Shown here: positions 1 to 64,000 of the stretch, piece after piece | Layout: the number at the start of each line of letters is the position of its first letter | How positions within the stretch are numbered: position 1 is the stretch's first letter | From: a virus | Taxonomy: Duplodnaviria; Caudoviricetes | DNA length: 64,000 nt | Strand: one strand, 5' to 3' | Virus record (IMG/VR): IMGVR_UViG_3300025087_000689 | Made by a program: the position numbers and the translations under genes | The notes under the pieces: generated by a model | Told to the model about the DNA's origin: nothing | What the model saw: the letters and a program-made list of their open reading frames with translations, nothing else | Database searches by the model: none

Positions 1-183
1 CTTACTAGCCCAAGTAACTTCGTGAATAGACACGCGATTGCTTTGTTTATCAATGATTTTTGATTTGCCTGTTTGGATTATCTTACAGATCTTTTGATAA
101 TCATCGTTGTTTAACTGCAAATCAAAACGTTCAAGTGCCCGCTGCTTTGCATGTCTGATTTGTGTTTTGTATTTTGATGACAT
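1..183 (-). CDS. Hypothetical protein, 3'-truncated by window edge; HAKQRALERF motif
   Basis: My translation: MSSKYKTQIRHAKQRALERFDLQLNNDDYQKICKIIQTGKSKIIDKQSNRVSIHEVTWASK...; AGGA upstream of ATG; not in ORF track (open end). Confidence 0.6.
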   Translation of the reverse strand, partial: MSSKYKTQIRHAKQRALERFDLQLNNDDYQKICKIIQTGKSKIIDKQSNRVSIHEVTWASK

Positions 184-192
184 GGTTTGTTC

Positions 193-360
193 CTACATGT
201 AGTGTTTAATGGCGATCGTAAGACCAACACAAAGACCAGTCATAGCTAAGCCAACCCAAGTCAAACCTTTGTTTCCACAGAACCAATGGAATGCAGCACA
301 GACAGCATTAATTGGTGTACAGATCAGAAGGATCTGAATGATTGTAAATGGATCGTTCAT
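193..360 (-). CDS. Small two-helix membrane protein
   Basis: ATG at 360 preceded by GAGGT; hydrophobic 55 aa (track ORF 193..387 extends further 5'). Confidence 0.55.
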   Translation of the reverse strand: MNDPFTIIQILLICTPINAVCAAFHWFCGNKGLTWVGLAMTGLCVGLTIAIKHYM

Positions 361-380
361 AAGATACCTCACTTTTAAGG

Positions 381-476
381 CTAGCAAAACGCAAAGATAA
401 TTAAGACAACGCCAATTATAGGATGACCTGCAAAAATGCAGATAATACCACCAATAAATATAATTATATTACGCAT
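381..476 (-). CDS. 31-aa hydrophobic micro-protein
   Basis: MRNIIIFIGGIICIFAGHPIIGVVLIIFAFC; AAGGA SD upstream. Confidence 0.5.
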   Translation of the reverse strand: MRNIIIFIGGIICIFAGHPIIGVVLIIFAFC

Positions 477-568
477 TGTAATTCCTTGTTTAGGTACAGA
501 CAATAATTTGATTAAAAATCATTCAATTATACATGTATAGTTATTATTGTCTGTCTTAAATTGACATG

Positions 569-772
569 TCATAGGCATTGTGATATATCCAATGTAAAAT
601 CTTGATAAAGGATATCGGGATAGTTATAGTTAACACTGTTGCCATCAGGTGAACATGATAAACAGTGTCTGCAATCTCCACAAACCCAGGAACCAATGAT
701 AACTATAGTCCCGTCATTTATAATACCATGTGAACATGGTATGCCATATTTATTTTTATATATCGTCAACAT
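569..772 (-). CDS. Small Cys-rich protein (CxxCxxC)
   Basis: Track ORF with CSH and CGDCRHC motifs. Confidence 0.45.
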   Translation of the reverse strand: MLTIYKNKYGIPCSHGIINDGTIVIIGSWVCGDCRHCLSCSPDGNSVNYNYPDILYQDFTLDISQCL

Positions 773-878
773 GTTTAATTTCCATCAATAGACGTTCATC
801 TGCGACTAACATATCAACGTTTAGATCTTCATCGTTGATAGTATCAACTGATCCGTCTTCCCATATTAGTTGAATCAT
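756..878 (-). CDS. Acidic 40-aa micro-protein
   Basis: MIQLIWEDGSVDTINDEDLNVDMLVADERLLMEIKHVDDI (12 D/E); AAAGGA SD. Confidence 0.45.
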   Translation of the reverse strand: MIQLIWEDGSVDTINDEDLNVDMLVADERLLMEIKHVDDI

Positions 879-886
879 ATAATCCT

Positions 887-1483
887 TTATTTGGTTTTAA
901 TTACTACACGTTTATTCTTAGTGAAATATAAACCATTTGGTTTAATAGTAGATTTTCGTCCAAGTATGTCATAATAATATAACATACTATAAGTTTTAGT
1001 GTTATAATGACGTGCTGGAATACTATGTTCTTTTGTAGTATTTAATGTATCGTCAATATTTGTCCATCTTTCGATTATTGTGGTGCGTATAAAATCTATT
1101 CCCGATGTATCAGAATTTATTGTTTCAAGAACAAATAATTTACCAACTACGTTATTCTGGTTTTTTATATAACGGGTAAATCCTTTACGTATAAGCATAA
1201 TATTATGTTGTAATATGGAATCGTTTATAGAATCTTTAACGAATAAGGTAGAATTTCTTTCGACTATTGTGGTATTGAGAGTGTTGTAGTAAATATAAGT
1301 TTTTATAGTAATGTCTAATACATTACTATCGGCGATACCAACACTTCCCTGATTACTATCTAAAGATACACCATCATTGTTACATCTGCCAGTCATTTGT
1401 ATAAAATGCTGAAATGTTAGTGTGTCGTGAATTGAAAATACATTATAGACCATTACAAGCAGGATTAGAGACGTGAATTTCAT
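887..1483 (-). CDS. Putative exported protein with signal peptide
   Basis: N-terminus MKFTSLILLVMVYNVFS; GGAG SD; AT-rich. Confidence 0.6.
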   Translation of the reverse strand: MKFTSLILLVMVYNVFSIHDTLTFQHFIQMTGRCNNDGVSLDSNQGSVGIADSNVLDITIKTYIYYNTLNTTIVERNSTLFVKDSINDSILQHNIMLIRKGFTRYIKNQNNVVGKLFVLETINSDTSGIDFIRTTIIERWTNIDDTLNTTKEHSIPARHYNTKTYSMLYYYDILGRKSTIKPNGLYFTKNKRVVIKTK

Positions 1484-1661
1484 AAGTACTCCAATAAGTT
1501 TAAGTCTGTTGGTTTAGTTAAAGACTCTATAGAACTGACACGACATGGTTCGTTAAATTAGATTTAAAAGGTTAATATTATAATATACTCATTGAAATGA
1601 ACTAACTTATGTTATGTTACTACCCCAATTACTTTATGAAGTCGCGGTAGGTGTAACCTTA

Positions 1662-1904
1662 TCATAAGTTTAAGATGTTAATGTCTGGAGATTCAGGTTT
1701 AGTAACTAAATCTAACTTACAAACAACAATAGAACCATGTTCAGTACAAGATATTATGTTTTTAGTAAAGGCTATAAACGCTTGTAAGACCTTAGGATCA
1801 AGGTAAACAGTATCAGTGGGATTGTGAGCGTCATTAGCTCTTAACTCGAACTGGAAGCCATCGTAGACAGCATAAAGACCGTCACCTAGATATACTGGTT
1901 CCAT
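1662..1904 (-). CDS. Hypothetical phage protein (YLGDGLY motif)
   Basis: Track ORF; AAGGA SD. Confidence 0.7.
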   Translation of the reverse strand: MEPVYLGDGLYAVYDGFQFELRANDAHNPTDTVYLDPKVLQAFIAFTKNIISCTEHGSIVVCKLDLVTKPESPDINILNL

Positions 1905-1907
1905 ATG

Positions 1908-2081
1908 TTATTCCTTATAGTTAATGACTCTTTTGAGTTCGTTTTCTAATAATATAACGTCTGAAGAACTGTGTTCTCTAAATCGTCGTATTACCTTCTG
2001 TAATAGGAAGGTGTAGCTTTTAGATGGAATGACTTCTTTATTATAATGAAGCCAAGTTTTACTAGAATAGATGTCAAACAT
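1908..2081 (-). CDS. Hypothetical 57-aa protein
   Basis: Open frame MFDIYSSKTWLHYNKEV...NYKE ending just upstream of the 1904 start; no clear SD. Confidence 0.35.
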   Translation of the reverse strand: MFDIYSSKTWLHYNKEVIPSKSYTFLLQKVIRRFREHSSSDVILLENELKRVINYKE

Positions 2082-2604
2082 AAGTTATTCATTAGTTGAA
2101 GTAATAAGTATGAATATTACGTAATATTATATATAGTTTACACCAATCTCTCATTTTCCCTCATTCGCCAATCTATCACCAGCAAATATATGTATATTAA
2201 TATATATTGATAGTATATATTGTTAAATACGTAAAATATGATATGAGTACATCTCGCAGCTACGCTGCAAAATATACATACTTAGTTCTCAACTATGTAT
2301 GTATATTTTCACCCCATATGCCCCTCAAGGGGCTATATCGCAACTATATAGTTGCTGTCCCCTCCCTAAAGGGCCCCACCCCTCCGGGGATGACTCTGTT
2401 TAGTCTCTTATTTAGCTCGTCTTTGAATACTGACATTGTGTTGTTCCTGTTTTTAAGTCATTATTACCCGCGAAAACGTTGTAGATACAGCGTTGATAGG
2501 TACTTATAGGCATAAATATAGGGGAATCGAGTCCTATTCAGCAGTTGCTACTGTGAGATGCTGTTTTCAGTCTCTATCCCCTTATTTATCGACTTCCTAA
2601 GCGT

Positions 2605-2979
2605 TTAGGCTTTGTGTGCAGCTTCAGCAGCAGTTGCCGTTGCATTTGCTGTTGCCTGAACTGCGTTGTACGCATTCATGACTGCAGCATTCAGTACGTT
2701 GCGTGCATCTGCCGTCAAAGCGTGGAAGATGTCATCGTATTCCGGCTTTCCGGTCTTTTCCGAGATGACTTCGGCACCTGCCTTGAATTTCTTGCGTCCG
2801 GGCATGGAGACGAATGTTCCCTTTTCGCCTTGGATTACGCGAATGCCATTGACGCGAAATGCACCATCCAACAGGTTGACGCTGCACAGTGCGAGCAGGT
2901 TGGAGTCTGCCTTCTGCGTTTTGTTCTTCATGAGAACGACGTTCTTCACTTCGATGGGCTCTTTGATCTGAGTACTCAT
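2605..2979 (-). CDS. spoVG: SpoVG-family nucleic-acid-binding protein
   Basis: ALCSVNL..AFRVNGIRVIQGEKGTFVSMP.RK...Y.DIFH.LT..AR..L..AV..AY matches the SpoVG pattern; ATG 2979 with AAGGAAG SD. Confidence 0.85.
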   Translation of the reverse strand: MSTQIKEPIEVKNVVLMKNKTQKADSNLLALCSVNLLDGAFRVNGIRVIQGEKGTFVSMPGRKKFKAGAEVISEKTGKPEYDDIFHALTADARNVLNAAVMNAYNAVQATANATATAAEAAHKA

Positions 2980-3065
2980 TGGTACTTCCTTTTGTTGATA
3001 GTTATGGACACTCAGTGTTTTATGGCTGACACAGAACCAATAGAGACTGAAACTAACTTTCGAGA

Positions 3066-3380
3066 CTAGATGTATCTCCACTGATGTTTCCTACGCATAT
3101 AGAAGAGATAACCCGCTATTGCCGAACACATGATACTTGAAGTTAGTAACCCCATCATTCCTTCTGCACCTAGAAAGGTTACTATGCCCAAAGTTATTGC
3201 AACATCCAGTATTATTGGCAAGAAACATACTGGAATCATGGGGATTATCATGATTTTCAATGGACCCCATAGCTGACTCCAAGTACGCATCAGATTATGG
3301 ATACTCCAATTGAGTTCAAGTATCATGAATACACCAGTAAGTATTGCTGTAATAGCAAAGAGGATTACTGTTGCAAACAT
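3066..3380 (-). CDS. Membrane protein, about 3 TM segments
   Basis: AGGAGG SD before ATG 3380; hydrophobic stretches. Confidence 0.75.
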   Translation of the reverse strand: MFATVILFAITAILTGVFMILELNWSIHNLMRTWSQLWGPLKIMIIPMIPVCFLPIILDVAITLGIVTFLGAEGMMGLLTSSIMCSAIAGYLFYMRRKHQWRYI

Positions 3381-3499
3381 ACTGTCCTCCTGGTTAAAAG
3401 GTAGCGGAGACAAGAAGTTCCTTTTCGCCTGCTTTCATTGCGGATTACCGCCAAAGGTTGGACTTCTACCAACACTTGCCTTTGATACGCTACGATGTA

Positions 3500-3730
3500 T
3501 TAAGTCTTTACTGCCGCGAGTTCTTTCTCTGCACGCCGTAACTCCATCTCCTTGTGGAAGTTGTAGCTGTAGCGTTTCTGCTCTTCGGTCGTGTCGATCT
3601 TCTCAGCCAACGTTTCGAGACCTTCAGCTGCTTTGGCACGGCCATCCAACACCAGGACTTTGGCGAAGTTCTTGCACAGGTTGAACGTTGAGTTTTCTTT
3701 CACTGAGTTGAGCGTGTTCTTGAGGTCCAT
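3500..3730 (-). CDS. Hypothetical protein
   Basis: Track ORF; AAGGAG SD. Confidence 0.7.
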   Translation of the reverse strand: MDLKNTLNSVKENSTFNLCKNFAKVLVLDGRAKAAEGLETLAEKIDTTEEQKRYSYNFHKEMELRRAEKELAAVKT

Positions 3731-3793
3731 CTGATACTCCTTGTTTTAATGTATTGAGTAGTTAGTATTTCCAACTACCCCGAAAATGAACTT

Positions 3794-4153
3794 TTACTTC
3801 TGCACTTCTTGTTTTGATTTGAGTGTATCAATCAACACCTGATTCAAATTATCCTGTGTTTTCATGATGGCATTCGCCTCTTTCAACGATACAAAAAGAT
3901 CCTCTATAATGGTTGCTTGTTTTACCATGTAGTGAAAGATTGTGCACATCATACTTGATTCACATGTATTGCAACATGTTTCTTTGTTCATAGTCTGCCT
4001 GTGTGCACAGTATGGTGAATTAATCAGGAACTGTTGTTGATACTTTCCCGCGAACTTAACAACTTCAGGATACACAGCTTCTTTTATGATATCCATTGGA
4101 TCCTCATTGTTTAAGGTAATGGTACTGGGGACAGAGGCACGATGGTTTGGCAT
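3794..4153 (-). CDS. Cys-rich hypothetical protein with C-terminal coiled coil
   Basis: Track ORF; CAH..CCNTC..C. Confidence 0.6.
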   Translation of the reverse strand: MPNHRASVPSTITLNNEDPMDIIKEAVYPEVVKFAGKYQQQFLINSPYCAHRQTMNKETCCNTCESSMMCTIFHYMVKQATIIEDLFVSLKEANAIMKTQDNLNQVLIDTLKSKQEVQK

Positions 4154-4178
4154 ATCCCCAGACTAGCGGAAAGGAACG

Positions 4179-5201
4179 CTAGTAAATTTCTTCTTTGGTA
4201 ACACGGTCAATAACGTTGCCATCCCACGTTGAGCCATAGCCATACTTGGCTATCAAGTGCTCGTACTCCTGAACGTGAATGTCAAGCTCTTCCATGTCTT
4301 CACACTCGGCATCTGCAATCATAGCTGCTTCTTCAGCCTTTTGCAGGAGTGTCATGGGCACGAACTCGATCTGGATCTCATCTTCAATTGGATATACTTC
4401 AAGAGCAATCTTATCCTTGAAGACTTTGGTCAACCACCACGCTAGATCTTTACTAAGTGAATAGGGATCACTTGAGTCTAGAGCCATGAAGATACCAAGT
4501 TTGAGGTGTTCCACACGTATTGCGTGTACCTCCTTGGATTCCTTTGGTATAGCTGGTACATCTAGGCGTGAGAACCACTCATGGTACAGATACACCATGA
4601 TGAGTTTCTTCATCTCATCCTTGATACCTGCGTTCTTATCAAGATCAGAGTTGAATTTCTCTGAGCGATAGAACCAGAGACCACGGGAGAATCCCATTCC
4701 CTTTTGTGGAGGGAGGCCAAGTCTGAATGTATACTGAGGTATGAAGCTGGTATTAAGCAGTTCCATAATCTTAGTATTGTCAGGGAATACGACAGTACGC
4801 TTTCTGTCAAATAGTTGGGAGAGGCATTTGTCCCAATTATTATGTTTGATCGTTGTCTTGTCTTCCTGCATCTGGTTAATGCAGCGTTTAGCTTCGTGAG
4901 GATTATGATAGAGATCTGTTGAATCATCCAACAGGTTATCATGTTTATCGTGAGGAGCAAAAGTGGCACCTGGATAAGTGGTGTCACGCTCAACAGGGGT
5001 GTGATCTTCGAAGTTGGGGCAGAGATTACGTGCGTGAACTACAAGTTCAGCAGTGTCAGCAATGTCACGTTTCTTATCCCGTATTGTAACGAGATCAAAC
5101 AAGACACTGGTTTTGGCACAGTGCAGGCAGAACTTGCAGGTGTTGATGAGAGCCAACGAATGACGGTTGGCGAATTTCCAATCCTGGACGTCGAGTTCCA
5201 T
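4179..5201 (-). CDS. Hypothetical protein with N-terminal CxxCxxC...C cluster
   Basis: 340-aa ORF; AAAGGA SD. Confidence 0.75.
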   Translation of the reverse strand: MELDVQDWKFANRHSLALINTCKFCLHCAKTSVLFDLVTIRDKKRDIADTAELVVHARNLCPNFEDHTPVERDTTYPGATFAPHDKHDNLLDDSTDLYHNPHEAKRCINQMQEDKTTIKHNNWDKCLSQLFDRKRTVVFPDNTKIMELLNTSFIPQYTFRLGLPPQKGMGFSRGLWFYRSEKFNSDLDKNAGIKDEMKKLIMVYLYHEWFSRLDVPAIPKESKEVHAIRVEHLKLGIFMALDSSDPYSLSKDLAWWLTKVFKDKIALEVYPIEDEIQIEFVPMTLLQKAEEAAMIADAECEDMEELDIHVQEYEHLIAKYGYGSTWDGNVIDRVTKEEIY

Positions 5202-5326
5202 AACAGAATCCTTTCATTGTGGCATCAATATCGATTATGATATATATAGCCGGTTTAGACACAAGAAACACTAGAAGAAATCCCTCTAGAGATCTTCTTG
5301 ACTTGAACTATAGAGGGTATCTGTTC

Positions 5327-5488
5327 TTAAATATCTCCCACATCTACGAGCACGAGCAACTGCATATTGCTTATAACAATCCCCCTTTCGTCTTTGGGTA
5401 ACGTTTGGTATTTATCTGTGTGACAGCAATCACCGTAGGGTTCATCGCAAATCTGACACAGATATGTACGGGTTTTAATAGCCTGCAT
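5327..5488 (-). CDS. Zinc-finger-like micro-protein
   Basis: AAGGAGG SD before ATG 5488; CQIC..CCH. Confidence 0.55.
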   Translation of the reverse strand: MQAIKTRTYLCQICDEPYGDCCHTDKYQTLPKDERGIVISNMQLLVLVDVGDI

Positions 5489-5624
5489 GTGTTGTCTCCT
5501 CCTTTGTTTTACAATTGTTGCATATAACTTCCCCAACTGCCTTTTCTTTGCTGCATATGGGGCACATCTTCTCTTTGCGTAGGAAGTACGCGGCTACACG
5601 CTTGAAGTTCTTGAATTTAGGCAT
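5475..5624 (-). CDS. Zinc-ribbon micro-protein
   Basis: MPKFKNFKRVAAYFLRKEKMCPICSKEKAVGEVICNNCKTKEETTHAGY; overlaps both neighbours. Confidence 0.55.
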   Translation of the reverse strand: MPKFKNFKRVAAYFLRKEKMCPICSKEKAVGEVICNNCKTKEETTHAGY

Positions 5625-5943
5625 AAGTGTAACCTTTCAAAGGCCGTTCCACTTTGAATGTCCTGCCCTGTACTGATATGCCCACATCTGACTTCTCGAA
5701 TGGTACTTCCAGGATCAGTTTGCCTGTCTTGGCTTTGTGATCCATTAAGTAAAAGCCGGAAGGAACTTCATCACCTTCAGCTTGATTCCTGTTGTCCATG
5801 TTGAAGACTTCGCACTTGCACAGGTTTGTGAACTTCTCACGAGTCATCTGCACATCGTAATTACCAAGACGCACAGTGATTGTCTGTTTTTGGACTTTGT
5901 TCATGAGCTTCTGGATGTCTCCAGGCAGTTGATCCTTCTTCAT
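5617..5943 (-). CDS. Hypothetical protein
   Basis: Track ORF; AAAGGA SD. Confidence 0.7.
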   Translation of the reverse strand: MKKDQLPGDIQKLMNKVQKQTITVRLGNYDVQMTREKFTNLCKCEVFNMDNRNQAEGDEVPSGFYLMDHKAKTGKLILEVPFEKSDVGISVQGRTFKVERPLKGYTYA

Positions 5944-5971
5944 TTGTATTCCTTTCTGTTAAGTTGTTAAG

Positions 5972-6178
5972 TTAGCGATGAACGCGATGAACGTGAATCC
6001 ATTCTCTGATCTTTTGTAATTCAGGATCAGATACTGTTCCTCCATTCGGGCCATGTGCAATATCTTCTTGCAGCATTCCGACTACGCCATTTGCTCCGTG
6101 GTCGTGACCTCTCCACCACGCAGGACAAGCACCATCGGTGCAATCAGTCTCGGGAGGAAATGTACAGGTATTAGGCAT
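5972..6178 (-). CDS. Small Cys/His-containing protein
   Basis: Track ORF; AAGGAG SD. Confidence 0.65.
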   Translation of the reverse strand: MPNTCTFPPETDCTDGACPAWWRGHDHGANGVVGMLQEDIAHGPNGGTVSDPELQKIREWIHVHRVHR

Positions 6179-6267
6179 TTGATACTCCTTATGTTAAATT
6201 TTGTGTAGATGACAAATAGGAAAGGCCCCTCTAGTTTAGTCCTAGAGAGGCTATTAATATAGGAGAC

Positions 6268-6456
6268 TTACTCGAATCTGATCTGTGCACGTTTGTGATG
6301 TTTGTCACAGCACACAGGGATTGTATAGTGTGGTCTGTCATAGTCGGGATGGTGTTCCATCCTTTCTGGTTTGCCACAGATCACACATACTTTACCAAGG
6401 AATTCACCAGCCTTTCTACGCATTCTGGTGATGTAGTGGGAGAATATTACTTTCAT
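6268..6456 (-). CDS. Minimal HNH-like zinc-binding protein
   Basis: CVICG....HHPDY..P....VCC..HH; coupled to upstream gene by TAATG overlap. Confidence 0.55.
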   Translation of the reverse strand: MKVIFSHYITRMRRKAGEFLGKVCVICGKPERMEHHPDYDRPHYTIPVCCDKHHKRAQIRFE

Positions 6457-7355
6457 TATTTCACCTCATCAGCGACGAAGATACCCTTTTTGGTGAGGAC
6501 TTTCCCGAATTCACCAATGTCCTTGGTATTGTCGAAGCAATTCGCGAAGATGAACTTCCAGAAGGAATAGTTCAGAGAGCCAGGGAGGCGTTTGCCCTTC
6601 AGATAGCTCTTGATTACCAACTGGTTGCGTGACAGGAAAGGTAATGCAATCCTGTAGTTGCTGTAGTTGAAGTAAGAAGCCCATGCTGCGAGACATGAAC
6701 CACGGGCAAACAAGCGATGCAGATCAGGAGCAATACCCTTCTGTAGTATGGTGTGCAGTTTGTTCACGAAGGCTGCGGTTGCTTTGATCTTTGTTGACGA
6801 GGGTTTGTCAGCCAGGAATTCTTTCTTCCCGCCGTCTTCATTGGTCTGAGCGTTGACCATGATACGTACAGCGTCACGGTAGTCAATTACGCATCCGTGT
6901 TTGTTGGATTTCTCCGCGAGTTTGAACTTGAGAGTTTCCTTGAGAGTATCCAACGCTTCACTGAAGCGTGAATTGGTATACAGCTTCCAGGATGGAGTGG
7001 GATTCACGAAGTTGTTATGAATACCCATCAGTTCCCTGACTTCCTTTGTGTTGATGTAATATATGCATACCAGGAAGAGTTCATCATCTGCGAGGTTGTC
7101 CTTGAAGTGATTGCCATCTATGATGACATCGTCACCACCCTTGACTTCGCCAGCGAATATGATACGCACAGCCTTGGATCCGTTCTCAATGTCTTCCTGT
7201 GCCTCATGTGTGGCAGGGCCTTCGTTGCTACGCTGGTGGATGTTCTTGCCATTGAAACGTGCTTTGAGTTCGCCGATTGTCATGTGGCAAAGATCGAACT
7301 TATAGTCCGAAATCTTGGCTTTGATGTCGGCTGCGATGTTGATGAGATTTTTCAT
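6456..7355 (-). CDS. ParB/DUF262-like N-terminal domain protein
   Basis: HQR and IIDGNH motifs resemble the (Y/F)QR...DGQHR ParB/Srx superfamily signature; AAGGAG SD. Confidence 0.5.
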   Translation of the reverse strand: MKNLINIAADIKAKISDYKFDLCHMTIGELKARFNGKNIHQRSNEGPATHEAQEDIENGSKAVRIIFAGEVKGGDDVIIDGNHFKDNLADDELFLVCIYYINTKEVRELMGIHNNFVNPTPSWKLYTNSRFSEALDTLKETLKFKLAEKSNKHGCVIDYRDAVRIMVNAQTNEDGGKKEFLADKPSSTKIKATAAFVNKLHTILQKGIAPDLHRLFARGSCLAAWASYFNYSNYRIALPFLSRNQLVIKSYLKGKRLPGSLNYSFWKFIFANCFDNTKDIGEFGKVLTKKGIFVADEVK

Positions 7356-7454
7356 GAGCAGATACTCCTTGTATTAATTCTTTCCTGACACTTTTGTCTA
7401 TGAGTGTGTCAACTCATTAATATCAAAAACGAAAATCCCCTCTAGTTTTTTAGG

Positions 7455-7649
7455 CTAGAGGAGACTATAAATGTTATCCGCCGAAACTGAATCTTGGCAC
7501 TTCTGGCACATACCAGATATGTTGTACTCACGCTTGGAGAGTTCATCTCTGAACAATCCGACAGGTTCATCGCATGTTGGGCACAAGTTGGCTTTGCATG
7601 TAGCCACGATTGCTGGATTGGCTTTGAAGAACGGCCGGTTGAAATCCAT
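7455..7649 (-). CDS. Small zinc-binding phage protein (CPxC..FRDELS..EY.ISG.CQ.CQD)
   Basis: Track ORF; AGGAGG SD. Confidence 0.7.
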   Translation of the reverse strand: MDFNRPFFKANPAIVATCKANLCPTCDEPVGLFRDELSKREYNISGMCQKCQDSVSADNIYSLL

Positions 7650-7701
7650 CAGACCTCCTAGTTAAGTTAAATTTAAGAAACACAATAACTAATCCCCTCT
7701 A

Positions 7702-7848
7702 TTACGAATTTTGCCGTAGGGAGGATTTTAAATTATCCAACTCTTCCCTGAGATGGGACTTAGGAATGATGAGCACACCCCTAAGTGAAACGAAACGATA
7801 CTCATCTTGGCCCCACTCTTCGTAAGTGCCAACTATTGTCTTAAACAT
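7702..7848 (-). CDS. 48-aa hypothetical protein
   Basis: MFKTIVGTYEEWGQDEYRF...; AAGGAG SD. Confidence 0.5.
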   Translation of the reverse strand: MFKTIVGTYEEWGQDEYRFVSLRGVLIIPKSHLREELDNLKSSLRQNS

Positions 7849-7925
7849 GGTAACTCCTTGGTTAAATGTAAAAGAAACACTAAGAAAATACCCTCTAGTT
7901 CATTAAGGGATTGGGGAGGGAGGGA

Positions 7926-8132
7926 TTAAAGATATCTCTTTTCAGTGACATGAACATCTAACTCCTTCAATAGATCTCCAAATACCTTCTTACGTTCCCA
8001 TGCAGGTAGTTGAAGAGCCCTAATCTTATTCTCATTAATCCACTCCTTTCTCTTTTGATTATAAAGTTTCTGGTACTCTTCAACCGATCCAGTAAAGTTA
8101 CGTAACTCGGTGTGTGAATGAAACGCTATCAT
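7926..8132 (-). CDS. Hypothetical protein
   Basis: Track ORF; GAGGAG SD. Confidence 0.65.
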   Translation of the reverse strand: MIAFHSHTELRNFTGSVEEYQKLYNQKRKEWINENKIRALQLPAWERKKVFGDLLKELDVHVTEKRYL

Positions 8133-8302
8133 ATGATCTCCTCAATAAAGTTAATGTTTTTAATGAGACCAATATCGATCTCATCAATAGGCACACTACG
8201 ATCAGGTTTCTTGCCCTCAGACAGAGTGATTAGTTTGTTTCTGGCCCATTATTGGGCCAATCTCGAGTGTTCTTCCTGTATGTCGAGTTCATCGTACATC
8301 AT
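8129..8302 (-). pseudogene. 57-codon frame interrupted by in-frame TAA
   Basis: MMYDELDIQEEHSRLAQ*WARNKLITLSEGKKPDRSVPIDEIDIGLIKNINFIEEII; AAAGG SD; ends in ATGA overlap with the next gene. Confidence 0.4.
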
Positions 8303-8417
8303 AATAATACCTTTCTACGGTTAACCTATACACCGTAAGGTAGTTGAGTTTTTACTATCGCGATTTTTTAGTATACCTAATATGGTAGTTTAAGGGTATT
8401 CTACCAACCATGAACAG

Positions 8418-9428
8418 TTATTCAGTTTGTTGTTTAGCAGAACGTTCAGCACCAACACCGGTGAAGTGTTCAATCAAGTCTGATATCTGATCTTCAGTAA
8501 CAACACCATCATCGTTGTCAGAACCATAACTCCATTCCTTGATGGTAGTATAATCATTACGACCATCAGGAATGAAATCAGGTGAATCAATCTTTTCCAA
8601 ATACTTGATATATCCGGTTACTGTACCAAACTCAGCATTACGAAGAGTTCTTTCAGATAACCGAATGATATCACGAATGTGTAAGAGTGACTCGTAGCAG
8701 TCTTTGTCCTTAACAGGTCTCTTACATTCAACTATGTGTAAGTTTCCATCGTATCCTGATAAGATCTTCTTGTTAGTATCCATGAGATACCGTTTGAAAT
8801 CATCGACCTTGATCTTATCGATGGCGTCCACTAATCTGACAGTGTCAAACTCCTTTCTGTTGTCAAATGCATTAACAATTTTCTCGATGATCGGTTTAGT
8901 GGTTTCATAATCAAAGAAAGCCAACTGTTTTGCAACATCGTCATCGAATTCCTTCTCACTGATGATAGTCGGTTTCTGTTTAGGTTCCTGTTGACCTTCT
9001 TCTTTTAAGTATGGACAGAACGTACCAGGAGTCCAATTCGTACGATAGTCACTAACGATACGATCCTGTTCGTCTTCTGACCAACCTTTGAGTGTCAACA
9101 TGTTTTCCAGATTCTTTTCTTGGTTTATCTGACACTCTTTCATCTTAGCACCCACATAGAATTCACACCCAATACATGGACTCACGTGTTTCTCCCATGG
9201 GATAGTAGGATTATCTTCTGTCTTGATATAGTACTCATTCCACTTCCCATTCTCATCTTTCTTCCATTTATGGGTGAACCACCATCCGCGATAGAACCAT
9301 GAGCTACGCACTTTCTTATCCTTACCTTCAGTAAGAACTTCGAATGCGTTACGACGCCAATCCTGTAAGAATTGAGCGAAGTCAGCAATACCGAAGAACT
9401 TAGCAACATTGTCCCAGAACTTTTTCAT
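8418..9428 (-). CDS. Hypothetical protein with 4-Cys cluster
   Basis: AAGGAG SD before ATG 9428 (MKKFWDNV); track ORF starts further 5'. Confidence 0.75.
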   Translation of the reverse strand: MKKFWDNVAKFFGIADFAQFLQDWRRNAFEVLTEGKDKKVRSSWFYRGWWFTHKWKKDENGKWNEYYIKTEDNPTIPWEKHVSPCIGCEFYVGAKMKECQINQEKNLENMLTLKGWSEDEQDRIVSDYRTNWTPGTFCPYLKEEGQQEPKQKPTIISEKEFDDDVAKQLAFFDYETTKPIIEKIVNAFDNRKEFDTVRLVDAIDKIKVDDFKRYLMDTNKKILSGYDGNLHIVECKRPVKDKDCYESLLHIRDIIRLSERTLRNAEFGTVTGYIKYLEKIDSPDFIPDGRNDYTTIKEWSYGSDNDDGVVTEDQISDLIEHFTGVGAERSAKQQTE

Positions 9429-9498
9429 AACATTCTCCTTTAATATACAGTACACCCTACTACATACAGTACACACCATGTGCACCACACTAGTATGG

Positions 9499-9762
9499 TT
9501 ATAGACCTTCCTCACGAATGGTCTGTAGTATCTCATCCACTGTACTATGTGCACAGTATGTAGGTTGATTAACCCACTTGATCATACGCTGCATCCTAAC
9601 ATACACTATACTATCTAACTCTTCTATAGTAGGGTATACCTTAGGTGCGTTAGGTTGTGGTGTATCCTTGTCCTGAAATAAAGGCACATGTGACAATAGG
9701 TTTAGTATTGTGCATAGTATTACTACACACGATACTACTAAGAGCAAGTAGCTCACAGACAT
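9499..9762 (-). CDS. Membrane-anchored small protein
   Basis: AAAGGAG SD; N-terminal hydrophobic helix. Confidence 0.55.
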   Translation of the reverse strand: MSVSYLLLVVSCVVILCTILNLLSHVPLFQDKDTPQPNAPKVYPTIEELDSIVYVRMQRMIKWVNQPTYCAHSTVDEILQTIREEGL

Positions 9763-10038
9763 AGTAACTCCTTTACTTTAATTGTTTAGTACCCAATAAC
9801 TAGTGCACATACAACAATGTCAACCATGATTACAAAGAGCACAGTCATGAAGTCTCTTCCTTGCCGATTCGTTCTTGAGCTTGTTGATGTATGCCTTTCC
9901 CTCTAATTCTCTGTATTTCCAGTAATTTCCACTTGACATTGATTCCATTTCTTTCTGTGTGCATGAGGTGTTCATAATAAGTTCCTTTCAAGAACTTAAA
10001 GTATGCCCTTTTGTCAATGAGTGGGCTAACTCATGTAC

Positions 10039-10245
10039 TTACTCAACGTAAAGCATAGTAACAGATTCAAACTCATCATTCCACGGTATTTTAGAAAGTA
10101 GCGTGAGTGTGTGACTTCTTCTGAATGCAGTGTATTCTTCTTCATCCGCAGTAATAACTTCCCAATTAGGCATTCCATCTGTTGTGGATGCCAGTTTGCG
10201 TAATTGGATTATATTGGCACATGAGATTACTTGATAAATAGTCAT
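10039..10245 (-). CDS. Hypothetical protein
   Basis: Track ORF; AAGGAG SD. Confidence 0.6.
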   Translation of the reverse strand: MTIYQVISCANIIQLRKLASTTDGMPNWEVITADEEEYTAFRRSHTLTLLSKIPWNDEFESVTMLYVE

Positions 10246-10318
10246 TGTGAACTCCTTCTTAATTGTTTAGATACATGTCCTCTCTAGTTAACGTGCAAGA
10301 GGACTAATCACGATTGGA

Positions 10319-10711
10319 TTAGATCGAATCCCAGAAATCTTCTTCATCTTTTTCAGCTTTCGCTTCCAGATATTTATCAGCAATTTCCAACTCAGCGTCT
10401 TCCATACATGAAACATAGTCGGAACCAGCAGCTTCAGGATGATCTTTCCTTTGTCTAAGATCAAAGAGACGATTTGCCTCTTCCTCCACTTCTTGTTCAA
10501 TTGTCATGTTAGACTCCTGTTTAAAGTTATTAACTTCCTTGCGAATAGTGTCATTGTCTCTTGCATCATTCATCATTGATGCTATGTTCTCAATATCATC
10601 TTCTCTTGTGTCTATAAGAAAGAGTTCTTTTCCACATTCAGGGCATTCATTAAGACCGTAGTGAACTGTGTGGTGCTTGTAACAGTTAACGCAAGCGATA
10701 ATCATGTTCAT
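10319..10711 (-). CDS. Zinc-ribbon protein with acidic tail
   Basis: CVNC...CPECG; AAGGAG SD. Confidence 0.7.
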   Translation of the reverse strand: MNMIIACVNCYKHHTVHYGLNECPECGKELFLIDTREDDIENIASMMNDARDNDTIRKEVNNFKQESNMTIEQEVEEEANRLFDLRQRKDHPEAAGSDYVSCMEDAELEIADKYLEAKAEKDEEDFWDSI

Positions 10712-10791
10712 AGTAAACTCCTTGTTAGATACAGTAAGTACTTAGTACATACAGTACACATTATGTGCACTATACTACTAGATACAATGTG

Positions 10792-11133
10792 TTATGCATG
10801 TGCTTTGTGTGTTACTACCATGTGCCTTGTTTCTTTCATGTTATCATCATGAGTGATAACAGTGCTAGTGTGCCATACGCTACTACGTGTACTATGTATG
10901 CCCATACTAGTTAACTTATATGACATATTATCCATGTATGCCATATTCATTCTAGTAGTAGCTACATCTACTATAATCTGTGTGCGATACCCACATGGTA
11001 GCATAGTAGTAGTGATACGTAGCGTAGTAAGATATGACTTACCCCATACTACTATCTCTACTATGGTACATACTAGTACATAGCATGTGAGTAGTATAAT
11101 CAAGTGCCCTAAGAACATGAGTGTTGATAACAT
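10792..11133 (-). CDS. Putative membrane protein in compositionally unusual DNA
   Basis: AAAGGAG SD; N-terminal hydrophobic helix; atypical composition lowers confidence. Confidence 0.45.
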   Translation of the reverse strand: MLSTLMFLGHLIILLTCYVLVCTIVEIVVWGKSYLTTLRITTTMLPCGYRTQIIVDVATTRMNMAYMDNMSYKLTSMGIHSTRSSVWHTSTVITHDDNMKETRHMVVTHKAHA

Positions 11134-11146
11134 GTAATCTCCTTTG

Positions 11147-11281
11147 TTAATAGCCTATTGTTACGCACAATACTACTATCTCTATCATCAATGCTATTGT
11201 GCTAAGCATAATGATATTGAATGTTGTCTTGTTCATTTCTTTTCCTTTCTTTTGTTTAAGTGAATAAGCGTAGACTTTCAT
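11147..11281 (-). CDS. 44-aa membrane micro-protein, first gene of the leftward arm
   Basis: MKVYAYSLKQKKGKEMNKTTFNIIMLSTIALMIEIVVLCVTIGY; AAAGGAG SD. Confidence 0.45.
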   Translation of the reverse strand: MKVYAYSLKQKKGKEMNKTTFNIIMLSTIALMIEIVVLCVTIGY

Positions 11282-11424
11282 AACGAACTCCTTTGTTAAA
11301 AGTTAGAGAGACGTACGGTACCATGAAGCGTCCCGACAACTAGGATATAGAAAACAATAGGTACTCAATCATTTTTGTACTTTCAGAAAAAATATAGAAT
11401 TTTTTTGGAATTTCTAAGACCTAT

Positions 11425-11453
11425 TGGAATTTTAAGATAGAATGAGTTATAAT
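11425..11453 (+). promoter_or_regulatory. Sigma70-type promoter TGGAAT-17-TATAAT
   Basis: Same architecture recurs at 12489, 18892, 28549, 46009 and 51982. Confidence 0.7.
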
Positions 11454-11473
11454 ATACAGTTGAGGGTAGAACA

Positions 11474-12349
11474 ATGGCTAAAATATGTGTAGAATGTGGT
11501 AGAGAATTTCCGTGGCAGATAACTATCAATGGCGTTAGACAAGACTTATCTTGTAGAAAGTATTGTCTAAAATGTCATCCTATTGGAGTAAGGTATGGAA
11601 GAGAAAAAGTTACTCATATCTGTAAAAAGTGTGGGAAGAAAATATCTATTCAGTATAAGTATCGTAAAGGAGATAAGTCGTTTATATGTTTAGATTGTAT
11701 ACCACGAAGAACAACTATAAAAAAATATTGTATAACATGTGGAAGAGAAACGTCTTATGGAAGAAAATATTGTTCAAAGAAATGTATTCCATCTAAACTA
11801 ATAATTACTAATAAAAAATTACATCTATATAAAAGACGATTATTATTAAAACAAAAAGCGTTAGAACTTAATGGTAATTTAAGTTGTTCTTGTGGAGAAA
11901 ATAATATCTATCTTCTTGAATTTCATCATGAACAAGAGAAAGAATTTCAGATTAGTGATAAAATATATAATTATTCACCTAATAAAGAATTTCCTAAAGA
12001 TCTTGTAGATGAAATTAAGAAGTGTTCAGTGTTATGTAAAAAGTGTCACATTAAACAACATCCTGAATTAAGAAGTACTAGAGAAGAAAAGAAATTAGAA
12101 CTTTATAAATATTCTGGAAGTAAGTGTAAAGACTGTAATGAAACTGATATTATATTCATGCATTGGCATCATAGAGATACCTCCACGAAAAAATTTGAGA
12201 TTGGTCGTGGAATTAAAGACGGAAGAAGTCTTAAGTCTTTAAAGTTAGAAGTCGATAAGTGTGATATGTTATGTACTAACTGTCATATATTAAGATTTAA
12301 ACAAAAATACGAAAAGGAAATAGGATATGACAAACATAGAACTAACTAA
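11474..12349 (+). CDS. HNH endonuclease with two tandem HNH domains and N-terminal zinc ribbons
   Basis: Two copies of CxxC...L.FHH....K.F.I....E..KC..LC..CH. Confidence 0.8.
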   Translation: MAKICVECGREFPWQITINGVRQDLSCRKYCLKCHPIGVRYGREKVTHICKKCGKKISIQYKYRKGDKSFICLDCIPRRTTIKKYCITCGRETSYGRKYCSKKCIPSKLIITNKKLHLYKRRLLLKQKALELNGNLSCSCGENNIYLLEFHHEQEKEFQISDKIYNYSPNKEFPKDLVDEIKKCSVLCKKCHIKQHPELRSTREEKKLELYKYSGSKCKDCNETDIIFMHWHHRDTSTKKFEIGRGIKDGRSLKSLKLEVDKCDMLCTNCHILRFKQKYEKEIGYDKHRTN

Positions 12350-12485
12350 AATTACTAATACTGGTTATACTAATATGATTGATAACAAGTTACACTTAAT
12401 AAAGATACGTATAACTGAAGGTTATTATAATGAGGTTCAAGTTATAGACTTGGTTGTAGGATCTATAATAGACATAATCGCTTAG
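12327..12485 (+). CDS. 52-aa hypothetical protein
   Basis: AGGA SD; overlaps end of HNH gene. Confidence 0.4.
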   Translation: MTNIELTKITNTGYTNMIDNKLHLIKIRITEGYYNEVQVIDLVVGSIIDIIA

Positions 12486-12488
12486 AGC

Positions 12489-12517
12489 TTGAGATTAATG
12501 CTTAAAAAGAGTATAAT
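12489..12517 (+). promoter_or_regulatory. Sigma70-type promoter TTGAGA-17-TATAAT
   Basis: Consensus spacing, upstream of a small ORF. Confidence 0.55.
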
Positions 12518-12538
12518 ACTTGATGAACGAAGGATTTT

Positions 12539-12679
12539 ATGGAAGATATATCTAAAATTATAAATTGTACATGTTTAGAGAAGAATCCTGAACTTGAGTT
12601 TGAAGACCTTCAAGATGCTGATCTTTGTGACCCCGAATGCCCTATACATGGTGGTAACGTTAAACTAATACGGGAGTAA
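12539..12679 (+). CDS. 46-aa Cys-containing protein
   Basis: MEDISKIINCTC...LCDPECPIHGG; AAGGA SD. Confidence 0.5.
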   Translation: MEDISKIINCTCLEKNPELEFEDLQDADLCDPECPIHGGNVKLIRE

Positions 12680-12680
12680 T

Positions 12681-13079
12681 ATGAGTATCTTTAAAACTAA
12701 AGACAAAATTGAACTCTACTGCGAGTACAACTATGAAACAACAGCATCGATCTTACGAGAGAAAGAGACAAACGGTTGTGGTCCCGGTGGTTGGAAGTTT
12801 GATCTTGTTCCCGATTCAATCTGGGGTTGTCCTATTACTGATGCTTGTAATATACATGATTGGATGTATCATTTCGGAAAAGTATTAGAAGATAAGGATC
12901 GAGCTGATAGAATATTTCGTAATAATATGATAAGATTAATAAATGCTAGAACGACTAATTGGTTTGCTAAAAAACTTCTATTAGGTAGAAGACTTAGGAT
13001 GGCTGAAATATACTATGAAGTAGTAAGTCATTTTGGAGGTCCTGCTTTCTGGAATGGAAAAGAGGGTCAACCAAAATAA
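12681..13079 (+). CDS. Phospholipase A2-like protein
   Basis: NGCGPGG loop plus ACNIHDWMY (CxxHDxxY) and D..F motif. Confidence 0.6.
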   Translation: MSIFKTKDKIELYCEYNYETTASILREKETNGCGPGGWKFDLVPDSIWGCPITDACNIHDWMYHFGKVLEDKDRADRIFRNNMIRLINARTTNWFAKKLLLGRRLRMAEIYYEVVSHFGGPAFWNGKEGQPK

Positions 13080-13420
13080 TGGATATTGATTTAATTTTAG
13101 AGTCTATTTTCGGCGAATATAAAAGACAATCTATTGCTTTGGGTAGAGATCGTGCCAAAGTTGAAGAGAGACTTGAGAACATCAGGAAAGAGTTCGAAGG
13201 TAATATCAGATCGTCACTTGATGATTTCGTGGGGATGCCTAATAATGAAACAACTATAGAATTAATCAGACGAAACCTTAATGATAATATAAACCAGTTT
13301 TTAGATACAAATATAACGTTGGATGACATTCAAATGGATAGGGATACTATTACCATCCAGATGGGTATAGCACCGAAACACCCAGCTCAAGTTAACTTAA
13401 ATAAGAGGATATATGAGTAA
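13079..13420 (+). CDS. Hypothetical protein
   Basis: Track ORF, coupled TAATG. Confidence 0.65.
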   Translation: MDIDLILESIFGEYKRQSIALGRDRAKVEERLENIRKEFEGNIRSSLDDFVGMPNNETTIELIRRNLNDNINQFLDTNITLDDIQMDRDTITIQMGIAPKHPAQVNLNKRIYE

Positions 13421-13601
13421 GGCACCAATAATAACAGCAACTCCACAGAAAGTAACTTTACCAACAGGTGCCAAAGTAATTCCAGTTGAAGGATCCAAGT
13501 TGGGATCTGGAGAAGGTAATAATGGACGTGGTGGCGGATACGAACATATGAAGAGTAGATGGAAAGAACTTAAAATAGAAAATCCTCGCCAAGGGGAATA
13601 A
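13413..13601 (+). CDS. Small hypothetical protein
   Basis: Track ORF; GAGG SD. Confidence 0.55.
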   Translation: MSKAPIITATPQKVTLPTGAKVIPVEGSKLGSGEGNNGRGGGYEHMKSRWKELKIENPRQGE

Positions 13602-13639
13602 TCCCTGCGGCGGTTTTAACTTAAACCGAGGAGAGACAA

Positions 13640-14164
13640 ATGGTTTCAGGGACAATGGCTTTAACAGAGGCAACCTTAAAAGGTGGCAGTGCTGGTATAA
13701 GAGCACAAAGAGGAGATGAAATTTGGGGAGCGAGCTGGGCTTTTGCTTCAGGTGGAGCACAAGGAGATATTTTAACACTATCAGATGTGTTAAATAATTT
13801 ATCAACGTCAGGTGCGTATGCTACTGATGCCGAATTACTGGCTGTGTCTGGTGCATTAAGAGCGGTCCTAGATGCGTCTGGGGCAAATCTTGCTTCTGCA
13901 TCAGGTGCAATTGTAACTAATATATCTGGACTCATAGTCAATGTATCTGGTACGATTGTGGCTAGTGGTCAGTATTTTAATCAACCTACAATAGCTTCGG
14001 GTGTGATGTATGGAAGAATAACACTGGATCCATCTGGAACAGTTACTATTGGCACGGCATCCGCTCCGCTAACATCCGGGTTTGCTAGTGTGGTATCGGC
14101 CAATGGAATAGTTTATCAGCTTAGAATTGGTAACGACGGATTAGTATCTGGCTTTATCGTATAA
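13640..14164 (+). CDS. Ser-Gly-rich putative virion protein
   Basis: GAGGAG SD; 13 SG dipeptides in 174 aa. Confidence 0.7.
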   Translation: MVSGTMALTEATLKGGSAGIRAQRGDEIWGASWAFASGGAQGDILTLSDVLNNLSTSGAYATDAELLAVSGALRAVLDASGANLASASGAIVTNISGLIVNVSGTIVASGQYFNQPTIASGVMYGRITLDPSGTVTIGTASAPLTSGFASVVSANGIVYQLRIGNDGLVSGFIV

Positions 14165-14171
14165 TCGTTGT

Positions 14172-14666
14172 TTGATATGTGCCTGCCCTGGTCGTTCTTT
14201 ATGTGCCAGACATGAAAAAGTATATGTTTTGGACGTGGAGAATGGTTGGGTCAGGAAAAAATCAGGTCTAAAGCGGGGAGTTCGCAGATATCATAAAACC
14301 GAGACCAAACTACTCGAAATTTTAAAAGAGATTTTTGGTCAAGAGAATGTGATCTCGAGCGTGCACCCGCTTTGGGCCCTTTCCGACAAGGGAGTTCTTC
14401 TTGAGTATGATGTCTGTGTGATGTCAAAACATCTATTAGTCGAGTATGACGGATTGCAGCACTTTGAGTTTTCAAACTTCTTTCATAAAACTCGTAGTGA
14501 ATTTGAAAGTCAAAAAACTAGAGACAGATTAAAGGATAGATTGGCTAAACAAAACGGATGGAAACTGCTCAGGATAAAATACAATGAAGATGTAACTTAT
14601 GGAAACATCTTTAAAAAACTATCAACAATGAGGTTAACATGCCCGAAAGAGAAGACAGAATACTAG
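14172..14666 (+). CDS. Vsr/DUF559-like (EDxHD-type) endonuclease
   Basis: LEYDV....LLVEYDGLQH...RD..K...A..NGW.LLRI.Y; start codon uncertain. Confidence 0.7.
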   Translation: MICACPGRSLCARHEKVYVLDVENGWVRKKSGLKRGVRRYHKTETKLLEILKEIFGQENVISSVHPLWALSDKGVLLEYDVCVMSKHLLVEYDGLQHFEFSNFFHKTRSEFESQKTRDRLKDRLAKQNGWKLLRIKYNEDVTYGNIFKKLSTMRLTCPKEKTEY

Positions 14667-15145
14667 AAGGACTTGGTAAACTCTCTGGACTCGTGGAAGC
14701 ATCTAGGGATGATATCAAGACGCTAGTAGGTAAACAAGATGAACACGCTAAGTGTTTACAGACTTTGAATACGAGTATCCAGGTGATTCAAACTGGATAT
14801 GAAAATAAAACTGCTATGTGTGGTAAAGAGTTTAAAGATATTAATGAGAAATTGGGACGAGATTACGAAGTTTTAAATATTTTAAAAACTAAACAAGTTG
14901 TGGAAAATGGAGTTGAGGCTTATAAAGGTAAGAAAAGAGAGTGGTGGCAATATATGCTTGGTGTTGTGGGTGCTGTCATTGGCATTTTAATTGGTATCAA
15001 TCAACTATCTGGAATATATAACACATTTACTACTAATACAATAACATCGTCATCGTCCGCTTATTCAACAACACTTAGCCCGAATAGATTACATATGGAC
15101 ACTACTTTTACAAATTCCTATGATACGTCAAAAGGAAATAGATAA
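14639..15145 (+). CDS. Coiled-coil protein with one TM helix; holin-like candidate
   Basis: Heptad N-terminus, WWQYMLGVVGAVIGILIGI helix, near the endolysin. Confidence 0.45.
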   Translation: MPEREDRILEGLGKLSGLVEASRDDIKTLVGKQDEHAKCLQTLNTSIQVIQTGYENKTAMCGKEFKDINEKLGRDYEVLNILKTKQVVENGVEAYKGKKREWWQYMLGVVGAVIGILIGINQLSGIYNTFTTNTITSSSSAYSTTLSPNRLHMDTTFTNSYDTSKGNR

Positions 15146-15155
15146 GGAGCAATAA

Positions 15156-15545
15156 ATGCAAACATTAATAGCAACTGCGAGTGGTTGGACTTTAGTGCCA
15201 CCAAGCGGTCTTAGTATTACAGTTAAGAATTTACAATTAAGTACTTTAAGTACTTCGGGTAATATTTTTATATCAGGTAGTGCTAGTTCATATATAAATA
15301 CACTTTATTCAGCAGGATCTATTAACATTCCCATTGAATTAAGATTCGTCCAAGCTGAAAATGTCACAGTAATACCATCAAGTGGAGATCTTATTGTAAG
15401 TTATCTCTACGCTGGTGAACCAGAGGCTTATCTATATGCTAGGGCCGTCTCAGAATATTCGGCTCTATCTGGTGTGGCACCTCTTTGGAATAGTGTTGTC
15501 TTAAGTGGTTCTTACAACTACGGCAGTGGAAAGTTCGGGGGGTAA
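15156..15545 (+). CDS. Ser-Gly-rich small beta protein, putative virion protein
   Basis: AAGGAG SD; 8 SG in 129 aa. Confidence 0.65.
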   Translation: MQTLIATASGWTLVPPSGLSITVKNLQLSTLSTSGNIFISGSASSYINTLYSAGSINIPIELRFVQAENVTVIPSSGDLIVSYLYAGEPEAYLYARAVSEYSALSGVAPLWNSVVLSGSYNYGSGKFGG

Positions 15546-15559
15546 TTAAAGGATTATTA

Positions 15560-16198
15560 GTGATTATCTACTGTGTTGAAAATATAATATCAGGTAAAAA
15601 GTATATTGGAAAGAGTAAAAATTCTTTACAAGAAAGAATGAAATCTCATTTCTTTAAAATTAGAAATGGCGTGAAAACCAAATTTTATGATGCTATTAGA
15701 TCTTATGGAATCGATAATTTTAAGTATTATATCCTTGATCAGGCATTCACCGCAGATGAATTAAATGAAAAAGAAATAAAATATATTAAGTTATTTGATA
15801 CTATTAATTCTGGGTATAATATGGTAGAGGGTGGAACTGGTGGAGATACAATGTGTCATCATCCTAATAAGGAAGAAATCTATAAAAAGATAGGAAAGAA
15901 ATGTTCTATTGCTTTAAAAGGTCGTATATTTACTGAAGAGCACAGATTAAATATGTCTAAATCTCGTGTAGGACATAAATGGACTTTAGAACAAAGACAA
16001 AAACTTTCCAATTCTATTAAAGGTGAGAATCACCCTTTATTTGGAAAGTTTCATTCTGAAGAAACAAAGAGAAAAATTGGATTATCATCAAAAATAAAAC
16101 ATAAACGTATTTGTTTAACTTGTAATACTGAATTTTATGGTGGCAGATCTGCAAAATATTGTCAATGTAAATGTAAACCCCTCGCATTGGTTATATAA
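15560..16198 (+). CDS. GIY-YIG homing endonuclease with NUMOD3-like tails
   Basis: IIYCVENIISGKKYIGKS...R...H, E..YI, GYN, and H(T/S)EE.K/R..(I/M)S repeats; GTG start with AAAGGA. Confidence 0.85.
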   Translation: MIIYCVENIISGKKYIGKSKNSLQERMKSHFFKIRNGVKTKFYDAIRSYGIDNFKYYILDQAFTADELNEKEIKYIKLFDTINSGYNMVEGGTGGDTMCHHPNKEEIYKKIGKKCSIALKGRIFTEEHRLNMSKSRVGHKWTLEQRQKLSNSIKGENHPLFGKFHSEETKRKIGLSSKIKHKRICLTCNTEFYGGRSAKYCQCKCKPLALVI

Positions 16199-16209
16199 TA
16201 AGGAAAATA

Positions 16210-16707
16210 ATGATCAAAAAATATCAACTAATAGAGATGCATCCGCAACTCAAAATATTATATCTTAAATTTGAAAAGAAAATGGGTGTTGTTGGCATTC
16301 GTTTTAAAGTTACGAACGTAGCCAGAACTTATAAAGAACAAATTGCTTTATATGCACAAGGACGAGAAACACTTAATCGCGTCAATGAGTATAGAAAATT
16401 AGCATTATTAGGAAAGATATCAAATGAACAAAATAAATTTATAGTTACATACACCTTAAATTCTAAGCATATAATAAATACAGATGACAGTGAATCTAAT
16501 AATGATTTATCCAGGGCTTTTGATATAGTTTTATTTGATAAAAATATGAAAATAACATATGATTTAAAAGCAAATATAAATTTAAACGAGGAGACTGACT
16601 ATCTGGAAGCTGCTAAAATTGGTAAATCAGTTGGTTTAAATTGCGGTGCTTTTTTCAAAAATGTTAAAGGTGAACTACGTCCGGATTTTCCACATTATGA
16701 AATCTAG
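16210..16707 (+). CDS. Endolysin, L-Ala-D-Glu peptidase (M15C-like)
   Basis: R...EQ.ALYAQGR, SKH, AFDI, D.PHYE zinc-peptidase motifs. Confidence 0.85.
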   Translation: MIKKYQLIEMHPQLKILYLKFEKKMGVVGIRFKVTNVARTYKEQIALYAQGRETLNRVNEYRKLALLGKISNEQNKFIVTYTLNSKHIINTDDSESNNDLSRAFDIVLFDKNMKITYDLKANINLNEETDYLEAAKIGKSVGLNCGAFFKNVKGELRPDFPHYEI

Positions 16708-16715
16708 GAGAATTT

Positions 16716-17516
16716 ATGGCTGAAGATCAACGTATTATCGATCAAGTTAAAAGAGAGAAAGCTGAGTTTGAAAAAACAGTAGAAACTGAAGCAATTCAAA
16801 CTCAAAAGGAATTAATCAATCAAGATGAACTTCTACCTGTAACCCAAATTGGACAGAAGAATGTTCTGAATCTATTTAAAGATTATTACCCCCCCGAAGC
16901 ACTTGAACATATGAGTATTGAACCAGCAAAGGTTGAAGCTTTGGCCGGTGCTTTAAAAACAATGGTTAGAAATGTTATAAAGACCTCTAATCCTATTATA
17001 TGTCTTGCTCAGAAATGTTATGCAGCTGAACGATGTCCCATTCAAAAGGCTGGTGTGGCTCCAACGAGTCATAGTTGTCCAATTGAACTTATGTTAATAG
17101 ATCAATGGGAATATGATTATATTGATGATCTTGGTGTTGATAAACAATCTAAAGTTGAGATCGATCTAGTAAGGGATATGGTTGAATCAGATCTTATAGA
17201 CTGGCGTGCATCACATGAATTGGCTAGAGGTGGACTCTTTGATTGGAATGCGATAGGAATGACGGAAGATGGTAAACCTATCTATCGTAAAGAAGAGGCC
17301 GTGGCCATCGGTATTAAACTTAAGTTTAAAGCCAGGAAGGATCGTATACGTGAAGATCTAATGGCCACTCGAAAGATGCGTGCTAAGTTTGGTTTAGCTA
17401 AGACTATGGATCCATCTAAATTTGCAGCTGCGTTACAGGATCGTTATAATGCTATTAAGAAAGCTGAAATTATAGATGAAGATCCAATTGAAGAGATGCA
17501 TGAGGAGCACGAGTAA
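16716..17516 (+). CDS. Cys-cluster protein; terminase small subunit candidate
   Basis: C..C...CP...CP.E cluster, helical body, upstream of TerL; assignment is positional only. Confidence 0.35.
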   Translation: MAEDQRIIDQVKREKAEFEKTVETEAIQTQKELINQDELLPVTQIGQKNVLNLFKDYYPPEALEHMSIEPAKVEALAGALKTMVRNVIKTSNPIICLAQKCYAAERCPIQKAGVAPTSHSCPIELMLIDQWEYDYIDDLGVDKQSKVEIDLVRDMVESDLIDWRASHELARGGLFDWNAIGMTEDGKPIYRKEEAVAIGIKLKFKARKDRIREDLMATRKMRAKFGLAKTMDPSKFAAALQDRYNAIKKAEIIDEDPIEEMHEEHE

Positions 17517-17983
17517 TGGGGAATCTTTTTACATCTTTACTAAAATCTGGAGTTAAAAAAATAACCCCAAAGGTTGCAAGTATACGTAGTTGGGCTAATA
17601 AAACAACTGAATCATTTTCAAAAATAACCAAAACAAAAGTACAATCTGGTAAATTAAATTTTGAATCTAATAAATTTCAAGGTGTCTTTTTTGCGACACC
17701 CACTGGTAAATTTCTTAGTGGTGCCGGAAGACTTGGAAGAAGTCTTGGCAAAGCCAGTATAGGTGTTATAAAAACTGGAATGAAGGTATCTACATTTGGA
17801 CTAGTTCCACATGCTTTAACTTTGGGAGCTTTAGGTACAGGTGTTGCATATGGAGCTGGTAGAGCTATTATTAATAGATCGAATGAACGAACTATGAATA
17901 TGGCTAATAAAGGTATGTCACCGAATAATTTAGGTACTGACGGGTTAACTTTAGCATTATCGAAGAGGCGTCATCGTGGCTAA
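17516..17983 (+). CDS. Basic Gly-rich protein with hydrophobic segment
   Basis: Track ORF, coupled. Confidence 0.65.
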   Translation: MGNLFTSLLKSGVKKITPKVASIRSWANKTTESFSKITKTKVQSGKLNFESNKFQGVFFATPTGKFLSGAGRLGRSLGKASIGVIKTGMKVSTFGLVPHALTLGALGTGVAYGAGRAIINRSNERTMNMANKGMSPNNLGTDGLTLALSKRRHRG

Positions 17984-18881
17984 TTATTATCAATCTCCAG
18001 AAATGGAACGGCCATCTATATCACAAGAACTCTTTGGTTCTCCTCTTAAAGCCCAATGGACATTACAAAAAGCATCTATGTATGCCACCGCTCTGACGCC
18101 TGGTATGTGGAATAAGGTTATGACTGGGCATGGAATTAGATGGGGTGGTGTTGTTGGTTTTCGCGGTATTGCTCTTGGTGAAAAAGGATTAGGTACTGGT
18201 GCGGTTGGTATGAGGACCCTATCACCTGCCAAACTAATTCAACACGCTATCGGTATATTTAGTCCAGATAAAGCTCAACAATTTTCAAAATATGGTTTAT
18301 TTGGTAGATCAGAAGGATCATTAGGTGCTATTGGTAGATTTTTAGGCGGTGGTGTTATAGAAAGTACAAAATTTATAGAGACCAATGGTCCTTTGCATTT
18401 TCGTGTTACACCAAATGAAGAATTGATTCGTAAGAGGGCAAATAAAATATGGAGAAAAGGTCTTGGTGGTACTCCACAAGAACATTGGTTTGCCGCTCAA
18501 GAACAAATAAATAAAGAAACCAATATAATAATTAAAAAAGGAATGAAAAATATTACCAAACGTAATATTGTGAGAAAAATAGCGAGAGTTGGAAAATTTG
18601 CGTCATGGGCTGGAGCGGCTTCAATAGCATTTGATATAGGTACAGCGGTTGGAGGATTAGCTGTTAATGCCATGGCATCTACAGCTGAGAGATTAGAAAA
18701 AACTATGAGTAACATAATAAATAGAAAGATGGAATTTGGCGGAAAAGTTGGCGTTGGTTTCTATAGTGGGCGGTCTGGAACAGAAAGACAACGTGCACTT
18801 TCAGCTATAGGTAAAGGTTATAATGGAAGTCCTGGTTTTGGAAATGAAGCTGGAATGCAACATGTCGATAGCACCTGGTAG
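17976..18881 (+). CDS. Basic Gly/Ala-rich protein; ejection or pilot protein candidate
   Basis: GTG start; AAASIAFDIGTAVGGLAVNAM helix. Confidence 0.6.
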   Translation: MANYYQSPEMERPSISQELFGSPLKAQWTLQKASMYATALTPGMWNKVMTGHGIRWGGVVGFRGIALGEKGLGTGAVGMRTLSPAKLIQHAIGIFSPDKAQQFSKYGLFGRSEGSLGAIGRFLGGGVIESTKFIETNGPLHFRVTPNEELIRKRANKIWRKGLGGTPQEHWFAAQEQINKETNIIIKKGMKNITKRNIVRKIARVGKFASWAGAASIAFDIGTAVGGLAVNAMASTAERLEKTMSNIINRKMEFGGKVGVGFYSGRSGTERQRALSAIGKGYNGSPGFGNEAGMQHVDSTW

Positions 18882-18891
18882 TTTAAAGTAT

Positions 18892-18920
18892 TTGAATTCA
18901 AATACTTAAGAAAGTATAAT
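18892..18920 (+). promoter_or_regulatory. Promoter TTGAAT-17-TATAAT, probably giving a leaderless TerL mRNA
   Basis: ATG lies 6 nt after the -10 box; no SD. Confidence 0.7.
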
Positions 18921-18926
18921 ATAAGT

Positions 18927-21900
18927 ATGAAAGCTAAAGAGAAAAAAGATTTATTAATTAAGGGTTTTACCCCTGATGAGATACAACAATTAGAGATACA
19001 ACAAAGTCCTTCTCTTTGGGCTGAAACATATTTATATGATCCCGAAAAACCAGGTAAATCATTACAATTGAGATCATATCAAAAAGATATATTAGAATGC
19101 AAAAGTAAAAAGAAGGTACTAAGATTAGGTCGAAGATCAGGGAAAAGTATTTGTTTGTGTATTGAATCTTTATACAAAGCTTTTATAACTGAAAATACCA
19201 GAGTTCTTATTTGCACACCTTATAAAATTCAGACCAGAAACTTATGGAAAGATGGTTTTCAGAAATTAATTAAAGGTAATAAACTTCTTGAGAGTTCTAT
19301 AATTAGAATGGGACAAAATCCCTATCTTATTGAATTTAAAAATGGTGCCAGAATAATGGGATTAACTGCTGGTTCTTCTACTGGAAATAAGGGTGGATCT
19401 ATTAGAGGTTCATCTGCTGATCATTTAATAATGGATGAGATTGATTACATGGGTGAAGAAGCAATCCAATCTATTATGGCTATTACCGCCACAAATAAAA
19501 ACACAACTCTAACTATATCATCTACACCAACTGGTAGACGAGAATTCTTTTATAATGCGTGTACAAATAAAAATTTAGGGTTCCAGGAATTTTATTTTCC
19601 ATCATCTTCAAGTCCTGAATGGACATCTATAGAACAAGCAAAAAAACTAGGATTACCTCTGCATGAATCGCAAGAATACGTATTTAGAAATATGTATCCC
19701 GAAGATGTTTTTATTAGAGAGTATATGGCCGTTTTTGGTGAAGAATCTCAAGGGGTTTTTAAACACAAATACATCGACGCGGCTTTAGTGAAATATGATC
19801 CTGATAGCGAAGTAGCCGATTCTATGGGTTTTAAATGGTTCTGTGGGGCTGAACAGAATGAGGATAATCTATATTCGATGGGTGTTGATTGGAATGGCAC
19901 AAAGGTTGGAACTCAAATAGTTATTACAGAATATTGCCGAGTATCAACTAATGTTAATTATGTTATAGAAGATGATAATGGAAAAACGATAAAACAAACA
20001 TCAACAGTTATTAAAAAATATAGAGTGTTTTATCGTGAATCTGTGTCAATGGAAGAAATGACGCAATTAGAATCAATACATAGAATTATAGAACTAACGA
20101 AGAAATTCAAGATAGATCATATATATGTTGATAATGGTTTTGGAACTTGTGTTGCCCCGGATACATTGATATATACAAATAGAGGGGTTAAACCAATTTC
20201 AAATATAATCATCGGCGATTTAGTTATGACGAAAAATGGAACATTTGAAAGAGTTTTGGATACAATAACTAGAAAAGATATTAAAGACTCATATAAATTA
20301 ATTCCATCTAAATGTTTAGCAACAACTGCAAGTTTTTGTCATCCTTTTTTAACTTATAGAAGTTCTAATAGATTTAAAGATAAAAATATTAATGAGGGAA
20401 ATTTAGTTTGGAGGCAGTGTTCTGAAATAGATATAAAAAAAGATTTTATAGCGATTAGTAAGACAAAAAACCTGGAAAATAAAACAAGTGATATTATTGA
20501 TCTTTATCAATTATTAAAAAATGTACAAGGATTAAAGCACGATAAAATGAATATATGGTTAAGTTCATCATATAAAATAAAAGATCGAAATTATTTAAGT
20601 GCTTATGAATTAAGTAAAATATGTTCCACTTCTAAAATTATGATAACCAGAATTCGTAGTAAACTAAGAAATAAGTTAAAGTTAACAGAACATCAAATGA
20701 GGATATATAAGAAAAATAAAAACGCTCTTAATGTTTTACCGGAAATAATAAAACTTCCCAGATATATCGATATATTATCTGAAGATTTCCAACGAATTTA
20801 TGGTTGGTTTTTGTCTGAAGGTAATTGTAATACTAATAGTATTGAAATATCTCAAAAAGTTGGAAATCACACTGAAGAGATTAATAGTTTAAAAAAATCA
20901 ATTTCTAACATTTTTGGATACTCTTTTTTATCTGAATATATAAAAAAAGAAGTTAGACGAATTGTTATTAGTTCAAAATTAATTTCTATTATTTTTGAGA
21001 CTCTTGGTGGTAAATATTGTTATAATAAATTCATTCATCCTGAATTTATGAAACATCCGAAATCATTAGGTGTATTTTTTAATTCGATAATATTAGGAGA
21101 TGGTAGTAAGGTTAAGAATAAAATTGGATATTGTATTAGTTTAACTAGTTCATCATTAATATTTCAATTAAGACAAATATTAATAGATAATGGAATTCTT
21201 CCATCTATTAATTTTTTAGGGAAAAGAAGTAAAGAACATAATGATCAATGGTTACTTCAAATATTCGGAACCTTTGAAATAATGAAAAAATTCAATAATT
21301 TTACCAAATTACCTTTAAAAAATACGGAAAGAAAAACTAGAAACAAATATATAGAAATTGATAATTATTTTTTAGTCCCCATAAGAAAATTAGAAAAAAT
21401 TGAATCTTGTTCCGGTCTTGTTGATATTAAAGTCGATAACGAACACAGTTTTTGTGGCAATGGAGTAGTTCTACATAATACGAATATCGAAGAGTTAAAA
21501 TTATACGGTAAGAAATTTCCTGAATCTGATATGAATCGTAAACTAGTTGCAATAGATTTTGCCAGTAAGATATCTATTTTTGATCCTTATTCTAAAGAAG
21601 AAGTGGATAAGGCGATGAAACCTTTTACAGTAAATAATGCTGTAACTTGTCTCGAAAGAGGAGAATTAATTCTTCCTGATATTGAAGATGAAAAAGTAAA
21701 ATTGATTGGTCAAATGAGAGAATATAGAATTGAGAAAATTAGTACTTTAGGAATACCAAGATATTCCGAAGACAACGATCATATTCTAGATGCTTTCATG
21801 CTTTCTCTTCTAGCATTTCAGATGGAATATAGTACCTTAATACGACTGGCACACACCAGTCAGATAGCTATATCTAATAAACCTACTCTTCTTATGCGTG

Positions 21901-22139
21901 GACTTAGTGAAGTCCAAGACAGAACTACATCATTGAAGAAAGATAAGTTGCAAGAAATGGGTGTTCCTAAGAGACAACCTGCATTTGGTACTGAGAAGTA
22001 TCATTCGGATAGTCGTGGTGGTCATATGGATTACGAAGACTTATATAAAACGTCTCCGACTACATCGACTCCATTTACCGGACAACCATTGAGATCATCC
22101 TGGAATAAAATAAACGCTCCAACCCGGACTAATTTTTAA
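18927..22139 (+). CDS. terL: Terminase large subunit containing an intein
   Basis: LRSYQ (Q motif), GRRSGKS Walker A, LIMDE Walker B, STP, SMGVDW and YVDNGFG nuclease motifs, DHILDA. Confidence 0.95.
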   Translation: MKAKEKKDLLIKGFTPDEIQQLEIQQSPSLWAETYLYDPEKPGKSLQLRSYQKDILECKSKKKVLRLGRRSGKSICLCIESLYKAFITENTRVLICTPYKIQTRNLWKDGFQKLIKGNKLLESSIIRMGQNPYLIEFKNGARIMGLTAGSSTGNKGGSIRGSSADHLIMDEIDYMGEEAIQSIMAITATNKNTTLTISSTPTGRREFFYNACTNKNLGFQEFYFPSSSSPEWTSIEQAKKLGLPLHESQEYVFRNMYPEDVFIREYMAVFGEESQGVFKHKYIDAALVKYDPDSEVADSMGFKWFCGAEQNEDNLYSMGVDWNGTKVGTQIVITEYCRVSTNVNYVIEDDNGKTIKQTSTVIKKYRVFYRESVSMEEMTQLESIHRIIELTKKFKIDHIYVDNGFGTCVAPDTLIYTNRGVKPISNIIIGDLVMTKNGTFERVLDTITRKDIKDSYKLIPSKCLATTASFCHPFLTYRSSNRFKDKNINEGNLVWRQCSEIDIKKDFIAISKTKNLENKTSDIIDLYQLLKNVQGLKHDKMNIWLSSSYKIKDRNYLSAYELSKICSTSKIMITRIRSKLRNKLKLTEHQMRIYKKNKNALNVLPEIIKLPRYIDILSEDFQRIYGWFLSEGNCNTNSIEISQKVGNHTEEINSLKKSISNIFGYSFLSEYIKKEVRRIVISSKLISIIFETLGGKYCYNKFIHPEFMKHPKSLGVFFNSIILGDGSKVKNKIGYCISLTSSSLIFQLRQILIDNGILPSINFLGKRSKEHNDQWLLQIFGTFEIMKKFNNFTKLPLKNTERKTRNKYIEIDNYFLVPIRKLEKIESCSGLVDIKVDNEHSFCGNGVVLHNTNIEELKLYGKKFPESDMNRKLVAIDFASKISIFDPYSKEEVDKAMKPFTVNNAVTCLERGELILPDIEDEKVKLIGQMREYRIEKISTLGIPRYSEDNDHILDAFMLSLLAFQMEYSTLIRLAHTSQIAISNKPTLLMRGLSEVQDRTTSLKKDKLQEMGVPKRQPAFGTEKYHSDSRGGHMDYEDLYKTSPTTSTPFTGQPLRSSWNKINAPTRTNF
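20148..21479 (+). mobile_element. Intein (444 aa) with LAGLIDADG endonuclease in TerL
   Basis: CVAPDT N-terminus, HPF block B, GWFLSEG and LGDG motifs, VDIKVDNEHSF..VLHN followed by Thr. Confidence 0.92.
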
Positions 22140-22153
22140 TATAGGATTAACAG

Positions 22154-23605
22154 ATGGCTGAAAATGTATTTTCACGATACGGTGGTAAAGTTAGATATAC
22201 TCCCGATAGAGTTCAGAGTGATATTACTACGCCTTATGAGTATACTGATGAAGACCAAGTTCGTAATTTAGGACTACAGAGAGATCTTACTGCCGCGAAT
22301 CTTCTAGAGAATGATATTCTTCTAGATATGCTAGATGCGGCTATCGATGAACAGATGAAAGATTTTGCTCTTACTGTTCCCGAGTTGGCTGAAGCCGCGT
22401 CCAGTTTATGTGGAAGTATCACTGTTACTTGGGAATGTTATAAAAAAGCCAAGGAACTCCTTAGGATAGCTCCATGGATAGCATATGGTTATGATCCGGT
22501 ACAACTCACCTTTACAGATAAATTTATCAAGAGAAAAGGTAATGTGGTATTCGATTGTAAAAATTTCGACCCAGATAGGTTCCAAACTATTCAAAATTTA
22601 GATGCTGATATAGATGCAACTCTTGGCACCGATTCAGATGTCAATACTGAAACACCAAGTGAAATTGAAAAGAAAGCCAGAGAGAATCAAAAGAAGTGGG
22701 CTTTACTTGTGTTGTTTTGGGATTTGTTATGGGGAAAACCAGAAGTAAAACCAGGTATTCCAGATGACGACGCTAGAAAACAAAGTATCGATGCTATTAA
22801 TGAAGATATTCAGAAGTTAAGAGTTCAAAGTTTTGATATATCCTTAGTTGGAAAAGAACCAAAATATACAACAGCACAAAGAAAAGAATTTGGTCTTCAA
22901 GCAGACGCATTAGCAAGAGGATTAGCTAAGTCAGAAAGTATGCCTAATACCATAATGCTGGATAGACCAAAGATTGTCAGTCAGTTACAATGGCAAGGAA
23001 GGACAGGTATTCTTCCATACAATCTAAAAGCAATTAATGGTATTCAATCATATGAGATTAAAAAAGATCCCGCAGCCATACCAACAGAACCTTGGAATGA
23101 AAATGCTTGTGCTGTTTGGGTTGATTTTCGTTCGTTCTTTACAGCCACTGATAATTATAAAGATAAGAGTATTCCCGCAATTAAAAGTGGATTTATTCTA
23201 TCTATACTTGTTGGATTTCTTGGTCTAGTTCCAAAGACTGTTTTTTATTTTATTAAGGCAAGAGTTGAATTTTTAGGTTTAATTAAATGGATGAAAGTTA
23301 AAAAATATCCTCTTGTTGGGAGAATTTTTAAGCCTATCTATACGGCACTTAAGTTTATTATAGATATAATTACGGCGATACCAGTGGCGATAAGTACTAT
23401 CTTTCTTGAGATATGTATTTGGTTAGCTATGCTACCCAAACATCATATACCAAATATGTCAGATATAGAAGAAATATATATATCAGATACTGGATTGAAA
23501 CAGGATATGGAAGTCGAACCAACTCCAGCCGGATTCATATCTATGGATTGTTTTGAAAATGCTCAAGCGATACTTAATAGAGTTAATCAAGAAGCGGTGA
23601 ATTAA
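22154..23605 (+). CDS. Large hypothetical protein with long hydrophobic segment
   Basis: 483-aa ORF; AGGA SD. Confidence 0.75.
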   Translation: MAENVFSRYGGKVRYTPDRVQSDITTPYEYTDEDQVRNLGLQRDLTAANLLENDILLDMLDAAIDEQMKDFALTVPELAEAASSLCGSITVTWECYKKAKELLRIAPWIAYGYDPVQLTFTDKFIKRKGNVVFDCKNFDPDRFQTIQNLDADIDATLGTDSDVNTETPSEIEKKARENQKKWALLVLFWDLLWGKPEVKPGIPDDDARKQSIDAINEDIQKLRVQSFDISLVGKEPKYTTAQRKEFGLQADALARGLAKSESMPNTIMLDRPKIVSQLQWQGRTGILPYNLKAINGIQSYEIKKDPAAIPTEPWNENACAVWVDFRSFFTATDNYKDKSIPAIKSGFILSILVGFLGLVPKTVFYFIKARVEFLGLIKWMKVKKYPLVGRIFKPIYTALKFIIDIITAIPVAISTIFLEICIWLAMLPKHHIPNMSDIEEIYISDTGLKQDMEVEPTPAGFISMDCFENAQAILNRVNQEAVN

Positions 23606-23808
23606 TGTTTAATAAACAAGCCATAATAATTAAACAAATGGTGGATAATGCCAGAGAACAACAGGAAGCAATGAAATATGCTTTCTATTCAATTGATAAT
23701 TCTGAAGGTGCTCAACTTTTAATGGATAATACAAGGAGTAGAGGATTTTTTCGAGCCAGATATCTAAATCCAGATGCACTAGCTTTAAGAAATTCAATAT
23801 TTAAATAA
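23605..23808 (+). CDS. Small hypothetical protein
   Basis: Track ORF, coupled TAATG. Confidence 0.6.
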   Translation: MFNKQAIIIKQMVDNAREQQEAMKYAFYSIDNSEGAQLLMDNTRSRGFFRARYLNPDALALRNSIFK

Positions 23809-23809
23809 T

Positions 23810-25561
23810 ATGGCTGATTCCTTTGATGAAAGTAAGAGACAAGAATCTGAAGACGCTATAGAGCGTAAAGTTGATTATTTAGAAGCTCTAGGTAGAGATC
23901 AACTTGGTTCTTACGATAGAGCTCAAAAGAGAGCATATGATAATGCTCTTCCTGATGACCAATTTGCACTTGTTCCAGGAGTTGGTGTAGCTGGAAATGC
24001 CCTTAATATTGGAAAACGTTCAGACTATCAATGGATACAAAAAGTTAGGAATATAGCGGCTATTGAATTCGAAAATCAACGTAAGAATGAATTAAACGAA
24101 TTGCAAGCAGCGTATAATCTAAAAACAGCCCCAACCAGTCCTATCGGACAATTTACCGATATACCTGTAAGAATTACTGACGCTCTTGGCAGAGATATTG
24201 GAGCGTCGTTTAGTAGAAGTAGAAATGATTTTGCTAGTGGAGTTGCGTCTGTTTTTGGTCAAAGTGGATCTATAGCTCCTGTTGTTGATACAGCTGATCG
24301 ATATGTTAGAGCGGCAATTGATGATGTTACTAAGATTATAACAGAGTCTCCTTGGATTGAAAAAAGAATAAAGAGTTTGAAAGATAAGGCTAATAAACCT
24401 TTAAATCTTCCGGATGTTAATAGTTTTCTGGGTGGTGTAAATAATGTTTTCGCAACACATTTTAGAAAAGTAATGGGGGATCTTGGTGATATTTTAAATG
24501 AATGGTGGCATGATCCTAGAACACTCTGTTGTTTGATAAAAACTCTTGCGGCATTAGCTCTTGCGACAGGAAAGAAAATAGGTAATGAAACAGGTTTGTA
24601 TGAACCTGACGCTGGAAGTTTTGGTGCCACATATAATAAGATAGTTAAGAAGTACTTTACAGGAAACGCAAAGTTTAGTGAGTTAACAGGAACTAGAGAT
24701 TTCTTTGATAAAATGATCGCAATTTTAAAGATCATACGTAATTTTTTAAATCAGGATCTAAATTTCAACTTTGCTTTAAATCTTGATTTAGGTTTATCTA
24801 TGAGTAAGGCCAGTATTGGTGCTCTTATGGCTCTTCTAACTGCGTTACAGCAAATGTTAGAAGATAAGATCTATACTAAGATGATGGAGATTACTAAGAA
24901 GTATGTTCGCGAAGAAATAAGACAGTGTATACCTTTTGAGAAGTTACTGCGACTTTTAGCAGATTGGATGACAGGACCAGATGGTCTTTTTAAATATATA
25001 GAACAGTTTGTGGATGCTTATATGATTGGATTCGCCCAAAATATGCAATATGGATTCGATCAATCAGCTAAGAATAAAATGATGGATCTCGCAGCTCTTG
25101 ATAAGTTAATTGCCTTATTAGAAAAACTCAGAGATTCGATGTTGAATCTCGAGTTGTGTATTGAAGCAGATTTTAGTAAAACACCAGAATTAAGTGATGA
25201 TGGAATGAATAGTGAGAAGACGGTCGGGATGGGACCAACAAATTACTCTGGACTTGTAGATCAGATCCAAGGTAAAAAACCAATAGGAAATAATATAGTA
25301 TATCCAACAGATAGAGAAATAATGGCTTTCATTACTGGACCACTAGGTGAAAGCCAAGCATTTGCCACACAAGTACTAACATCAGCTAAACTGGTGTCAG
25401 ACGTTAATGTTGGACGTGCGGCTGGTTCTCCAGACAATCAGGGAGCTGGGACAGCAGGCACGGATGGAATAAGTATGGCAATTGGAGATTGTGCGAGAAC
25501 GGTTAATCCAACACGTCTCGAAGAAATCGCTAGATTAGTGGCAGATTGGGACATAATATAA
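23810..25561 (+). CDS. Large helical hypothetical protein
   Basis: 583-aa ORF between TerL and portal. Confidence 0.75.
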   Translation: MADSFDESKRQESEDAIERKVDYLEALGRDQLGSYDRAQKRAYDNALPDDQFALVPGVGVAGNALNIGKRSDYQWIQKVRNIAAIEFENQRKNELNELQAAYNLKTAPTSPIGQFTDIPVRITDALGRDIGASFSRSRNDFASGVASVFGQSGSIAPVVDTADRYVRAAIDDVTKIITESPWIEKRIKSLKDKANKPLNLPDVNSFLGGVNNVFATHFRKVMGDLGDILNEWWHDPRTLCCLIKTLAALALATGKKIGNETGLYEPDAGSFGATYNKIVKKYFTGNAKFSELTGTRDFFDKMIAILKIIRNFLNQDLNFNFALNLDLGLSMSKASIGALMALLTALQQMLEDKIYTKMMEITKKYVREEIRQCIPFEKLLRLLADWMTGPDGLFKYIEQFVDAYMIGFAQNMQYGFDQSAKNKMMDLAALDKLIALLEKLRDSMLNLELCIEADFSKTPELSDDGMNSEKTVGMGPTNYSGLVDQIQGKKPIGNNIVYPTDREIMAFITGPLGESQAFATQVLTSAKLVSDVNVGRAAGSPDNQGAGTAGTDGISMAIGDCARTVNPTRLEEIARLVADWDII

Positions 25562-25562
25562 T

Positions 25563-28556
25563 ATGACTAATTCGATCTTGTCGCGAATTAAGGGTTTCTT
25601 TAGTGTACCTGTGCAAGATATATATGAACAGGATAAAGCAACTCTTTCATTAGTAACTAATACTAAAGCCACTGGTAATCCTAATCCAACGCCCGTGTCT
25701 ACTAAAGCTGTTCATGCTGGTATGGTATACAATCCATCTCTATCCAGTAAAAATGGCGAGGAAATGTATACTCCACCAGAGTATAATCTCTCTGTTATTG
25801 CCAATTGTTTAGATACAGATAGTTATTTTCGCAGAGCTGTTGAGAAGTACGTTGAGCTTATTTGGAAAGCTGGTTATAGTTTCTATGGTAAAAATCCTAA
25901 TGCTGTAGCTTATGTTCGAAAGAGATTTGAACAAATTGGTGAAGTTACCGCGAACCCGACAGATCAATTATTTAGAGATATTAGTTATCAACTAGTTGAG
26001 TATTCTAATGTTTATGTTTCCAAAGTGCGAAATATGAAAGCATCCGGCGGAAAAGAACGTAGAACTTTTACGGGACAGTTGTTAACACCAGTTGCTGGAT
26101 ACTTCATTGAAGATTCTGTTTCTATGCAGTTAGCTGTAAAAGAAAATGGCGATCCGATAGGTTATAAACAATGTATTCCTGGTTCTAGAGAATGGAAGAT
26201 CTGGAGACCTTGGAATATGATTCATATGGTCCATTCGAGAAAACCAGGACTTCGAGTTGGCACCCCTATGGTTTGGCCGGTGCTTGATGATATTAGGGCT
26301 TTACGTAGAATAGAACAGAACGTTGAACTTCTTATCTTCCAACATACAATTCCACTCTTTCAATATATAGTGGGAACAGAAAATAGACCAGCTCAACCAG
26401 ATGAAATCGTATCAGTAAAACAAACAGTTGAGAGAATGCCTCCAAATGGTTGTGTTGTAACTCCTGAAAGACATGAGATTAAAGCTATCGGATTAGAAGG
26501 AAGTGCTATTGATGTTAGTACTTACCTTGATTACTATAAGAACAGAGTTCTTTCTGGTCTTGGTATGTCTGGTGTTGGTATGGGTGAAGGTTGTCATGAT
26601 GAAAAAACAGAAACTTTAACTGAACATGGATGGAAAAAAATTAATGAAATAGGTTTAACTGATAGAATAGCCACATGTAATCCCATATCGAGAAAAATAG
26701 AATATCATATTCCAAATGAACGTTTTGTTGCAAGATATACAGGTGAAATGGTTTGCATGAATACTAAACACGTTAATTTTAAGGTAACACCTAATCATGA
26801 AATGTGGATATGTAATGATCCTAAAATTAATACATGGAAGAAAATAAAAGCAGAAGAATTAATAGGTCATGGACCAGAAAATTTTTCCTTTTTAGAAAAA
26901 ACTGAAGGAAAGATTAATTCTGATATAAATGAATTTATAACTATTAATAACATTCCTTATACATGTAAGAATACTAAACAATTAAAATTTCAACCATTAA
27001 TATTTAATAAAAAATATTTTTCTGAATTTTTAGGTTACTTTGTATCAGAAGGTTCTTTAGAAACATCTAATCATAAATTCAGAATAATTTTAACTCAGAA
27101 AAAAGAAGATATCTTACAAAAAATGATAGAGTGTTTAGAAAAATTAAGTATAAACTATTCTAAATCTATTGATAAGGGTGGTTGTACTAATATAAGTATC
27201 TATCATAAATCATTATATATTTATTTATTAAATGAATGTGGTAAAGGTTGTTATAATAAAAAAGCACCTAAATTTTTAAAAAATGAATCTGATGAAATTA
27301 TTAATATGTTTTTAGAAGCCGCAATTGATGGTGATGGAACAAGATGTAAGAAAAAAGGAAGTTCGCATAGTACTTATTATACTACATCAGAACAGTTAGC
27401 AGATGATATACAAGAATTATCTATTTTAGTTGGGCGTACAGCAAAAAAGAAAAAATATTATCATAATGAAGATAAAAAAGGAATAGGATATATTTATAGG
27501 ATTTTTATAAGTAACCGAAATTCGATTTTTAGACATGTAAAAAGAAAAGATTTATATAGAGAATATTATCATGGTTATATATATTGTTTTAATGTACCAA
27601 ACCATTTATTTTTAACTAGGAGAGAAGGTAAAGTAACAATTCAAGGAAATTCTACTTCTAATAAAGGTACGGCTATAGTCCTTGATAAACACCTAGTTAA
27701 TAGTTGTGGTATGTTTCAACAGGTCTTTAAAATGAACGTTGATGAATTCATGATTAAGGAGTTACTTGCTGAAGGTGGTTTTGATACGAGTTATATTAAT
27801 GAAGATAATAAGGTTGGTATTCTATTCCCGCCCATTGATACCGAGGAACAACGAGCCAAAGAGAATCATTATGCTCAAATGTATACTCAACATGCTGTCA
27901 ATGAAGATGAAATGAGAAAAGAATTTGGCATGGAACCTATGCAAGATGGTGAGAGAGATAAGGATTATTTTGAGTTAATTTTAAAACCTCTGGAAATGAT
28001 TAAGGCAAAACTTGCCCAGGAGACGGCAATAATTGCCGGACAAGCAAAACCAGTAGTAACTAAGTCACTTTCAGGTGCTTCCAAAGTACATCGTCCAAAT
28101 AAAGTTGGAGCTGCCAAAGAAAGACCGACTAACCAGCACGGACAACTTGGAGCTAAACCTAGAATTCCAAAGAATGATGAAGTAGAACAACTTCTTGATA
28201 TCTTTAAAGATACAAAAAATGATCTTATAGATTCCTGTATAGATGCTGTAAAGGAAGACGTTCCACTCCTAACTAAGTTAACTGGTATTAGAAAATACAA
28301 TTTTGAGAACTCAAAATCCATTATTGAAAAAAAGAAAGCTGAATCAACATTAGAAGATAAAGAAGCTTTATATGGAACAGCTATAAGGACTTTGGATGAG
28401 TTATATGATAGATTTAGCAAGATTCAAGACATGAAACATGTTGATGATCTTACAGTTAGAATCAGTTCTTTATTTTCTACTTTAAGTGTTCGAATTGAAG
28501 GTTATTACGTAGATGATGTTGAAGATACTATAAGTGACTTGAATTCAGATAGTTAA
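25563..28556 (+). CDS. Portal protein containing an intein
   Basis: N.IHM, G.P, DDIRALRRIE, P....VG, R..SGLG, NEDEMR..FG.EP motifs; position before the protease. Confidence 0.88.
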   Translation: MTNSILSRIKGFFSVPVQDIYEQDKATLSLVTNTKATGNPNPTPVSTKAVHAGMVYNPSLSSKNGEEMYTPPEYNLSVIANCLDTDSYFRRAVEKYVELIWKAGYSFYGKNPNAVAYVRKRFEQIGEVTANPTDQLFRDISYQLVEYSNVYVSKVRNMKASGGKERRTFTGQLLTPVAGYFIEDSVSMQLAVKENGDPIGYKQCIPGSREWKIWRPWNMIHMVHSRKPGLRVGTPMVWPVLDDIRALRRIEQNVELLIFQHTIPLFQYIVGTENRPAQPDEIVSVKQTVERMPPNGCVVTPERHEIKAIGLEGSAIDVSTYLDYYKNRVLSGLGMSGVGMGEGCHDEKTETLTEHGWKKINEIGLTDRIATCNPISRKIEYHIPNERFVARYTGEMVCMNTKHVNFKVTPNHEMWICNDPKINTWKKIKAEELIGHGPENFSFLEKTEGKINSDINEFITINNIPYTCKNTKQLKFQPLIFNKKYFSEFLGYFVSEGSLETSNHKFRIILTQKKEDILQKMIECLEKLSINYSKSIDKGGCTNISIYHKSLYIYLLNECGKGCYNKKAPKFLKNESDEIINMFLEAAIDGDGTRCKKKGSSHSTYYTTSEQLADDIQELSILVGRTAKKKKYYHNEDKKGIGYIYRIFISNRNSIFRHVKRKDLYREYYHGYIYCFNVPNHLFLTRREGKVTIQGNSTSNKGTAIVLDKHLVNSCGMFQQVFKMNVDEFMIKELLAEGGFDTSYINEDNKVGILFPPIDTEEQRAKENHYAQMYTQHAVNEDEMRKEFGMEPMQDGERDKDYFELILKPLEMIKAKLAQETAIIAGQAKPVVTKSLSGASKVHRPNKVGAAKERPTNQHGQLGAKPRIPKNDEVEQLLDIFKDTKNDLIDSCIDAVKEDVPLLTKLTGIRKYNFENSKSIIEKKKAESTLEDKEALYGTAIRTLDELYDRFSKIQDMKHVDDLTVRISSLFSTLSVRIEGYYVDDVEDTISDLNSDS
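26592..27650 (+). mobile_element. Intein (353 aa) with LAGLIDADG endonuclease in portal
   Basis: CHDEKTE start, VTPNHEM block B, GYFVSEG and IDGDG, YCFNVPNH...QGN followed by Ser. Confidence 0.92.
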
Positions 28557-28568
28557 ATAAAGTATACT
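28549..28568 (+). promoter_or_regulatory. Promoter-like site ending in TATACT (TTGAAT-18-TATACT) upstream of the protease
   Basis: Same -35 hexamer as the TerL promoter (begins about 28539); spacing 18; no SD before ATG 28579. Confidence 0.45.
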
Positions 28569-28578
28569 ATTATTAACA

Positions 28579-30012
28579 ATGACAAAGAAAAACATAGCTA
28601 TTATTCGAGCCACTGACGCGGGGTTTGTAAACTGTAATAACACCTGGTATCTTGAAGAAGATATGGCTAATGCTGTTTCTACTTGGACGGATCCTTTTCA
28701 AAAACCTGTTCTTGCACATCACGAAATAAAAAAGGATGCTATTGGAAGAGTACTTTCGGCAAAATATATTCAACTAAAAGATTCTAAGGGAAATAAACCT
28801 CGCGGATATATTCAGCTTGAAGCAGAAATTACAGATGCTGAAGCTGTAACAAAGATTAGAGATAAAAGATACAATACGGTTTCGATTTCAACTGATGCTC
28901 GCACTGCTGTTTGCTCAATATGCAATCATGATATTGCTAAAAATGGTTTGTGTGAACATGAGAGGGGAAAGAAATACGACGGTAAGAAATGCTTTTGGTA
29001 TTTGGGCGGTCTTAAGTATAAGGAAGTATCGTACGTGAACGCACCAGCGGACGAGTACGCCGAAACTGAAAGATTCGAAGAAAAGGAAGTTACTATGGCA
29101 GTTCAAGACTCTGTACAAGTTCCAAAGTTCACTTTTGTTGATAATACAGAAGAATGTGAAACTTGGGAAGATTATACAGAAGATGATCTAGCTCTAGCTC
29201 ATTGGTTGATGATTGAGATAGATAGTGAATTATCTGAAGAAGATAAGGTATTATCCACTAAAACCAGAAAAACAATGAAACCATCCTCATTCTGTGGTCC
29301 AAATAAATCATTTCCCGTCTCGGATTGTTCCCACGTAACCGCAGCTAGAAGATTGATTGGTAAGTATAAAGGTCCTGGAGACAAGACTAAAATACTTAAC
29401 TGTGTCAATCGTAAGGCTAAGGCAATGGGTTGCGATAGTAGTAAAGATACTTTAATAACAGAAGGAGATTCAATGGCAATTACATTGAAAGATGCTCTTG
29501 AAACCGATGCGGTCAAACAGCATATCGACTCCGAAATTCAAAAGGCAACACAACCTTTAAAAGATCAACTCGTTGGCATGTCAGCTTTATCTGAAAAAGT
29601 TGCGACGTTAGAAACAGGTGTGAAGTCTAAGGATTCAGAGTTAGCATCAAACAAAGAGACAATTAAGAAACTTGAAGATTCTGTAACAGCAATGAAAACA
29701 GAAATTCACAAGGGTCTTGTTGATCGCGTTTTTGATCTGCGGAAGAATCTGCAGAAAAAAGATGTAATGGCTCTAAAGGACGATAAGGAAGTAGAAGTCT
29801 TCAAGGCTGAACTTGCGAAACGTACTGATGAAAGCCTTAAAGACGCCGTAGCAGATCTATCTAAGGAAGTAGTTGTAGAAGTTAAGGCAACTGATACTTT
29901 AGTATCTACTCCTGATAAAATAGAAACTGCAACTGAAGATGCTACGAAGATAGCACCTATAGTTGGCAAGTCTCGTAAAGAGACTGTTAAAGACATTATC
30001 TTCAAAAATTAA
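28579..30012 (+). CDS. Prohead protease fused to a scaffold-like coiled coil
   Basis: KPVLAHH, AIGRV, VSI, EVSYVN.PAD motifs; C-terminal heptads; position between portal and capsid. Confidence 0.85.
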   Translation: MTKKNIAIIRATDAGFVNCNNTWYLEEDMANAVSTWTDPFQKPVLAHHEIKKDAIGRVLSAKYIQLKDSKGNKPRGYIQLEAEITDAEAVTKIRDKRYNTVSISTDARTAVCSICNHDIAKNGLCEHERGKKYDGKKCFWYLGGLKYKEVSYVNAPADEYAETERFEEKEVTMAVQDSVQVPKFTFVDNTEECETWEDYTEDDLALAHWLMIEIDSELSEEDKVLSTKTRKTMKPSSFCGPNKSFPVSDCSHVTAARRLIGKYKGPGDKTKILNCVNRKAKAMGCDSSKDTLITEGDSMAITLKDALETDAVKQHIDSEIQKATQPLKDQLVGMSALSEKVATLETGVKSKDSELASNKETIKKLEDSVTAMKTEIHKGLVDRVFDLRKNLQKKDVMALKDDKEVEVFKAELAKRTDESLKDAVADLSKEVVVEVKATDTLVSTPDKIETATEDATKIAPIVGKSRKETVKDIIFKN

Positions 30013-30026
30013 GGGAGGATTTTCTA

Positions 30027-31172
30027 ATGGCTGATTTAACTTTTACAAATCAAGGTCTAAGAGCTCAAAGCCTGAGAGCCGCCCCGTCGAAATATGCGAA
30101 GTCAAAACTTCGTTATAATTTTGAACAGTCTGAAGGTCAGAGATTGGCCGAAGTGTTTTATCCTTGGAAGTACCTTCCAGTACAATTCCAAGATATTGCA
30201 ACTGAAGACTTTGTGGTGATTCCAAAGGGCAAAATCGTATCCGCTATTGGATACGGAGATTACGTAGGTGCGATGGAGGCTACTGCTGCTGCCACATCTG
30301 GTATTCTTGCAAATCCACATGCGAGTGGTTCGATTCCAGTTTTCTCTAACCGTGCTGGTACTGTTGTAACAGCTAACATGGATTCAGATTTCTGGGGTTA
30401 CAATGAAAGTGTTTGTAGTCTTCTGGTTCCAGCTAATGGTGGTCAGGATCGTACGACTGCGAATCTCTATGAGTATACAGCGAATGACGTAACAGCTGGA
30501 ACATATAGAGCTGGAAACGTTCTTGCCGCAGACGGCGATGACGTCGCTGGTCCAGGTTGTTCTGGAAACATTCCTATCGGCGTTGCTATGTACGATATCT
30601 ATCAGGATATTCGTGGTAAGAACCTAAACTACCAGCAATGGGATAAATGGGGAACACTGTCTGACTTCTATGTAACAGTGCCTTTCATCCGTGAGGGTTT
30701 TGGTGGAACTACATTCAATAAAGGCTTATCGGCTTTTGATCACGCTGATGACGTAGCATCTATTAGTGCACTTCGCAATATGACGTTCCTTACTATTCCT
30801 TCTGGCACGTATGCTCGTACAGGTTGTACTATTGCACCTGATATTCGTGGTAACTACGTTATTGAACACACGAATGCAGTATTAAGTGATGTTGCTGGTG
30901 TTTCTGGTGCTGCTAATCCAACAATTCAAACAGTTGGTCGCCTAATAACATTAGACACAAGATTCCCAAAGGATCTGTTACAATATGTTGATACCTATGA
31001 AGGTTCACAGATGGCGGGTACTGACACTGGTGGACTACCTTACTGGTTATTCATCTTTGCCTATAACTATCTGACAGCTGCTACAGGATCTGCTCCTGCT
31101 ATTAGTTCTATCGTCGACTACGTTAAATCGGGTCGTTTCGGTATGGCTCGTATTCAGTTGCACATCAACTAA
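30027..31172 (+). CDS. Putative capsid decoration or cement protein
   Basis: Immediately before MCP; GGGAGG SD; beta-rich. Confidence 0.5.
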   Translation: MADLTFTNQGLRAQSLRAAPSKYAKSKLRYNFEQSEGQRLAEVFYPWKYLPVQFQDIATEDFVVIPKGKIVSAIGYGDYVGAMEATAAATSGILANPHASGSIPVFSNRAGTVVTANMDSDFWGYNESVCSLLVPANGGQDRTTANLYEYTANDVTAGTYRAGNVLAADGDDVAGPGCSGNIPIGVAMYDIYQDIRGKNLNYQQWDKWGTLSDFYVTVPFIREGFGGTTFNKGLSAFDHADDVASISALRNMTFLTIPSGTYARTGCTIAPDIRGNYVIEHTNAVLSDVAGVSGAANPTIQTVGRLITLDTRFPKDLLQYVDTYEGSQMAGTDTGGLPYWLFIFAYNYLTAATGSAPAISSIVDYVKSGRFGMARIQLHIN

Positions 31173-31186
31173 GGAGGAATAAATAA

Positions 31187-32458
31187 ATGAGACAGTTTAA
31201 AGATGAAAAAGAGAAGAAAGCCTATGCGAGAGTGTATGATGCTTTCACAAATAATGGAGAGATCCAAGGCGAAGACAGTGTCGTAACTGTTAGCGACTTA
31301 GTAACTTCTCCAGACGTAGCTCGTTTTATTCCTCAGGTTGTAGAACAAGTTGTACGTGAAGCCCTCGAACCAAACCTAGTAATCGTTCCTAATCTGTTCC
31401 AGGAAGTACGTCTCGAACGTGGTTCCAGAGTTCAGATCGGTGCTCTAGGTGCCTTAACAGCATCTGAAGTAGCTGAAGGTGGCGAATACAAAGAGAATGA
31501 TATGCAAATGGACGGTGGTGACATGGTCGCCGTAACCGTTTCAAAACACGGTCTTATGATTCGCGTGACTGATGAAATGATTAGTGATAATCAGTTCGAC
31601 GTTATCGGACTCTGGCTCCGTGCTGCAGGTCGTGCTCTTGCTCGTCACAAAGAACAGTATGCGATGAGAAAAATTAATGAGTTTGGTATTGATATTTTCA
31701 ATAACACAACTCCTGCTAATGCTATGTATGGCTCAACAAGTGGTCGCGATATCACTGGTGCCGGTAACGGTTCCATGACACCCGAGAACATCTGGGACAT
31801 GTATGCTGAATTGCTGATGAGGGGTTTTACTCCCGACACAGTTCTCATGCATCCTCTTGCATGGCGTTGTTTTATGTCAGATCCTGAGATGAGAGAACAG
31901 GTTCTGAATGGTGCTACAGTTGCTACACGTCAGATGCCCGCTGGCTCGACTACTTCTGGTTGGGGAACATCCCATAATGGATATGGTCTGAGAACACAGG
32001 CTACTGGTGCAACAACTGTTGATCCTATAGCAGTTGGTACATCTGGTAAACTTGGTGCATCTGCTTGGGTAAATACACTCAATGCTCTTGGTGCAACAAT
32101 GAACATTGCTCCTAAGTTCCTTCCTGGTCCTCTGCAGGTCCTTGTAACACCATACGTGGTTTACACTCCTCCTGCTACTGCGGCTGCGACACCTTATAGT
32201 GGTCGTACTACAATCACAATGGTTGATTCCAGCCGTTGCGGTGTGTTAGTTACCCGCGATCCTGTGTCGACAGAGGAATTCGACGACCCGGCTCGTGATA
32301 TCAGAGCACTGAAGATTAAAGAGAGATATGGTTTTGCTGCTCTCGAACAAGGTAAGTCTGTCGTTCTTGCGAGAAATGTCGCAATTGCGAAGAACTACGT
32401 GTTCGAAAACGCGAACAATGTTACTCTTGGCAATCTCAATCCTGCTACTGCGTACTAA
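31187..32458 (+). CDS. Major capsid protein (HK97 fold)
   Basis: EVAEGGEY, KHGLMIRVTDEMISD, R.LAR.KE, KERYG motifs; AAGGAGG SD; followed by terminator. Confidence 0.92.
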   Translation: MRQFKDEKEKKAYARVYDAFTNNGEIQGEDSVVTVSDLVTSPDVARFIPQVVEQVVREALEPNLVIVPNLFQEVRLERGSRVQIGALGALTASEVAEGGEYKENDMQMDGGDMVAVTVSKHGLMIRVTDEMISDNQFDVIGLWLRAAGRALARHKEQYAMRKINEFGIDIFNNTTPANAMYGSTSGRDITGAGNGSMTPENIWDMYAELLMRGFTPDTVLMHPLAWRCFMSDPEMREQVLNGATVATRQMPAGSTTSGWGTSHNGYGLRTQATGATTVDPIAVGTSGKLGASAWVNTLNALGATMNIAPKFLPGPLQVLVTPYVVYTPPATAAATPYSGRTTITMVDSSRCGVLVTRDPVSTEEFDDPARDIRALKIKERYGFAALEQGKSVVLARNVAIAKNYVFENANNVTLGNLNPATAY

Positions 32459-32473
32459 GAGTGATTCTAATGT

Positions 32474-32507
32474 GGCAGGGGGAGGATTTTCTCCTCCTGC
32501 CTTTTTT
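32474..32507 (+). terminator. Intrinsic terminator after MCP
   Basis: GGCAGGGGGAG / CTCCTCCTGCC stem followed by T6. Confidence 0.85.
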
Positions 32508-32532
32508 GTTCTTTAAATAACGGAGGTTTTGA

Positions 32533-33165
32533 ATGGTTGAGAAAATTGAAAAGGAAACTGCGTCTAGAGAAAAACGCCTGGCTAAACCAGGTGACGTAGT
32601 TGAATTAATTGTCGGTGAACAATGGGTTGATGATTTAAGTGGGATCTCACTATATAGAGGTTTCTATCGTCTTGCTTCAAATGCAGAATTGCAAAAGGAT
32701 AAAATCGCTAAAGAATTTGGTTACATTCGCGAAGATGAAATTCAACCAACTTGTGTTATTCCAGAGGGTCGCGATCTTTCAAGAGTCGAAAAAGGATTAC
32801 GTCTTGGAATCCTAAAGATCTACGATCCCAAACATCCTACTGAATATAAAGAACGCATTCCACCACAACATCGTAGAGTTAATGATGCAACTCAAGATAG
32901 TGGTTCACGATATTCGTCTCCTGACGATGAAAAGATCGCCACTATTCTTAAGATGAAGTATGGGGATTTTCTAATCGAACTAAAGAGATACAAATCTTAT
33001 CCCATGCTCGAGAAAATATACGAGGCTGAATGCGAAGGTAGAAACCTCACAGCGGGTCCTCGTAAAATGATAGTTGAAGCGATTCGTTCTCGCATGAAAG
33101 ATTCAGATGTTGGTGGAGTATCTAAAATTACATCCAAAGTTAGTGAGATTATAAAGATCGAGTAA
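32533..33165 (+). CDS. Hypothetical head-associated protein
   Basis: GGAGG SD; follows MCP; C-terminal E..G.N...R..I..AI helical motif. Confidence 0.65.
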   Translation: MVEKIEKETASREKRLAKPGDVVELIVGEQWVDDLSGISLYRGFYRLASNAELQKDKIAKEFGYIREDEIQPTCVIPEGRDLSRVEKGLRLGILKIYDPKHPTEYKERIPPQHRRVNDATQDSGSRYSSPDDEKIATILKMKYGDFLIELKRYKSYPMLEKIYEAECEGRNLTAGPRKMIVEAIRSRMKDSDVGGVSKITSKVSEIIKIE

Positions 33166-33168
33166 ATA

Positions 33169-33765
33169 ATGGCAAAACTATATATAGTTGATCGGTATCC
33201 TGCAGAATACGCGTCTGGTGTATATATTAATGACATGGTGTGGGCACAGTTTTCTGTGCCTATTTCATCTGGAACCGCTACATATTACAACTTCACAGTT
33301 AATGAGAAAAACACATACGATCCAGTAGATGGATCTGTAGAAGTTCGTGGTATTTCTGGTGGACTAAATAATGCTGTTATCGTCTTCATGACGACTAATG
33401 GTTTTAAAAGAAATACAGAATACGCTGTTTTGGCGTCTACAGGATTAAAAGCCAAAGATACTAATGATTATCTAATTGATGATAGCGTGTGGTATTTTAC
33501 CACTGGTACAGGAGTCTATTCTGGATTAATAGGTGGTGTTGACGCTATTGTTCCAAGTGGTATTACAGAAGATAGTACTTCTGGTGTCATTGGTGCTGAT
33601 CCCAGCGGAGCCGCACTTGAAGTAATTGAAACCATTCCAGAAGATTTTGAATCTAACGTTTCACTTTCTCTCCCCTATATTGGTATAAGATTCACTGGAG
33701 TAATTCCAAGTGGGGTTAATTTATACGACCATATTTCTTTAACATCCAAGAAAGTTTTAGGATAA
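33169..33765 (+). CDS. Ig-like (SbsA/Big_5-type) domain virion protein
   Basis: IVDRYPA..ASGV.IN.......F and V.F.....F...TEY.V...W.FTTG pattern. Confidence 0.6.
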   Translation: MAKLYIVDRYPAEYASGVYINDMVWAQFSVPISSGTATYYNFTVNEKNTYDPVDGSVEVRGISGGLNNAVIVFMTTNGFKRNTEYAVLASTGLKAKDTNDYLIDDSVWYFTTGTGVYSGLIGGVDAIVPSGITEDSTSGVIGADPSGAALEVIETIPEDFESNVSLSLPYIGIRFTGVIPSGVNLYDHISLTSKKVLG

Positions 33766-33766
33766 G

Positions 33767-34804
33767 ATGGCTGTAACACTTACATTTACAAGACCTGTTA
33801 ATTATAACTTATCTTTCTACGAGGTAGGTCAAGCTAGTAGCGAAACGACAGCTTTAACAGTTGTTGCTTCAGGAACTGATATTGGTAGTTTTCCAAGTTG
33901 GATAACACAAGTTAGTTATTCTGGTGCTAATACGTTCTGGTATAGTGTTCGTTTTGGAACTGATGATGGTTCTTATACTGCTTGGTCTTCCAGAATGTAT
34001 GGTAGATATGGTGCTGGTGGTGGATATTTCTTAGTCCAACCATCCGGTTCAGATTGGGTTTATCTTGTACCTCCACAAATTTCTGGTGTTGTGCCCACTT
34101 GGTTAGAATATAATAGTGAATATACAGTTACAATAGATTGTTCTGGACTTTATGCATCCGGCACCAATTATATGCTATCTGATTATGAATTTACTTTTAC
34201 ATCTGAATATTGTCCTCTTTGGTCTACAATGGAATCTGTTAGATTAACAGTGGGACCTCTTATAGATAATATTCCTGATGATACTATTAATCGTATGATT
34301 CATAAAGCGTCTCATCAGGCTATTACAAGATTTCTTATTGGCACCAATGACTTCGGATGTAGTTATACAGATGTACCAGAACCGCTCTATCGATGGGTAA
34401 CATGTGCGGCGGGTACAATGGCTTTAAATGCCGCAATATCATCATCGACTGGATTTGGAAATACAAGTAAAAAACTTGGTCAGTTTGCAGTAACCTATGA
34501 TGCACTAGCCGGGACTAAACCAGCCGAAATTAGAAAGAACTTAAGTGATTGTATGGAAGAAGCTTCGATTTCTATTCAAGCTCTTCAAGGCACTCTTTCT
34601 ATGTATGCTGTAAAATCTCTAGAAAATTCTTACCTACGTCATCCAATGAGAGATCCTCAATGGGGTAGACATCCTCGCAAAGTTGATCAGAGTGTACAGG
34701 GTCCTTGGAGAGGTGCTACTAATGATATTCAAACTTATGAAGCCACGGATGTAATCACATCAGACGAGGTGACCGTACCTTCCGGTGCCATCATATTAAT
34801 TTAA
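33767..34804 (+). CDS. Head-tail adaptor or neck protein with N-terminal beta domain
   Basis: C-terminal half ...VRL..G..I..IPD..I...I..KKLG.F.V.Y resembles adaptor proteins; position. Confidence 0.5.
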   Translation: MAVTLTFTRPVNYNLSFYEVGQASSETTALTVVASGTDIGSFPSWITQVSYSGANTFWYSVRFGTDDGSYTAWSSRMYGRYGAGGGYFLVQPSGSDWVYLVPPQISGVVPTWLEYNSEYTVTIDCSGLYASGTNYMLSDYEFTFTSEYCPLWSTMESVRLTVGPLIDNIPDDTINRMIHKASHQAITRFLIGTNDFGCSYTDVPEPLYRWVTCAAGTMALNAAISSSTGFGNTSKKLGQFAVTYDALAGTKPAEIRKNLSDCMEEASISIQALQGTLSMYAVKSLENSYLRHPMRDPQWGRHPRKVDQSVQGPWRGATNDIQTYEATDVITSDEVTVPSGAIILI

Positions 34805-34814
34805 GTGAGGTACC

Positions 34815-37800
34815 ATGGCCGCTGTTACCATAAACGTTGACACTAACATAGACGATATAATTGCAATGCAACATGTTACTGTTGCTAGTGGCGTAGCTAC
34901 ATCTCAATCTTCAGTTGATGGTATAACATGGGTTTCCAGAACTATGCCATCTTCTTCTACCTGGCAGAGTGTTGTGTTTGGAAGTGGTATGGCTGTCGCT
35001 GTTTCTAGTACTAACGGCACTGTTGCCGCTTCTTCTCCAGATGGTATAACATGGACGGCTAGAACTCTTCCTTCGACGAGCGTGTGGTATGATATTGCAT
35101 ATGGTAGTGGTTTATTCGTCGCTGTTTCTACAAATAATAGTAATAAAACAGCCTATTCTTCTGATGGTATAACGTGGACTTCTGGTAATATATCTTCAAC
35201 TGGTAACTGGCGGAGTGTAATTTATGGTAGTGGTCAGTTCATCGCATTATCTTATAATTCGAATATATTTGCTAGATCCGCTGATGGCATAACATGGACT
35301 TCCGGTAGTCTCCCCTCCACTGTTAATTGGAATGATGTTGCCTATGACTGGACTCTTGGAAGATATGTTGCGGTGGCATATGATTCGGATATAACTGCTT
35401 ATTCAGACGATGGTGTTAATTGGACCAGTGGTAATATACACAGTTCATCTAATTGGAATTGGGTTACTAGTAACAATCTTGGAAGATTCGTTGCTGTTTC
35501 AGCCGTAGCTGGAGTGGTCGGTGGTTATTCAAACGATGGTATAACTTGGTCTTCTGGAACGATGCCTGTCACAACAACTTGGCAAGCTGTTACATACGCA
35601 CCTCTTGGACCTAATGGTCCTCTTTGGACAGCTAATGGATTAACAACTTTTGCGGCGTCGTCAACAAATGGTATTAACTGGGTTCAGAGAGCCCAGATTA
35701 CAATGAGTTGTACTGCGTCTTGTTATGCTCCATTCTCTTGGAGATCCAATGACACTCTTACTATTGATAAACGTGCGATTGTAACTGTCAATACAGACCA
35801 AAAGAAATTCTGGTCTGGATCATTGACAGTTACAAACGGTCGATTAAAAGTAATTAATACATCTATTACAGACGCTATACGATTTATCATGGGTCGTACC
35901 ACTGGTATACTTGTACATAGTATTATTCCTACAAATGGACAAGGCATTATTGATATCTCTGGTAGTATGATTACTATTGGACAGAGTAGTGGAGTAGCCA
36001 ATCAAGTATTTACTGCACCATATACAGATTATATTCCTACAGTATGGGTAGAGACAGGTCCTGCTTCTGGTGTATATGAGATGTGGAATAACACACGAGC
36101 AGAGTATGGAAACACTCTGCCAGGTTTTGATAATGGTTTAAATGCTACGTGTAGTGGCAGGCGTGGCATGTTCTTTGAACAAGGAGTAAATACCAATTAC
36201 GATGAATCCTTTGTATTATTAAATAGTACCACGGTAGTTGGTTTACGAATTATTACTGTATCTTCAACGACTGGTATTATGACCGGTGCGTCGATATCAG
36301 GGACAAACATTCAAACCGGAACCGTTGTGGAAGCAATTTTAAGTGCTACGGAACTTGAAGTAAATCTTGCTCCTACTGGGTCAGCAACTACAACTACTGT
36401 TACTTTATTTAATCCTCTTAAATCGCAGTTAACTAATCAAATAACATTTGGTGATGGGACTTATGGAACTATACCTCCATCTGGTTCATATATTAAAATT
36501 CCAAATATCATGGTGACCTCAGAGACGGCCGCTAACGTTGGTAACGCTCAGTACGCAACAACTGGCTTATCGATTAATTTAAGTTTTGGTGGTTCGGCTT
36601 ATCTTCAGAATTGTCTCTTCGATGAATCCTATAATAATTTCACCCAAGGACAAAATCTAACTATTAAAAATGTCGGTATGGTCATAATGCCATTGTTGGT
36701 TGAGATTTATAATTTAATTATTGATGGTTTTGCGATAACGCAAGGTGGAACTTATCGGCGTTTTTATAGTACGTTTTGGTTTACAAGAGACAGTAGATCC
36801 AATATAGGTGGATTAGTTCTTTCTTACTGCAATAATGCCGTGATGAATGATCTTTATTTAAGTTCACAGAGTTTTCATGTAGCTTCACCGGCATTTCCAC
36901 TTAAATTAGATTTTTGCAAGGATGTCACTTTAACGAATTATCGTGCGGTAAATATTACGCCATTATATAACGCAATTAATTCGTGTGCACTATATCTCTA
37001 TAGTAGTAATAATTGCACTATTACAGGTATTGAAGCATACGGAATAGGTGCCGTATTCTTATCATTTTCCAGTAATAATACAATTAGTAATATTACGTGG
37101 GCTGAACACGTTCAGTTTAATAGTGCTGGATATACTATGACAGGAGATAGATTGGGATATGATCCAGTTACAGGAAGTGATTTAATTGAGGGTCAAAAAT
37201 ACTATATTAAATTACGAACTTATCATGATAGGAAAAGAGAAATATACTGGGATAGTAAGACTTACTCATTTACACCTTTTTTAGGTGCACAGTTATTCCC
37301 AGATTATTTTGCTTGTAACTGTACAGTATCACAAACTGTCGTATTAGGATGGACTAATAGATCACCTGTTTATTTATATGAAGTATTCAGAAGTACTGCA
37401 TTAGGATTTGGTACTAGAGATTTAACTACTCTCATGTACGCGAGTACAGTCGCAGCTACCGTGGCTTTTACGAATGGTCCTGTAACTCAGGCTATTCCAA
37501 CGGCAGTTACTGATACATGGACGTGGAATGCAGCTGGAAAAACATTAACAAGATCAGCCGGTACTGGAACATCATTTCTGACACTTGGCTTTATACTTGG
37601 TATGGTGGTGGATGTCACCGAAACAGCTAGTAATAACGGCACTTTTATTCTATCAGCGTGCACTGCTACTGTAATGACGTTTGCAAATGTTGGGCCTTAT
37701 ACCCAAACTATAGTAGCTGAAGCGGCTGCAGTCATAGGTAAAATTAATGGCCGTACACCAGCAAATGACACTACTTATTATTACGTCCTGCGAAAATGGG

Positions 37801-40019
37801 ACGATGCGGCAACTTCTAATGAAAGTGCGGAAACGGAAGTTACACCAACGGCTAATATCAGTTCTCAAAACCTTATAATACAGTCAGATGCATTTAATAC
37901 AACTTGGGTAGCTGCCAGAATTACAGTTACTGCAAATCAAACCTCTCCTTTTACAACTCCTTTAGAAGTACTTCCAAATACGGCAGCGACACAACTGGCT
38001 GATAAGTTAGCTGCAACTGGAGCCAGTGGACATATATCACAGGGATTTACCTCTGTTAGTGGAACTACATACACCTTCTCAGTATTTAACCGTTGCGATA
38101 ATATAGTTGGCACTCCAGTTGTATCAGGGTGGGTTGGACTAAGCGGTTCAGCAACAAATTACACTGTAACTCACTTCGTGGCTTCCGGTTCATGGCAGAG
38201 ATCATCAGTGACGTTTACAGCGGTTGATACCACGACGACAGCTTTTATAGGAGTTGATACAAACACACAATACATATACACATGTTCAGCAATGTTAAAT
38301 AGTGGCGTAGTAGCCGAACCACCAATCAAGACCACAACAGTGGCCGTGACAAACACTAATACAATTTCGCGAGATATATCTGCACTACAATCATGGTGTA
38401 GAAGTTACGGTAATGAAACTAGATTTTCTGGTCTTCAATATATTGTTGCACCTGCTAATAATACCGGTGATTTATTTACAGAAACATACCTAGGTACTTC
38501 TGGAACATTCGTCCCGTCGTTATTAAATAGAATTAGAATAATAGGTGATACTACGGCATGGTCATTTTCGTTAGTAATATCGATCAGTTATCAGTCAAAT
38601 GATAATATAATTAGTAACTTTACACAACTTGGTCGTGGGGCACCTTATGCCTTTTTATATTTTACACTTATGTCTAATAATAATATAGTGAGAAACATAA
38701 CTTTGGATTGTGGGTTTCGAGCACAGGGATCTGTGATCCAGTTTGCAACTGGATCATCTAATAATAGATGTCAGAATTTTGAATTCCGAGGGATTAAAAA
38801 TTATACTACATTCACCCCTTATCTATTTACAAATTTAGCATTTGATTCTTTTCTTGAAAATATTAGATGTGATGTTACGGATTTTTCTGTTCCCTTGTTA
38901 TTACCTAATAATAGTGTTTTTAAAGGTGTCGCTGGTGGAAATGCAACACCTGCCAATGGTGCCATTACCTGGGTTCATGGTTCGACTACGGATGGAATGC
39001 CAATAGCACCCGTCGCTGTATACGACACTAATTTCTTTGAGATGTATCATACCCCTACTTCCGGTGCGTTATATCTATTGTTTAATGATAGTATAAAAGA
39101 TACACCACCCTATACTATATTATCTGGCGTTCCTGTATTTGGTAATAACGGCAAATTATACTTTCAATCACCTGAAGATAGTATAGAATGGGAGTGGCCG
39201 CATAAAATTATTGGTGTTAGTGGTTTTGCAAATAGAGAACCTAAAATCAGCACAGTGGATCTTGGTACTTCAACGGATGTATTTGAAGGTTTATATGGTG
39301 AGTATTGCGTTAAAGCTGGAACATTTGGTGCTACTTATGGCAGTTATAAACAAATGACTGCGGCTAACCTATCATCTGAAACGATATCGGTTTCTGGTTT
39401 CTATATTAAAATTAAGTTAACAGCAAAACAGTTCATGAAATATGGAGCTCAAACTAATCCTTTTGTAATTGGGGAGTGGATAAAAGGAAATGTATCACAA
39501 GCCAGTGGTATGGTTACTAATGATTTTGATTTAGGATCAACTGGAACTGTTTGGGTATCTGGTGTTGTAGGAACATTTAATCCAACTGAAGCAATAGTTA
39601 AACATTCAACTGGAACTACAAGGGCAACGAACGTTGCAACTAATACATTATATGCTTTAGGTCCATCATATCTATCTTGCATTAATGGGTTGCAGATATA
39701 TACTCAGATAGACCAGACGGTTCACTATCCGTTAACTACTGTTAATGCAACCCTTACTATTACAGGTCTTCAAGCTGATACTGAAGTTAGAGTTTATCGA
39801 ACATCAGATGATGTTGAACTTGCCGGTTCAGAGAGTGTAATGACTGGTACATTCACATACGATTATGAATGGAATAGTACAGATGGAGATACTAGCGTTT
39901 ATATTAGAATCATGTCATTAACTTATAAATGGATGACATATACAGATCAATTACTTGGAGAAGATGGACTTGATATATTAGTCCAACAAGTTTATGATCG
40001 TAACTTCGAAAATCCGTAA
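34815..40019 (+). CDS. Giant adhesin-like virion appendage or fibre protein (Asp-box propeller plus beta-rich regions)
   Basis: 1734 aa, Thr/Ser/Gly-rich, seven S.DG.TW repeats, C-terminal TITGLQ.DTEVRVY module. Confidence 0.7.
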   Translation: MAAVTINVDTNIDDIIAMQHVTVASGVATSQSSVDGITWVSRTMPSSSTWQSVVFGSGMAVAVSSTNGTVAASSPDGITWTARTLPSTSVWYDIAYGSGLFVAVSTNNSNKTAYSSDGITWTSGNISSTGNWRSVIYGSGQFIALSYNSNIFARSADGITWTSGSLPSTVNWNDVAYDWTLGRYVAVAYDSDITAYSDDGVNWTSGNIHSSSNWNWVTSNNLGRFVAVSAVAGVVGGYSNDGITWSSGTMPVTTTWQAVTYAPLGPNGPLWTANGLTTFAASSTNGINWVQRAQITMSCTASCYAPFSWRSNDTLTIDKRAIVTVNTDQKKFWSGSLTVTNGRLKVINTSITDAIRFIMGRTTGILVHSIIPTNGQGIIDISGSMITIGQSSGVANQVFTAPYTDYIPTVWVETGPASGVYEMWNNTRAEYGNTLPGFDNGLNATCSGRRGMFFEQGVNTNYDESFVLLNSTTVVGLRIITVSSTTGIMTGASISGTNIQTGTVVEAILSATELEVNLAPTGSATTTTVTLFNPLKSQLTNQITFGDGTYGTIPPSGSYIKIPNIMVTSETAANVGNAQYATTGLSINLSFGGSAYLQNCLFDESYNNFTQGQNLTIKNVGMVIMPLLVEIYNLIIDGFAITQGGTYRRFYSTFWFTRDSRSNIGGLVLSYCNNAVMNDLYLSSQSFHVASPAFPLKLDFCKDVTLTNYRAVNITPLYNAINSCALYLYSSNNCTITGIEAYGIGAVFLSFSSNNTISNITWAEHVQFNSAGYTMTGDRLGYDPVTGSDLIEGQKYYIKLRTYHDRKREIYWDSKTYSFTPFLGAQLFPDYFACNCTVSQTVVLGWTNRSPVYLYEVFRSTALGFGTRDLTTLMYASTVAATVAFTNGPVTQAIPTAVTDTWTWNAAGKTLTRSAGTGTSFLTLGFILGMVVDVTETASNNGTFILSACTATVMTFANVGPYTQTIVAEAAAVIGKINGRTPANDTTYYYVLRKWDDAATSNESAETEVTPTANISSQNLIIQSDAFNTTWVAARITVTANQTSPFTTPLEVLPNTAATQLADKLAATGASGHISQGFTSVSGTTYTFSVFNRCDNIVGTPVVSGWVGLSGSATNYTVTHFVASGSWQRSSVTFTAVDTTTTAFIGVDTNTQYIYTCSAMLNSGVVAEPPIKTTTVAVTNTNTISRDISALQSWCRSYGNETRFSGLQYIVAPANNTGDLFTETYLGTSGTFVPSLLNRIRIIGDTTAWSFSLVISISYQSNDNIISNFTQLGRGAPYAFLYFTLMSNNNIVRNITLDCGFRAQGSVIQFATGSSNNRCQNFEFRGIKNYTTFTPYLFTNLAFDSFLENIRCDVTDFSVPLLLPNNSVFKGVAGGNATPANGAITWVHGSTTDGMPIAPVAVYDTNFFEMYHTPTSGALYLLFNDSIKDTPPYTILSGVPVFGNNGKLYFQSPEDSIEWEWPHKIIGVSGFANREPKISTVDLGTSTDVFEGLYGEYCVKAGTFGATYGSYKQMTAANLSSETISVSGFYIKIKLTAKQFMKYGAQTNPFVIGEWIKGNVSQASGMVTNDFDLGSTGTVWVSGVVGTFNPTEAIVKHSTGTTRATNVATNTLYALGPSYLSCINGLQIYTQIDQTVHYPLTTVNATLTITGLQADTEVRVYRTSDDVELAGSESVMTGTFTYDYEWNSTDGDTSVYIRIMSLTYKWMTYTDQLLGEDGLDILVQQVYDRNFENP
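34905..35700 (+). repeat. Seven roughly 41-codon Asp-box (BNR-like) coding repeats
   Basis: GATGGTATAAC(A/G/T)TGG-like units near 34917, 35040, 35163, 35283, 35409, 35535, 35667. Confidence 0.85.
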
Positions 40020-40066
40020 AGGAATAAAATGAAGTATAAGTATTGTCAAAAAAGAGGTGTTATAAC

Positions 40067-40246
40067 ATGTACCGCATCATAACTACGACAGATCATAAAT
40101 ACATTGGAATGATTATCGACGATATTGTAAATGATATTGTATTTCCCGATGGATTTATTATGGAAGTTAAATTTACGAAGACAACAAAAACCAGTGTAAT
40201 TATCAGTAATTATAATTACATTATTACACTTAGGAAGGAAAAATAA
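40067..40246 (+). CDS. Small hypothetical protein
   Basis: GAGGTG SD before ATG 40067. Confidence 0.6.
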   Translation: MYRIITTTDHKYIGMIIDDIVNDIVFPDGFIMEVKFTKTTKTSVIISNYNYIITLRKEK

Positions 40247-40248
40247 CT

Positions 40249-41574
40249 ATGGCTATTTTAACTGATCCCGATGACCTTGTTGACGCAGCGTCAATAATTA
40301 TCGACACAGCTGCAAAAACCGTACAATTGGTAGTTAATGGACTTTTAACTACTGAAGGTGTTACGATTAAATGTGTTTATTCAAAACTTAAAGAATTATG
40401 GCGTACCAATAACACATACATTAAATTCTTATTTCCGATGGGACCTATTACAGATGAACAGTTTGAAATGATTAATGGTTGGAATTGGTTAGACGCTACA
40501 ACCAGACTTTTATTGCGAACTGGTGGTTGGGCTGTGAAAGATACTTTAGGTGTATCGCAAGAAGAATGGGCGGGAGTTATAACACTGGGTTCTCTCGATG
40601 CAGCAGAACAAGTCTACTATCAACAGGAAGATGATGGCACAACTACAAACTTTAATTTGTTAGGTACTGTCAATCAAGCTGTTCAAGTATATGATGCTGG
40701 AGTATATGATTATCGAGATCATTTGAATCTCTATTGTCGAACATATGCTAGAACTTATGACATGGCAACTCTCAGTGATATTGGGGTAACAACACTATCA
40801 TATCAAGCGTATCGTTTTCCATTAACAACTTCTGTTGATACTAAAATAACACATAACGATGTTACTGTATCTGGAACTGCTCCTTATTCTGGTATGAGTA
40901 TTTGGTGGGGAAATCACACAGTTAATATTGGCGGAACTTTAGTTTCTTTCTCAATCACTATAGAAGGTCAAGGTGGGACAGCGGAAGAAATATACGAATT
41001 TTCACAATATAAATTAAGATGGGATTCAAATATAGATGCTAGTGGTGGAACACATATAGGAAAAATCACAAGTCCATTCCTAAGATTTACTGGAGACACT
41101 CTTTATACATTAGCTGTTGATGCCAGTGGTACATGTATAAGTGGTTATTTAAGTGCTGATACGAATAGATTAGTATTTACTGATGATTCTGGAGTCGAAT
41201 GGACTTTTCCTTATACCGCTGTCTTAGGTGTTACTTTTGGAGAAAATTTAACTAATGATATTTCTGGTACTTATTGGATCTATTTTACATCTGTTCCAAG
41301 TGGTCAGTACGGGACGTCAAGTGGAGTAATAGTTAATGATGCAAGTAACCTTCCCATGAGTGGAATAGTTAATGGTGCAACCTCATTATCCTTAAGTTTC
41401 GCTTACGATTCAAATAACCAAGGTGGAAGAACTCCATCTGGTAATGCTCCTATTACAGCAGTAGCAATCGGATTGAGTGGATCTCAGTTTGTTAAAGCTT
41501 CTGGTGTTATAACAAGAAGTACAGGAAATAGTATATCTCTAATTGCACCTCTTGAAAGAAATTATAGTAATTAA
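40249..41574 (+). CDS. Virion structural protein, Ser-Gly-rich C-terminal half
   Basis: 441-aa ORF; AAGGA SD; 13 SG. Confidence 0.7.
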   Translation: MAILTDPDDLVDAASIIIDTAAKTVQLVVNGLLTTEGVTIKCVYSKLKELWRTNNTYIKFLFPMGPITDEQFEMINGWNWLDATTRLLLRTGGWAVKDTLGVSQEEWAGVITLGSLDAAEQVYYQQEDDGTTTNFNLLGTVNQAVQVYDAGVYDYRDHLNLYCRTYARTYDMATLSDIGVTTLSYQAYRFPLTTSVDTKITHNDVTVSGTAPYSGMSIWWGNHTVNIGGTLVSFSITIEGQGGTAEEIYEFSQYKLRWDSNIDASGGTHIGKITSPFLRFTGDTLYTLAVDASGTCISGYLSADTNRLVFTDDSGVEWTFPYTAVLGVTFGENLTNDISGTYWIYFTSVPSGQYGTSSGVIVNDASNLPMSGIVNGATSLSLSFAYDSNNQGGRTPSGNAPITAVAIGLSGSQFVKASGVITRSTGNSISLIAPLERNYSN

Positions 41575-41582
41575 GGAATCTA

Positions 41583-42203
41583 ATGGTTTGTAAATATTGT
41601 AATATTAGTTTTACACCATATCACAAAATGCAAATTACTTGTGGTTCTAAAGAATGTTTAAATAAATATCATAAAGAATATCGCAAAACACATACAAACC
41701 AAATACGAGAATATAAGAATAAAAATAAGTGTTATCTGAATGAATACAATAAAAAATATTATAAGAAAAATAGAATACATATTAATGAATCTGACAAAGA
41801 ATATAATATTCAACATAGACAACAAATTAAAGAACGCAAGAAAGAATATTATATTAAATATAAAGATAAGATTAATAAATATGGAAAAGAATATCAAAAG
41901 AATAGAAAACAAACCGACCCTATATTTGTTATGCGATTAAGAATAAGAGATAGATTTAGAAAAGTTATTAAAAAGAATAAATATACTGAATTGTATGGTA
42001 TTAGGATTCAAGATATAATTAACCATATTGGACCTTGTCCAGGTAATCTATCTGAGTATCATATAGATCATATTAAACCACTGAGTTCATTTGATTTAAC
42101 TAAAGAGATTGAGATTCAAAAAGCCTTTGCACCTGAAAATCATCAATGGTTAACTAAAGAAGATAACTTACGGAAAGGTGATAGATATGGGTTACGTATT
42201 TGA
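41583..42203 (+). CDS. HNH homing endonuclease
   Basis: N-terminal CxxC...C, Lys/Tyr-rich linker, YHIDHIKPL...N...L...DN..KG. Confidence 0.85.
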   Translation: MVCKYCNISFTPYHKMQITCGSKECLNKYHKEYRKTHTNQIREYKNKNKCYLNEYNKKYYKKNRIHINESDKEYNIQHRQQIKERKKEYYIKYKDKINKYGKEYQKNRKQTDPIFVMRLRIRDRFRKVIKKNKYTELYGIRIQDIINHIGPCPGNLSEYHIDHIKPLSSFDLTKEIEIQKAFAPENHQWLTKEDNLRKGDRYGLRI

Positions 42204-43533
42204 TGGTAACACTTCTATTATTACTTTAACTCCAGGTACAGCTGTTCTGGATTTACGAAATTTGTATACAAATTGGAAAGAATGGATAATCGCTTCTGGT
42301 TCTATGTATACACAGGCGTTCTCTACTATTGGTGGAGAACCAATTGATGTAGTCGAAGGTATTTATATTACCAGTTATTTCTTTTTAGAAAATGGTTGGA
42401 AAATTCGACCACAAGAAGCAAGTCATAAGTTAAAAGTAACCAATGGTGTATTAGTTGTAGCTGATGGTTCTGATCCGTTCTTACAAACACTGGGGGTTTT
42501 TAATGTTCTTGTCCAGTACTCACAACCTATTAAGTCTGAGACTATAGCAACAGGTGGGGGAGGCGGTGGAATAGTTACTTCAATTCAAGAAGCAGCGTTA
42601 ACTCAGATTGTTGATGCTGGTAACTTGGCTGGTTGGAGTGGCGGAGCATCGTCCATAGTAACTGTATCTGGTATAACTCCACAAGCCCTATCGCAGATAG
42701 TGGCTTCTGGTAATGCCGCTGGTTGGGCGTCAGGAGGATCTACTTCCGGCGATTTCATTAATACTATAGATGCCATTTCGGGTATAGTTCAGAATATCTT
42801 AGGTACAACCAGTCAGTTTAGATTTACTGATAATGATGTATGGTGTACTCTTAATGGTGAAAAAGTAGTCGTATTCCGCAACGAGGATAAGACAGGGTAT
42901 ACGATTTTAACAAGTAATCTGGAAGCATTGCTTACTTCTGGTGGTTCACCAACTGCTGAAGCATTGGCTCAGAATACTGGAGGAAGTAGAATGTTTAATA
43001 GAAGAACAGGTAGTAAATTATTCTCTGGTAGATCATCTGGTAGTTCAGGTGCCTCTCAAGGTGAAATAGATCTTCGAGTTGAATTTGCTGAAACTATGTT
43101 TGGCCGAAATGGTAAACCTCAACGTGGTCATTGGGTTGTATATCGTAGATTTGATCTTACAACTAAGAGTGCGAACTTTGATGAAGTCTATAATACAGGT
43201 GTTAATGGACCAGCGTATGCTTTTGCTGATGAACTCGTTATTACAAGACAAGATCCTGTATTCTCTCCAGAGATGGCTGAATCTGCAATGCCAGCTGGAT
43301 TACTAAAAGGTGGGCAGTCCATCTTCTACTTTGAATATGACTTCAGACCAACTCAGAATGATCAGATATATGAATTAGATTGGGATAATCATATGATTAA
43401 ACCACCGACAAGTATATTGAATGGTGTATACACTAAGAGATATAATATTAAAGAGGTCTTCCCCTATAGATTGGACGGAGGAAGAGTAGAATATTATATG
43501 GCTTTTTGCAATACTGACTTAATTAACTATTAA
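42187..43533 (+). CDS. Two-part virion protein; C-terminal part resembles head-closure/neck proteins
   Basis: AAAGGTG SD before ATG 42187; GHWVVYRRFD...YFEY...GR.EYY C-terminal domain; internal GGAGG-7-ATG at 42991. Confidence 0.65.
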   Translation: MGYVFDGNTSIITLTPGTAVLDLRNLYTNWKEWIIASGSMYTQAFSTIGGEPIDVVEGIYITSYFFLENGWKIRPQEASHKLKVTNGVLVVADGSDPFLQTLGVFNVLVQYSQPIKSETIATGGGGGGIVTSIQEAALTQIVDAGNLAGWSGGASSIVTVSGITPQALSQIVASGNAAGWASGGSTSGDFINTIDAISGIVQNILGTTSQFRFTDNDVWCTLNGEKVVVFRNEDKTGYTILTSNLEALLTSGGSPTAEALAQNTGGSRMFNRRTGSKLFSGRSSGSSGASQGEIDLRVEFAETMFGRNGKPQRGHWVVYRRFDLTTKSANFDEVYNTGVNGPAYAFADELVITRQDPVFSPEMAESAMPAGLLKGGQSIFYFEYDFRPTQNDQIYELDWDNHMIKPPTSILNGVYTKRYNIKEVFPYRLDGGRVEYYMAFCNTDLINY

Positions 43534-43539
43534 GAATTT

Positions 43540-43680
43540 ATGATAATATATAAAATAACTAATCTTATAAATGACAAGATTTATGTTGGTAAAGATTCCA
43601 ACGATAACCCTAGTTATTTAAGTTCTGGTCTTCTTATTCAAAAGCAATCAAAAAATATAATAAAGAAAATTTTAAACTAA
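43540..43680 (+). pseudogene. GIY-YIG endonuclease remnant (frameshifted, truncated)
   Basis: MIIYKITNLINDKIYVGKDSNDNPSYLSSGLLI then KAIKKYNKENFK in a shifted frame. Confidence 0.8.
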
Positions 43681-43681
43681 C

Positions 43682-45403
43682 ATGAATGATAATATTATAA
43701 ATCTTTATAGTCCAGATGGTTCTGGAGCTTCAACGGCTGATTTGTTTGCTTTATCTGGTACTCTGCAAACATCTATTTATAACACATCTGGAACCCTAGT
43801 CACTTTAATAGCTAATACTTCTGGAACACTTGATACTGCTATTTATAATGCTTCGGGGTTATTTCTACGGCAAGATGGTACTACTCCTTTAACCGGAGAT
43901 TGGAATGCAGGTGGATATAATATAACTAACAGTGGTAATCTTAGTGTTCGTGATTATATTAGGGTTGGCAATATTACAGACGACGTAGCAAAGGAATGTA
44001 ATGTACTTGGACAAAACTTCGACTCTGGAACAGAGACCGAAGGTTTTAGCATGATTCATGGATGGAATGCTGCATCCAACGCAAACCTATTAGATATTGG
44101 TGGTGGTTCTGCATCATATAATGCAGTGTCATATGTCACCTTTTATACAGCGGCAAATGCTTCAACACGTATTGGAACAGCACGAGGAAGATTTGATGCT
44201 AATGGTTTATTAGATGTTTACTATGGACTAAATGTGCAAGGCGAAGTGACTGCTAGTGGTCTAACGTGTCCACAATATAATTCAGATCTTAATACATTTA
44301 GTGGTCATGTTGGGGTCGGTAGTACTGCCCTAACTAATGCGTCTTTACTCGTCAAAAATATTAGTGTAGTACAGGGTAGTGAAAACTTTTATGGTATATA
44401 TAATTATCATGATAGAGGATCAGGTACTGGTACTTACGCTAACGACATATTAAATCACTATAATTTTTTAAACCTAAGTCAAGTCAATGGAGAGTATGGT
44501 ACAGTTTATGGTATATATAATGAAACTCAATTAGCAGCAGGTACAGTTGGTAGAGTTGGTTTTAATCAAAATTTTTATGGTCAATATACTCTCATGGATA
44601 TGAATGGTGGTACCGTTTGTGGTGTTACTATGGGTACTTATATTAATATGGATATAGAACCCGCAGTATTTTGTTCTGGTCAAATACTAGCTTTACAAGC
44701 TAGAGTAGGACCTGATGGAGATGTGCTTGGTAACGTAACCGGTATTAGAGGTACTGTAGATCAAGCAGCTGGTAAAACTATCACTGGTGATGCATATGCG
44801 ATCCACGCTGATATGGATATAGATGGTACTGTTACTGGTAATACTGTTATGGTTTATATAGAAGAACATTCAAATGTTGACTATGCTATATATCACACCG
44901 GTACAGCACCCAGTGTATTAGGTGGAGATATTAGTGTTAGTGGTAGTCTTCAACTTGGTATTTATACAATAGAAAGAACTTTTAGTGTTGCACTTAGTGA
45001 TTCAGTGGCCGCTACTATATGCACTATAACAACTCCTGATAACCCGTCATACGATGGTGGAGGATATTCAGTATTTATAGATGGACAGGTATTTCATGGG
45101 GGTAATAGTTCAGCAACAAATGCCGCTAAGTGGTTTCAGGTAAAATATTCACATATAAATGACACTACTGGAAACACAGGAGATTCAACACCTGAGATTT
45201 CTTACTCCGCTACATCAGCGGCGGATGCTTCGGCTACGCGTGATATTGGTGTAATTAGTTTTGCTGCGGGTGCAGCTGGTGGTAATTATGTGAGAACTAT
45301 GGATATTACAGCTGATTTTACAGGAACCACAATAATGACAGGTCGAGTAGTAGCACACGTTAAAGTTGTTTACTATGGTTATAGTACTATAACTGTAACG
45401 TAG
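43682..45403 (+). CDS. Tail fibre or appendage-like protein
   Basis: FLRQDGTTPLTGDW.AGG..ITN fibre motif; NTSGTL repeats; Gly-rich beta repeats. Confidence 0.65.
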   Translation: MNDNIINLYSPDGSGASTADLFALSGTLQTSIYNTSGTLVTLIANTSGTLDTAIYNASGLFLRQDGTTPLTGDWNAGGYNITNSGNLSVRDYIRVGNITDDVAKECNVLGQNFDSGTETEGFSMIHGWNAASNANLLDIGGGSASYNAVSYVTFYTAANASTRIGTARGRFDANGLLDVYYGLNVQGEVTASGLTCPQYNSDLNTFSGHVGVGSTALTNASLLVKNISVVQGSENFYGIYNYHDRGSGTGTYANDILNHYNFLNLSQVNGEYGTVYGIYNETQLAAGTVGRVGFNQNFYGQYTLMDMNGGTVCGVTMGTYINMDIEPAVFCSGQILALQARVGPDGDVLGNVTGIRGTVDQAAGKTITGDAYAIHADMDIDGTVTGNTVMVYIEEHSNVDYAIYHTGTAPSVLGGDISVSGSLQLGIYTIERTFSVALSDSVAATICTITTPDNPSYDGGGYSVFIDGQVFHGGNSSATNAAKWFQVKYSHINDTTGNTGDSTPEISYSATSAADASATRDIGVISFAAGAAGGNYVRTMDITADFTGTTIMTGRVVAHVKVVYYGYSTITVT

Positions 45404-45443
45404 GATGTATTATGACTAGGGGTGGTTATATAAAGGATAAACT

Positions 45444-45603
45444 ATGCTTATCTATAAAAACAACAAATCTAATAAACAATAAGATTTATATCGGTAAAGA
45501 TTCCAATGATAATCCAAATTACGGTAAACGATATAAACATACAAAGGAAACCAAGTTAAAAATATCTAACTCATTGAAAGGTAGATCTAAATGCCTAGTT
45601 TAG
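45444..45603 (+). pseudogene. GIY-YIG remnant (+1 frameshift, internal deletion joined to a NUMOD3-like segment)
   Basis: AAGGA-ATG CTT ATC TAT AAA (extra A) ACA ACA AAT CTA..IYIGKDSNDNPNY fused to KHTKETKLKISNSLKG. Confidence 0.8.
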
Positions 45604-46004
45604 GTGAAGCTGTAATTGAAGACAATCCGCTACCTTTATGGAAGTCTATACTTCTAAATGGTATAGGTATTACTGGATTAATAATGCAGATAACTATTCA
45701 AAGGGATTCAGATAGTTACTATTGGCAAAATACAACATGGGGTGTATCAGATTATATAATGCCTATGACTGAAGTTAGCCCTGTAAATAATCCTGGTTTA
45801 TACACTTGGGATACAGATACGTCTGGATTTCTAGGTACTTGGACTAGAACAGGATTTAATGTTAAATATTATGCTTCAGGAGTTATTAACTTCACCCAAT
45901 CATATTTTTCAGTAGCTTCTTATGATGATGAGTCAGACGCCCAAGATTTAAGACGTTTATTAAAGATAACTAGGAATACACTTAAAAACGTTAAAAATAA
46001 GTAA
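45591..46004 (+). CDS. Small beta-rich putative virion protein
   Basis: AAAGGT SD; track ORF. Confidence 0.65.
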   Translation: MPSLGEAVIEDNPLPLWKSILLNGIGITGLIMQITIQRDSDSYYWQNTTWGVSDYIMPMTEVSPVNNPGLYTWDTDTSGFLGTWTRTGFNVKYYASGVINFTQSYFSVASYDDESDAQDLRRLLKITRNTLKNVKNK

Positions 46005-46008
46005 CATA

Positions 46009-46037
46009 TTGAATTTAATGAAGAAATAAGGTATAAT
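46009..46037 (+). promoter_or_regulatory. Promoter TTGAAT-17-TATAAT for the tail operon
   Basis: Consensus spacing directly upstream of the 46053 gene. Confidence 0.7.
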
Positions 46038-46052
46038 ATTACAGGGTGGTGC

Positions 46053-46907
46053 ATGGCGGATCAACTAATAAAACAGATAGTCTTTGACATTGAAAATCCT
46101 ATCCGCCGCATGTGGATTAAGGAACAAGGCTCTGATAGATTAATTAGTCTCGGTCAGATCCAGACTATCAACGAATTAGTCAGGGTTATGTGGCAAGCCC
46201 TTCAAATACATAGACCTACATTAGTTTTCGAACCAGCATATCCAACCTACATTTTGGATAAAGCGGATGCTGATATCAAGTTAGCTGGTGCTCCAGCTCC
46301 TGCTATTCCAGATGAGATAATTACATGGAATGTAATTAGACGAGCTCCAGGTAGTATAGATCATACCGCTTTTGCTAAATCGCGGGAAATAAGACCCCGG
46401 ATGCGTGAAGAGATGGTTTACGATATAGTTAAGAATATAGATAATGGCGAACCTGAAATGCAAGAAGGGCCAGGTCAAGTAGGTCCAGATAAAGAATTAT
46501 CGCGGGTTGTAGGAAGACAAATTGAAGGACAATGGTTTGATAACCTAATCCAGTTTGACATTTGGAGCAGGGATAATCATAAAGCTGAAATGTTATGTGA
46601 TTATCTAGAAAACTTTATGCATGACTTCCATGGCATGTTCATAGAGTTAGGTGTTAATAAGATGCATTTCCATTCTAGGTTAAGGGACGAATTTCTCTTA
46701 AAATGGAGAAATGGCTTATGTAATCGCAGTATCATATTTTACGTGAGAACTGAAACTGTAAGATCTGGTGCTGTGAGAGAAATAAGGAAAATTCACGTTA
46801 ACGCTGAGATAAGAACCTATCTCGAAGATATTGGTAAGACCGGACTTGGTGCGTTTATAGAGTCTGGTCGTAACATGATCATCGATAAATGGGTCAAACC
46901 TCAGTAA
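46053..46907 (+). CDS. Tail terminator or tail completion protein (putative)
   Basis: WFDNLIQFDIWS....AE.L...E.FM motif; immediately before the sheath gene. Confidence 0.55.
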   Translation: MADQLIKQIVFDIENPIRRMWIKEQGSDRLISLGQIQTINELVRVMWQALQIHRPTLVFEPAYPTYILDKADADIKLAGAPAPAIPDEIITWNVIRRAPGSIDHTAFAKSREIRPRMREEMVYDIVKNIDNGEPEMQEGPGQVGPDKELSRVVGRQIEGQWFDNLIQFDIWSRDNHKAEMLCDYLENFMHDFHGMFIELGVNKMHFHSRLRDEFLLKWRNGLCNRSIIFYVRTETVRSGAVREIRKIHVNAEIRTYLEDIGKTGLGAFIESGRNMIIDKWVKPQ

Positions 46908-46924
46908 AATTAAGGAGGTTCTAG

Positions 46925-49795
46925 ATGGCTCTTCCTGGAGTAACATCAGACATTAGAGATTATGGTCTGCAGGTGTCACCTGAGCCCCAAGTAAGAAATG
47001 ATAGTATTCTAATCATCGGCACAGCCGCTGACGGCCCGATGTACGAACCAATCCCACTTTCGAGCAAAGACGTTGCTCAAAAGGTTTTCGGTTCTTTTAA
47101 CGCCGGTACTCTTGTTCGTGGAGTGTTCGAAGCAATCGACGCTACCCTAGAGGGAACCCCAGACGTTAGAGGTATGCGAATTGGTGATGGAAAGAAAGCG
47201 AAACTCGAAATCGCGGAAAGACTATCAACTTCAGCTTACTGGGACGCGGTAACAACTGGAACTACATCTCTTAAATTAGAAGCTGTTTATGCTGGTTCTA
47301 AGTATAACGCTGTCTCTGTCTTCATAGATGAAGAAAAGATGATCAACGTTTATAACCCAAAAACCGGTCTTTATAGCCGTTTTAGTTATGACGACACAAA
47401 TCCTTATAATTCATTAGTTGATGCTCGTAACGTTCGTGAACTTGCAGAAGTGATCAATAGTGATCCTAATATAAGTTCTGTCGTGGTAGCATCCACTTCT
47501 GGAGTACAGGCTACTTTCGAAGTTCTAGTAAATTCAGCGAGTAACGGCGTTTCAAACGCTGGTGGTACTAAAGCACAGTTTGATCTAAAAAAGATGCTTT
47601 CTGGTTATGCTATTGCCACCCCTGGTGACGTTCTTCCTACTGGTTATATCTTCGAAGCAGAAGTATCGAATACAGCTGGCAATCTTATCGATAATCTAGA
47701 GGAGGTTTTCTCTATTTCTGTATCGACTCCAACACTCTTCGAAGTGAAAGGAACAACGACCGCAGAATTACTATTGACTCCTTTTGATGGTAAGGGTGAT
47801 TCCCGTTTTGATACAATACAAGCTATGGAAGATTACGACGATGATAACTTCTACTTCGTAACACCTTCTGGTAGTAATGTAGTATCTGAATATATGAATC
47901 TGTTAGATAGAGAAGTATTGCCGGATGTTACAACAGCTGTCAGTATTACTGGTTGGGTTGGTGAATTTGCTGCAAAAGGTTTTCAACTTCCACCTGATGA
48001 CAGTCAAGAAACACTTGTTAGTGGACACGCCAATTATAGCCAGACTGTCACTACAGCTTATGGAACAGGTAATACAGCTGATGTAAGTGGTAATCATGCA
48101 TGTATGGCTCTTGCCGCTGCTAGAGCTGTAAGTGGTTATTATGTTCCTAGAGGATACGTCTATACGGATGTATCAGGAATACCTGCTACAATCGCAGATT
48201 ATGTTAGAATAACGGCCAGTGGTATTGAGTCTTATCTTGATTATCCTGGCAAGGTTATTATAGCTGTATCAAGTACTGGTGGCACATCTGATTCTGAGTG
48301 GACTACACTTCTTTATCATACTGTCTCTGGTATTTATTGCAGTGGTTTTGTATATGATACTGTAACAGGTACTGGCACATTAAGTCTTGCAATCGGTAAT
48401 CAAGCTCTTAATTATTCTGGAAGTAACAGTCTAATTAGTGCTGGTCTTATTACTGCTTCTGGTATGGTTGTGGCTGATAAGTATCTACGTATTAGTTGTA
48501 ATACGATTAAAGGTTTCTTAAGTGAAGCTGAAACATTACCTAACCTACAAGCTGCTAATTCGGATTGGACAACTTACTTTGTAAGAGGGCAACAACTTTT
48601 ATTCTCGGATACAGTTCCTTTTGATATTATTGTCAATTATGGCACTAAAGTCAATTACGAACCAAATTCAGATATTGTTGTTACAGATCCTACACTCGGT
48701 ATTCTGAAAATCGTTAGTGATACTCAACCTGGACCTGGTGGAGAAGTTTTAGATGGTACAAAGAAATCAGTTATTGGTTTTAAGTACAAATATCTGCCTC
48801 AGTTTCCTGCAATCACTACAGCTGCTCAGTCTCTTGAAGGTGGAACAGATGGAACAAAGTTGAATAATGCTAAGTTGTATGATGAATTCGCAACAACTTA
48901 TGACGCTCTTGAGAACTATGAAGCTCGGGTTGTGGTACCTATGGGTGCTTTTATCGATTCTGAGAAAGATAGTTATAATTCCATCACAGGTTTACCTGAG
49001 AGAGTTAATGCCCAGTTCCAAGTACAACTGAAAAATTACTTGAAGAAAGTATCAGTTAATACTAGAGAAACTATCGGTGTTATGGGTTCTGTCCCTGCTC
49101 CAGGAACAACACTACTTGAAGTTAAACGGTTTGTAGATCGTCTATCGGTTCAGGATCTTAATGATCCAAATCGCGGTGCGAATATTATGCCTCTTCTGGA
49201 TGCGTTTCATATTAACGTATGTACGTTTGAACCTGTATTTGATAACCTTGGTGGGTTACCTTATACAGCTAATGGACAAGCTTCGTATGCTGGTATGATT
49301 TCAAGTCTTGATGCTCATCAGTCACCAACAAACAAGTCTATACCAAATGCTCTACGTATGCGGTATGATCTGTCTAATGCCCAACTGGAAGCTCTCCAGG
49401 GTATGCGTATGGTTGCTATGAGAAAGAAACCTGGGCGTAATCCTGTTGTATGTGATGCTATGACAGCTGCAGCGGCTGGTTCTGATTTTGTTCGTCTAAC
49501 TACTGTTCGTATTACTTTCGAGGCGATGGATGTCGTTCGTAAAGTATGTGATCCGTTTATTGGACAACCTAATACAGCGGCTAAGAGAAATGCGATGGAA
49601 GCTGCGATCACGAAGGGATTGTCTGCATTGGTTGATCTTGGTGCACTAAGAAAGTATGCGTTCACTGTATCTTCATCTGTTACACAACAGGTGCTTGGTA
49701 TTGTCGATATTGAACTGGTATTAGTACCTGTGTTCGAGATTAGAACAATTAGAACAGTCGTTAAACTTCGGACTGAAATTCCGTCAAACGGATAA
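46925..49795 (+). CDS. Tail sheath protein with large central insertion
   Basis: LPGV N-terminus, IIGTA.DGP..EP, L.GG.DG, SPTNK.IP, D.MT, RLTTVRI, FIG.PN, P.FE..I C-terminus. Confidence 0.92.
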   Translation: MALPGVTSDIRDYGLQVSPEPQVRNDSILIIGTAADGPMYEPIPLSSKDVAQKVFGSFNAGTLVRGVFEAIDATLEGTPDVRGMRIGDGKKAKLEIAERLSTSAYWDAVTTGTTSLKLEAVYAGSKYNAVSVFIDEEKMINVYNPKTGLYSRFSYDDTNPYNSLVDARNVRELAEVINSDPNISSVVVASTSGVQATFEVLVNSASNGVSNAGGTKAQFDLKKMLSGYAIATPGDVLPTGYIFEAEVSNTAGNLIDNLEEVFSISVSTPTLFEVKGTTTAELLLTPFDGKGDSRFDTIQAMEDYDDDNFYFVTPSGSNVVSEYMNLLDREVLPDVTTAVSITGWVGEFAAKGFQLPPDDSQETLVSGHANYSQTVTTAYGTGNTADVSGNHACMALAAARAVSGYYVPRGYVYTDVSGIPATIADYVRITASGIESYLDYPGKVIIAVSSTGGTSDSEWTTLLYHTVSGIYCSGFVYDTVTGTGTLSLAIGNQALNYSGSNSLISAGLITASGMVVADKYLRISCNTIKGFLSEAETLPNLQAANSDWTTYFVRGQQLLFSDTVPFDIIVNYGTKVNYEPNSDIVVTDPTLGILKIVSDTQPGPGGEVLDGTKKSVIGFKYKYLPQFPAITTAAQSLEGGTDGTKLNNAKLYDEFATTYDALENYEARVVVPMGAFIDSEKDSYNSITGLPERVNAQFQVQLKNYLKKVSVNTRETIGVMGSVPAPGTTLLEVKRFVDRLSVQDLNDPNRGANIMPLLDAFHINVCTFEPVFDNLGGLPYTANGQASYAGMISSLDAHQSPTNKSIPNALRMRYDLSNAQLEALQGMRMVAMRKKPGRNPVVCDAMTAAAAGSDFVRLTTVRITFEAMDVVRKVCDPFIGQPNTAAKRNAMEAAITKGLSALVDLGALRKYAFTVSSSVTQQVLGIVDIELVLVPVFEIRTIRTVVKLRTEIPSNG

Positions 49796-49806
49796 GGGAG
49801 GTATAA

Positions 49807-50487
49807 ATGGCTATTCTAAGTGAAAAAGTAACACAAACATATACTTCAATGTCGGGTTGTGATATTCAAGCTTTCATAGAGAGTGCCCTGCTTGGAAACA
49901 TCCAGGGTGTCTCTTTCTCTATAACAAGAGAAAAGGCTCCTATCTATGTTATGGGTCATGCTGATCCTGTATCATTCTCACGCGGTAAGCGTGGTATCGC
50001 AGGTTCTCTGATCTTTACTAACTTTGATAGAGAAGCACTCTACGATGTAAAGAAAAGTAGCACACTTGATCTGATGTATTATAAGAAAAACTTTGATATT
50101 GCAGCTGGTGGAAGATCTTACGATCTTCTAAATACATCTGGTATTGAAGCTTCCAAATCTCTTGAGGGTGCAAGAGCTGTAGCAAACTACAGTGATCAGC
50201 TCCCTCCTTTCTCAATCGTGCTTACCGGTGCGAATGAGTATGGTTCGACTATGTGGATGGCGATCCTTGGATGCGAACTTCTGAATGAAGGTGCAGGTCT
50301 TTCAATTGACGATATCGTTAATGAAACACAGATGACCTTCGTTGCAAGAGGTGTCATTCCTTGGCAACCTAAGACAACGAATCAGGATTGGAATCAGCTT
50401 ACTGAATCAGCACTGAATAAGTTTGCAAATACAGAAGCGTCGAGATCTATCGACAACTTCGAGTTAGTAAATGCACAGAATGCGTAA
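49807..50487 (+). CDS. Tail tube protein
   Basis: SGCDI, REKAPIYVMG..PVSFSRGKRGIAGSLIF, LPPF.I, E..G.SIDD; follows sheath. Confidence 0.8.
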   Translation: MAILSEKVTQTYTSMSGCDIQAFIESALLGNIQGVSFSITREKAPIYVMGHADPVSFSRGKRGIAGSLIFTNFDREALYDVKKSSTLDLMYYKKNFDIAAGGRSYDLLNTSGIEASKSLEGARAVANYSDQLPPFSIVLTGANEYGSTMWMAILGCELLNEGAGLSIDDIVNETQMTFVARGVIPWQPKTTNQDWNQLTESALNKFANTEASRSIDNFELVNAQNA

Positions 50488-50496
50488 TTAAGGGTT

Positions 50497-50532
50497 AGTA
50501 GAGGGGTATTACAACCCCTCTACTCTCTTTTT
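50497..50532 (+). terminator. Intrinsic terminator after the tube gene
   Basis: AGTAGAGGGG / CCCCTCTACT 10-bp stem plus T-rich tail. Confidence 0.7.
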
Positions 50533-50534
50533 CT

Positions 50535-51929
50535 ATGGCTAGTACTATCTATAAGACTAATCCGACACCTGAAGAAATTGAGCGTATTACAGCTGAACAC
50601 GAAGCAGCTAAAGCAAAACAAGAAAAAGCTTCTTACGGGGATGATGGTGCTGGTCTTTTTAATTTAGCTGATGAACCCACACCATTTTATGGGTTTACTG
50701 AAAATGAATGGTTAGGATTCTCCGAAACATATAGACGTGGAGTTAGAGACTGGGCTCATGAACAAGCTAGTGTATCTATAACTGCACATGAAGCACAAGC
50801 GTGGACTGATTATATATCTGGTGTGGATTCACCAGCTGTTTTAGACGCGATTTTTGGTCGTTCTTATAAATATAAAGCATTCTTTCAGAATGTTAGAGAT
50901 GCGGGTAATAGAGATCACTTCCAAGTCGCAGAAAATGAACGTAATGCTATAACAGGTGCCAAAGGTTATATTAATCCGGGCAGTATAGCCAATCTAAGTG
51001 ATCTTCAAACCAAACTAGTAAGAGACAGTAATTCATATTCTGGTTGTGATATCACTGCGTCTCTTACAATCGGTGGAAAGACCTTTGTACTAGGTAATCT
51101 TAGTACTATCACATATAGTATTCATAGAGACAAAGTTCCTGTTAGAACACTAGGTAGAACATATGCCAAATCGTATGTATCTGGTGCAGCTACCATCGCC
51201 GGTACTTTAATCTTTACTGTCTTTGATACTCATGTTCTTGATGCTGTAAGACAAGAAGTAGTATCAGAAGTTCAAGCTGCGAGAGGACAAAGTTCTCCAT
51301 TAACACAACAATTACCACCATTTGATGTTACTATTTTCTATCGGAATGAGTATGGTCATGCATCATACATGAGAATCTATGGTATAGAAATTACAGATGA
51401 GGCACAAGGTCATAGTATAAATGATATCTATACTGAGAATCAAATGCAATATGTTGCGAGGGATATCGATCTAATGTGTAAAGTAGGTTCTCAGTTTACA
51501 CCTCAAGCATTAGCTGCTGGTAATAATACTATGTTTACTCAGAGGAATCTATCTACCCCAGCATTTAAATTACAACATCTACAATACAATGAGAATCGTA
51601 TCGGTGAGTTACAGATCGATCTCGCCAGAATGAATAATGAAATTAATGTCCTGGGTTCTAGACTTGCAGAATTGGCGAAGTCCACTCCATCAGCTGAAGT
51701 AACTAATTTAACTGCCGCGTATACAATACAGAAGGCAAATCTGACGAGTGAAGCAGCAAAAAAATTATCAGAGATAACCAATCTACAAAAAGATAATTCA
51801 AAACTAACTTCAAGTGAATCTGATATAGATGAAGCTGCTGTTAGATATGGTTCTAATTTCTCATCTGGAAGAGATGATCCATATGCTCTCTCTAGAGGAC
51901 CTCTATTACAAGTTAAACCAGGGAACTAA
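50535..51929 (+). CDS. Tube-fold paralogue (tube initiator or baseplate candidate)
   Basis: SGCDI, RDKVPVRTLG, IAGTLIF, LPPFD, E....SIND shared with the tube; extra N-terminus and coiled-coil C-terminus. Confidence 0.7.
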   Translation: MASTIYKTNPTPEEIERITAEHEAAKAKQEKASYGDDGAGLFNLADEPTPFYGFTENEWLGFSETYRRGVRDWAHEQASVSITAHEAQAWTDYISGVDSPAVLDAIFGRSYKYKAFFQNVRDAGNRDHFQVAENERNAITGAKGYINPGSIANLSDLQTKLVRDSNSYSGCDITASLTIGGKTFVLGNLSTITYSIHRDKVPVRTLGRTYAKSYVSGAATIAGTLIFTVFDTHVLDAVRQEVVSEVQAARGQSSPLTQQLPPFDVTIFYRNEYGHASYMRIYGIEITDEAQGHSINDIYTENQMQYVARDIDLMCKVGSQFTPQALAAGNNTMFTQRNLSTPAFKLQHLQYNENRIGELQIDLARMNNEINVLGSRLAELAKSTPSAEVTNLTAAYTIQKANLTSEAAKKLSEITNLQKDNSKLTSSESDIDEAAVRYGSNFSSGRDDPYALSRGPLLQVKPGN

Positions 51930-51951
51930 TAACTTATTGATATCTCAGTAG

Positions 51952-51981
51952 ATAGACACTATATAGGTGTCTATTTTTGTT
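51952..51981 (+). terminator. Intrinsic terminator
   Basis: ATAGACAC / GTGTCTAT stem followed by TTTTGTT. Confidence 0.65.
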
Positions 51982-52010
51982 TGGAATGATATACGATAAT
52001 AAAGTATAAT
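51982..52010 (+). promoter_or_regulatory. Promoter TGGAAT-17-TATAAT
   Basis: Same hexamers and spacing as the 11425 promoter. Confidence 0.7.
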
Positions 52011-52017
52011 ATAGTAT

Positions 52018-52122
52018 ATGAGTACTAAGTTCTGTAAATACTGCAATCAGGAGTTTGAGTTGGACTCTGGTCATTGGTCCATAGAAAATCGTCTTTATAA
52101 AGGTAATAGGTATATAAAATAA
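52018..52122 (+). pseudogene. 34-aa leader ORF, probably the N-terminus of a lost zinc-ribbon endonuclease
   Basis: MSTKFCKYCNQEFELDSGHWSIENRLYKGNRYIK; TAATG-coupled to the next gene. Confidence 0.5.
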
Positions 52123-53621
52123 TGAGTAAGCAACGTGTCAACTTTTCTACCTACCCACAAGATTATTTCTGCGGGGCTCAAGTTCGTATTTATTTTGGTT
52201 CTATTTACGTTGATGATATTGCCACAATTCAATACCAAACATCACATAGTAAGACACCTTTATATGGATATGGTGACCATCAGTTCAGGACAATAGCTAA
52301 AGGACAGTTATTAGTTCGTGGAAGCTTTACTATCGCTTTTAAAGAGACAGGTTACTTATATTCTATTATACAGTTAATGCGTGCAGATAAAGCTGGACTT
52401 GAGTTAATTAGCAAATCAAAGGATTCCTTTGAAACTTATATGAAGTATATAGGAAATGGATTAACACCTGAACAAGCTTTAGATTATACTGCTAATAATA
52501 AAACAACTAATCAAGTTTTTGGAACTGATTTCAAAGATAGTGCAGATTTTGAAGATATATCTGAGGTATTAGAAGATGCGATCTGGGGTAAACCTGGAAC
52601 ACCTGCTTTCTTACAATCAAGAATACCACGATCCGATGAATTAGATTACCTAAAATACACTCAAGCACTTAAGACTAGTTCCGATATAGATAGAGATGGA
52701 TTTGATATACTTCTAACGTTTGGAAGTTATAGAGAAGGTATAGACACTCCCGATCATACAATAGTATCTATTAATGATGTACATATAACAGGTGAATCAA
52801 TGGTTGTTTCTCCTAGTGCTGAACCTATTGGATTAACTTGTGAGTTCTTCGCCCGTGGTATTAATGAACGGATATCTAATGCTTTTCCAGTAGCTGATGT
52901 AAAAGTAGCTGAGGCCGCTAAAGAAGAAGCTAAGGCAGAACCAGAGAAAGCGGCTGAAGAGATTGAAAGTAAGAAAGATGACACTCCACAACAGACGGAA
53001 GAACCGAATCCTAATATGCAAGGACCTCCAAATCTACCTGGATCTTATACACCTTCATCTACTATGGATATTTGTCCTGATCCTAATGATGATAACACAC
53101 AAGTTGTTCCTACTTCTACAACTGAAATGTATGGTCCATCCGTCCCGCTGCCAATACAAAATACAGGAATACTTGGCCCTACTAATGAACAAATTAAAGA
53201 ATACATTAAAACAAAGAAAAGATTAGAAAAAGATAAACAAGTACAAGAGATTCTAGATAAGGAAGAAACCGTAGTTCCTGTTTCACCATCATTAAAATCA
53301 ACTCCATTACCTAAATTATCAGGTAAAGATTTTATGGTCGGTCCTTTAAAAGGTAATAAGAATGCTATATTTAGTAAGGCTAAAATAGCATCTAAAGATT
53401 ATAAAAGTACATTCCTTACAGCAAAACTAACTCTATCGGGTAGTCCAGATAGAGGCAATATACATGGAAAAGCAAGTCCGAGAGGTCCTTGGCCTTGGCT
53501 AGATATAGAAGCCGATTATACTTTATACAACGAAAATACACTGGTGTTTACCAATGTTCAAACTAAGATACCAATATCTACGCTAAAGTCAGCAATGAAT
53601 GATTTTTTTAGTAAACTTTAA
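52122..53621 (+). CDS. Second tube-fold paralogue with Pro-rich linker and C-terminal domain
   Basis: YFCGAQV..YF, K.PLYGY, V.GSF.I; FDI...FG; I.DVHITG. Confidence 0.6.
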   Translation: MSKQRVNFSTYPQDYFCGAQVRIYFGSIYVDDIATIQYQTSHSKTPLYGYGDHQFRTIAKGQLLVRGSFTIAFKETGYLYSIIQLMRADKAGLELISKSKDSFETYMKYIGNGLTPEQALDYTANNKTTNQVFGTDFKDSADFEDISEVLEDAIWGKPGTPAFLQSRIPRSDELDYLKYTQALKTSSDIDRDGFDILLTFGSYREGIDTPDHTIVSINDVHITGESMVVSPSAEPIGLTCEFFARGINERISNAFPVADVKVAEAAKEEAKAEPEKAAEEIESKKDDTPQQTEEPNPNMQGPPNLPGSYTPSSTMDICPDPNDDNTQVVPTSTTEMYGPSVPLPIQNTGILGPTNEQIKEYIKTKKRLEKDKQVQEILDKEETVVPVSPSLKSTPLPKLSGKDFMVGPLKGNKNAIFSKAKIASKDYKSTFLTAKLTLSGSPDRGNIHGKASPRGPWPWLDIEADYTLYNENTLVFTNVQTKIPISTLKSAMNDFFSKL

Positions 53622-53634
53622 ATAGGAGGAAAGA

Positions 53635-53946
53635 ATGTCTGAAGTAACAAAAGAAATGATCGATGGTTGGAAAGCAAAGTATGGAAGAGTCGCTAAACTA
53701 TCTCTTGGCGGCATTGAGTGGTATTATCGTCCAATAAATTTGGAAGAGTATTATGCCGTTCAAGAATTAGCAAATACTACAGAAGGTAAATCTGAAGCAG
53801 TGGGTCAGGAACAAATCATCCGAGTAGCGGTATTATCTCCAGTAGTAACTGAAAATATACCAGCTGGTGTAACACTTAAGATGTCAGATGAGATACTAAA
53901 ACTGTCAGGATTCGTATCTGAAGAAATTAAACCAGAAGAGTTATAA
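53635..53946 (+). CDS. Tail assembly chaperone
   Basis: I..WKAKYG, YYRPI..EY, PAGV...SD.I...SGF; AGGAGG SD; position. Confidence 0.7.
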   Translation: MSEVTKEMIDGWKAKYGRVAKLSLGGIEWYYRPINLEEYYAVQELANTTEGKSEAVGQEQIIRVAVLSPVVTENIPAGVTLKMSDEILKLSGFVSEEIKPEEL

Positions 53947-54620
53947 TGAAAAACATTCCTTTAGGGGAATGGAAGGCTAAATATGGCAGGATCTTTAAAG
54001 TCCGGATAGAAGAGAAGGAAATATATTTCCGACTTTTAAATGCGGGCGAAATTGAGATTTGCAAAAAAACACCGAAAACAATAAGCAAATTAATAGATTC
54101 TGTTATACTTAATAATGAGTCGTTGAGTTCTACTGGTTCAAAGTACAAACTCAGCGACTTTATTATTAGAAATAGTTTTCCTAGTACCGACGATCAATTG
54201 AAGGAGAAAATCCTTCACCATAGATATAAAGTCAAAGATGACTTCACACTTAACTTAATAGCTAAGTTATGTAGTGTCTACGTCTCTTATACCCCCGATG
54301 ACCTAAAATCCAAAACTATAGATCAGCTACTGGAACTGGTAGCCATTGCCGAAGTTATGACTGGCAAACAATTACTCAATGATAAGAAGGGTAAGAAACC
54401 AGGTGTGATGAATACTAGAAGAGACACACAGGAACGAGATGAATCAAAATTTGCCAAACCCCCAGTAAATGAATTAATGGAAGAAACTACAAATGCTCTT
54501 CAAGCAGCTATGACAAAGTTTGGTAAAAAGGTACCGATACTTAGTGAGATTAAAGCTAAAACAAGCAAACCACTAACAGACTTACAAAGACAAATGAAAG
54601 AATTAAATAAGGCAATTTAA
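53946..54620 (+). CDS. Second tail assembly chaperone-like protein
   Basis: WKAKYG...YFR.L repeated from the preceding gene (paralogue). Confidence 0.6.
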   Translation: MKNIPLGEWKAKYGRIFKVRIEEKEIYFRLLNAGEIEICKKTPKTISKLIDSVILNNESLSSTGSKYKLSDFIIRNSFPSTDDQLKEKILHHRYKVKDDFTLNLIAKLCSVYVSYTPDDLKSKTIDQLLELVAIAEVMTGKQLLNDKKGKKPGVMNTRRDTQERDESKFAKPPVNELMEETTNALQAAMTKFGKKVPILSEIKAKTSKPLTDLQRQMKELNKAI

Positions 54621-57600
54621 TGGCTGATCAGTTAGATCGTAATGATATCTATAGTGCTGAGATAGAACAACCTCAGTCCGAAGGTTTATCATTAAAAAAG
54701 ATTGGAATGGATCTTGCCAAGTTCACGCTTGGTATGGCCGTATTACATAAAGCCACTGGTTTTGCCGCCAAATCTATCTTTAATAGAGTAAGTGGAACAA
54801 CAAGATTAGCACCTGGTATCAGTAAAGCTTTGGGTAAACCAATCGGTGAACTATCTCAAAGTATTACGTTGGGTAAGTTGGCAAGTGGTACTTTGGGTGC
54901 ATTTGCTGAGAATCCAGCAATGGGAAAATCTCTATCTAATGCATCGAAAATTCTTCTAGCTGGTCAACGTACTGGGATAAATCTTGGTCGACAGATGATG
55001 CAATCTAAGAATGTAGGTATTAAAGCTTTAGGTTATGTTGGAAAATACTATACAAAAACTCTACCAGTAGCTGCCGGTTTTTACGCTATCAGTAAACCTT
55101 TAGGATTAGATGAAGGAGATAGACCGTCTTGGTATAATGTTCCTGGTCACGTAGCCGCTATAGGAAAGTTAACAGCTGAATTTGCTGCATTTGATGGTGC
55201 TCTGGTTGGACTCAAAAAAGGTACCAGTTTAGCAGCAAATAAAATTATATCAAAGTTACAGTATAAAGATAATCCAGGATTATATAGAGTACTAGATAAA
55301 ACTTTTGGCATGAGAAGAACAGTTAATGGTGCGGAACCTGGTTCTTTTATGAATAAAGTAATGCAAACATCAGCTGTTTTAGATGGTATACGACGTGCTG
55401 GAGCCGCTAGATCTGCACATGTATCAAGAGCAGTTGGTAATTTATGGGGAAATAAATTAGCTAAAGAGGCTCAATATTCTCCAATGTATGATATGAGACG
55501 TAAAGAATTTTACACGGACTTAAAAGAAAGAGTAAAATTAGGTTTTAAAAGTGGTTATGATAGTAGAGTATCCAAGGTTAAGGGTTTCGATAGCACTTAT
55601 GCTACAGCAGCATTAGATTCATTGACTGGAATAATGGCAAAACATCTTAATCAAGATCCAAAAATCTTTTCTAAAAGCGTGGTCGATAATGCAAACGATG
55701 TAGTAATGCAATTAACTAATAAACCACTTCCTAAAGGATTCGCTGGTCAATTCAAAAAAGTTTTAGACGCAAAACATAAGATAGCTGGAAGATCGATGGG
55801 CAGTAGTGTAGGTCGTGGATTTGCAACAGTAGAAGATGTCTTAGCGAATAATGCAACACAAAGATCATTTTCTAATAAGTTATGGAATGCTATAAGAGCT
55901 GGTGCTGATGATTTGGCAAAACCCGAAATAGATAATCTTCAAAAATCATTTCTTGGAATGTATGCTGGTAAAAATGTAGTTAAAGGTTCTCATGGAAGTA
56001 TTATAGATTATAGTATGTACACACCAAGAAATATGCTTGGTGCTATTACTAATTTTATAACACCTGGTCTTAATTTTACAATTCCTTTCACTGGTGGTAA
56101 AACTCTTCCAATTGGTAAATTTCTAGGTTTAGAAAGATATTTAACTAAAGAGGGTTTAAATATTGGATCTATTGGAACTCATGATCAACAATATTATAAA
56201 GATACTATTACTGGTCATATGAGAAGGGTTGGTGTTCAGAGTGGAACTACATCTGGATTAGGAGGAGTTTTAATTGATGGTGAATTATTTATTCATGATC
56301 AGGTAGAAGGGTTAATTAAAGCTAATGCTCCAAAAATGAAGTTGATTGAGTCGTCTCCTTATGCTAGTGAATCTGTCTTATATAAGTTACATGCCGATGC
56401 TGCTACTCGTGGTAATAAAGATAGTATTAAGATAATTCAAGAACTAGAAGAAAAATCACAATCAGGTGGTGGTATTTTTCAGAAATTTGGAAAGTTTATA
56501 CAAAATCGAGGACTTCAGACTCCAGATCTATTAAGTTCTCTATCGGCCAAAATACAATCTAGTTTTGGTATTGGCCCAAAAACTATGGGTGTAAAACACG
56601 CAGCCGAATATATACTTGGCACGAAATCAGCATCTAATATAAGTAAAGCTGATTTTAATAGTTTGTTATCTACTATTCCTTATCTTGGTGAACAGTCCAG
56701 TAAGAATTTATATGGTGCTTTATCCAATCCTAGAATGCTTCGAGCAATGGGTAAGTTGGCATCTCAAAATGGATATGGTAAAAACCATGTTGGAAAATTC
56801 GAAGAGTTATCCACATTGATGGGGCGTTCAGATGATGATATGATGGCTTTTATTAGAAAGAATAGAGCTTTCGAAGACGATAGTGAAATGCAATATGCAT
56901 TAAAAGCATTTGATAAAAATCGTTATGGGTTTGACGATCCTGTTGGTTTTAAATTTGGTAAAATGCCTCTAAGTAATAAAACAAATCTACATAGGCAATT
57001 AATAGAACAGGCTATGGGAAAAGTATATGGTTTGGGAGCACAGGGTGGATCCACTTTTAACTTTGCCGCTGATATGCTTAAAAACAATGATATACTTGGA
57101 ATGTTTAGTAAAGAAGAGGTCAGAGATCTACGTATGGTCGCCACTAATATAGATCTACATACAGGTGGTTTTTTAAATAAATCTGGCACCTATTTTAGTA
57201 AAGAAGGCGAATCACAAACTAAAGCTGTAGATATTATTAGTAAATATCTTGGTAATGAAAGAGCTTATCTTGAAAAAAGTTTGTATGATACACCATTAAT
57301 TCATGGAATAGGTTTATTTTCTGGTGGTAGAAAAGCCGCAGGACTGGATAGAATACGTCTTTCTGAGTCATTAGAAGCACAACAGAAACGCGAAAATCCT
57401 TTTAATAGAGACTACGCACATGGCACAGATCTATTAGTTGAACAAAGTGGAGGTTTTCTTAGAACTATAAATTACTATATTGATAAAGTCATGTCTATGG
57501 GTACCCATTTCGGACTTAAATATGGTATGAAGGAAAGAGGAGACGGGTATATAACTTTAGGAAAAGGACTTACGAGTTTTTTACCAAAAAGTGCTCCGGT

Positions 57601-60600
57601 ATTTACAAAGAATATTCTTGAGAAAGTAACTAATAAGAAATATTATATTGGTGGTCCTTTAAAACAATTATCTCGTAGAGTGGCTCAAGGTGTTGGTGTA
57701 TTAGCTGCAGCACAGGCTTTAGATACGTTTGTAGACGTCAATCCATTATTTGATGGTACTGCTTTTGATAATGGTATCTTTGTTCCAGTAGCTGAAACTT
57801 ATGCTAAAGCAAGTATGGCTTTTCATAAGGTACAAGATCTAACTGGTATTACCGAGGCCGCTAAATATTTAGATGGTCTTATGCCTGGTTCTTTATCTAC
57901 TATTCCTGGTATGATTATAGGTGGTATGAGTAGAGGTCCTCTTGGTATACTAGGTGGAGCTGTTATTAATAGGGCCATGGACGCCGTTGGTTTATACCCT
58001 AAGTTTGATAAATCTTACGATGAAATGGCCGGAATGTATTCTGGTAGAGAGTTGGTACCTGTAAGACGGAATAGATTTTGGTTATTTGGTAAGTCACCAT
58101 ATGAAGGCGATGGTCCATCTTATTTTAGACCTCACTGGCTACCAAGATTAAGATCTCAATATAAGTATACGGATACATTATATGGTTCGAAAGCAGAAGC
58201 ATTTATATTTAAACCATGGGTTGGGCTAGGATTTAATCCTTTAGGTCATATAATAGATAAATATCACCACGAGAAGACACATTATTGGGATAGACCTTAT
58301 CCTGTTACTTCTGCGGCATTTACTGATACTATTATAGGTGGTCCTATTTTAAGTGCCACGATAGGTAGGTTACCTATTATTGGTAAACCGATTAAGTATA
58401 TGCATGAAGAAGAAATGTCTGGTTATTATTCGAAACAAGGTAATACAACATCAGTGGATGGTGAATTGGCTACGTCTCATATGGCTAATGCCGATGCAAC
58501 AGATCAATTATTATATATGAATAAAAAGGCTAACTTGGCTGCAGATCAAAGTTTATATGGTCAAAGACCAAAGAGTTTGAATCCTTATGGTGTAATGAAT
58601 GTACTAGGTGAACAGATGTATAATTTTACAGAATTTGCCGGATTACCTGGTTATAAACTTGAAACTCTTATGGGTGGTCATCCAGGTGATTTTAATCCAA
58701 GATTTAGTACATCAAATGAAATGACATCAGTACGTAGAGCTTTCTGGGATCTTAATATGGGTGATTATTTTGCATCGAGTGAGTTTTTTCGTAGATTTGT
58801 TCCCAAAGAAAAAAAGGTTTGGGAGAAGGTAAATCCTCTCAGAAATAAGATGTCATCTTGGTTACCTAGTCAGGAGGGGGATTATTTTGTTGACTTTTTA
58901 ACGGGAGATGCGTTCTGTGTCAGTAAGAATACTTTCGTTAATATAAATCATATCTATATAAAAGCAGAATTTGTTAAAGTAAATGATATTATATATACAC
59001 ATAAAGGAAATTATTTACCTGTTAAAAATATTGTAAAAAGACCTATTTTAAAAAATGAAAAATGTTACTCTTTAAAAGTTGCCGGTATAAATAACATATC
59101 ATTAGAATTTTCTCAAGAACATCCATTGTATATTAAAAAAATAAGTTATTGTAGTTTTGGTTCTTCTTGTATTTGTCGTCCCATTAGAAATATTAATAGT
59201 TTTTGTGATAGTATAAATAATAATAAATGGTCTGGTAGAGGAAGACCACCAAATGGCTGTAAAAATACATGGATAAAAGAAGATATAAAATTTATACCAA
59301 TTAAAGATGTAGATGTAAATTCTTATCTTGTATATAAAATTCCACAAGAAAACAAAGAAGTTACTTTAAATTATGTTTATTTACAAAGAGATAACACCAG
59401 ATCATCGGAATATAAAGTTAATGGTTCGATATTATTAGATGAAGATTTATCGTGGGTTTTAGGATTATATTTATCAGAAGGTTCAACGGGAAAAAATAAA
59501 TCTAAAAAACCACTACAATTAATTTTTTCAATGAATAAAAATGAAGTTGGTGTACAAGAACAAATTAATGAAATTATATATAAGAAATTTGAAATTAAAG
59601 GTACTTTAAAAATAAAAGATGAATCATCCGAATTAGTATTTTCATCGACTAAATTAGCACAAATTTTTGCAAATTGGATACCTGGAAATTTATATGAAAA
59701 AAATATACCTGATTTTATTTTTACTACTAATAATAACAATAAGTTGGCTTTCTTATTTGGTTGTTATTTAGGAGATGGTTATATATCAAATAAACGTTTA
59801 AGTTATGAATGTGCTAATCAGAATATAGTATTTGGTTTAAGAAGATTGTCTTTTGAATTAGGTATACCAGCTTCTTATAACGATAGAATTAGATTTGATA
59901 AAAGAACACAAAAAGAAACTAAAAGTTTCATAACAGAAATACATGTATTTTGTATTAAGGATTTTAATTTAAAATATCTTAATTATAAAAAAGATATTAT
60001 TGATTTAAATTTTGATAGATTACCAAATATAGATAACTTTTCAGATAGTAATTATATCTATCAAAAAATTATAGGTAAAGAAGAAATACAACTCGATTAT
60101 GTTTATGGATTTGAAGTAGATAATGATGATTCTTTTTGTGTTATGGATTTTGCAACTCATAATACAAAAATATCCGAAGGGGAGATACGTCTTCCGGGTT
60201 CAGCATATGATAAATTATATGATGTTAAGAGAACGTTCCCAGGAAGGGCTAGTTCCCTCGGAAAATCAGTAAATGACCTAGTTAAAGGAATGGTTGGATT
60301 TGATCCACCTGATACGGAAGATGCAGAAGATATTATGGCTACTGGCACAGCAATGCACAGGTATATTCAAGACTCTATGATTAGAAATAACATCGGTTAT
60401 AAGGCCGAACAATTAGTATATGATGCTAAAGAAGATATCAGCGGTCACATTGACTTACTTATGTATGATCCTTATCGTAAGGGTGGTAAGCGACCATTAG
60501 AAATTAAAACAATTAATGCAAAGGGATTTGGTAAACTTAAAGGACCCCATTCTAATCACATAAGTCAATTAAACTTCTATTTAAGACAAATGCAAATGGA

Positions 60601-62092
60601 AGTAGGTACTATATTATATATTAATAGAGATGATCCAACGCAAATTAGGACATTTGATGTGAGATATAACGAGGAAAGATTTAGACGAGATGTTCAAGAT
60701 TTGAGAAAAGCTCGGACTATCGCAGCTCAACTTATGACTAGTGGCAAGGGATTTGAGAATGGTGCTAGCTATAGTTGGCTAGATAGATATAGAATATTAG
60801 GTGATGTGGCTCCATATTCTAATGAATATAAACAAGCCGGTGAAATTGTTGCTTTACAACTTCGTGCTAATAGGTTACCTGAATCAGCTAAGGATGAGGT
60901 AAGAAAAATCAAACAACATAGAAAATCCGTAATGCGAAAGTTTGATCTCTATCCGACTAGATTTAGAAATAGAGTATTTAATCCGGATGTTAACTATGAA
61001 TTACAGTCTGAGAATACCAATATTAAAGCGGCTGCCGAATATAGTTTTGGAGAGAGGGTATTAGGATCTATTTGGGAACGTGCTATTCAAATGGATACTC
61101 CACTTAATACTAAGTTATGGAGTTATAGATCACCTCTACAACATTATCAAAGAACCAAATTATATGGAACCGATTCTGCTTCTTGGAATAGACCGTATCA
61201 AGATCTTATCAAACCAATGTTTACCAAGGCTTTATCTGCTGATAATCCAATGGACGCAGCTGCTTCTTTTGGTTGGATCGGAGCTATAGGTTTGGGTGGT
61301 ATGGGTAATATGGGTATTCCTGGTGCTGTATTTGGTGGTTTATATGGTGCTGCACGTTCATTAGTTGGTAATGATGCTTGGATTCCAGATGAAGTAAATA
61401 AAAAAAGAGAGATAGAGCGTACTTTTGATCAACTTAAGTATGTTAAAAATATGGAATTATATAATCAAACAGGAGATGAAAGATATCAGACGGCTGCAAG
61501 TGAGACTCTTTGGAATATTAGTCATAGCGGATATCAAGTCGGTGTTAGACAAGCAATGAGATCTATTTCATCCTTTGAAAAACCATACTTTCTAACTTGG
61601 ATGAAAGAAACCAATCCTATAGAAAGAGAAAATATTTTAGAACATGTACCAGAAGAGGTTGGTAATTTATTAAAGGCTAAGTGGGGTATGTCCTATGACT
61701 TACCTAAACCATCAAAATATGAAATGATGATACCAAATTCAGATTGGGAAGGATTATTACCAAACGATAATCTTGATGATATTAAATATAAAACTATTAA
61801 TCAGGAAGGTTTAAGAGCTAACGATTTTGGAATGGGCTGGTATGATCAACAAAGAAGGACGGCAACTTCTCAGTTTGAACTTAATCCAATTGAAAATCCC
61901 AACGATATCCTATCGTCTAATAACGTAGCAAGTAGAATTAAATCTGCATTAATGAGGACATTAGGAACTTATGTGAGAAGACCATTAATTAGTATTTCTA
62001 TTACACCCGGAGGATCGGATTCGGTAAAATTAAATATTCGTTTAATGCGAGACAGATTTAATGATATTAAAGAAGCATTAAGGACCAGATAA
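54620..62092 (+). CDS. Giant tape-measure-position virion protein with intein and PD-(D/E)XK nuclease domain
   Basis: 2490 aa after chaperones; Gly/Ala/Lys-rich with hydrophobic helices; G..MH..E..SGHID..EIKT..H.SQ..FY. Confidence 0.75.
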   Translation: MADQLDRNDIYSAEIEQPQSEGLSLKKIGMDLAKFTLGMAVLHKATGFAAKSIFNRVSGTTRLAPGISKALGKPIGELSQSITLGKLASGTLGAFAENPAMGKSLSNASKILLAGQRTGINLGRQMMQSKNVGIKALGYVGKYYTKTLPVAAGFYAISKPLGLDEGDRPSWYNVPGHVAAIGKLTAEFAAFDGALVGLKKGTSLAANKIISKLQYKDNPGLYRVLDKTFGMRRTVNGAEPGSFMNKVMQTSAVLDGIRRAGAARSAHVSRAVGNLWGNKLAKEAQYSPMYDMRRKEFYTDLKERVKLGFKSGYDSRVSKVKGFDSTYATAALDSLTGIMAKHLNQDPKIFSKSVVDNANDVVMQLTNKPLPKGFAGQFKKVLDAKHKIAGRSMGSSVGRGFATVEDVLANNATQRSFSNKLWNAIRAGADDLAKPEIDNLQKSFLGMYAGKNVVKGSHGSIIDYSMYTPRNMLGAITNFITPGLNFTIPFTGGKTLPIGKFLGLERYLTKEGLNIGSIGTHDQQYYKDTITGHMRRVGVQSGTTSGLGGVLIDGELFIHDQVEGLIKANAPKMKLIESSPYASESVLYKLHADAATRGNKDSIKIIQELEEKSQSGGGIFQKFGKFIQNRGLQTPDLLSSLSAKIQSSFGIGPKTMGVKHAAEYILGTKSASNISKADFNSLLSTIPYLGEQSSKNLYGALSNPRMLRAMGKLASQNGYGKNHVGKFEELSTLMGRSDDDMMAFIRKNRAFEDDSEMQYALKAFDKNRYGFDDPVGFKFGKMPLSNKTNLHRQLIEQAMGKVYGLGAQGGSTFNFAADMLKNNDILGMFSKEEVRDLRMVATNIDLHTGGFLNKSGTYFSKEGESQTKAVDIISKYLGNERAYLEKSLYDTPLIHGIGLFSGGRKAAGLDRIRLSESLEAQQKRENPFNRDYAHGTDLLVEQSGGFLRTINYYIDKVMSMGTHFGLKYGMKERGDGYITLGKGLTSFLPKSAPVFTKNILEKVTNKKYYIGGPLKQLSRRVAQGVGVLAAAQALDTFVDVNPLFDGTAFDNGIFVPVAETYAKASMAFHKVQDLTGITEAAKYLDGLMPGSLSTIPGMIIGGMSRGPLGILGGAVINRAMDAVGLYPKFDKSYDEMAGMYSGRELVPVRRNRFWLFGKSPYEGDGPSYFRPHWLPRLRSQYKYTDTLYGSKAEAFIFKPWVGLGFNPLGHIIDKYHHEKTHYWDRPYPVTSAAFTDTIIGGPILSATIGRLPIIGKPIKYMHEEEMSGYYSKQGNTTSVDGELATSHMANADATDQLLYMNKKANLAADQSLYGQRPKSLNPYGVMNVLGEQMYNFTEFAGLPGYKLETLMGGHPGDFNPRFSTSNEMTSVRRAFWDLNMGDYFASSEFFRRFVPKEKKVWEKVNPLRNKMSSWLPSQEGDYFVDFLTGDAFCVSKNTFVNINHIYIKAEFVKVNDIIYTHKGNYLPVKNIVKRPILKNEKCYSLKVAGINNISLEFSQEHPLYIKKISYCSFGSSCICRPIRNINSFCDSINNNKWSGRGRPPNGCKNTWIKEDIKFIPIKDVDVNSYLVYKIPQENKEVTLNYVYLQRDNTRSSEYKVNGSILLDEDLSWVLGLYLSEGSTGKNKSKKPLQLIFSMNKNEVGVQEQINEIIYKKFEIKGTLKIKDESSELVFSSTKLAQIFANWIPGNLYEKNIPDFIFTTNNNNKLAFLFGCYLGDGYISNKRLSYECANQNIVFGLRRLSFELGIPASYNDRIRFDKRTQKETKSFITEIHVFCIKDFNLKYLNYKKDIIDLNFDRLPNIDNFSDSNYIYQKIIGKEEIQLDYVYGFEVDNDDSFCVMDFATHNTKISEGEIRLPGSAYDKLYDVKRTFPGRASSLGKSVNDLVKGMVGFDPPDTEDAEDIMATGTAMHRYIQDSMIRNNIGYKAEQLVYDAKEDISGHIDLLMYDPYRKGGKRPLEIKTINAKGFGKLKGPHSNHISQLNFYLRQMQMEVGTILYINRDDPTQIRTFDVRYNEERFRRDVQDLRKARTIAAQLMTSGKGFENGASYSWLDRYRILGDVAPYSNEYKQAGEIVALQLRANRLPESAKDEVRKIKQHRKSVMRKFDLYPTRFRNRVFNPDVNYELQSENTNIKAAAEYSFGERVLGSIWERAIQMDTPLNTKLWSYRSPLQHYQRTKLYGTDSASWNRPYQDLIKPMFTKALSADNPMDAAASFGWIGAIGLGGMGNMGIPGAVFGGLYGAARSLVGNDAWIPDEVNKKREIERTFDQLKYVKNMELYNQTGDERYQTAASETLWNISHSGYQVGVRQAMRSISSFEKPYFLTWMKETNPIERENILEHVPEEVGNLLKAKWGMSYDLPKPSKYEMMIPNSDWEGLLPNDNLDDIKYKTINQEGLRANDFGMGWYDQQRRTATSQFELNPIENPNDILSSNNVASRIKSALMRTLGTYVRRPLISISITPGGSDSVKLNIRLMRDRFNDIKEALRTR
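58916..60163 (+). mobile_element. Intein (416 aa) with LAGLIDADG endonuclease
   Basis: CVSKNT start, EHPL block B, GLYLSEG and YLGDG, VYGFEVDNDDSF..THN followed by Thr. Confidence 0.92.
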
Positions 62093-64000
62093 TGGCTGAT
62101 AATTTAAGCGACGATATACTTGGTAATGATAACGATGTGAGTCCTCTATCAAGAGGAGTTTCTGTTGCAGGTTTGGTTACAGCTGGATTAGGTTTTCCAA
62201 GTTTATGGAAAACTTTTAAAGAGAAATATCCCAAAGGTATTGATATATTTGCTAATAGATTTACTAAAAATCAACCAACTGAGATTGAATTACAACATGC
62301 TATAAGTAAAACTATTTTTGAAAAATCTCTAGATTCTTCGCATTTGATTAAAAGTATAATGGATAAACCAGTTCTTTTTGATGAAAGATATGACAAAACT
62401 AATACTTCAACATGGGCACAGATGCAACGTAAGAGAAGACGTTTTGAACTTATAACATCTCCAGAGGGTAATCAAATAGAACAACTAGAGAACATGATTC
62501 AGAAAGCATCGAAGGATTTAGATATTATCGCTAATGATGAGGCATTACAGGTATACAGAAAAGAAGCAGTTGCTTTATATATACGTGAAATAGGAGAGAA
62601 AGAATTTCTTGGTAAGTTTCCATTAATGACCGGTTTTGTCAATGGATTAAAATCCGGTGCCATGATGAACACAGCCGATGTTAATAAAATATTTACAGAA
62701 GTTCTATCCCAAGGTAATTCTAATCTTTTAAATAGTTTATATAGAGATTTATTAAAATATGGACGCTCTGATAATGCTACTCTTTTAGCGTCCAGAAGTA
62801 AGATTGTTAAGTTACTGGATCGCCCGTCTAAATATCAAGGTCGACTTAATATTAATCAACCAACTAAAATCGACAAGAACTTCTATGAATTTCATGCATC
62901 GAAGTATAAAACAGGTGAATTGTTCGCGGAAGAAGTTATGGGGACGGTTCATCAAAAGATAGAATGGTCGGCGGAAAATAGAGCTAATAAAGTAGATCTT
63001 AAATTTAAAAATGTTTTAAAAGAATTATATAATGAGGTCCACAGTGAAAGATCCAGTCTTAAAGGTCCCGGATCCACATTTTCAGTTAGACTTACTAATT
63101 CCGGTGGAACTAGCAATGCTTTAGATAGACTAGAGATCTATTCTATTGATCCTGGTGGAGAAAAAAGAACATTCTTCTTGGATTTACCTAAAAAAGGTTA
63201 TATTAGAGGTGGACAAAGAGTACCTCAAACTTCAATTTATTCAGGTAAAGGTTTTATACCAAGTAATATAATCGAATCACAAGTTGATGGTTTAGCTTCG
63301 AATGTAAAAACTATTGCACACGCTCTCGTTACAGAAACAGATGGTAAACAAGAAGTGGCAAGAGTGCAAAGATGGTTTGACAAACAATTCAAGACAAGTG
63401 ATTTAGCAACCGGTAATACATATCTTGATACAGCAAAACGCGGAATAGTATCTCGTAATGATATGCCATGGTTAAATGCATCTACAAAAGCACTTAAAAA
63501 TAGAGCTAGTGGATTATTAGAATATAATACTTTAAATTATGTTAAGAAAACAGGACAAGATATATTAATTTATGATACTGAGTTCTATACAGGTAGAGCT
63601 GGAATCCAACCACTAGTTAAAACACCACAAGCGGCTAGGTTATATCAGATATCATATAGAAGGGTATCTTCTACAGGAGAAGCTCTCACTCATGGCAATT
63701 ATTATATAAAAGATGCGTCATTTGAAAGATTATATAAAGCGTATAAGAGTGGAACAACTTGTCTTGAATTAGAAAATCTTAAACATGTTTTAAATCAGAC
63801 AGGTAAAGGTACTCCAGAACATCTAGATTGGCTTATAGAAACGATTCAAAAAGAAGGTGTCACGCCTAAACAAGCTTTATCTAGGGTCTTTAATGAAGCG
63901 GGTAAAGGTGCCGCTATTTTAGATTTCGCTGGCAAAGGAGGTTCCGATAGAGCATTAATTGATTATATATCTCCTGAATTTTTAAAAGATAGAACTATGA
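62092..64000 (+). CDS. Second large virion-locus protein (3'-truncated) with DEDD/DnaQ-like exonuclease motifs
   Basis: Frame open from ATG 62092 to window end by my translation; ILIYDTEF..LYQISY..GVTPKQAL..F..AILDF.G..GSDRALI; missing from ORF track. Confidence 0.75.
   Translation, partial: MADNLSDDILGNDNDVSPLSRGVSVAGLVTAGLGFPSLWKTFKEKYPKGIDIFANRFTKNQPTEIELQHAISKTIFEKSLDSSHLIKSIMDKPVLFDERYDKTNTSTWAQMQRKRRRFELITSPEGNQIEQLENMIQKASKDLDIIANDEALQVYRKEAVALYIREIGEKEFLGKFPLMTGFVNGLKSGAMMNTADVNKIFTEVLSQGNSNLLNSLYRDLLKYGRSDNATLLASRSKIVKLLDRPSKYQGRLNINQPTKIDKNFYEFHASKYKTGELFAEEVMGTVHQKIEWSAENRANKVDLKFKNVLKELYNEVHSERSSLKGPGSTFSVRLTNSGGTSNALDRLEIYSIDPGGEKRTFFLDLPKKGYIRGGQRVPQTSIYSGKGFIPSNIIESQVDGLASNVKTIAHALVTETDGKQEVARVQRWFDKQFKTSDLATGNTYLDTAKRGIVSRNDMPWLNASTKALKNRASGLLEYNTLNYVKKTGQDILIYDTEFYTGRAGIQPLVKTPQAARLYQISYRRVSSTGEALTHGNYYIKDASFERLYKAYKSGTTCLELENLKHVLNQTGKGTPEHLDWLIETIQKEGVTPKQALSRVFNEAGKGAAILDFAGKGGSDRALIDYISPEFLKDRTM

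Follow-up and report, generated by a model that had tools for sequence, protein, structure and literature searches.

The most extreme purine/pyrimidine alternation in a 64,000-nucleotide stretch of the 221-kb genome of an uncultured groundwater jumbo phage (the window, which we profiled together with a 9-kb extension) lies among leftward genes beside a polarity switch, and its sharpest peak falls on a stem-loop module that occurs twice in the region with its base pairs kept between the copies. The remainder of the block is an open reading frame, ORF113, that has all the marks of an orphan. We tentatively read the block as structured-RNA elements of a putative early transcript, with ORF113 as an orphan gene in or over them, which we hold to be a serious possibility that falls somewhat short of being probable. 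The alternation itself would then be a by-product of a restricted, self-complementary vocabulary (TACTA/TAGTA, GTAC, CATG and GTATG/CATAC, with many TpA steps and no A-tracts) that would mark the promoter-proximal part of the leftward, presumably early, operon. The features discussed are collected in Table 1.

Table 1. Positions of the alternating block, the stem-loop module and the surrounding genes in the window
Feature	Position	Strand	Remarks
Purine/pyrimidine-alternating block, whole	10712-11133	-	Alternation 0.68; TACTA/TAGTA 19 vs 1.5 expected
Second, weaker alternating patch	9429-9800	-	Same vocabulary, 13 TACTA/TAGTA; spans intergenic module and ORF87
Stem-loop copy B	10743-10780	-	17 pairs, one bulged G, 3-nt loop UAA; coincides with peak alternation window
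Stem-loop copy A	9458-9495	-	Same 17 pairs, loop UGG
Two direct TACTGTAT octamers, copy B	10749-10756 and 10729-10736	-	First in 3' arm, second just before ribosome-binding site; 20 nt apart
TACTGTAT octamers, copy A	9464-9471 and 9445-9452	-	
ORF113, orphan 113-aa ORF	10792-11133	-	Hydrophobic N-terminus; Thr/Met/His/Val-rich tail
Ribosome-binding site AAAGGAG of ORF113	11139-11145	-	5 nt ahead of its ATG
Ribosome-binding site CAAGGAG of ORF130	10718-10724	-	ORF130 start codon at 10711
ORF130	10319-10711	-	Downstream gene; N-terminal CxxC...CxxC motif; ordinary alternation 0.44; internal control
ORF87	9499-9762	-	Alternation 0.60 vs 0.51 expected from protein
ORF44	11147-11281	-	First small ORF of leftward operon; ordinary alternation 0.52
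Polarity switch	11282-11473	.	Leftward early block / rightward block to terminase; alternation 0.43

Extent and vocabulary of the alternating block

A sequence-only reading of this DNA had counted 47 alternating steps among the 59 in 10741-10800, and our recount returns exactly that number. Across all 59-step windows of the 64 kb the mean is 28.8 (SD 4.4) and the maximum 49, reached in a window that starts at 10743; at least 47 alternating steps are found in just 21 windows, 19 of which start at 10738-10756 and the other two at 9443-9444. The maxima at 100, 200 and 450 bp also fall in the block (0.76, 0.74 and 0.689 against a mean of 0.488, with SDs of 0.062, 0.050 and 0.040, respectively). 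Over all scales from 59 to 450 bp its excess above the window mean amounts to about 4-5 SD, the most extreme in the window, and the sliding-window profile that the earlier reading had proposed as a check therefore places the block far outside the variance of the 64 kb. That reading had set the feature at 10730-11180, adjacent to the polarity switch: the elevated block is real and lies 150-760 bp from the switch, and its end had been drawn slightly too far.

Two parts make up the block, an intercistronic module of about 55 nt and ORF113, and they alternate to the same degree (0.684 in the 80-bp intergenic part and 0.680 in the open reading frame). Past 11134 the value falls to 0.33-0.52, and within ORF130 it is 0.444. 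Non-coding segments elsewhere in these phages alternate at 0.493 ± 0.048, so that strong alternation is no general trait of their non-coding DNA. The property is statistical and does not take the form of a tract, with zero perfectly alternating runs of at least 14 nt; a search of the block for tandem repeats found none, and a nucleotide search of a cultured-phage collection returned no match.

The word content described earlier (TAC, GTA, CAT, ATG and CAC, with few homopolymers) is borne out by the counts, with TAC and CAT each enriched 3.8-fold, GTG 3.4-fold and GTA 2.6-fold, while AA stands at 0.28 and GG at 0.11 times expectation; CC is enriched 1.3-fold, and CC, CT and AG are not depleted. 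The palindromes GTAC, CATG and CTAG, which had been called common, are in fact enriched five- to sevenfold. The underlying signal is the word set TACTA/TAGTA, GTAC, CATG and CATAC without A-tracts. TACTA/TAGTA alone reaches 19-20 per 420 bp in the block against 1.64 ± 1.98, the maximum of the window (z about 9), and its second-highest peak, of 13, lies at 9385-9805.

Such a vocabulary may also be read in duplex form. The block would then be a binding platform upstream of the control regions of ORF130 and ORF336 that nucleates a phage regulator or a minor-groove protein of the nucleoid or silencer type, and the near-palindrome GTGCAC-N5-GTGTAC, together with the paired TACTGTAT octamers confined to the two modules, would be its operators. 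Besides the two TACTA/TAGTA peaks, the occurrence of these words on both strands of the block (11 and 8) is consistent with such a platform, and so are the physical traits behind an earlier remark on flexible DNA, which are indeed present: YR-step and TpA densities are the highest in the window, and there are 0 A-tracts of at least 4 against 5.7. This profile resembles the one published for Rok, a Bacillus subtilis silencer that favours TACTA, AACTA and multiple TpA steps and disfavours A-tracts (Duan et al. 2018, PMC6212790). Like Rok binding regions, the block is enriched in TACTA, has many TpA steps and lacks A-tracts; unlike them, it is not AT-rich (36% GC, as in the genome, and 36.5% in the window) and shows no enrichment of AACTA (1 vs 1.6), nor of ATATA (1 vs 3.0). 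The neighbouring genes revealed neither a Rok-like silencer nor a DNA-binding protein of another kind. The strong strand bias of the same words in a related phage and the wobble-only changes in the stem, both described below, further argue against a duplex target, and we consider a platform of this kind unlikely.

Two other assignments were rejected. A melting or unwinding element is at odds with the duplex stability of the block, which is ordinary (60th-70th percentile), and the motif ATACTAG, proposed as a promoter box, has three of its nine window matches in or beside the alternating blocks, yet without a common second box.

The sequence-only reading had itself looked to defence or physical state, suggesting that the DNA might be depleted of CRISPR PAM dinucleotides if this end enters the cell first, or alternatively be prone to the Z form or carry fewer UV-dimer sites. 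A depletion does exist, as pooled PAM-like motifs number 37 against 82.7 ± 11.1, the second lowest of 302 windows, TT/AA counts 34 against 84.5, and for TTC, TTTV and NNGRR the block has the lowest count of the 302 or comes close to it. Other PAM-like words are less extreme, however, with GG/CC ranking only 15th and AAG 29th and with CC enriched, and protection would be limited to 0.4 kb of the 221 kb. The Z form finds no support, as long alternating runs and CG or CA/TG tracts are lacking; (CG)3, (CA)4, (TG)4 and (TA)5 occur nowhere in the 64-kb window. Furthermore, where relatives have an equivalent block it is a hairpin array, and this accounts for the pattern with no recourse to PAMs. As drivers, PAM avoidance, Z-DNA and UV-dimer avoidance are not supported, and we judge this whole family of explanations very improbable; the counted peak is better explained as a conserved RNA stem-loop.

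A two-copy stem-loop module between cistrons

The 38-nt element at the alternation peak has exactly two copies in 73 kb, A and B, whose alignment runs over about 55 nt and reaches the ribosome-binding site of the following gene. Copy A begins 3 nt past the stop codon of ORF87 and ends 30 nt before the ATG of ORF336 (9428); copy B begins 12 nt past the stop codon of ORF113 and ends 32 nt before the ATG of ORF130. Both are thus placed between co-directional cistrons of a predicted early operon. The octamer TACTGTAT has four minus-strand occurrences, all within the two modules, where they are paired 19-20 nt apart.

Pairing is kept between the copies. Fourteen of the 17 pairs are invariant, two switch between G.U and A-U, one is a compensatory swap from C-G to G-C, and none is broken; beyond a 1-nt interruption, 3-4 outer pairs bring the total to about 20-21. 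On the plus strand, three wobble pairs that the copies have in common turn into C/A mismatches, and the fold is much weaker there (-9.6 and -15.4 kcal/mol) than on the minus strand (-17.7 and -22.5 kcal/mol). The wobble-only changes argue for RNA, and we infer that the region is transcribed and that it acts as RNA, not as single-stranded or duplex DNA.

Part of the evidence counts against structure. With two copies only, the covariation of the module rests on a single compensatory pair, and a shuffle control of pair conservation (248 of 500) has no discriminating power at two sequences. Against dinucleotide-preserving shuffles, neither the hairpins (z -0.1 and -0.9) nor the whole block (z -1.4) nor the second patch (z -1.9) folds significantly better, so that any similarly alternating sequence would fold about equally well. 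The stem is also at the low end of the length of RNase III substrates, which have about two turns (at least 20 bp) of largely double-stranded RNA, and this counts against a reading as a processing site. A covariance model of the module found no further copies in 360 kb, Rfam covariance models gave no match at E ≤1 in 9000-12000, and a search for the motif in IMG/VR returned no relatives. Sigma-70 promoters and intrinsic terminators were sought at the module and none was found, promoter-like matches being at chance level. In favour of structure, the early region holds another hairpin of this style, with an alternating stem, at 2255-2325 (z -5.8).

If the module is an intercistronic RNA element, as the placement of both copies, directly behind a stop codon and 30-32 nt ahead of a start codon, suggests, it would act on the early polycistronic transcript as a site of processing, stability or translation coupling, with processing or stability the probable role.

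ORF113, a probable orphan gene with a nucleotide overlay

The frame of ORF113 contains no stop codon, whereas the two other frames of the minus strand have 15 and 12, and its open length of 117 codons is matched or exceeded in 10 of 2,000 dinucleotide shuffles, which makes it significantly open. We rejected the possibility that the frame is a spurious result of stop depletion through alternation, since stop trinucleotides number 68 in the block, above an average of 53. The frame is preceded by a strong ribosome-binding site at the correct distance. No homologue was found among 1.84 billion representative proteins; ORF336 likewise has none that we could find, and the neighbouring small proteins have no relatives in IMG/VR. 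ORF44 and ORF113 have in common the ribosome-binding-site region and an exact 15-mer near their starts (11170-11184 = 11046-11060), and this accounts for their DNA similarity; a paralogous relationship, which BLASTP does not support, was discarded.

How much of the alternation the protein accounts for bears on another reading, in which the block has no nucleic-acid function and ORF113 simply encodes an odd small membrane protein, rich in Thr, Met, His, Val and Tyr and hence in RYR/YRY codons, with drifting codon usage; its Met/His-rich tail could be a metal-binding segment. The open frame and its ribosome-binding site fit this well, and its residues are indeed unusual, with 15.9% Thr, 8.8% Met and 6.2% His against 7.5%, 2.3% and 1.5% in the other genes. 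On the strength of this composition alone, the alternation to be expected is 0.586-0.594 instead of 0.484. Resampling of synonymous codons nevertheless stays at that level (0.586-0.594 ± 0.017), well below the observed 0.680 (z 5.0-5.6), and shuffling of codon order gives 0.612 ± 0.015, with none of 2,000 shuffles reaching the observed value. Codon choice is skewed in step: Val is encoded by GTA in 10 of 11 cases, against a fraction of 0.24-0.32, CTA, ATA and AGC are over-used, and the codon-usage score is poor (0.036 against 0.43 ± 0.14). Amino-acid composition, which the sequence-only reading had named as a possible full explanation, therefore accounts for about half of the alternation in ORF113; codon choice and codon order supply the rest, as a property of the nucleotides.

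Two further results weigh against the protein as sole cause. The flanking 80-bp non-coding part alternates as strongly as the gene, and ORF87, beside the other copy of the module, is a second gene with the same kind of nucleotide overlay (z 4.1-4.4). Folding relative to codon-order shuffles follows the same division, with z of -3.3 for ORF113 and -4.1 for ORF87 (0 of 120 shuffles) and +0.3 for ORF130. A purely protein-level origin is, in our estimate, quite improbable.

Under the structured-RNA explanation, the 340 bp of ORF113 would probably be a real and very young gene, which arose in the structured block or was overprinted on it. Birth within such a block would explain why the composition of the block is kept in the amino acids, the codon choice and the codon order of the gene alike.

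Related phages, the genome end and known systems

We compared the block with 669 kb of related phage DNA and 32 IMG/VR loci, in which the per-locus maximum of 300-bp alternation normally has a z of 2.1-3.9. Only two loci exceed this range, L017 (z 5.4) and L024 (z 4.3), and L023 (z 3.9) stands at its top. All three carry non-coding arrays of long strand-specific hairpins in the equivalent position, by the polarity switch and 1.3-2.0 kb upstream of the homologue of a conserved 266-aa protein. The array of L017 (5840-6347) has an alternation of 0.74 and a fold z of -4.6, and the fold z of the arrays in L023 and L024 is -8.6 and -6.0, respectively. Their minimum-free-energy folds hold 26, 19 and 12 G.U pairs on the early-sense strand against 6, 6 and 5 on the other (L017, L023 and L024), a bias that could partly reflect a skew in base composition. 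The words of L017 are also strand-biased (TACTA 7 against TAGTA 1; CATAC 10 against GTATG 1), which fits a single-stranded reading better than duplex binding.

Between the blocks of the studied phage and L017 there is no detectable homology, composition alone being common to them; a 15-mer that they have in common was not significant against Markov controls and was rejected as evidence of homology. At the switch of the cultured phages 0305phi8-36, KLEB27-3 and MTATph1 no alternating block was found, and about 30 further relatives lack the feature. Its occurrence is sporadic and does not amount to a trait conserved across the clade. A more general positional recurrence, with eight of ten relatives peaking upstream of the 266-aa gene, was dropped, the true outliers being only L017, L023 and L024/L053 and the other maxima falling within the range of the 32 IMG/VR loci. 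P0003 and P0011, the closest relatives in which the gene layout is the same, have terminases 69-70% identical to that of the studied phage.

The position of these arrays raises the question of the genome end. The terminase is 0305phi8-36-like, and in 0305phi8-36, a Bacillus phage, a 6,479-bp terminal repeat carries the leftward genes, with its inner boundary at 6479 inside the switch 6395/6671 (PMC3357382), 1.76 kb upstream of the homologue of the 266-aa protein. By this synteny, proximity of the block to a genome end is plausible, and the block might be a cis element, set immediately within the inner boundary of a long terminal repeat, that serves concatemer processing, repeat duplication, packaging or a stop in staged injection. 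Independent assemblies of about 221.2 kb plus a k-mer overlap have different break points, which fits either a collapsed terminal repeat or circular permutation. The three cultured phages have no alternating block at the switch, however, strand-specific wobble pairs are not expected of a duplex recognition site, and most of the block, instead of being stop-rich and non-coding, is an open reading frame preceded by a ribosome-binding site. A role of this kind at the genome end seems to us quite unlikely.

The T5 system, the analogue for such an injection stop, allows a closer comparison. Its stop signal lies in Repeat Region 3, at the inner edge of the long terminal repeat, where 1.2-1.7 kb of stop-rich non-coding DNA straddles the repeat boundary and holds palindromes, paired DnaA boxes and repeats of many families in an array (Davison, bioRxiv 10.1101/866236). 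The block resembles it as a complex, palindrome-rich cis region in the early part of the genome, adjacency to a repeat boundary being suggested here by synteny with 0305phi8-36 only. It differs in having an open ORF, one hairpin family, an intergenic part of only 80 bp and no DnaA boxes (TTWTNCACA), the single box of 9000-12000 being at 10628.

We regard as distinctly improbable that the blocks form a cis-element class of their own on the first-entering end of several uncultured 0305phi8-36-like jumbo phages, combined here with the de novo birth of ORF113. The hairpins would then be sites at which a tail-delivered virion RNA polymerase starts, pauses or stops, or alternatively a signal for staged entry or terminal-repeat processing. 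In the Thermus phage P23-45, a virion RNA polymerase fused to the tape measure reads conserved motifs of the pre-early genes, both promoter motifs and 26-nt terminator motifs (Chaban et al. 2024, PMC10770324). The putative module would resemble these as phage-specific repeated motifs that punctuate the first genes.

If the structured-RNA explanation is true, the two-copy stem-loop and its octamer pair make up a concrete regulatory module at the first genes of this uncultured phage of 221 kb. ORF113 would then be a candidate for gene birth within structured non-coding DNA, and strong purine/pyrimidine alternation would be shown to be a possible mark of overlaid RNA structure instead of an adaptation of DNA to defence. 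Should the block instead mark a terminal-repeat boundary, it would help to define the ends and the entry polarity for a group of metagenomic jumbo phages.

For the structured-RNA module itself, the closest analogy would be the RNase III hairpins between phage early cistrons, such as the R-sites of T7 and the sites in SP82 early mRNA (Panganiban and Whiteley 1983, cited in PMC4838370). Unlike those sites, the putative module here has 17 pairs (about 20 with the outer ones), is unusually alternating and G.U-rich, stands in two copies, and belongs to a vocabulary that extends 350-450 nt upstream into coding sequence. It resembles them as a repeated, mutually similar stem-loop between early cistrons that closely precedes the next ribosome-binding site, is specific to the sense strand and keeps its pairing from copy to copy.

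An alternating block with its own vocabulary

The purine/pyrimidine alternation beside the polarity switch is a true statistical outlier, and its anatomy is clear: a conserved stem-loop module and an orphan open reading frame, ORF113, share one vocabulary. The sequence-only reading had counted 47 alternating steps of 59 in 10741-10800, and our recount agrees exactly. Across the window, 59-step windows average 28.8 alternating steps (SD 4.4), with a maximum of 49 starting at 10743, and only 21 of them hold at least 47 (19 starting at 10738-10756, two at 9443-9444). Sliding-window profiles at 100, 200 and 450 bp also peak here (0.76, 0.74 and 0.689), about 4-5 SD above the mean of 0.488. On the basis of the segment-by-segment values (see table), the block spans 10712-11133; a weaker second patch lies to its left.

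Features of the window, with the fraction of alternating purine/pyrimidine steps
Feature	Coordinates	Strand	Alternation
Third alternation hot spot	2101-2349		
Strong hairpin	2255-2325	minus	
G/C-rich structured segment	2320-2400	minus	
Elements with CTAGAGGG core	5263-5289, 6213-6237, 7424-7448, 7872-7898		
Second-highest TACTA/TAGTA peak	9385-9805		
Weaker second alternating patch	9429-9800		
Stem-loop copy A	9458-9495	minus	
ORF87	9499-9762	minus	0.60
ORF130	10319-10711	minus	0.44
Intergenic stretch, 80 bp	10712-10791		0.684
Stem-loop copy B	10743-10780	minus	
ORF113	10792-11133	minus	0.680
Segment between ORF113 and ORF44	11134-11146		0.33
ORF44	11147-11281	minus	0.52
Polarity-switch gap	11282-11473		0.43
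Endonuclease-type genes	11474-12349, 14172-14666, 15560-16198		
Gene of the 266-aa protein	16716-17516		
Large terminase gene	18927-22139		
Short hot spot in 1734-aa gene	38250-38414		
573-aa gene	43682-45403		0.559

Elsewhere, the 573-aa gene ranks top in alternation among long genes, and the short hot spot within the 1734-aa gene holds the longest perfect alternating run of the window, 16 nt at 38270.

The most distinctive trait of the block is the word pair TACTA/TAGTA, rather than alternation. A 420-bp stretch holds 19-20 of these mutual reverse complements, compared with 1.64 +/- 1.98 (z about 9), and the second-highest peak reaches 13. GTAC, CATG, CTAG and CATAC are each enriched 5-9 fold, so that the first three, palindromes said to remain common, are indeed abundant. 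A-tracts of at least 4 nt are absent (0 versus 5.7), and nowhere in the window are TpA and YR steps denser; neither GC content (36%) nor duplex stability stands out. By analogy, the duplex itself might serve as a protein-binding platform with a Rok-like preference (PMC6212790), a rival to the RNA-based reading developed below. Two earlier proposals hold up poorly as drivers. Avoidance of CRISPR PAMs fits the low counts of A/T-rich and purine-run PAMs; those of GG/CC and AAG are not low, CC is enriched, and protection would cover 0.4 kb only. Z-DNA would need a Z-forming tract, of which the block has none, nor does it contain an uninterrupted alternating run of at least 14 nt.

The stem-loop module and ORF113

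Both intergenic hot spots carry a 38-nt repeat (family D3), 84% identical between copies A and B, and their alignment extends to the ribosome-binding site, about 55 nt in total. On the minus strand the two share a fold of 17 pairs with one bulged G and a 3-nt loop of differing sequence. Fourteen pairs are invariant, two exchange G.U for A-U, one is a compensatory C-G to G-C change and none is broken, a covariation that, with two copies only, is thin; the compensatory swap is exactly a TACTA/TAGTA exchange. Three wobble pairs common to both copies become C/A mismatches on the plus strand, where folding is much weaker. In both, the hairpin starts 3-12 nt past a stop codon, and 30-32 nt separate its end from the next ATG. 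Each module contains two TACTGTAT octamers spaced 19-20 nt, and the four minus-strand copies of TACTGTAT in 73 kb all fall within the two modules. A covariance model run over 360 kb from this phage and its relatives found no further module. Dinucleotide-shuffled controls match the hairpins in stability (z -0.1 and -0.9), since any equally alternating sequence is self-complementary.

ORF113 has an AAAGGAG site 5 nt ahead of its ATG and looks, from its sequence, to be translated. Its frame is significantly open, with no stops against 15 and 12 in the other minus-strand frames, and an open run of at least 117 codons arose in 10 of 2,000 dinucleotide shuffles. Stop depletion through alternation was ruled out, as TAG/CTA is enriched and stop trinucleotides number 68 against an average of 53. 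Only the self-match was returned from 5.8 billion clustered proteins and from an exhaustive HMMER search through 1.84 billion representatives, and Pfam and PHROG gave no match. The codon-usage score is poor (0.036 versus 0.43 +/- 0.14 for known genes) and the composition unusual (Thr 15.9%, Met 8.8%, His 6.2%). ORF113 is probably a young gene, formed within a block of putative structured RNA.

A pure protein-composition effect, a further rival and one that the sequence-only reading had named as a possible undoing of its case, covers just part of the signal. Synonymous-codon resampling of ORF113 gives 0.586 +/- 0.017 with all-gene usage and 0.594 +/- 0.017 with early-gene usage, below the observed value by z 5.6 and 5.0. 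As typical genes stand at 0.484, the protein accounts for about half of the excess; the remainder lies in codon choice and order. Val is encoded by GTA in 10 of 11 cases (usually 0.24-0.32), CTA, ATA and AGC are over-used, and codon-order shuffles average 0.612 +/- 0.015, with 0 of 2,000 as high as observed. ORF87 bears the same overlay (0.51 expected, z 4.1-4.4). Furthermore, the folds of ORF113 and ORF87 are stronger than after shuffling of the codon order (z -3.3 and -4.1), which is not so for ORF130 (z +0.3). The signal thus belongs to the nucleotide sequence and is tied to self-complementarity.

Gene neighbourhood and genome ends

The source is an uncultured phage of about 221 kb, recovered near-identically from many groundwater metagenomes, whose large terminase is nearest to those of Moorella phage MTATph1 and Bacillus phage 0305phi8-36. 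The block region is identical across six assemblies. Over 9300-11500 samples differ at just two positions, both C/T (10023 and 10053) and both outside the alternating blocks. Genes left of 11281 run leftward, in the order ORF44, ORF113, an 80-nt gap, ORF130, ORF68, ORF87, a 70-nt gap and ORF336 as counted from the switch; from 11474 on, the direction is rightward, toward the terminase. In the more distal part of the leftward operon the alternating module gives way to another family of intergenic elements, which share a CTAGAGGG core and are in some cases terminator-like, and the early operon is thus punctuated by at least two element types. The strong hairpin, which has an alternating 13+5-bp stem with A-run and U-run flanks (z -5.8), looks like a bidirectional terminator; together with the adjoining structured segment (z -3.3) it makes up the third hot spot.

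Between switch and terminase lie three endonuclease-type genes, one HNH, one matching HNH/homing-endonuclease families and one GIY-YIG/NUMOD3. The terminase has 1070 aa against about 630 in its closest relatives, Intein_splicing and LAGLIDADG Pfam domains occur in its longer homologues, and tblastn against cultured phages matches it in two pieces, so that the gene probably bears an intein. The 266-aa protein, kept upstream of the terminase in all relatives examined, including 0305phi8-36 (gp112), has only a weak TnsD-like N-terminal match and no PHROG match; it may act in DNA recognition or be small-terminase-like.

An alternative by analogy is a terminal-repeat or injection-stop type element, as in T5 (bioRxiv 10.1101/866236). 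In 0305phi8-36, the leftward genes lie in a 6479-bp terminal repeat whose inner boundary falls within the polarity switch (6395/6671); the 266-aa homologue is found 1.76 kb downstream of that boundary (PMC3357382). On synteny, the block may sit 0.2-0.8 kb inside such a boundary and, if so, near one physical end. The assemblies measure about 221.2 kb plus a k-mer overlap, and their break points vary. Three independent ones end within 350 bp (5858, 5975 and 6205), which says nothing clear on ends. A small ORF at 5858-6205 has 68 or 71 aa depending on the sample, with a 1-nt shift in one record; variation between strains at this spot is probably what breaks the assemblies.

Related phages and a proposed structured early transcript

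A terminase profile search retrieved 51 metagenomic and 39 IMG/VR loci, at most 41% identical except for one (57%) whose upstream DNA was too short. Most loci have scattered maxima (z 2.1-3.9), and the cultured relatives 0305phi8-36, KLEB27-3 and MTATph1 all lack the feature; the outliers are L017, a 244-kb groundwater phage (z 5.4; 0.74 over 5840-6347), and gut jumbo phages of one family, namely L024/L053 (z 4.3) and L023 (z 3.9). The feature is therefore recurrent but sporadic. The peaks of L017, L023 and L024 adjoin the polarity switch, and the 266-aa homologue lies 1.3-2.0 kb downstream of them; here the distance is 5.6 kb, an interval containing the endonuclease-type genes.

These three blocks are non-coding arrays of long hairpins, and non-coding DNA is generally not alternating (0.493 +/- 0.048). 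Their early-sense strands fold with z -4.6 (L017), -8.6 (L023) and -6.0 (L024), with 26, 19 and 12 G.U pairs respectively, versus 6, 6 and 5 on the other strand. The L017 block sits between small genes 1 and 2 of the leftward operon, exactly as in this phage; the two blocks have no sequence homology and only vocabulary in common. The L017 switch also has an exact 19-nt tandem pair (6648-6695) that reads as a TATACT-type promoter-like box, and a leader element of some 45 nt, repeated at 5806-5850 and 6545-6600, precedes its first two leftward genes.

The best-supported reading, and a plausible one, is that the alternating blocks may act as structured RNA within the early transcript. Alternation would be a by-product of self-complementary stems made of TA, CA and TG steps, and such stems can drift by transitions (A-U to G.U to G-C) that keep both pairing and purine/pyrimidine class. 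The known systems most like the two-copy module are the RNase III sites at which the early transcripts of T7 and SP82 are processed between cistrons, the SP82 work being cited in PMC4838370.

What the first reader, a model, noticed from the sequence alone, without database searches (positions are those of the whole stretch)
13640..49795. Directional Ser-Gly motif enrichment restricted to putative outer virion proteins: candidate modification sequon
Seen (manual counts, SG vs GS): 13640 ORF 13 vs 1; 33169 ORF 8 vs 1; 40249 ORF 13 vs 2, all SG in the C-terminal half; 15156 ORF 8 vs 4; 43682 ORF 12 SG; 33767 ORF 7 SG, six in the N-terminal domain; sheath 12 SG, all between about aa 190 and 515 and none in the conserved termini. 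TerL (1070 aa) has only about 2. The SG>GS asymmetry is not explained by Ser/Gly composition. Established: Ser-Gly is the eukaryotic xylosylation sequon, and virion glycosylation is known in some actinobacteriophages. Inference: a virion-wide O-glycosylation (or other PTM) signal on exposed loops that shields the particle or mediates adhesion.
Basis: partly seen in the sequence, partly recalled or inferred. Interest (0 to 1): 0.8.

Follow-up and report, generated by a model that had tools for sequence, protein, structure and literature searches.

The report
Ser-Gly turn motif on outer virion proteins
The outward-facing particle proteins of this uncultured 221-kb groundwater phage carry almost three times more Ser-Gly pairs than chance allows, placed at tight turns between beta-strands. 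The phage also encodes a large sugar-building and sulfation gene cluster, so these serines could carry a sugar coat, but no data here show that they do.

Summary
Across all 27 ORFs in 13640-49795, SG = 149 against GS = 75 and 74 expected. The ten enriched ORFs give a pooled z of 10.8 even against 30-residue block shuffles. The excess occurs only in the reading frame, uses both Ser codon families, and is specific to SG: NG, DG and TG are not enriched. It continues downstream into the baseplate and fibre proteins. T4 and unrelated jumbo phages lack it. Low-GC relatives with 37-83% identical sheaths share it, often at the same positions.

SG sits at strand-turn junctions in a hydrophobic context, phi-x-[V/A/P]-S-G-[V/T]-phi. 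This is unlike the acidic eukaryotic xylosylation sequon.

The genome does carry a roughly 20-kb glycan and PAPS/sulfotransferase operon. However, no glycosyltransferase tracks the motif. GT9 is missing from two SG-rich complete relatives, and the one conserved GT4-like gene also occurs in a relative with weak enrichment.

Verdict: this is a real motif under selection and specific to one phage lineage. A purely structural turn element (about 0.45) and a glycosylation acceptor (about 0.35) both remain open.

This scan has already noted the same motif on the adjacent window of this genome (e1-5402254) and similar motifs on other phage DNA.

The parts
13640..14164 (+). 174-aa ORF with SG 13 / GS 1 (3.0 expected). 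SG recurs every 6-14 residues in hydrophobic stretches such as ASGAIVTNISGLIVNVSGTIVASG, which looks fibre- or solenoid-like. Its role in the virion is unproven.
   Evidence: block-shuffle z = 6.7. No Pfam or PHROG hit. The Atlas gave only weak leads.
15156..15545 (+). 129-aa ORF with SG 8 / GS 4 (2.2 expected). Role unknown.
   Evidence: z = 4.5. No family hit.
30027..31172 (+). 381-aa head-module ORF just upstream of the major capsid protein, weakly enriched (SG 6 / GS 3, 2.5 expected). Its orthologues in G004-G006 have SG 6-9 / GS 2-4.
33169..33765 (+). 198-aa protein with a bacterial Ig-like (Big_5) domain, next to the capsid gene and probably a head decoration protein. SG 8 / GS 1. Orthologues at about 30% identity keep 6-9 SG against 1-2 GS, although most positions differ.
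   Evidence: (PF13205, 35 bits).
33767..34804 (+). 345-aa ORF with SG 7 / GS 3. Six of the SG lie at aa 35-131.
34815..40019 (+). 1734-aa ORF with SG 29 / GS 18 (14.3 expected). The SG sites cluster at aa 25-556 and 1071-1582, with none in between.
   Evidence: z = 3.9.
40249..41574 (+). 441-aa ORF with SG 13 / GS 2, all in the C-terminal half. In 40-51% identical homologues from other phages most of these sites read TG, DG, NG, AG or have no Gly.
   Evidence: alignment A1.
42178..43533 (+). 451-aa virion structural protein with SG 11 / GS 7. The SG sites lie in the lineage-specific N-terminal and middle part. The conserved C-terminal domain (aa 316-446) has none.
   Evidence: (phrog_38102).
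43682..45403 (+). 573-aa fibre-like protein with SG 12 / GS 6. Four 11-residue repeats of the form SGTLxTxIxNT lie at aa 25-60.
46925..49795 (+). Contractile tail sheath, 956 aa. The conserved N- and C-terminal parts have no SG.
   Evidence: (phrog_16991 E = 3e-75, aa 657-950).
47492..48469 (+). Sheath insertion, aa 190-515. It holds all 12 SG (3.7 expected, GS 2). Across 22 homologues at 37-83% identity the insertion keeps 7-14 SG. S468-G469 is invariant, and sites 192, 432, 315 and 403 are SG in 16-19 of the 22.
   Evidence: In the AF2 model, SG 192 and 468 lie in loops immediately before strands.

Best explanation
Ser-Gly is a lineage-specific tight-turn building block of this phage clade's beta-rich, outward-facing virion modules. 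These include the sheath insertion domain, the Ig-like head protein, beta-helix and propeller-like baseplate proteins, and fibres.

The motif reads phi-x-[V/A/P]-S-G-[V/T]-phi. Gly would supply the backbone conformation needed to reverse or kink the chain between two strands. Ser would be a small polar residue at the start of the turn. Selection acts on the protein and keeps both particular sites and the overall SG density. On this reading no modification is needed.

Shown here:
- The bias is at the protein level, directional, and survives local-composition shuffles.
- The sites lie at strand-turn junctions.
- The motif is conserved across the clade.

Inferred: the roles of Gly and Ser, and the claim that the structural role is sufficient.
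For: - Context: hydrophobic or beta-branched residues are enriched at -3, -1, +2 and +3, and charged residues are depleted 3- to 10-fold.
- AF2 model of the 674-aa tailspike-like protein (ORF 80929). Its N-terminal 300 aa have pLDDT 84-95, are all-beta, and give Foldseek hits to PL6 lyase and phage tailspikes. Most of the 22 SG in that N-terminal domain sit in two- to four-residue turns or at strand ends. Five lie inside long DSSP strands and two flank a helix.
- Sheath SG 192 and 468 directly precede strands.
- In the 17-member family of that protein (28-56% identity), SG is the most conserved dipeptide. Nine columns are at least 80% conserved, and the next best dipeptide has two. 22 of 39 Gly-majority columns are SG.
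- Gly is at least as conserved as Ser (0.82 against 0.78). Asn, which is compatible with turns, is a common replacement for both.
- No glycosyltransferase tracks the motif among relatives.
Against: - Turn physics is universal, yet T4 baseplate, fibre, sheath and Hoc proteins show no excess: SG 82, GS 80, 74 expected. Large S/G-rich proteins of unrelated jumbo phages G002 and G003 show none either.
- The classical turn pairs NG, DG and PG are not enriched here.
- The excess spans at least 19 proteins with no detectable paralogy and several folds. It spares this phage's own tube, hub, baseplate-J, MCP and portal proteins.
- Orthologues at 25-30% identity keep the SG density while most positions differ.
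- Ser in SG is replaced by Thr rather than Ala more often than other serines are: 34:12 against 84:77, p = 0.011.
- At the clade's conserved sheath SG sites, the outgroup sheaths (G008, G010) show other residues, although the alignment there is weak.
Confidence: 0.45

Rival explanations
1. The exposed Ser of the SG turn is an acceptor for O-glycosylation by the phage's own cytoplasmic glycosyltransferases. The enzyme would recognise a strand-turn-strand shape rather than a linear acidic sequon. The result would be a virion sugar coat, which in this phage would be built from rare amino sugars and sulfated through phage-made PAPS.
For: - The motif is Ser-specific, directional and confined to outward-facing proteins and domains across unrelated folds.
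- SG density is conserved while positions turn over.
- Substitutions show a Thr-over-Ala bias.
- The genome holds a GT4-like gene, a GT9+GT2 gene, three further GT2 genes (one only weakly matched), a C-methyltransferase, FdtA, an epimerase, a PglD-like acetyltransferase, two DegT, a sulfotransferase (28 bits against a cut-off of 22), CysD (459 bits), CysN/C (834 bits) and TauE.
- No flippase, polymerase or ligase Pfam tags appear among the operon genes. That fits sequential cytoplasmic transfer onto a final acceptor.
- All three complete SG-rich relatives carry a glycan cluster that shares only the GT4-like gene and otherwise has variable content.
- There is a precedent for Ser hyperglycosylation of a beta-helix by recognition of a structural motif: TibC/AAH (PMC4358343, and PMC5000012 citing Charbonneau 2012).
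Against: - There is no chemical evidence.
- GT9 is absent from SG-rich G004 and G006.
- The only conserved GT4-like gene is also present in G008. There only two baseplate proteins are SG-enriched and the sheath is not.
- That gene sits beside the primase-helicase. Its one solved relative, B736L, is a generic GT4 hit that phage DNA glycosyltransferases also match, so it could act on DNA.
- The operon lies 12 kb from the last structural gene.
- Many SG sites are invariant turns, which structure alone would explain.
- TG is not enriched.
Confidence: 0.35
2. SG marks some other function shared by exposed modules. Candidates are a different Ser modification (phosphorylation, acylation, or a host enzyme), recognition by an assembly chaperone, or short protease-resistant loops favoured in long-lived extracellular particles.
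For: The same distribution arguments apply as for the glycosylation reading. No specific enzyme is required to co-vary.
Against: No candidate kinase, acyltransferase or chaperone was identified. Protease or deamidation avoidance would predict depletion of NG and DG, which is not seen (NG 0.82x, DG 1.11x).
Confidence: 0.1
3. The enrichment is an artefact of Ser/Gly-rich composition, of low-complexity segments, or of a DNA-level word.
For: The enriched proteins are richer in Ser (9.7%) and Gly (8.7%) than the rest.
Against: - GS is exactly at expectation (106 against 103.8) while SG is 293.
- Block shuffles keep z = 10.8.
- The excess is in-frame only and uses both Ser codon families.
- No internal repeats or paralogy were found by BLASTP.
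Confidence: 0.02

Closest known systems
Bacterial autotransporter heptosyltransferases (TibC/AAH) acting on the TibA and AIDA-I beta-helices (PMC4358343; structural-motif recognition as cited in PMC5000012)
   Same: In that system many Ser residues are modified in the cytoplasm, in short loops between strands of a beta-helix, and recognition is by shape rather than by linear sequence. Here SG sits at such turns in a tailspike-like beta-helix, and the genome has a GT9 (heptosyltransferase-family) domain.
   Different: The GT9 domain matches LPS heptosyltransferase models only weakly, and no solved structure (TibC included) was matched at E <= 0.01. It is not adjacent to a substrate gene. GT9 is absent from two SG-rich complete relatives. 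No modification has been shown.
Virion O-glycosylation of mycobacteriophages by phage-encoded glycosyltransferases (Freeman et al. 2023, cited as ref. 80 in PMC12582341; the paper itself is not held)
   Same: Phage-encoded glycosyltransferases decorate virion proteins.
   Different: From my own knowledge, glycans there sit on Ser/Thr-rich C-terminal stretches of the capsid and tail-tube subunits. Here the capsid and tube-like proteins are not enriched, and the motif is a dispersed dipeptide on peripheral proteins. The host, habitat (groundwater) and phage type (221-kb myophage) also differ.
Autonomous virion glycosylation of giant viruses (chloroviruses, mimiviruses; PMC9614988, PMC4691112)
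   Same: These viruses carry multi-gene clusters with several GTs plus rare amino-sugar synthesis (aminotransferase, acetyltransferase, methyltransferase) and act without host secretory machinery. The only solved relative of the clade-conserved GT4-like protein is chlorovirus B736L.
   Different: Those are eukaryotic viruses with N-linked or fibril glycans. B736L's own acceptor is unknown (PMC9614988), and DNA glycosyltransferases also match it (PMC6024577).
Eukaryotic xylosyltransferase Ser-Gly sequon for glycosaminoglycan initiation (own knowledge)
   Same: It shares the Ser-Gly dipeptide. A PAPS-dependent sulfation pathway is present in the same genome.
   Different: The eukaryotic sequon is flanked by acidic residues. 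Here acidic residues are depleted and the flanks are hydrophobic. No GT14-type enzyme was tagged in the 142 kb examined.
Residue ladders at the turns of right-handed beta-helices (Asn ladder and Ser stack of pectate lyases; own knowledge)
   Same: These are conserved small polar residues recurring at equivalent turn positions of successive rungs. This fits the invariant SG sites of the ORF 80929 family.
   Different: A ladder is a feature of one fold. Here the same dipeptide is enriched in Ig-like, sheath-insertion, propeller-like and fibre modules as well.

Membership tests
Eukaryotic-type xylosylation (GAG-initiation) sequon | Ser-Gly flanked by acidic residues | tested here: not met
   D and E are depleted at -1 (0.24x, 0.30x), +2 (0.48x, 0x) and +3 (0.42x, 0.30x). 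The flanks are V/A/P/I and V/T/I/Y/L.
Eukaryotic-type xylosylation (GAG-initiation) sequon | A GT14-type xylosyltransferase encoded by or available to the system | tested here: not met
   Pfam tags and scans of the operon show GT1/4, GT9 and GT2 only. Only 142 of 221 kb were examined.
BAHT-type Ser hyperglycosylation (TibC/AAH) | The acceptor serines lie in short loops between strands of a beta-helix | tested here: met
   The AF2 secondary structure of the ORF 80929 protein places most SG at turns or strand ends (some lie inside long DSSP strands). The fold matches PL6 lyase and tailspike beta-helices. Side-chain exposure could not be measured.
BAHT-type Ser hyperglycosylation (TibC/AAH) | A dedicated GT9-like heptosyltransferase with the TibC architecture (N-terminal barrel, iron finger) | tested here: inconclusive
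   The GT9 domain scores 31.8 bits (cut-off 22), but only aa 240-299 match. NCBIfam hits are to LPS heptosyltransferases, far below their cut-offs. No PDB sequence hit was found.
BAHT-type Ser hyperglycosylation (TibC/AAH) | The enzyme co-occurs with its substrate across relatives | tested here: not met
   GT9 was found in G005 but not in SG-rich complete G004 and G006.
Phage virion glycosylation (mycobacteriophage type) | Phage-encoded glycosyltransferases | tested here: met
   At least five GT domains lie in one operon. A GT4-like homologue is present in G004, G005, G006 and G008.
Phage virion glycosylation (mycobacteriophage type) | A glycan chemically attached to virion proteins | not testable with these tools
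   This needs mass spectrometry or glycan staining of particles or of co-expressed proteins.
Contractile tail sheath (ORF 46925) | A conserved C-terminal sheath core | tested here: met
   phrog_16991 E = 3e-75 over aa 657-950, plus four further sheath PHROGs.

The most novel reading that the evidence does not exclude
A clade of uncultured groundwater jumbo myophages may write a shape-defined Ser-Gly turn sequon across every outward-facing virion module. Each phage would then decorate those serines in the cytoplasm with its own variable glycan. In this phage the glycan would be a sulfated rare-sugar glycan made with phage-encoded PAPS synthesis. That would amount to a bacterial-virus counterpart of a proteoglycan coat.
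Probability: 0.3. Interest if true: 0.85.

Novelty: new variant of a known kind. Interest (0 to 1): 0.55.

Why it matters
If the serines are modified, virion glycosylation would extend from a few actinobacteriophages to large environmental myophages. It would also provide a simple sequence signature (directional SG excess on peripheral proteins) for finding glycosylated virions in metagenomes. It would give a function to the large glycan and sulfation clusters that jumbo phages carry.

If the motif is purely structural, it is still a striking lineage-specific rule of protein construction: 27% of all glycines in these proteins follow a serine. Such a rule could help to recognise exposed modules and to model them.

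Either way, the motif cleanly separates peripheral from core virion proteins in a phage whose structural genes have almost no family annotation.

Tried and rejected
- DNA-word explanation: rejected. The excess is in frame 0 only and uses both Ser codon families.
- Composition or local low complexity: rejected.
- General turn preference (NG, DG, PG, TG): not enriched.
- Paralogy or internal repeats among SG-rich proteins: none found by BLASTP.
- A general habit of phage fibres: rejected by T4 and by G002/G003.
- G001-G003, found through ORF 40249, share only a few genes with this phage. G001's SG excess has a different T-x-S-G context, so they were used only as outgroups.
- IMG/VR scans found nothing with the sheath as a single query or with the ORF 80929 family alignment A2. 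Alignment A3 was too divergent to scan with.
- No whole genome is held for the window. The downstream 79 kb was walked with ten exact-protein look-ups. The upstream ~75 kb was not examined.
- GT9 as the universal enzyme: rejected.
- B736L similarity as evidence for a protein acceptor: rejected as generic.
- Atlas search for ORF 13640 gave no usable lead.
- A clade-specific 330-aa gene looks like a PD-(D/E)XK nuclease, not a transferase.
- Sequencing-run search: no RNA holder listed.
- The Freeman 2023 paper is not held.
- No complex prediction was attempted.
Full report
**What the window is.** The window belongs to a roughly 221-kb contig assembled repeatedly from groundwater and soil metagenomes. 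It encodes a contractile-tailed jumbo phage. Assigned genes:
- TerL, 18927-22139, distantly like 0305phi8-36-type terminases and interrupted
- portal, 25563
- protease/scaffold-like protein, 28579
- major capsid protein, 31187
- sheath, 46925
- tube-like proteins, 49807 and 50535

Most other structural ORFs have no Pfam or PHROG family.

**The observation.**
- Against whole-protein shuffles, five ORFs reach z = 4.4-6.9 and five more reach z = 2.4-3.7.
- Against shuffles confined to 30-residue blocks, the pooled ten ORFs give 119 SG against 50.6, z = 10.8.
- Without choosing ORFs, the 27 plus-strand ORFs of 13640-49795 give SG 149, GS 75 and 74 expected.
- SG is the top dipeptide by a wide margin, while GS, NG, DG, TG and AG are unremarkable.
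- SG-coding hexamers are in excess only in the reading frame, and TCT, AGT, TCA and TCC all contribute. The bias is therefore on the protein.
- In the sheath, all 12 SG lie in the aa 190-515 insertion (3.7 expected, GS 2). None lie in the conserved termini.

**Beyond the window.** I walked 79 kb downstream by exact-protein look-ups and stitched the pieces together.
- The excess is stronger in the proteins after the baseplate-J homologue. SG/GS are 16/3, 30/6, 25/8, 17/9, 16/8, 23/8, 21/6 and 13/3, with z up to 9.
- Over 19 enriched proteins, SG = 293 against 103.8 expected and 106 GS. 27% of all glycines follow a serine, against 6% in the other proteins.
- Core and packaging proteins (SG 57, GS 61, 67 expected) show no excess. 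Replication and glycan enzymes (SG 26, GS 44, 35 expected) show none either.
- The enriched proteins show no mutual similarity by BLASTP.

**Context and structure.** The consensus is phi-x-[V/A/P]-S-G-[V/T]-phi, and charged residues are nearly excluded next to the pair.

ORF 80929 encodes a 674-aa protein. Its AF2 model has a confident all-beta N-terminal domain with Foldseek matches to PL6 alginate lyase and phage tailspikes (right-handed beta-helix). The remainder is propeller-like. Most SG fall in two- to four-residue turns or at strand ends.

The sheath model is only moderate (mean pLDDT 64). It places SG 192 and 468 immediately before strands.

**Conservation.**
- In the ORF 80929 family (17 sequences, 28-56% identity), every member has 18-30 SG (z = 6-10). 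SG is the most conserved dipeptide: nine columns are at least 80% conserved, and no other dipeptide exceeds two.
- In 22 sheaths (37-83% identity), the insertion always holds 7-14 SG and S468-G469 is invariant.
- Three complete relatives were examined: G004, G005 and G006 (213-230 kb, sheath about 40% identical, syntenic structural modules). All show SG of about 405 against about 285 expected, and the same orthologous proteins are enriched.
- In four-way alignments of orthologues at 25-45% identity, the enriched proteins keep their SG:GS ratio but most sites are private to one genome. MCP, baseplate J and another baseplate protein stay unenriched in all four.
- Ser in SG is replaced by Thr over Ala more often than other serines are, p = 0.011. 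Asn is also a frequent replacement, and Gly is as conserved as Ser.

**Controls.** T4 baseplate, fibre, sheath, Hoc and capsid proteins give SG 82, GS 80 and 74 expected. Unrelated jumbo phages G002 and G003 show little or no directional excess. G001 has an SG excess, but in a T-x-S-G fibre-repeat context. A higher-GC branch of the same sheath family (G008, G010) lacks the excess in the sheath and in most proteins. G008 keeps it in two baseplate proteins only.

**Glycan genes.** About 56 kb past the window end lies an operon containing:
- a GT4-like protein (854 aa, with an intein)
- a GT9+GT2 protein
- three further GT2 proteins, one only weakly matched
- a sugar C-methyltransferase (with an intein)
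- FdtA (split by a homing endonuclease)
- an epimerase/dehydratase
- a PglD-like acetyltransferase
- two DegT aminotransferases
- a methyltransferase
- a sulfotransferase
- CysD, CysN/C and TauE

No flippase, polymerase or ligase tags appear among these genes.

G004-G006 each have a cluster at the equivalent place, but only the GT4-like gene is shared. The rest differs; for example, G005 has GT9, DegT, a B12-radical-SAM enzyme and a weak GT8. GT9 is absent from G004 and G006. The GT4-like gene is also present in SG-poor G008. Its only solved relative, chlorovirus B736L, has an unknown acceptor and is equally matched by phage DNA glycosyltransferases.

**Reading.** The motif is real, selected and specific to outward-facing modules of one phage clade.

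Two readings survive. The first is a purely structural turn element. It is supported by the location, the hydrophobic context, invariant sites and Gly conservation. It does not explain why universal turn physics yields SG only here, only in peripheral proteins, across folds, and with Ser rather than Asn, Asp or Pro.

The second is an acceptor for phage-encoded O-glycosylation recognised as a strand-turn-strand shape, as in TibC/AAH. This would explain the distribution and would give the glycan operon a target. However, it lacks any chemistry and any enzyme that co-varies with the motif. I put the two at about 0.45 and 0.35.

The eukaryotic xylosylation analogy fails on context.

An agent working on the adjacent window of this genome reached a similar view (e1-5402254). 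That is not independent evidence.

Noticed in passing
window 18927-22139 (TerL) and 25563-28556 (portal); also L034:10001-12565, L035:6355-8622 and L033:10620-14246: The genome is unusually rich in inteins. TerL (1070 aa) aligns to other terminases in two pieces, and aa 593-852 match a DNA-polymerase region of a Staphylococcus phage. The portal (997 aa) has inserts hitting thymidylate-synthase and PhoH PHROGs. The GT4-like, C-methyltransferase and primase-helicase genes carry intein or HINT Pfam tags.
   Followed up: partly
window 41583-42203 and about 45411-45602; L035:8622-10049: Homing-endonuclease-like genes sit inside the structural module: a 206-aa endonuclease VII-like ORF and a 63-aa NUMOD3 ORF. 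A NUMOD3 gene also splits the FdtA sugar isomerase into two ORFs.
   Followed up: no
window 49807-50487, 50535-51929 and 52122-53621: Of the three consecutive ORFs after the sheath, the first two share a domain matching phrog_9206, which is annotated 'major head protein'. By position they look like tail-tube paralogues. The third was not scanned.
   Followed up: no
window 43754-43861: Four exact-period 11-residue repeats of the form SGTLxTxIxNT lie at the N-terminus of the 573-aa fibre-like protein.
   Followed up: no
L035:14149-19095 (about 72-77 kb beyond the window end): A phage-encoded PAPS pathway (CysD at 459 bits, bifunctional CysN/C at 834 bits) sits with a sulfotransferase and a TauE-family transporter. 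These genes are absent from relatives G004-G006, G008 and G010.
   Followed up: partly
protein P0001: An identical protein is filed in NCBI under a 'Patescibacteria group bacterium' MAG. This is probably a mis-binned phage contig. The runs that hold the phage are groundwater and soil metagenomes.
   Followed up: no
G004:C1:82792-112000, G005:C1:52954-68000 and G006:C1:77500-96000: The glycan clusters of the three complete relatives share only the GT4-like gene and two or three flanking unknowns. The rest is swapped wholesale, as in O-antigen-type diversification.
   Followed up: partly

Follow-up and report, generated by a model that had tools for sequence, protein, structure and literature searches.

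A candidate DEDDh exonuclease domain and an RNA-polymerase-like motif in a giant tail-module protein of a jumbo myovirus

The stretch of viral DNA analysed here (the window, 64,000 nt) comes from an uncultured jumbo myovirus and holds its structural module: terminase, portal, protease, major capsid protein, sheath and tube-like genes, followed by two small genes (103 and 224 aa) and then a row of three giant proteins. The first giant occupies the tape-measure position and includes an intein and a nuclease domain of the PD-(D/E)XK type (Table 1). The second is the subject of this report. The first-pass annotation had described it as a giant protein encoded in an unannotated frame, coupled by TAATG to the gene before it, and the start, the coupling and all the peptides quoted are indeed present in the translation. 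From an ATG at 62092 the frame stays open for 636 aa and continues past the window end. Viral and metagenome contigs gave no match to the window end in an exact-pattern search, but an exact look-up of the upstream protein found a 221-kb metagenome contig (L002), whose 19,381 bases in common with the window show 0 mismatches; there, the complete gene (L002:17473-24540, equivalent to 62092-69159 in window numbering) encodes 2355 aa, and the protein is a giant, as described. The gene callers used on public assemblies did call this ORF, with no Pfam match attached to it. The protein contains a single Cys in its 2355 residues, which was not counted as evidence.

On the contig, the 2355-aa gene is followed by a 65-aa gene and by the gene for the third giant (2431 aa), with further TAATG junctions after the 2355-aa gene and after the 65-aa gene, and in a relative the row of giant proteins continues into a Baseplate_J gene. 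The whole order is sheath, tube, two small genes, giant 1, the 2355-aa protein, the 65-aa gene, giant 3, baseplate; from the chaperones onwards it recurs in two relatives, one of them the most distant for which DNA is available. The 2355-aa gene lies in a translationally coupled block, with the tube and chaperone genes of the tail on one side and the baseplate genes on the other. The sequencing runs that contain the sequence are groundwater and soil metagenomes, with no RNA dataset among them.

Table 1. Coordinates of the features at the locus and of the predicted elements of the exonuclease domain
Feature	Window position (nt)	Residues or other coordinates	Strand	Basis or remark
Sheath gene	46925-49795			
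Preceding giant protein, 2490 aa, tape-measure position	54620..62092		+	
Intein of the 2490-aa protein	58916-60163	aa 1433-1848	+	
PD-(D/E)XK (Cas4/RecB-like) nuclease domain of the 2490-aa protein		aa ~1901-2061		
TAATG stop/start overlap with the preceding gene	62090-62094		+	TAA stop overlaps ATG
5' part of the 2355-aa gene	62092..64000	aa 1-636	+	frame and identical contig
Putative DEDDh domain, N-terminal two-thirds (b1, b2, b3, helical insert, b4, aB)	63535..64000	aa ~482-636	+	AlphaFold2 model, fold searches
ExoI, D495-T-E497, strand b1	63574..63582	aa 495-497	+	no variation among 8 full-length homologues or in P0002 (partial)
Strand b2, YQISYR, with invariant Q519	63643..63660	aa 518-523	+	alignment, model
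ExoII segment: D611 (end of b4), G614, catalytic D619, R-A-L-I starting helix aB	63922..63960		+	invariant D611/G614/D619, secondary structure
Putative DEDDh domain, remainder: b5 (D638), ~60-aa helical insert, ExoIII helix		to aa ~735 (L002 ~19675)		
ExoIII, H-x4-D (H716, D721)		L002 19618-19635		80-85 aa past the window end; invariant
Predicted elements (AlphaFold2)		b1 aa 491-500; b2 515-525; b3 531-539; then four helices; b4 608-611; b5 636-638		

The protein belongs to a rare family. When all 1.8 billion representatives were scanned by HMMER with aa 1-636 as the query, 9 proteins from groundwater and soil were found, 6 of them full-length (2129-2474 aa), and word-based homologue searches added a single protein, P0011 (55% identity). 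There was no DNA or protein match to the query among the INPHARED phages, no relative in IMG/VR by single-protein or alignment search, and no homologue among GenBank phages. Conservation was judged from an alignment of eight full-length homologues with 19-56% identity to the query; a partial ninth sequence (P0002) was compared separately and agrees with the others up to its frame break.

What does the N-terminal part of this protein encode? The first-pass annotation had read it as a DnaQ/DEDD-like exonuclease from peptides that lie at aa 491-501 (ILIYDTEFYTG, nt 63562-63594), at aa 517-522 (LYQISY) and at aa 589-623 (the stretch from GVTPKQALS to SDRALI, ending at nt 63960). That reading is now supported by invariant motifs as well as by the predicted fold. 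Invariant in 8/8 full-length homologues are D495, E497, D611, G614, D619, D638, H716, D717 and D721; altogether, 18 of about 241 positions in the domain are invariant, and all five catalytic positions (D495, E497, D619, H716 and D721) are among them. The family patterns are h-h-h-Y-D-x-E-F for ExoI, h-D-x-x-G-x-G-G-x-D-R-x-h-h for ExoII, an I-D at the end of the strand after ExoII, and A-H-D-S/A-S-V-D for ExoIII. The same pattern is found in the motifs of E. coli Orn (IDLEM, GNSIGQDRRFL, YLDVS and HQAMDD) and DnaQ (LDTET, HNAAFD, VTDS and HGALLD). The earlier suspicion that the domain is degenerate did not hold up: the catalytic pentad is intact in the eight full-length homologues, with D619 kept, and only the non-catalytic H-N of ExoII has been swapped for h-D611, in which the aspartate is itself invariant. 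The ExoIII aspartate, which was still to be found when the window ended, is present downstream within an invariant H-x4-D, and the DxE of ExoI is conserved without exception in the homologues.

Sequence profiles do not recognise the domain. RNase_T (PF00929), the Pfam family to which the first reading pointed, gave no match to the whole protein (E<=5) or to any of nine domain sequences (E<=10), and neither Pfam nor PHROGs yielded anything for the whole protein or its parts. Alignment of the domain profile to E. coli Orn and DnaQ with hhalign gave nothing (probability <1%), and a profile search against PDB sequences gave nothing relevant; the rows for de novo TIM barrels in that search were discarded as a short low-complexity match. 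Since the domain fails Pfam-level membership, it is assigned at the superfamily level only, by its fold and active site. Two helical insertions, at aa ~540-605 (~65 aa) and ~650-715 (~60 aa), make it invisible to sequence profiles.

The fold was predicted with AlphaFold2 for aa 460-800 from an alignment of 9 sequences. The mean pLDDT of the model is 65, with values of 70-95 in the core blocks and of about 50-56 around the ExoIII residues. The predicted order of elements is b1-b2-b3-aA-b4-aB-b5, with the DxE placed on b1; D619 heads the helix that follows b4, and D638 ends b5; further helices come next, and the HxxxxD starts a late helix. (In model numbering, ExoI lies in strand E32-41, b4 is E149-152, the D619 helix is H159-167 and the ExoIII helix is H259-273.) An RNase H-like DEDD fold, as the motifs had implied, is thus predicted, and it is matched in searches of PDB, BFVD and AFDB. 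In the Foldseek search against PDB, the top 50 matches were all DEDDh exonucleases (Orn/REXO2, RNase T and the PolC exonuclease), the best with an E-value of 1.1e-4, a probability of 1.0 and a TM-score by target of about 0.5, and DEDD exonucleases likewise filled the top rows in BFVD and AFDB-SwissProt. With VIA-align, the best match was the PolC exonuclease (2p1j; Z 9.9, rmsd 2.9 A over 120 aa), followed by Orn (Z 9.1), epsilon (8.9) and ExoI (8.7), although Z values of 8-10 are only slightly above the background of 7-8 stated for the tool. The weight given to the fold call comes instead from the agreement among the top rows, the agreement with the prior motif prediction, and the invariance of the catalytic residues. 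In the VIA scan, the helical segment at aa ~650-736 resembled generic helical bundles.

Could the motif resemblance be due to chance, with no exonuclease fold at all? The lack of sequence-profile support and the shallow alignment behind the model would fit such a view. However, the motif prediction came before any folding, and the predicted structure bears it out independently; a VIA scan of 48,161 PDB chains, made without Foldseek preselection, returned DnaQ-like exonuclease folds in all of its top 18 rows (Z 9.4-7.5); and ExoIII was found outside the window, where it was expected, and is invariant. Chance is therefore a highly improbable explanation, and the region very probably adopts a DEDDh fold with an intact catalytic pentad, as judged from the model and the motifs together.

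It is a separate question whether the domain is still an enzyme. It might be a structural relic, a DEDD-fold pseudo-nuclease that is a mere scaffold within a giant tail or ejection protein. Such a relic would be in keeping with the large helical insertions, with the loss of the canonical H-N in ExoII, with the absence of any remaining profile similarity, and with the appearance among the VIA matches of Pol alpha and Pol zeta, whose exonuclease-like folds are inactive. One relative, on a 3.7-kb contig (L001), moreover has a frame break inside ExoIII, directly after H-D-S-S, which may be an assembly error or a sign of decay. On the other hand, DEDD domains without activity (Pol alpha has one) typically lack the catalytic residues, while in this family the five catalytic residues are invariant across lineages of only 19-28% overall identity. 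The relic is thus improbable, and the domain is probably catalytically active, to judge by its conserved residues. In our preferred reading, to which as a whole we assign a probability of about 0.7, aa ~485-735 would be a 3'-5' exonuclease of the DnaQ-like DEDDh kind, complete in its two-metal active site, and would remove nucleotides from free 3' ends.

About 1,100 residues downstream of the exonuclease domain, the same chain carries a second recognisable motif, R-x-P...D-x-D-G-D, at aa 1802-1851. R1802, P1804, D1847, D1849 and D1851 are invariant in the eight full-length homologues, the acidic part lying in L-R-A-D-S-D-G-D-N (aa 1844-1852), and the only DxDxD in the 2355-aa protein is the one at aa 1847-1851. 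The exonuclease and the DxDGD motif occur together in one chain in 8/8 homologues. The motif resembles the E. coli beta' stretch NRAP...NADFDGD, and the segment around it resembles, at the level of its sequence, the catalytic beta' barrel of two-barrel (DPBB) RNA polymerases. Further upstream, K1047 is invariant and stands in a G-x-K-G-like segment that could belong to a beta-like barrel; K1040 is invariant only in the five closer sequences. Other methods added little. The AlphaFold2 model of aa 960-2110 (1151 residues) is poor (pLDDT 50), and the rows obtained with it from Foldseek against PDB and from a wide VIA scan were all dyneins, coiled coils and helical hairpins, which say nothing about an RNA polymerase fold. 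Pfam gave no match in the polymerase-motif region, and the core profile aligned to neither RpoC nor RpoB in hhalign; against aa 1-1200 of gp96 of Thermus phage P23-45, its best local alignment fell on the DFDGD and was non-significant (E 0.16). Feature searches of the DxDGD region in the ESM Atlas stayed below the recognition threshold and gave one RdRP cluster (rank 83, score 0.77) that serves as a lead only. Our judgement leans towards the 2355-aa protein being a two-barrel polymerase as well.

Why would a tail-module protein carry an exonuclease? With an RNA-polymerase-like motif in the same chain, the exonuclease may assist a delivered polymerase. The protein would be delivered into the host with the DNA, like P23-45 gp96 and the gp66 of crAss-like phages, and the exonuclease would then serve early transcription by freeing a single strand as template at a DNA end or nick, perhaps jointly with the PD-(D/E)XK nuclease of the preceding giant protein. 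Such a template-preparing role is worth considering because gp66 of the crAss-like phage phi14:2 transcribes single-stranded or denatured DNA, and not double-stranded DNA (bioRxiv 10.1101/2020.03.07.982082). Alternatively, the exonuclease could trim RNA 3' ends, either for proofreading or for the removal of abortive or nano-RNAs. A role in transcription by an injected polymerase, whether in template resection or in RNA 3' trimming, is a tentative proposal to which we give somewhat less than even odds. The observations themselves are the motifs, their conservation, the predicted fold and the synteny; the activity, substrate, virion location and transcription link are inferred, and delivery into the host is deduced from gene position alone.

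The first-pass annotation had gone further and proposed an injected module of two nucleases, an endonuclease and an exonuclease, in adjacent giant proteins. The pairing itself stands: the exonuclease and the PD-(D/E)XK nuclease co-occur in relatives, including the most distant one with DNA (L007), in which the PD-(D/E)XK region of giant 1 has 50% identity. As a description of the locus it is only part of the picture, since the RNA-polymerase-like motif lies in the same chain as the exonuclease, and injection is again a deduction from the position of the gene.

The two nucleases might nevertheless work without any polymerase. The DEDDh domain would in that case be an active exonuclease delivered for host takeover or against host defences, which either degrades host DNA or RNA ends with the neighbouring PD-(D/E)XK nuclease or, in the manner of Orn, destroys short oligonucleotide or dinucleotide signals. 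This explanation shares its fold and motif evidence with the preferred one, the PD-(D/E)XK domain is present in the adjacent protein even in the distant relative, Orn/REXO2 proteins are top Foldseek matches, ExoII has an Orn-like D-R, and the VIA matches include the CBASS-associated exonuclease Cap18 (Z 7.0). The fold rows, however, do not separate Orn from the PolC, epsilon, ExoI and DinG exonucleases, with Z values tied within 1, and the presence of the exonuclease and the DxDGD motif in one chain throughout the homologues suggests a shared job. We therefore regard an independent attack on the host or its defences as rather unlikely.

If the partner is a polymerase, it might also be one that makes DNA. 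By analogy with archaeal PolD, the domain would then be the proofreader of a two-barrel DNA polymerase. Dedicated 3'-5' exonucleases usually go with DNA polymerases, and the exonuclease domains of PolC and of family-B polymerases are the top VIA rows. The DP2 subunit of PolD has many zinc-binding cysteines, whereas the 2355-aa protein has one cysteine, and the PolD proofreader is of a different, Mre11-like kind. The gene also lies in the tail module, away from the replication genes, and the known two-barrel enzymes of virions and tape measures are RNA polymerases. The analogy draws on the catalytic subunit of PolD, a two-barrel enzyme homologous to RNA polymerase subunits (PMC7281927). With these points against it, the DNA polymerase proofreader is a very remote alternative.

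The preferred reading, an active DEDDh exonuclease, has a bolder extension: the protein would be an RNA polymerase of the DNA-templated two-barrel type that contains its own DEDDh 3'-5' exonuclease, the first of its kind. Once injected into the host, it would proofread or trim its transcripts, or else resect the incoming genome, or a nick introduced by the PD-(D/E)XK nuclease, into the single-stranded template that such enzymes favour. We consider this extension doubtful at present. A literature search found no report of a virion RNA polymerase fused to a DEDD exonuclease, which is a lack of matches and no proof that none exists. While the DEDDh fold itself is ordinary, its placement in a giant tail-module protein beside an RNA-polymerase-like motif, together with its extreme divergence, is undescribed in the literature searched. 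A conserved and seemingly active DEDDh domain that shares its chain with such a motif, in a protein positioned for injection, would open the way to exonuclease-assisted transcription, or to templates made by nucleases at the outset of infection. More generally, giant phage tail proteins without database matches can conceal recognisable enzymes, and a family of nine proteins offers a compact target for biochemistry.

How does the domain compare with known systems? Like the DEDDh exonucleases Orn/REXO2, RNase T, Pol III epsilon and PolC, it has the ExoI DxE on b1, the ExoII aspartate where the helix after b4 starts, a conserved aspartate closing b5, an ExoIII of the form H-x4-D, and the same order of fold elements. 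The ExoII aspartate stands within D-R-x-h-h, as in the DRRFL of Orn. It differs from them all in having h-D611 in place of the ExoII H-N, a 3-residue G-rich insertion before the catalytic aspartate, the two helical insertions, and no detectable profile similarity, and in being embedded in a tail-module protein, neither free-standing nor fused to a DNA polymerase. DNA polymerases, and a few replicases of RNA viruses, are characterised by dedicated 3'-5' exonuclease domains; cellular-type RNA polymerases are instead known to use their own active site with cleavage factors. The coronavirus nsp14 ExoN and the arenavirus NP exonuclease are DEDDh 3'-5' exonucleases that are physically coupled to viral RNA synthesis, but their substrate is RNA and the viruses that encode them are RNA viruses whose RdRPs are of the right-hand type; in a DNA phage such as this one, the partner would be a two-barrel enzyme that copies DNA templates.

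Closer in setting is gp96 of Thermus phage P23-45, a virion two-barrel RNA polymerase fused to the tape measure and recognisable only by its DFDGD (PMC10770324). Both are giant proteins of the tail block for which the DxDGD (DFDGD in gp96, DSDGD here) is the only sequence link to RNA polymerases. The P23-45 protein, however, comes from a siphovirus, has 5002 aa with peptidase and membrane domains, and is described with no mention of a nuclease (PMC10770324), while the protein described here is the second of three proteins of about 2400 aa in a jumbo myovirus, and its reading as a polymerase would follow from the motif. The gp66 of phi14:2 is similar in being a single-chain virion protein of about 2200 aa with a DxDxD that is delivered for early transcription; it differs in its DFDID, its podovirus-like virion, and the absence of any mention of a nuclease domain (bioRxiv 10.1101/2020.03.07.982082).

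The exonuclease domain is only one of the conserved parts of the second giant tail-module protein, which has 2355 residues, a single cysteine among them, and is encoded complete on a metagenome contig that overlaps the window (L002:17473-24540). Within the family, conservation is highest over the C-terminal ~150 aa (aa ~2200-2350). The first ~50 aa at the N-terminus are conserved too, and it is possible that these two ends serve as packaging, tail-anchoring or ejection signals. Directly C-terminal to the exonuclease domain, aa ~740-950 are also well conserved, with G740, H775, S796, Q828, G842, N866 and G884 invariant among eight full-length homologues. In one relative (L001, 51% identical), the gene is divided into ORFs of 740 and >506 aa by a frame change, which may represent an assembly error or decay.

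The first giant protein (2490 aa) is interrupted by an intein with the boundaries C...VSKNT to ...ATHN|T, and its PD-(D/E)XK domain begins ~60 aa further on. In the L007 relative, the counterpart lacks the intein at exactly this point. The oversized terminase large subunit and portal probably contain one intein each as well, since their internal matches, to phrog_36001 and phrog_85, are typical of intein N-terminal regions.

Features in and around the structural module
Feature	Location	Strand	Remarks
Terminase large subunit, oversized	window 18927-22139	+	1070 aa; internal phrog match
Portal, oversized	window 25563-28556	+	997 aa; internal phrog match
Endonuclease VII match	window 41583-42203	+	206 aa; phrog_1035, E 6.7e-7
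Three paralogous genes, 3' of sheath	window 49807-50487, 50535-51929, 52122-53621	+	phrog_9206 match
LAGLIDADG intein	window 58916-60163	+	416 aa; aa 1433-1848 of 2490-aa protein
Frame change	L001:2100-2300		directly after H-D-S-S of ExoIII

The endonuclease VII-like gene also sits within the structural module. As for the three paralogues, phrog_9206 carries the label "major head protein," which is probably misleading, because their position suggests that they form the tail tube or are related to tube proteins.
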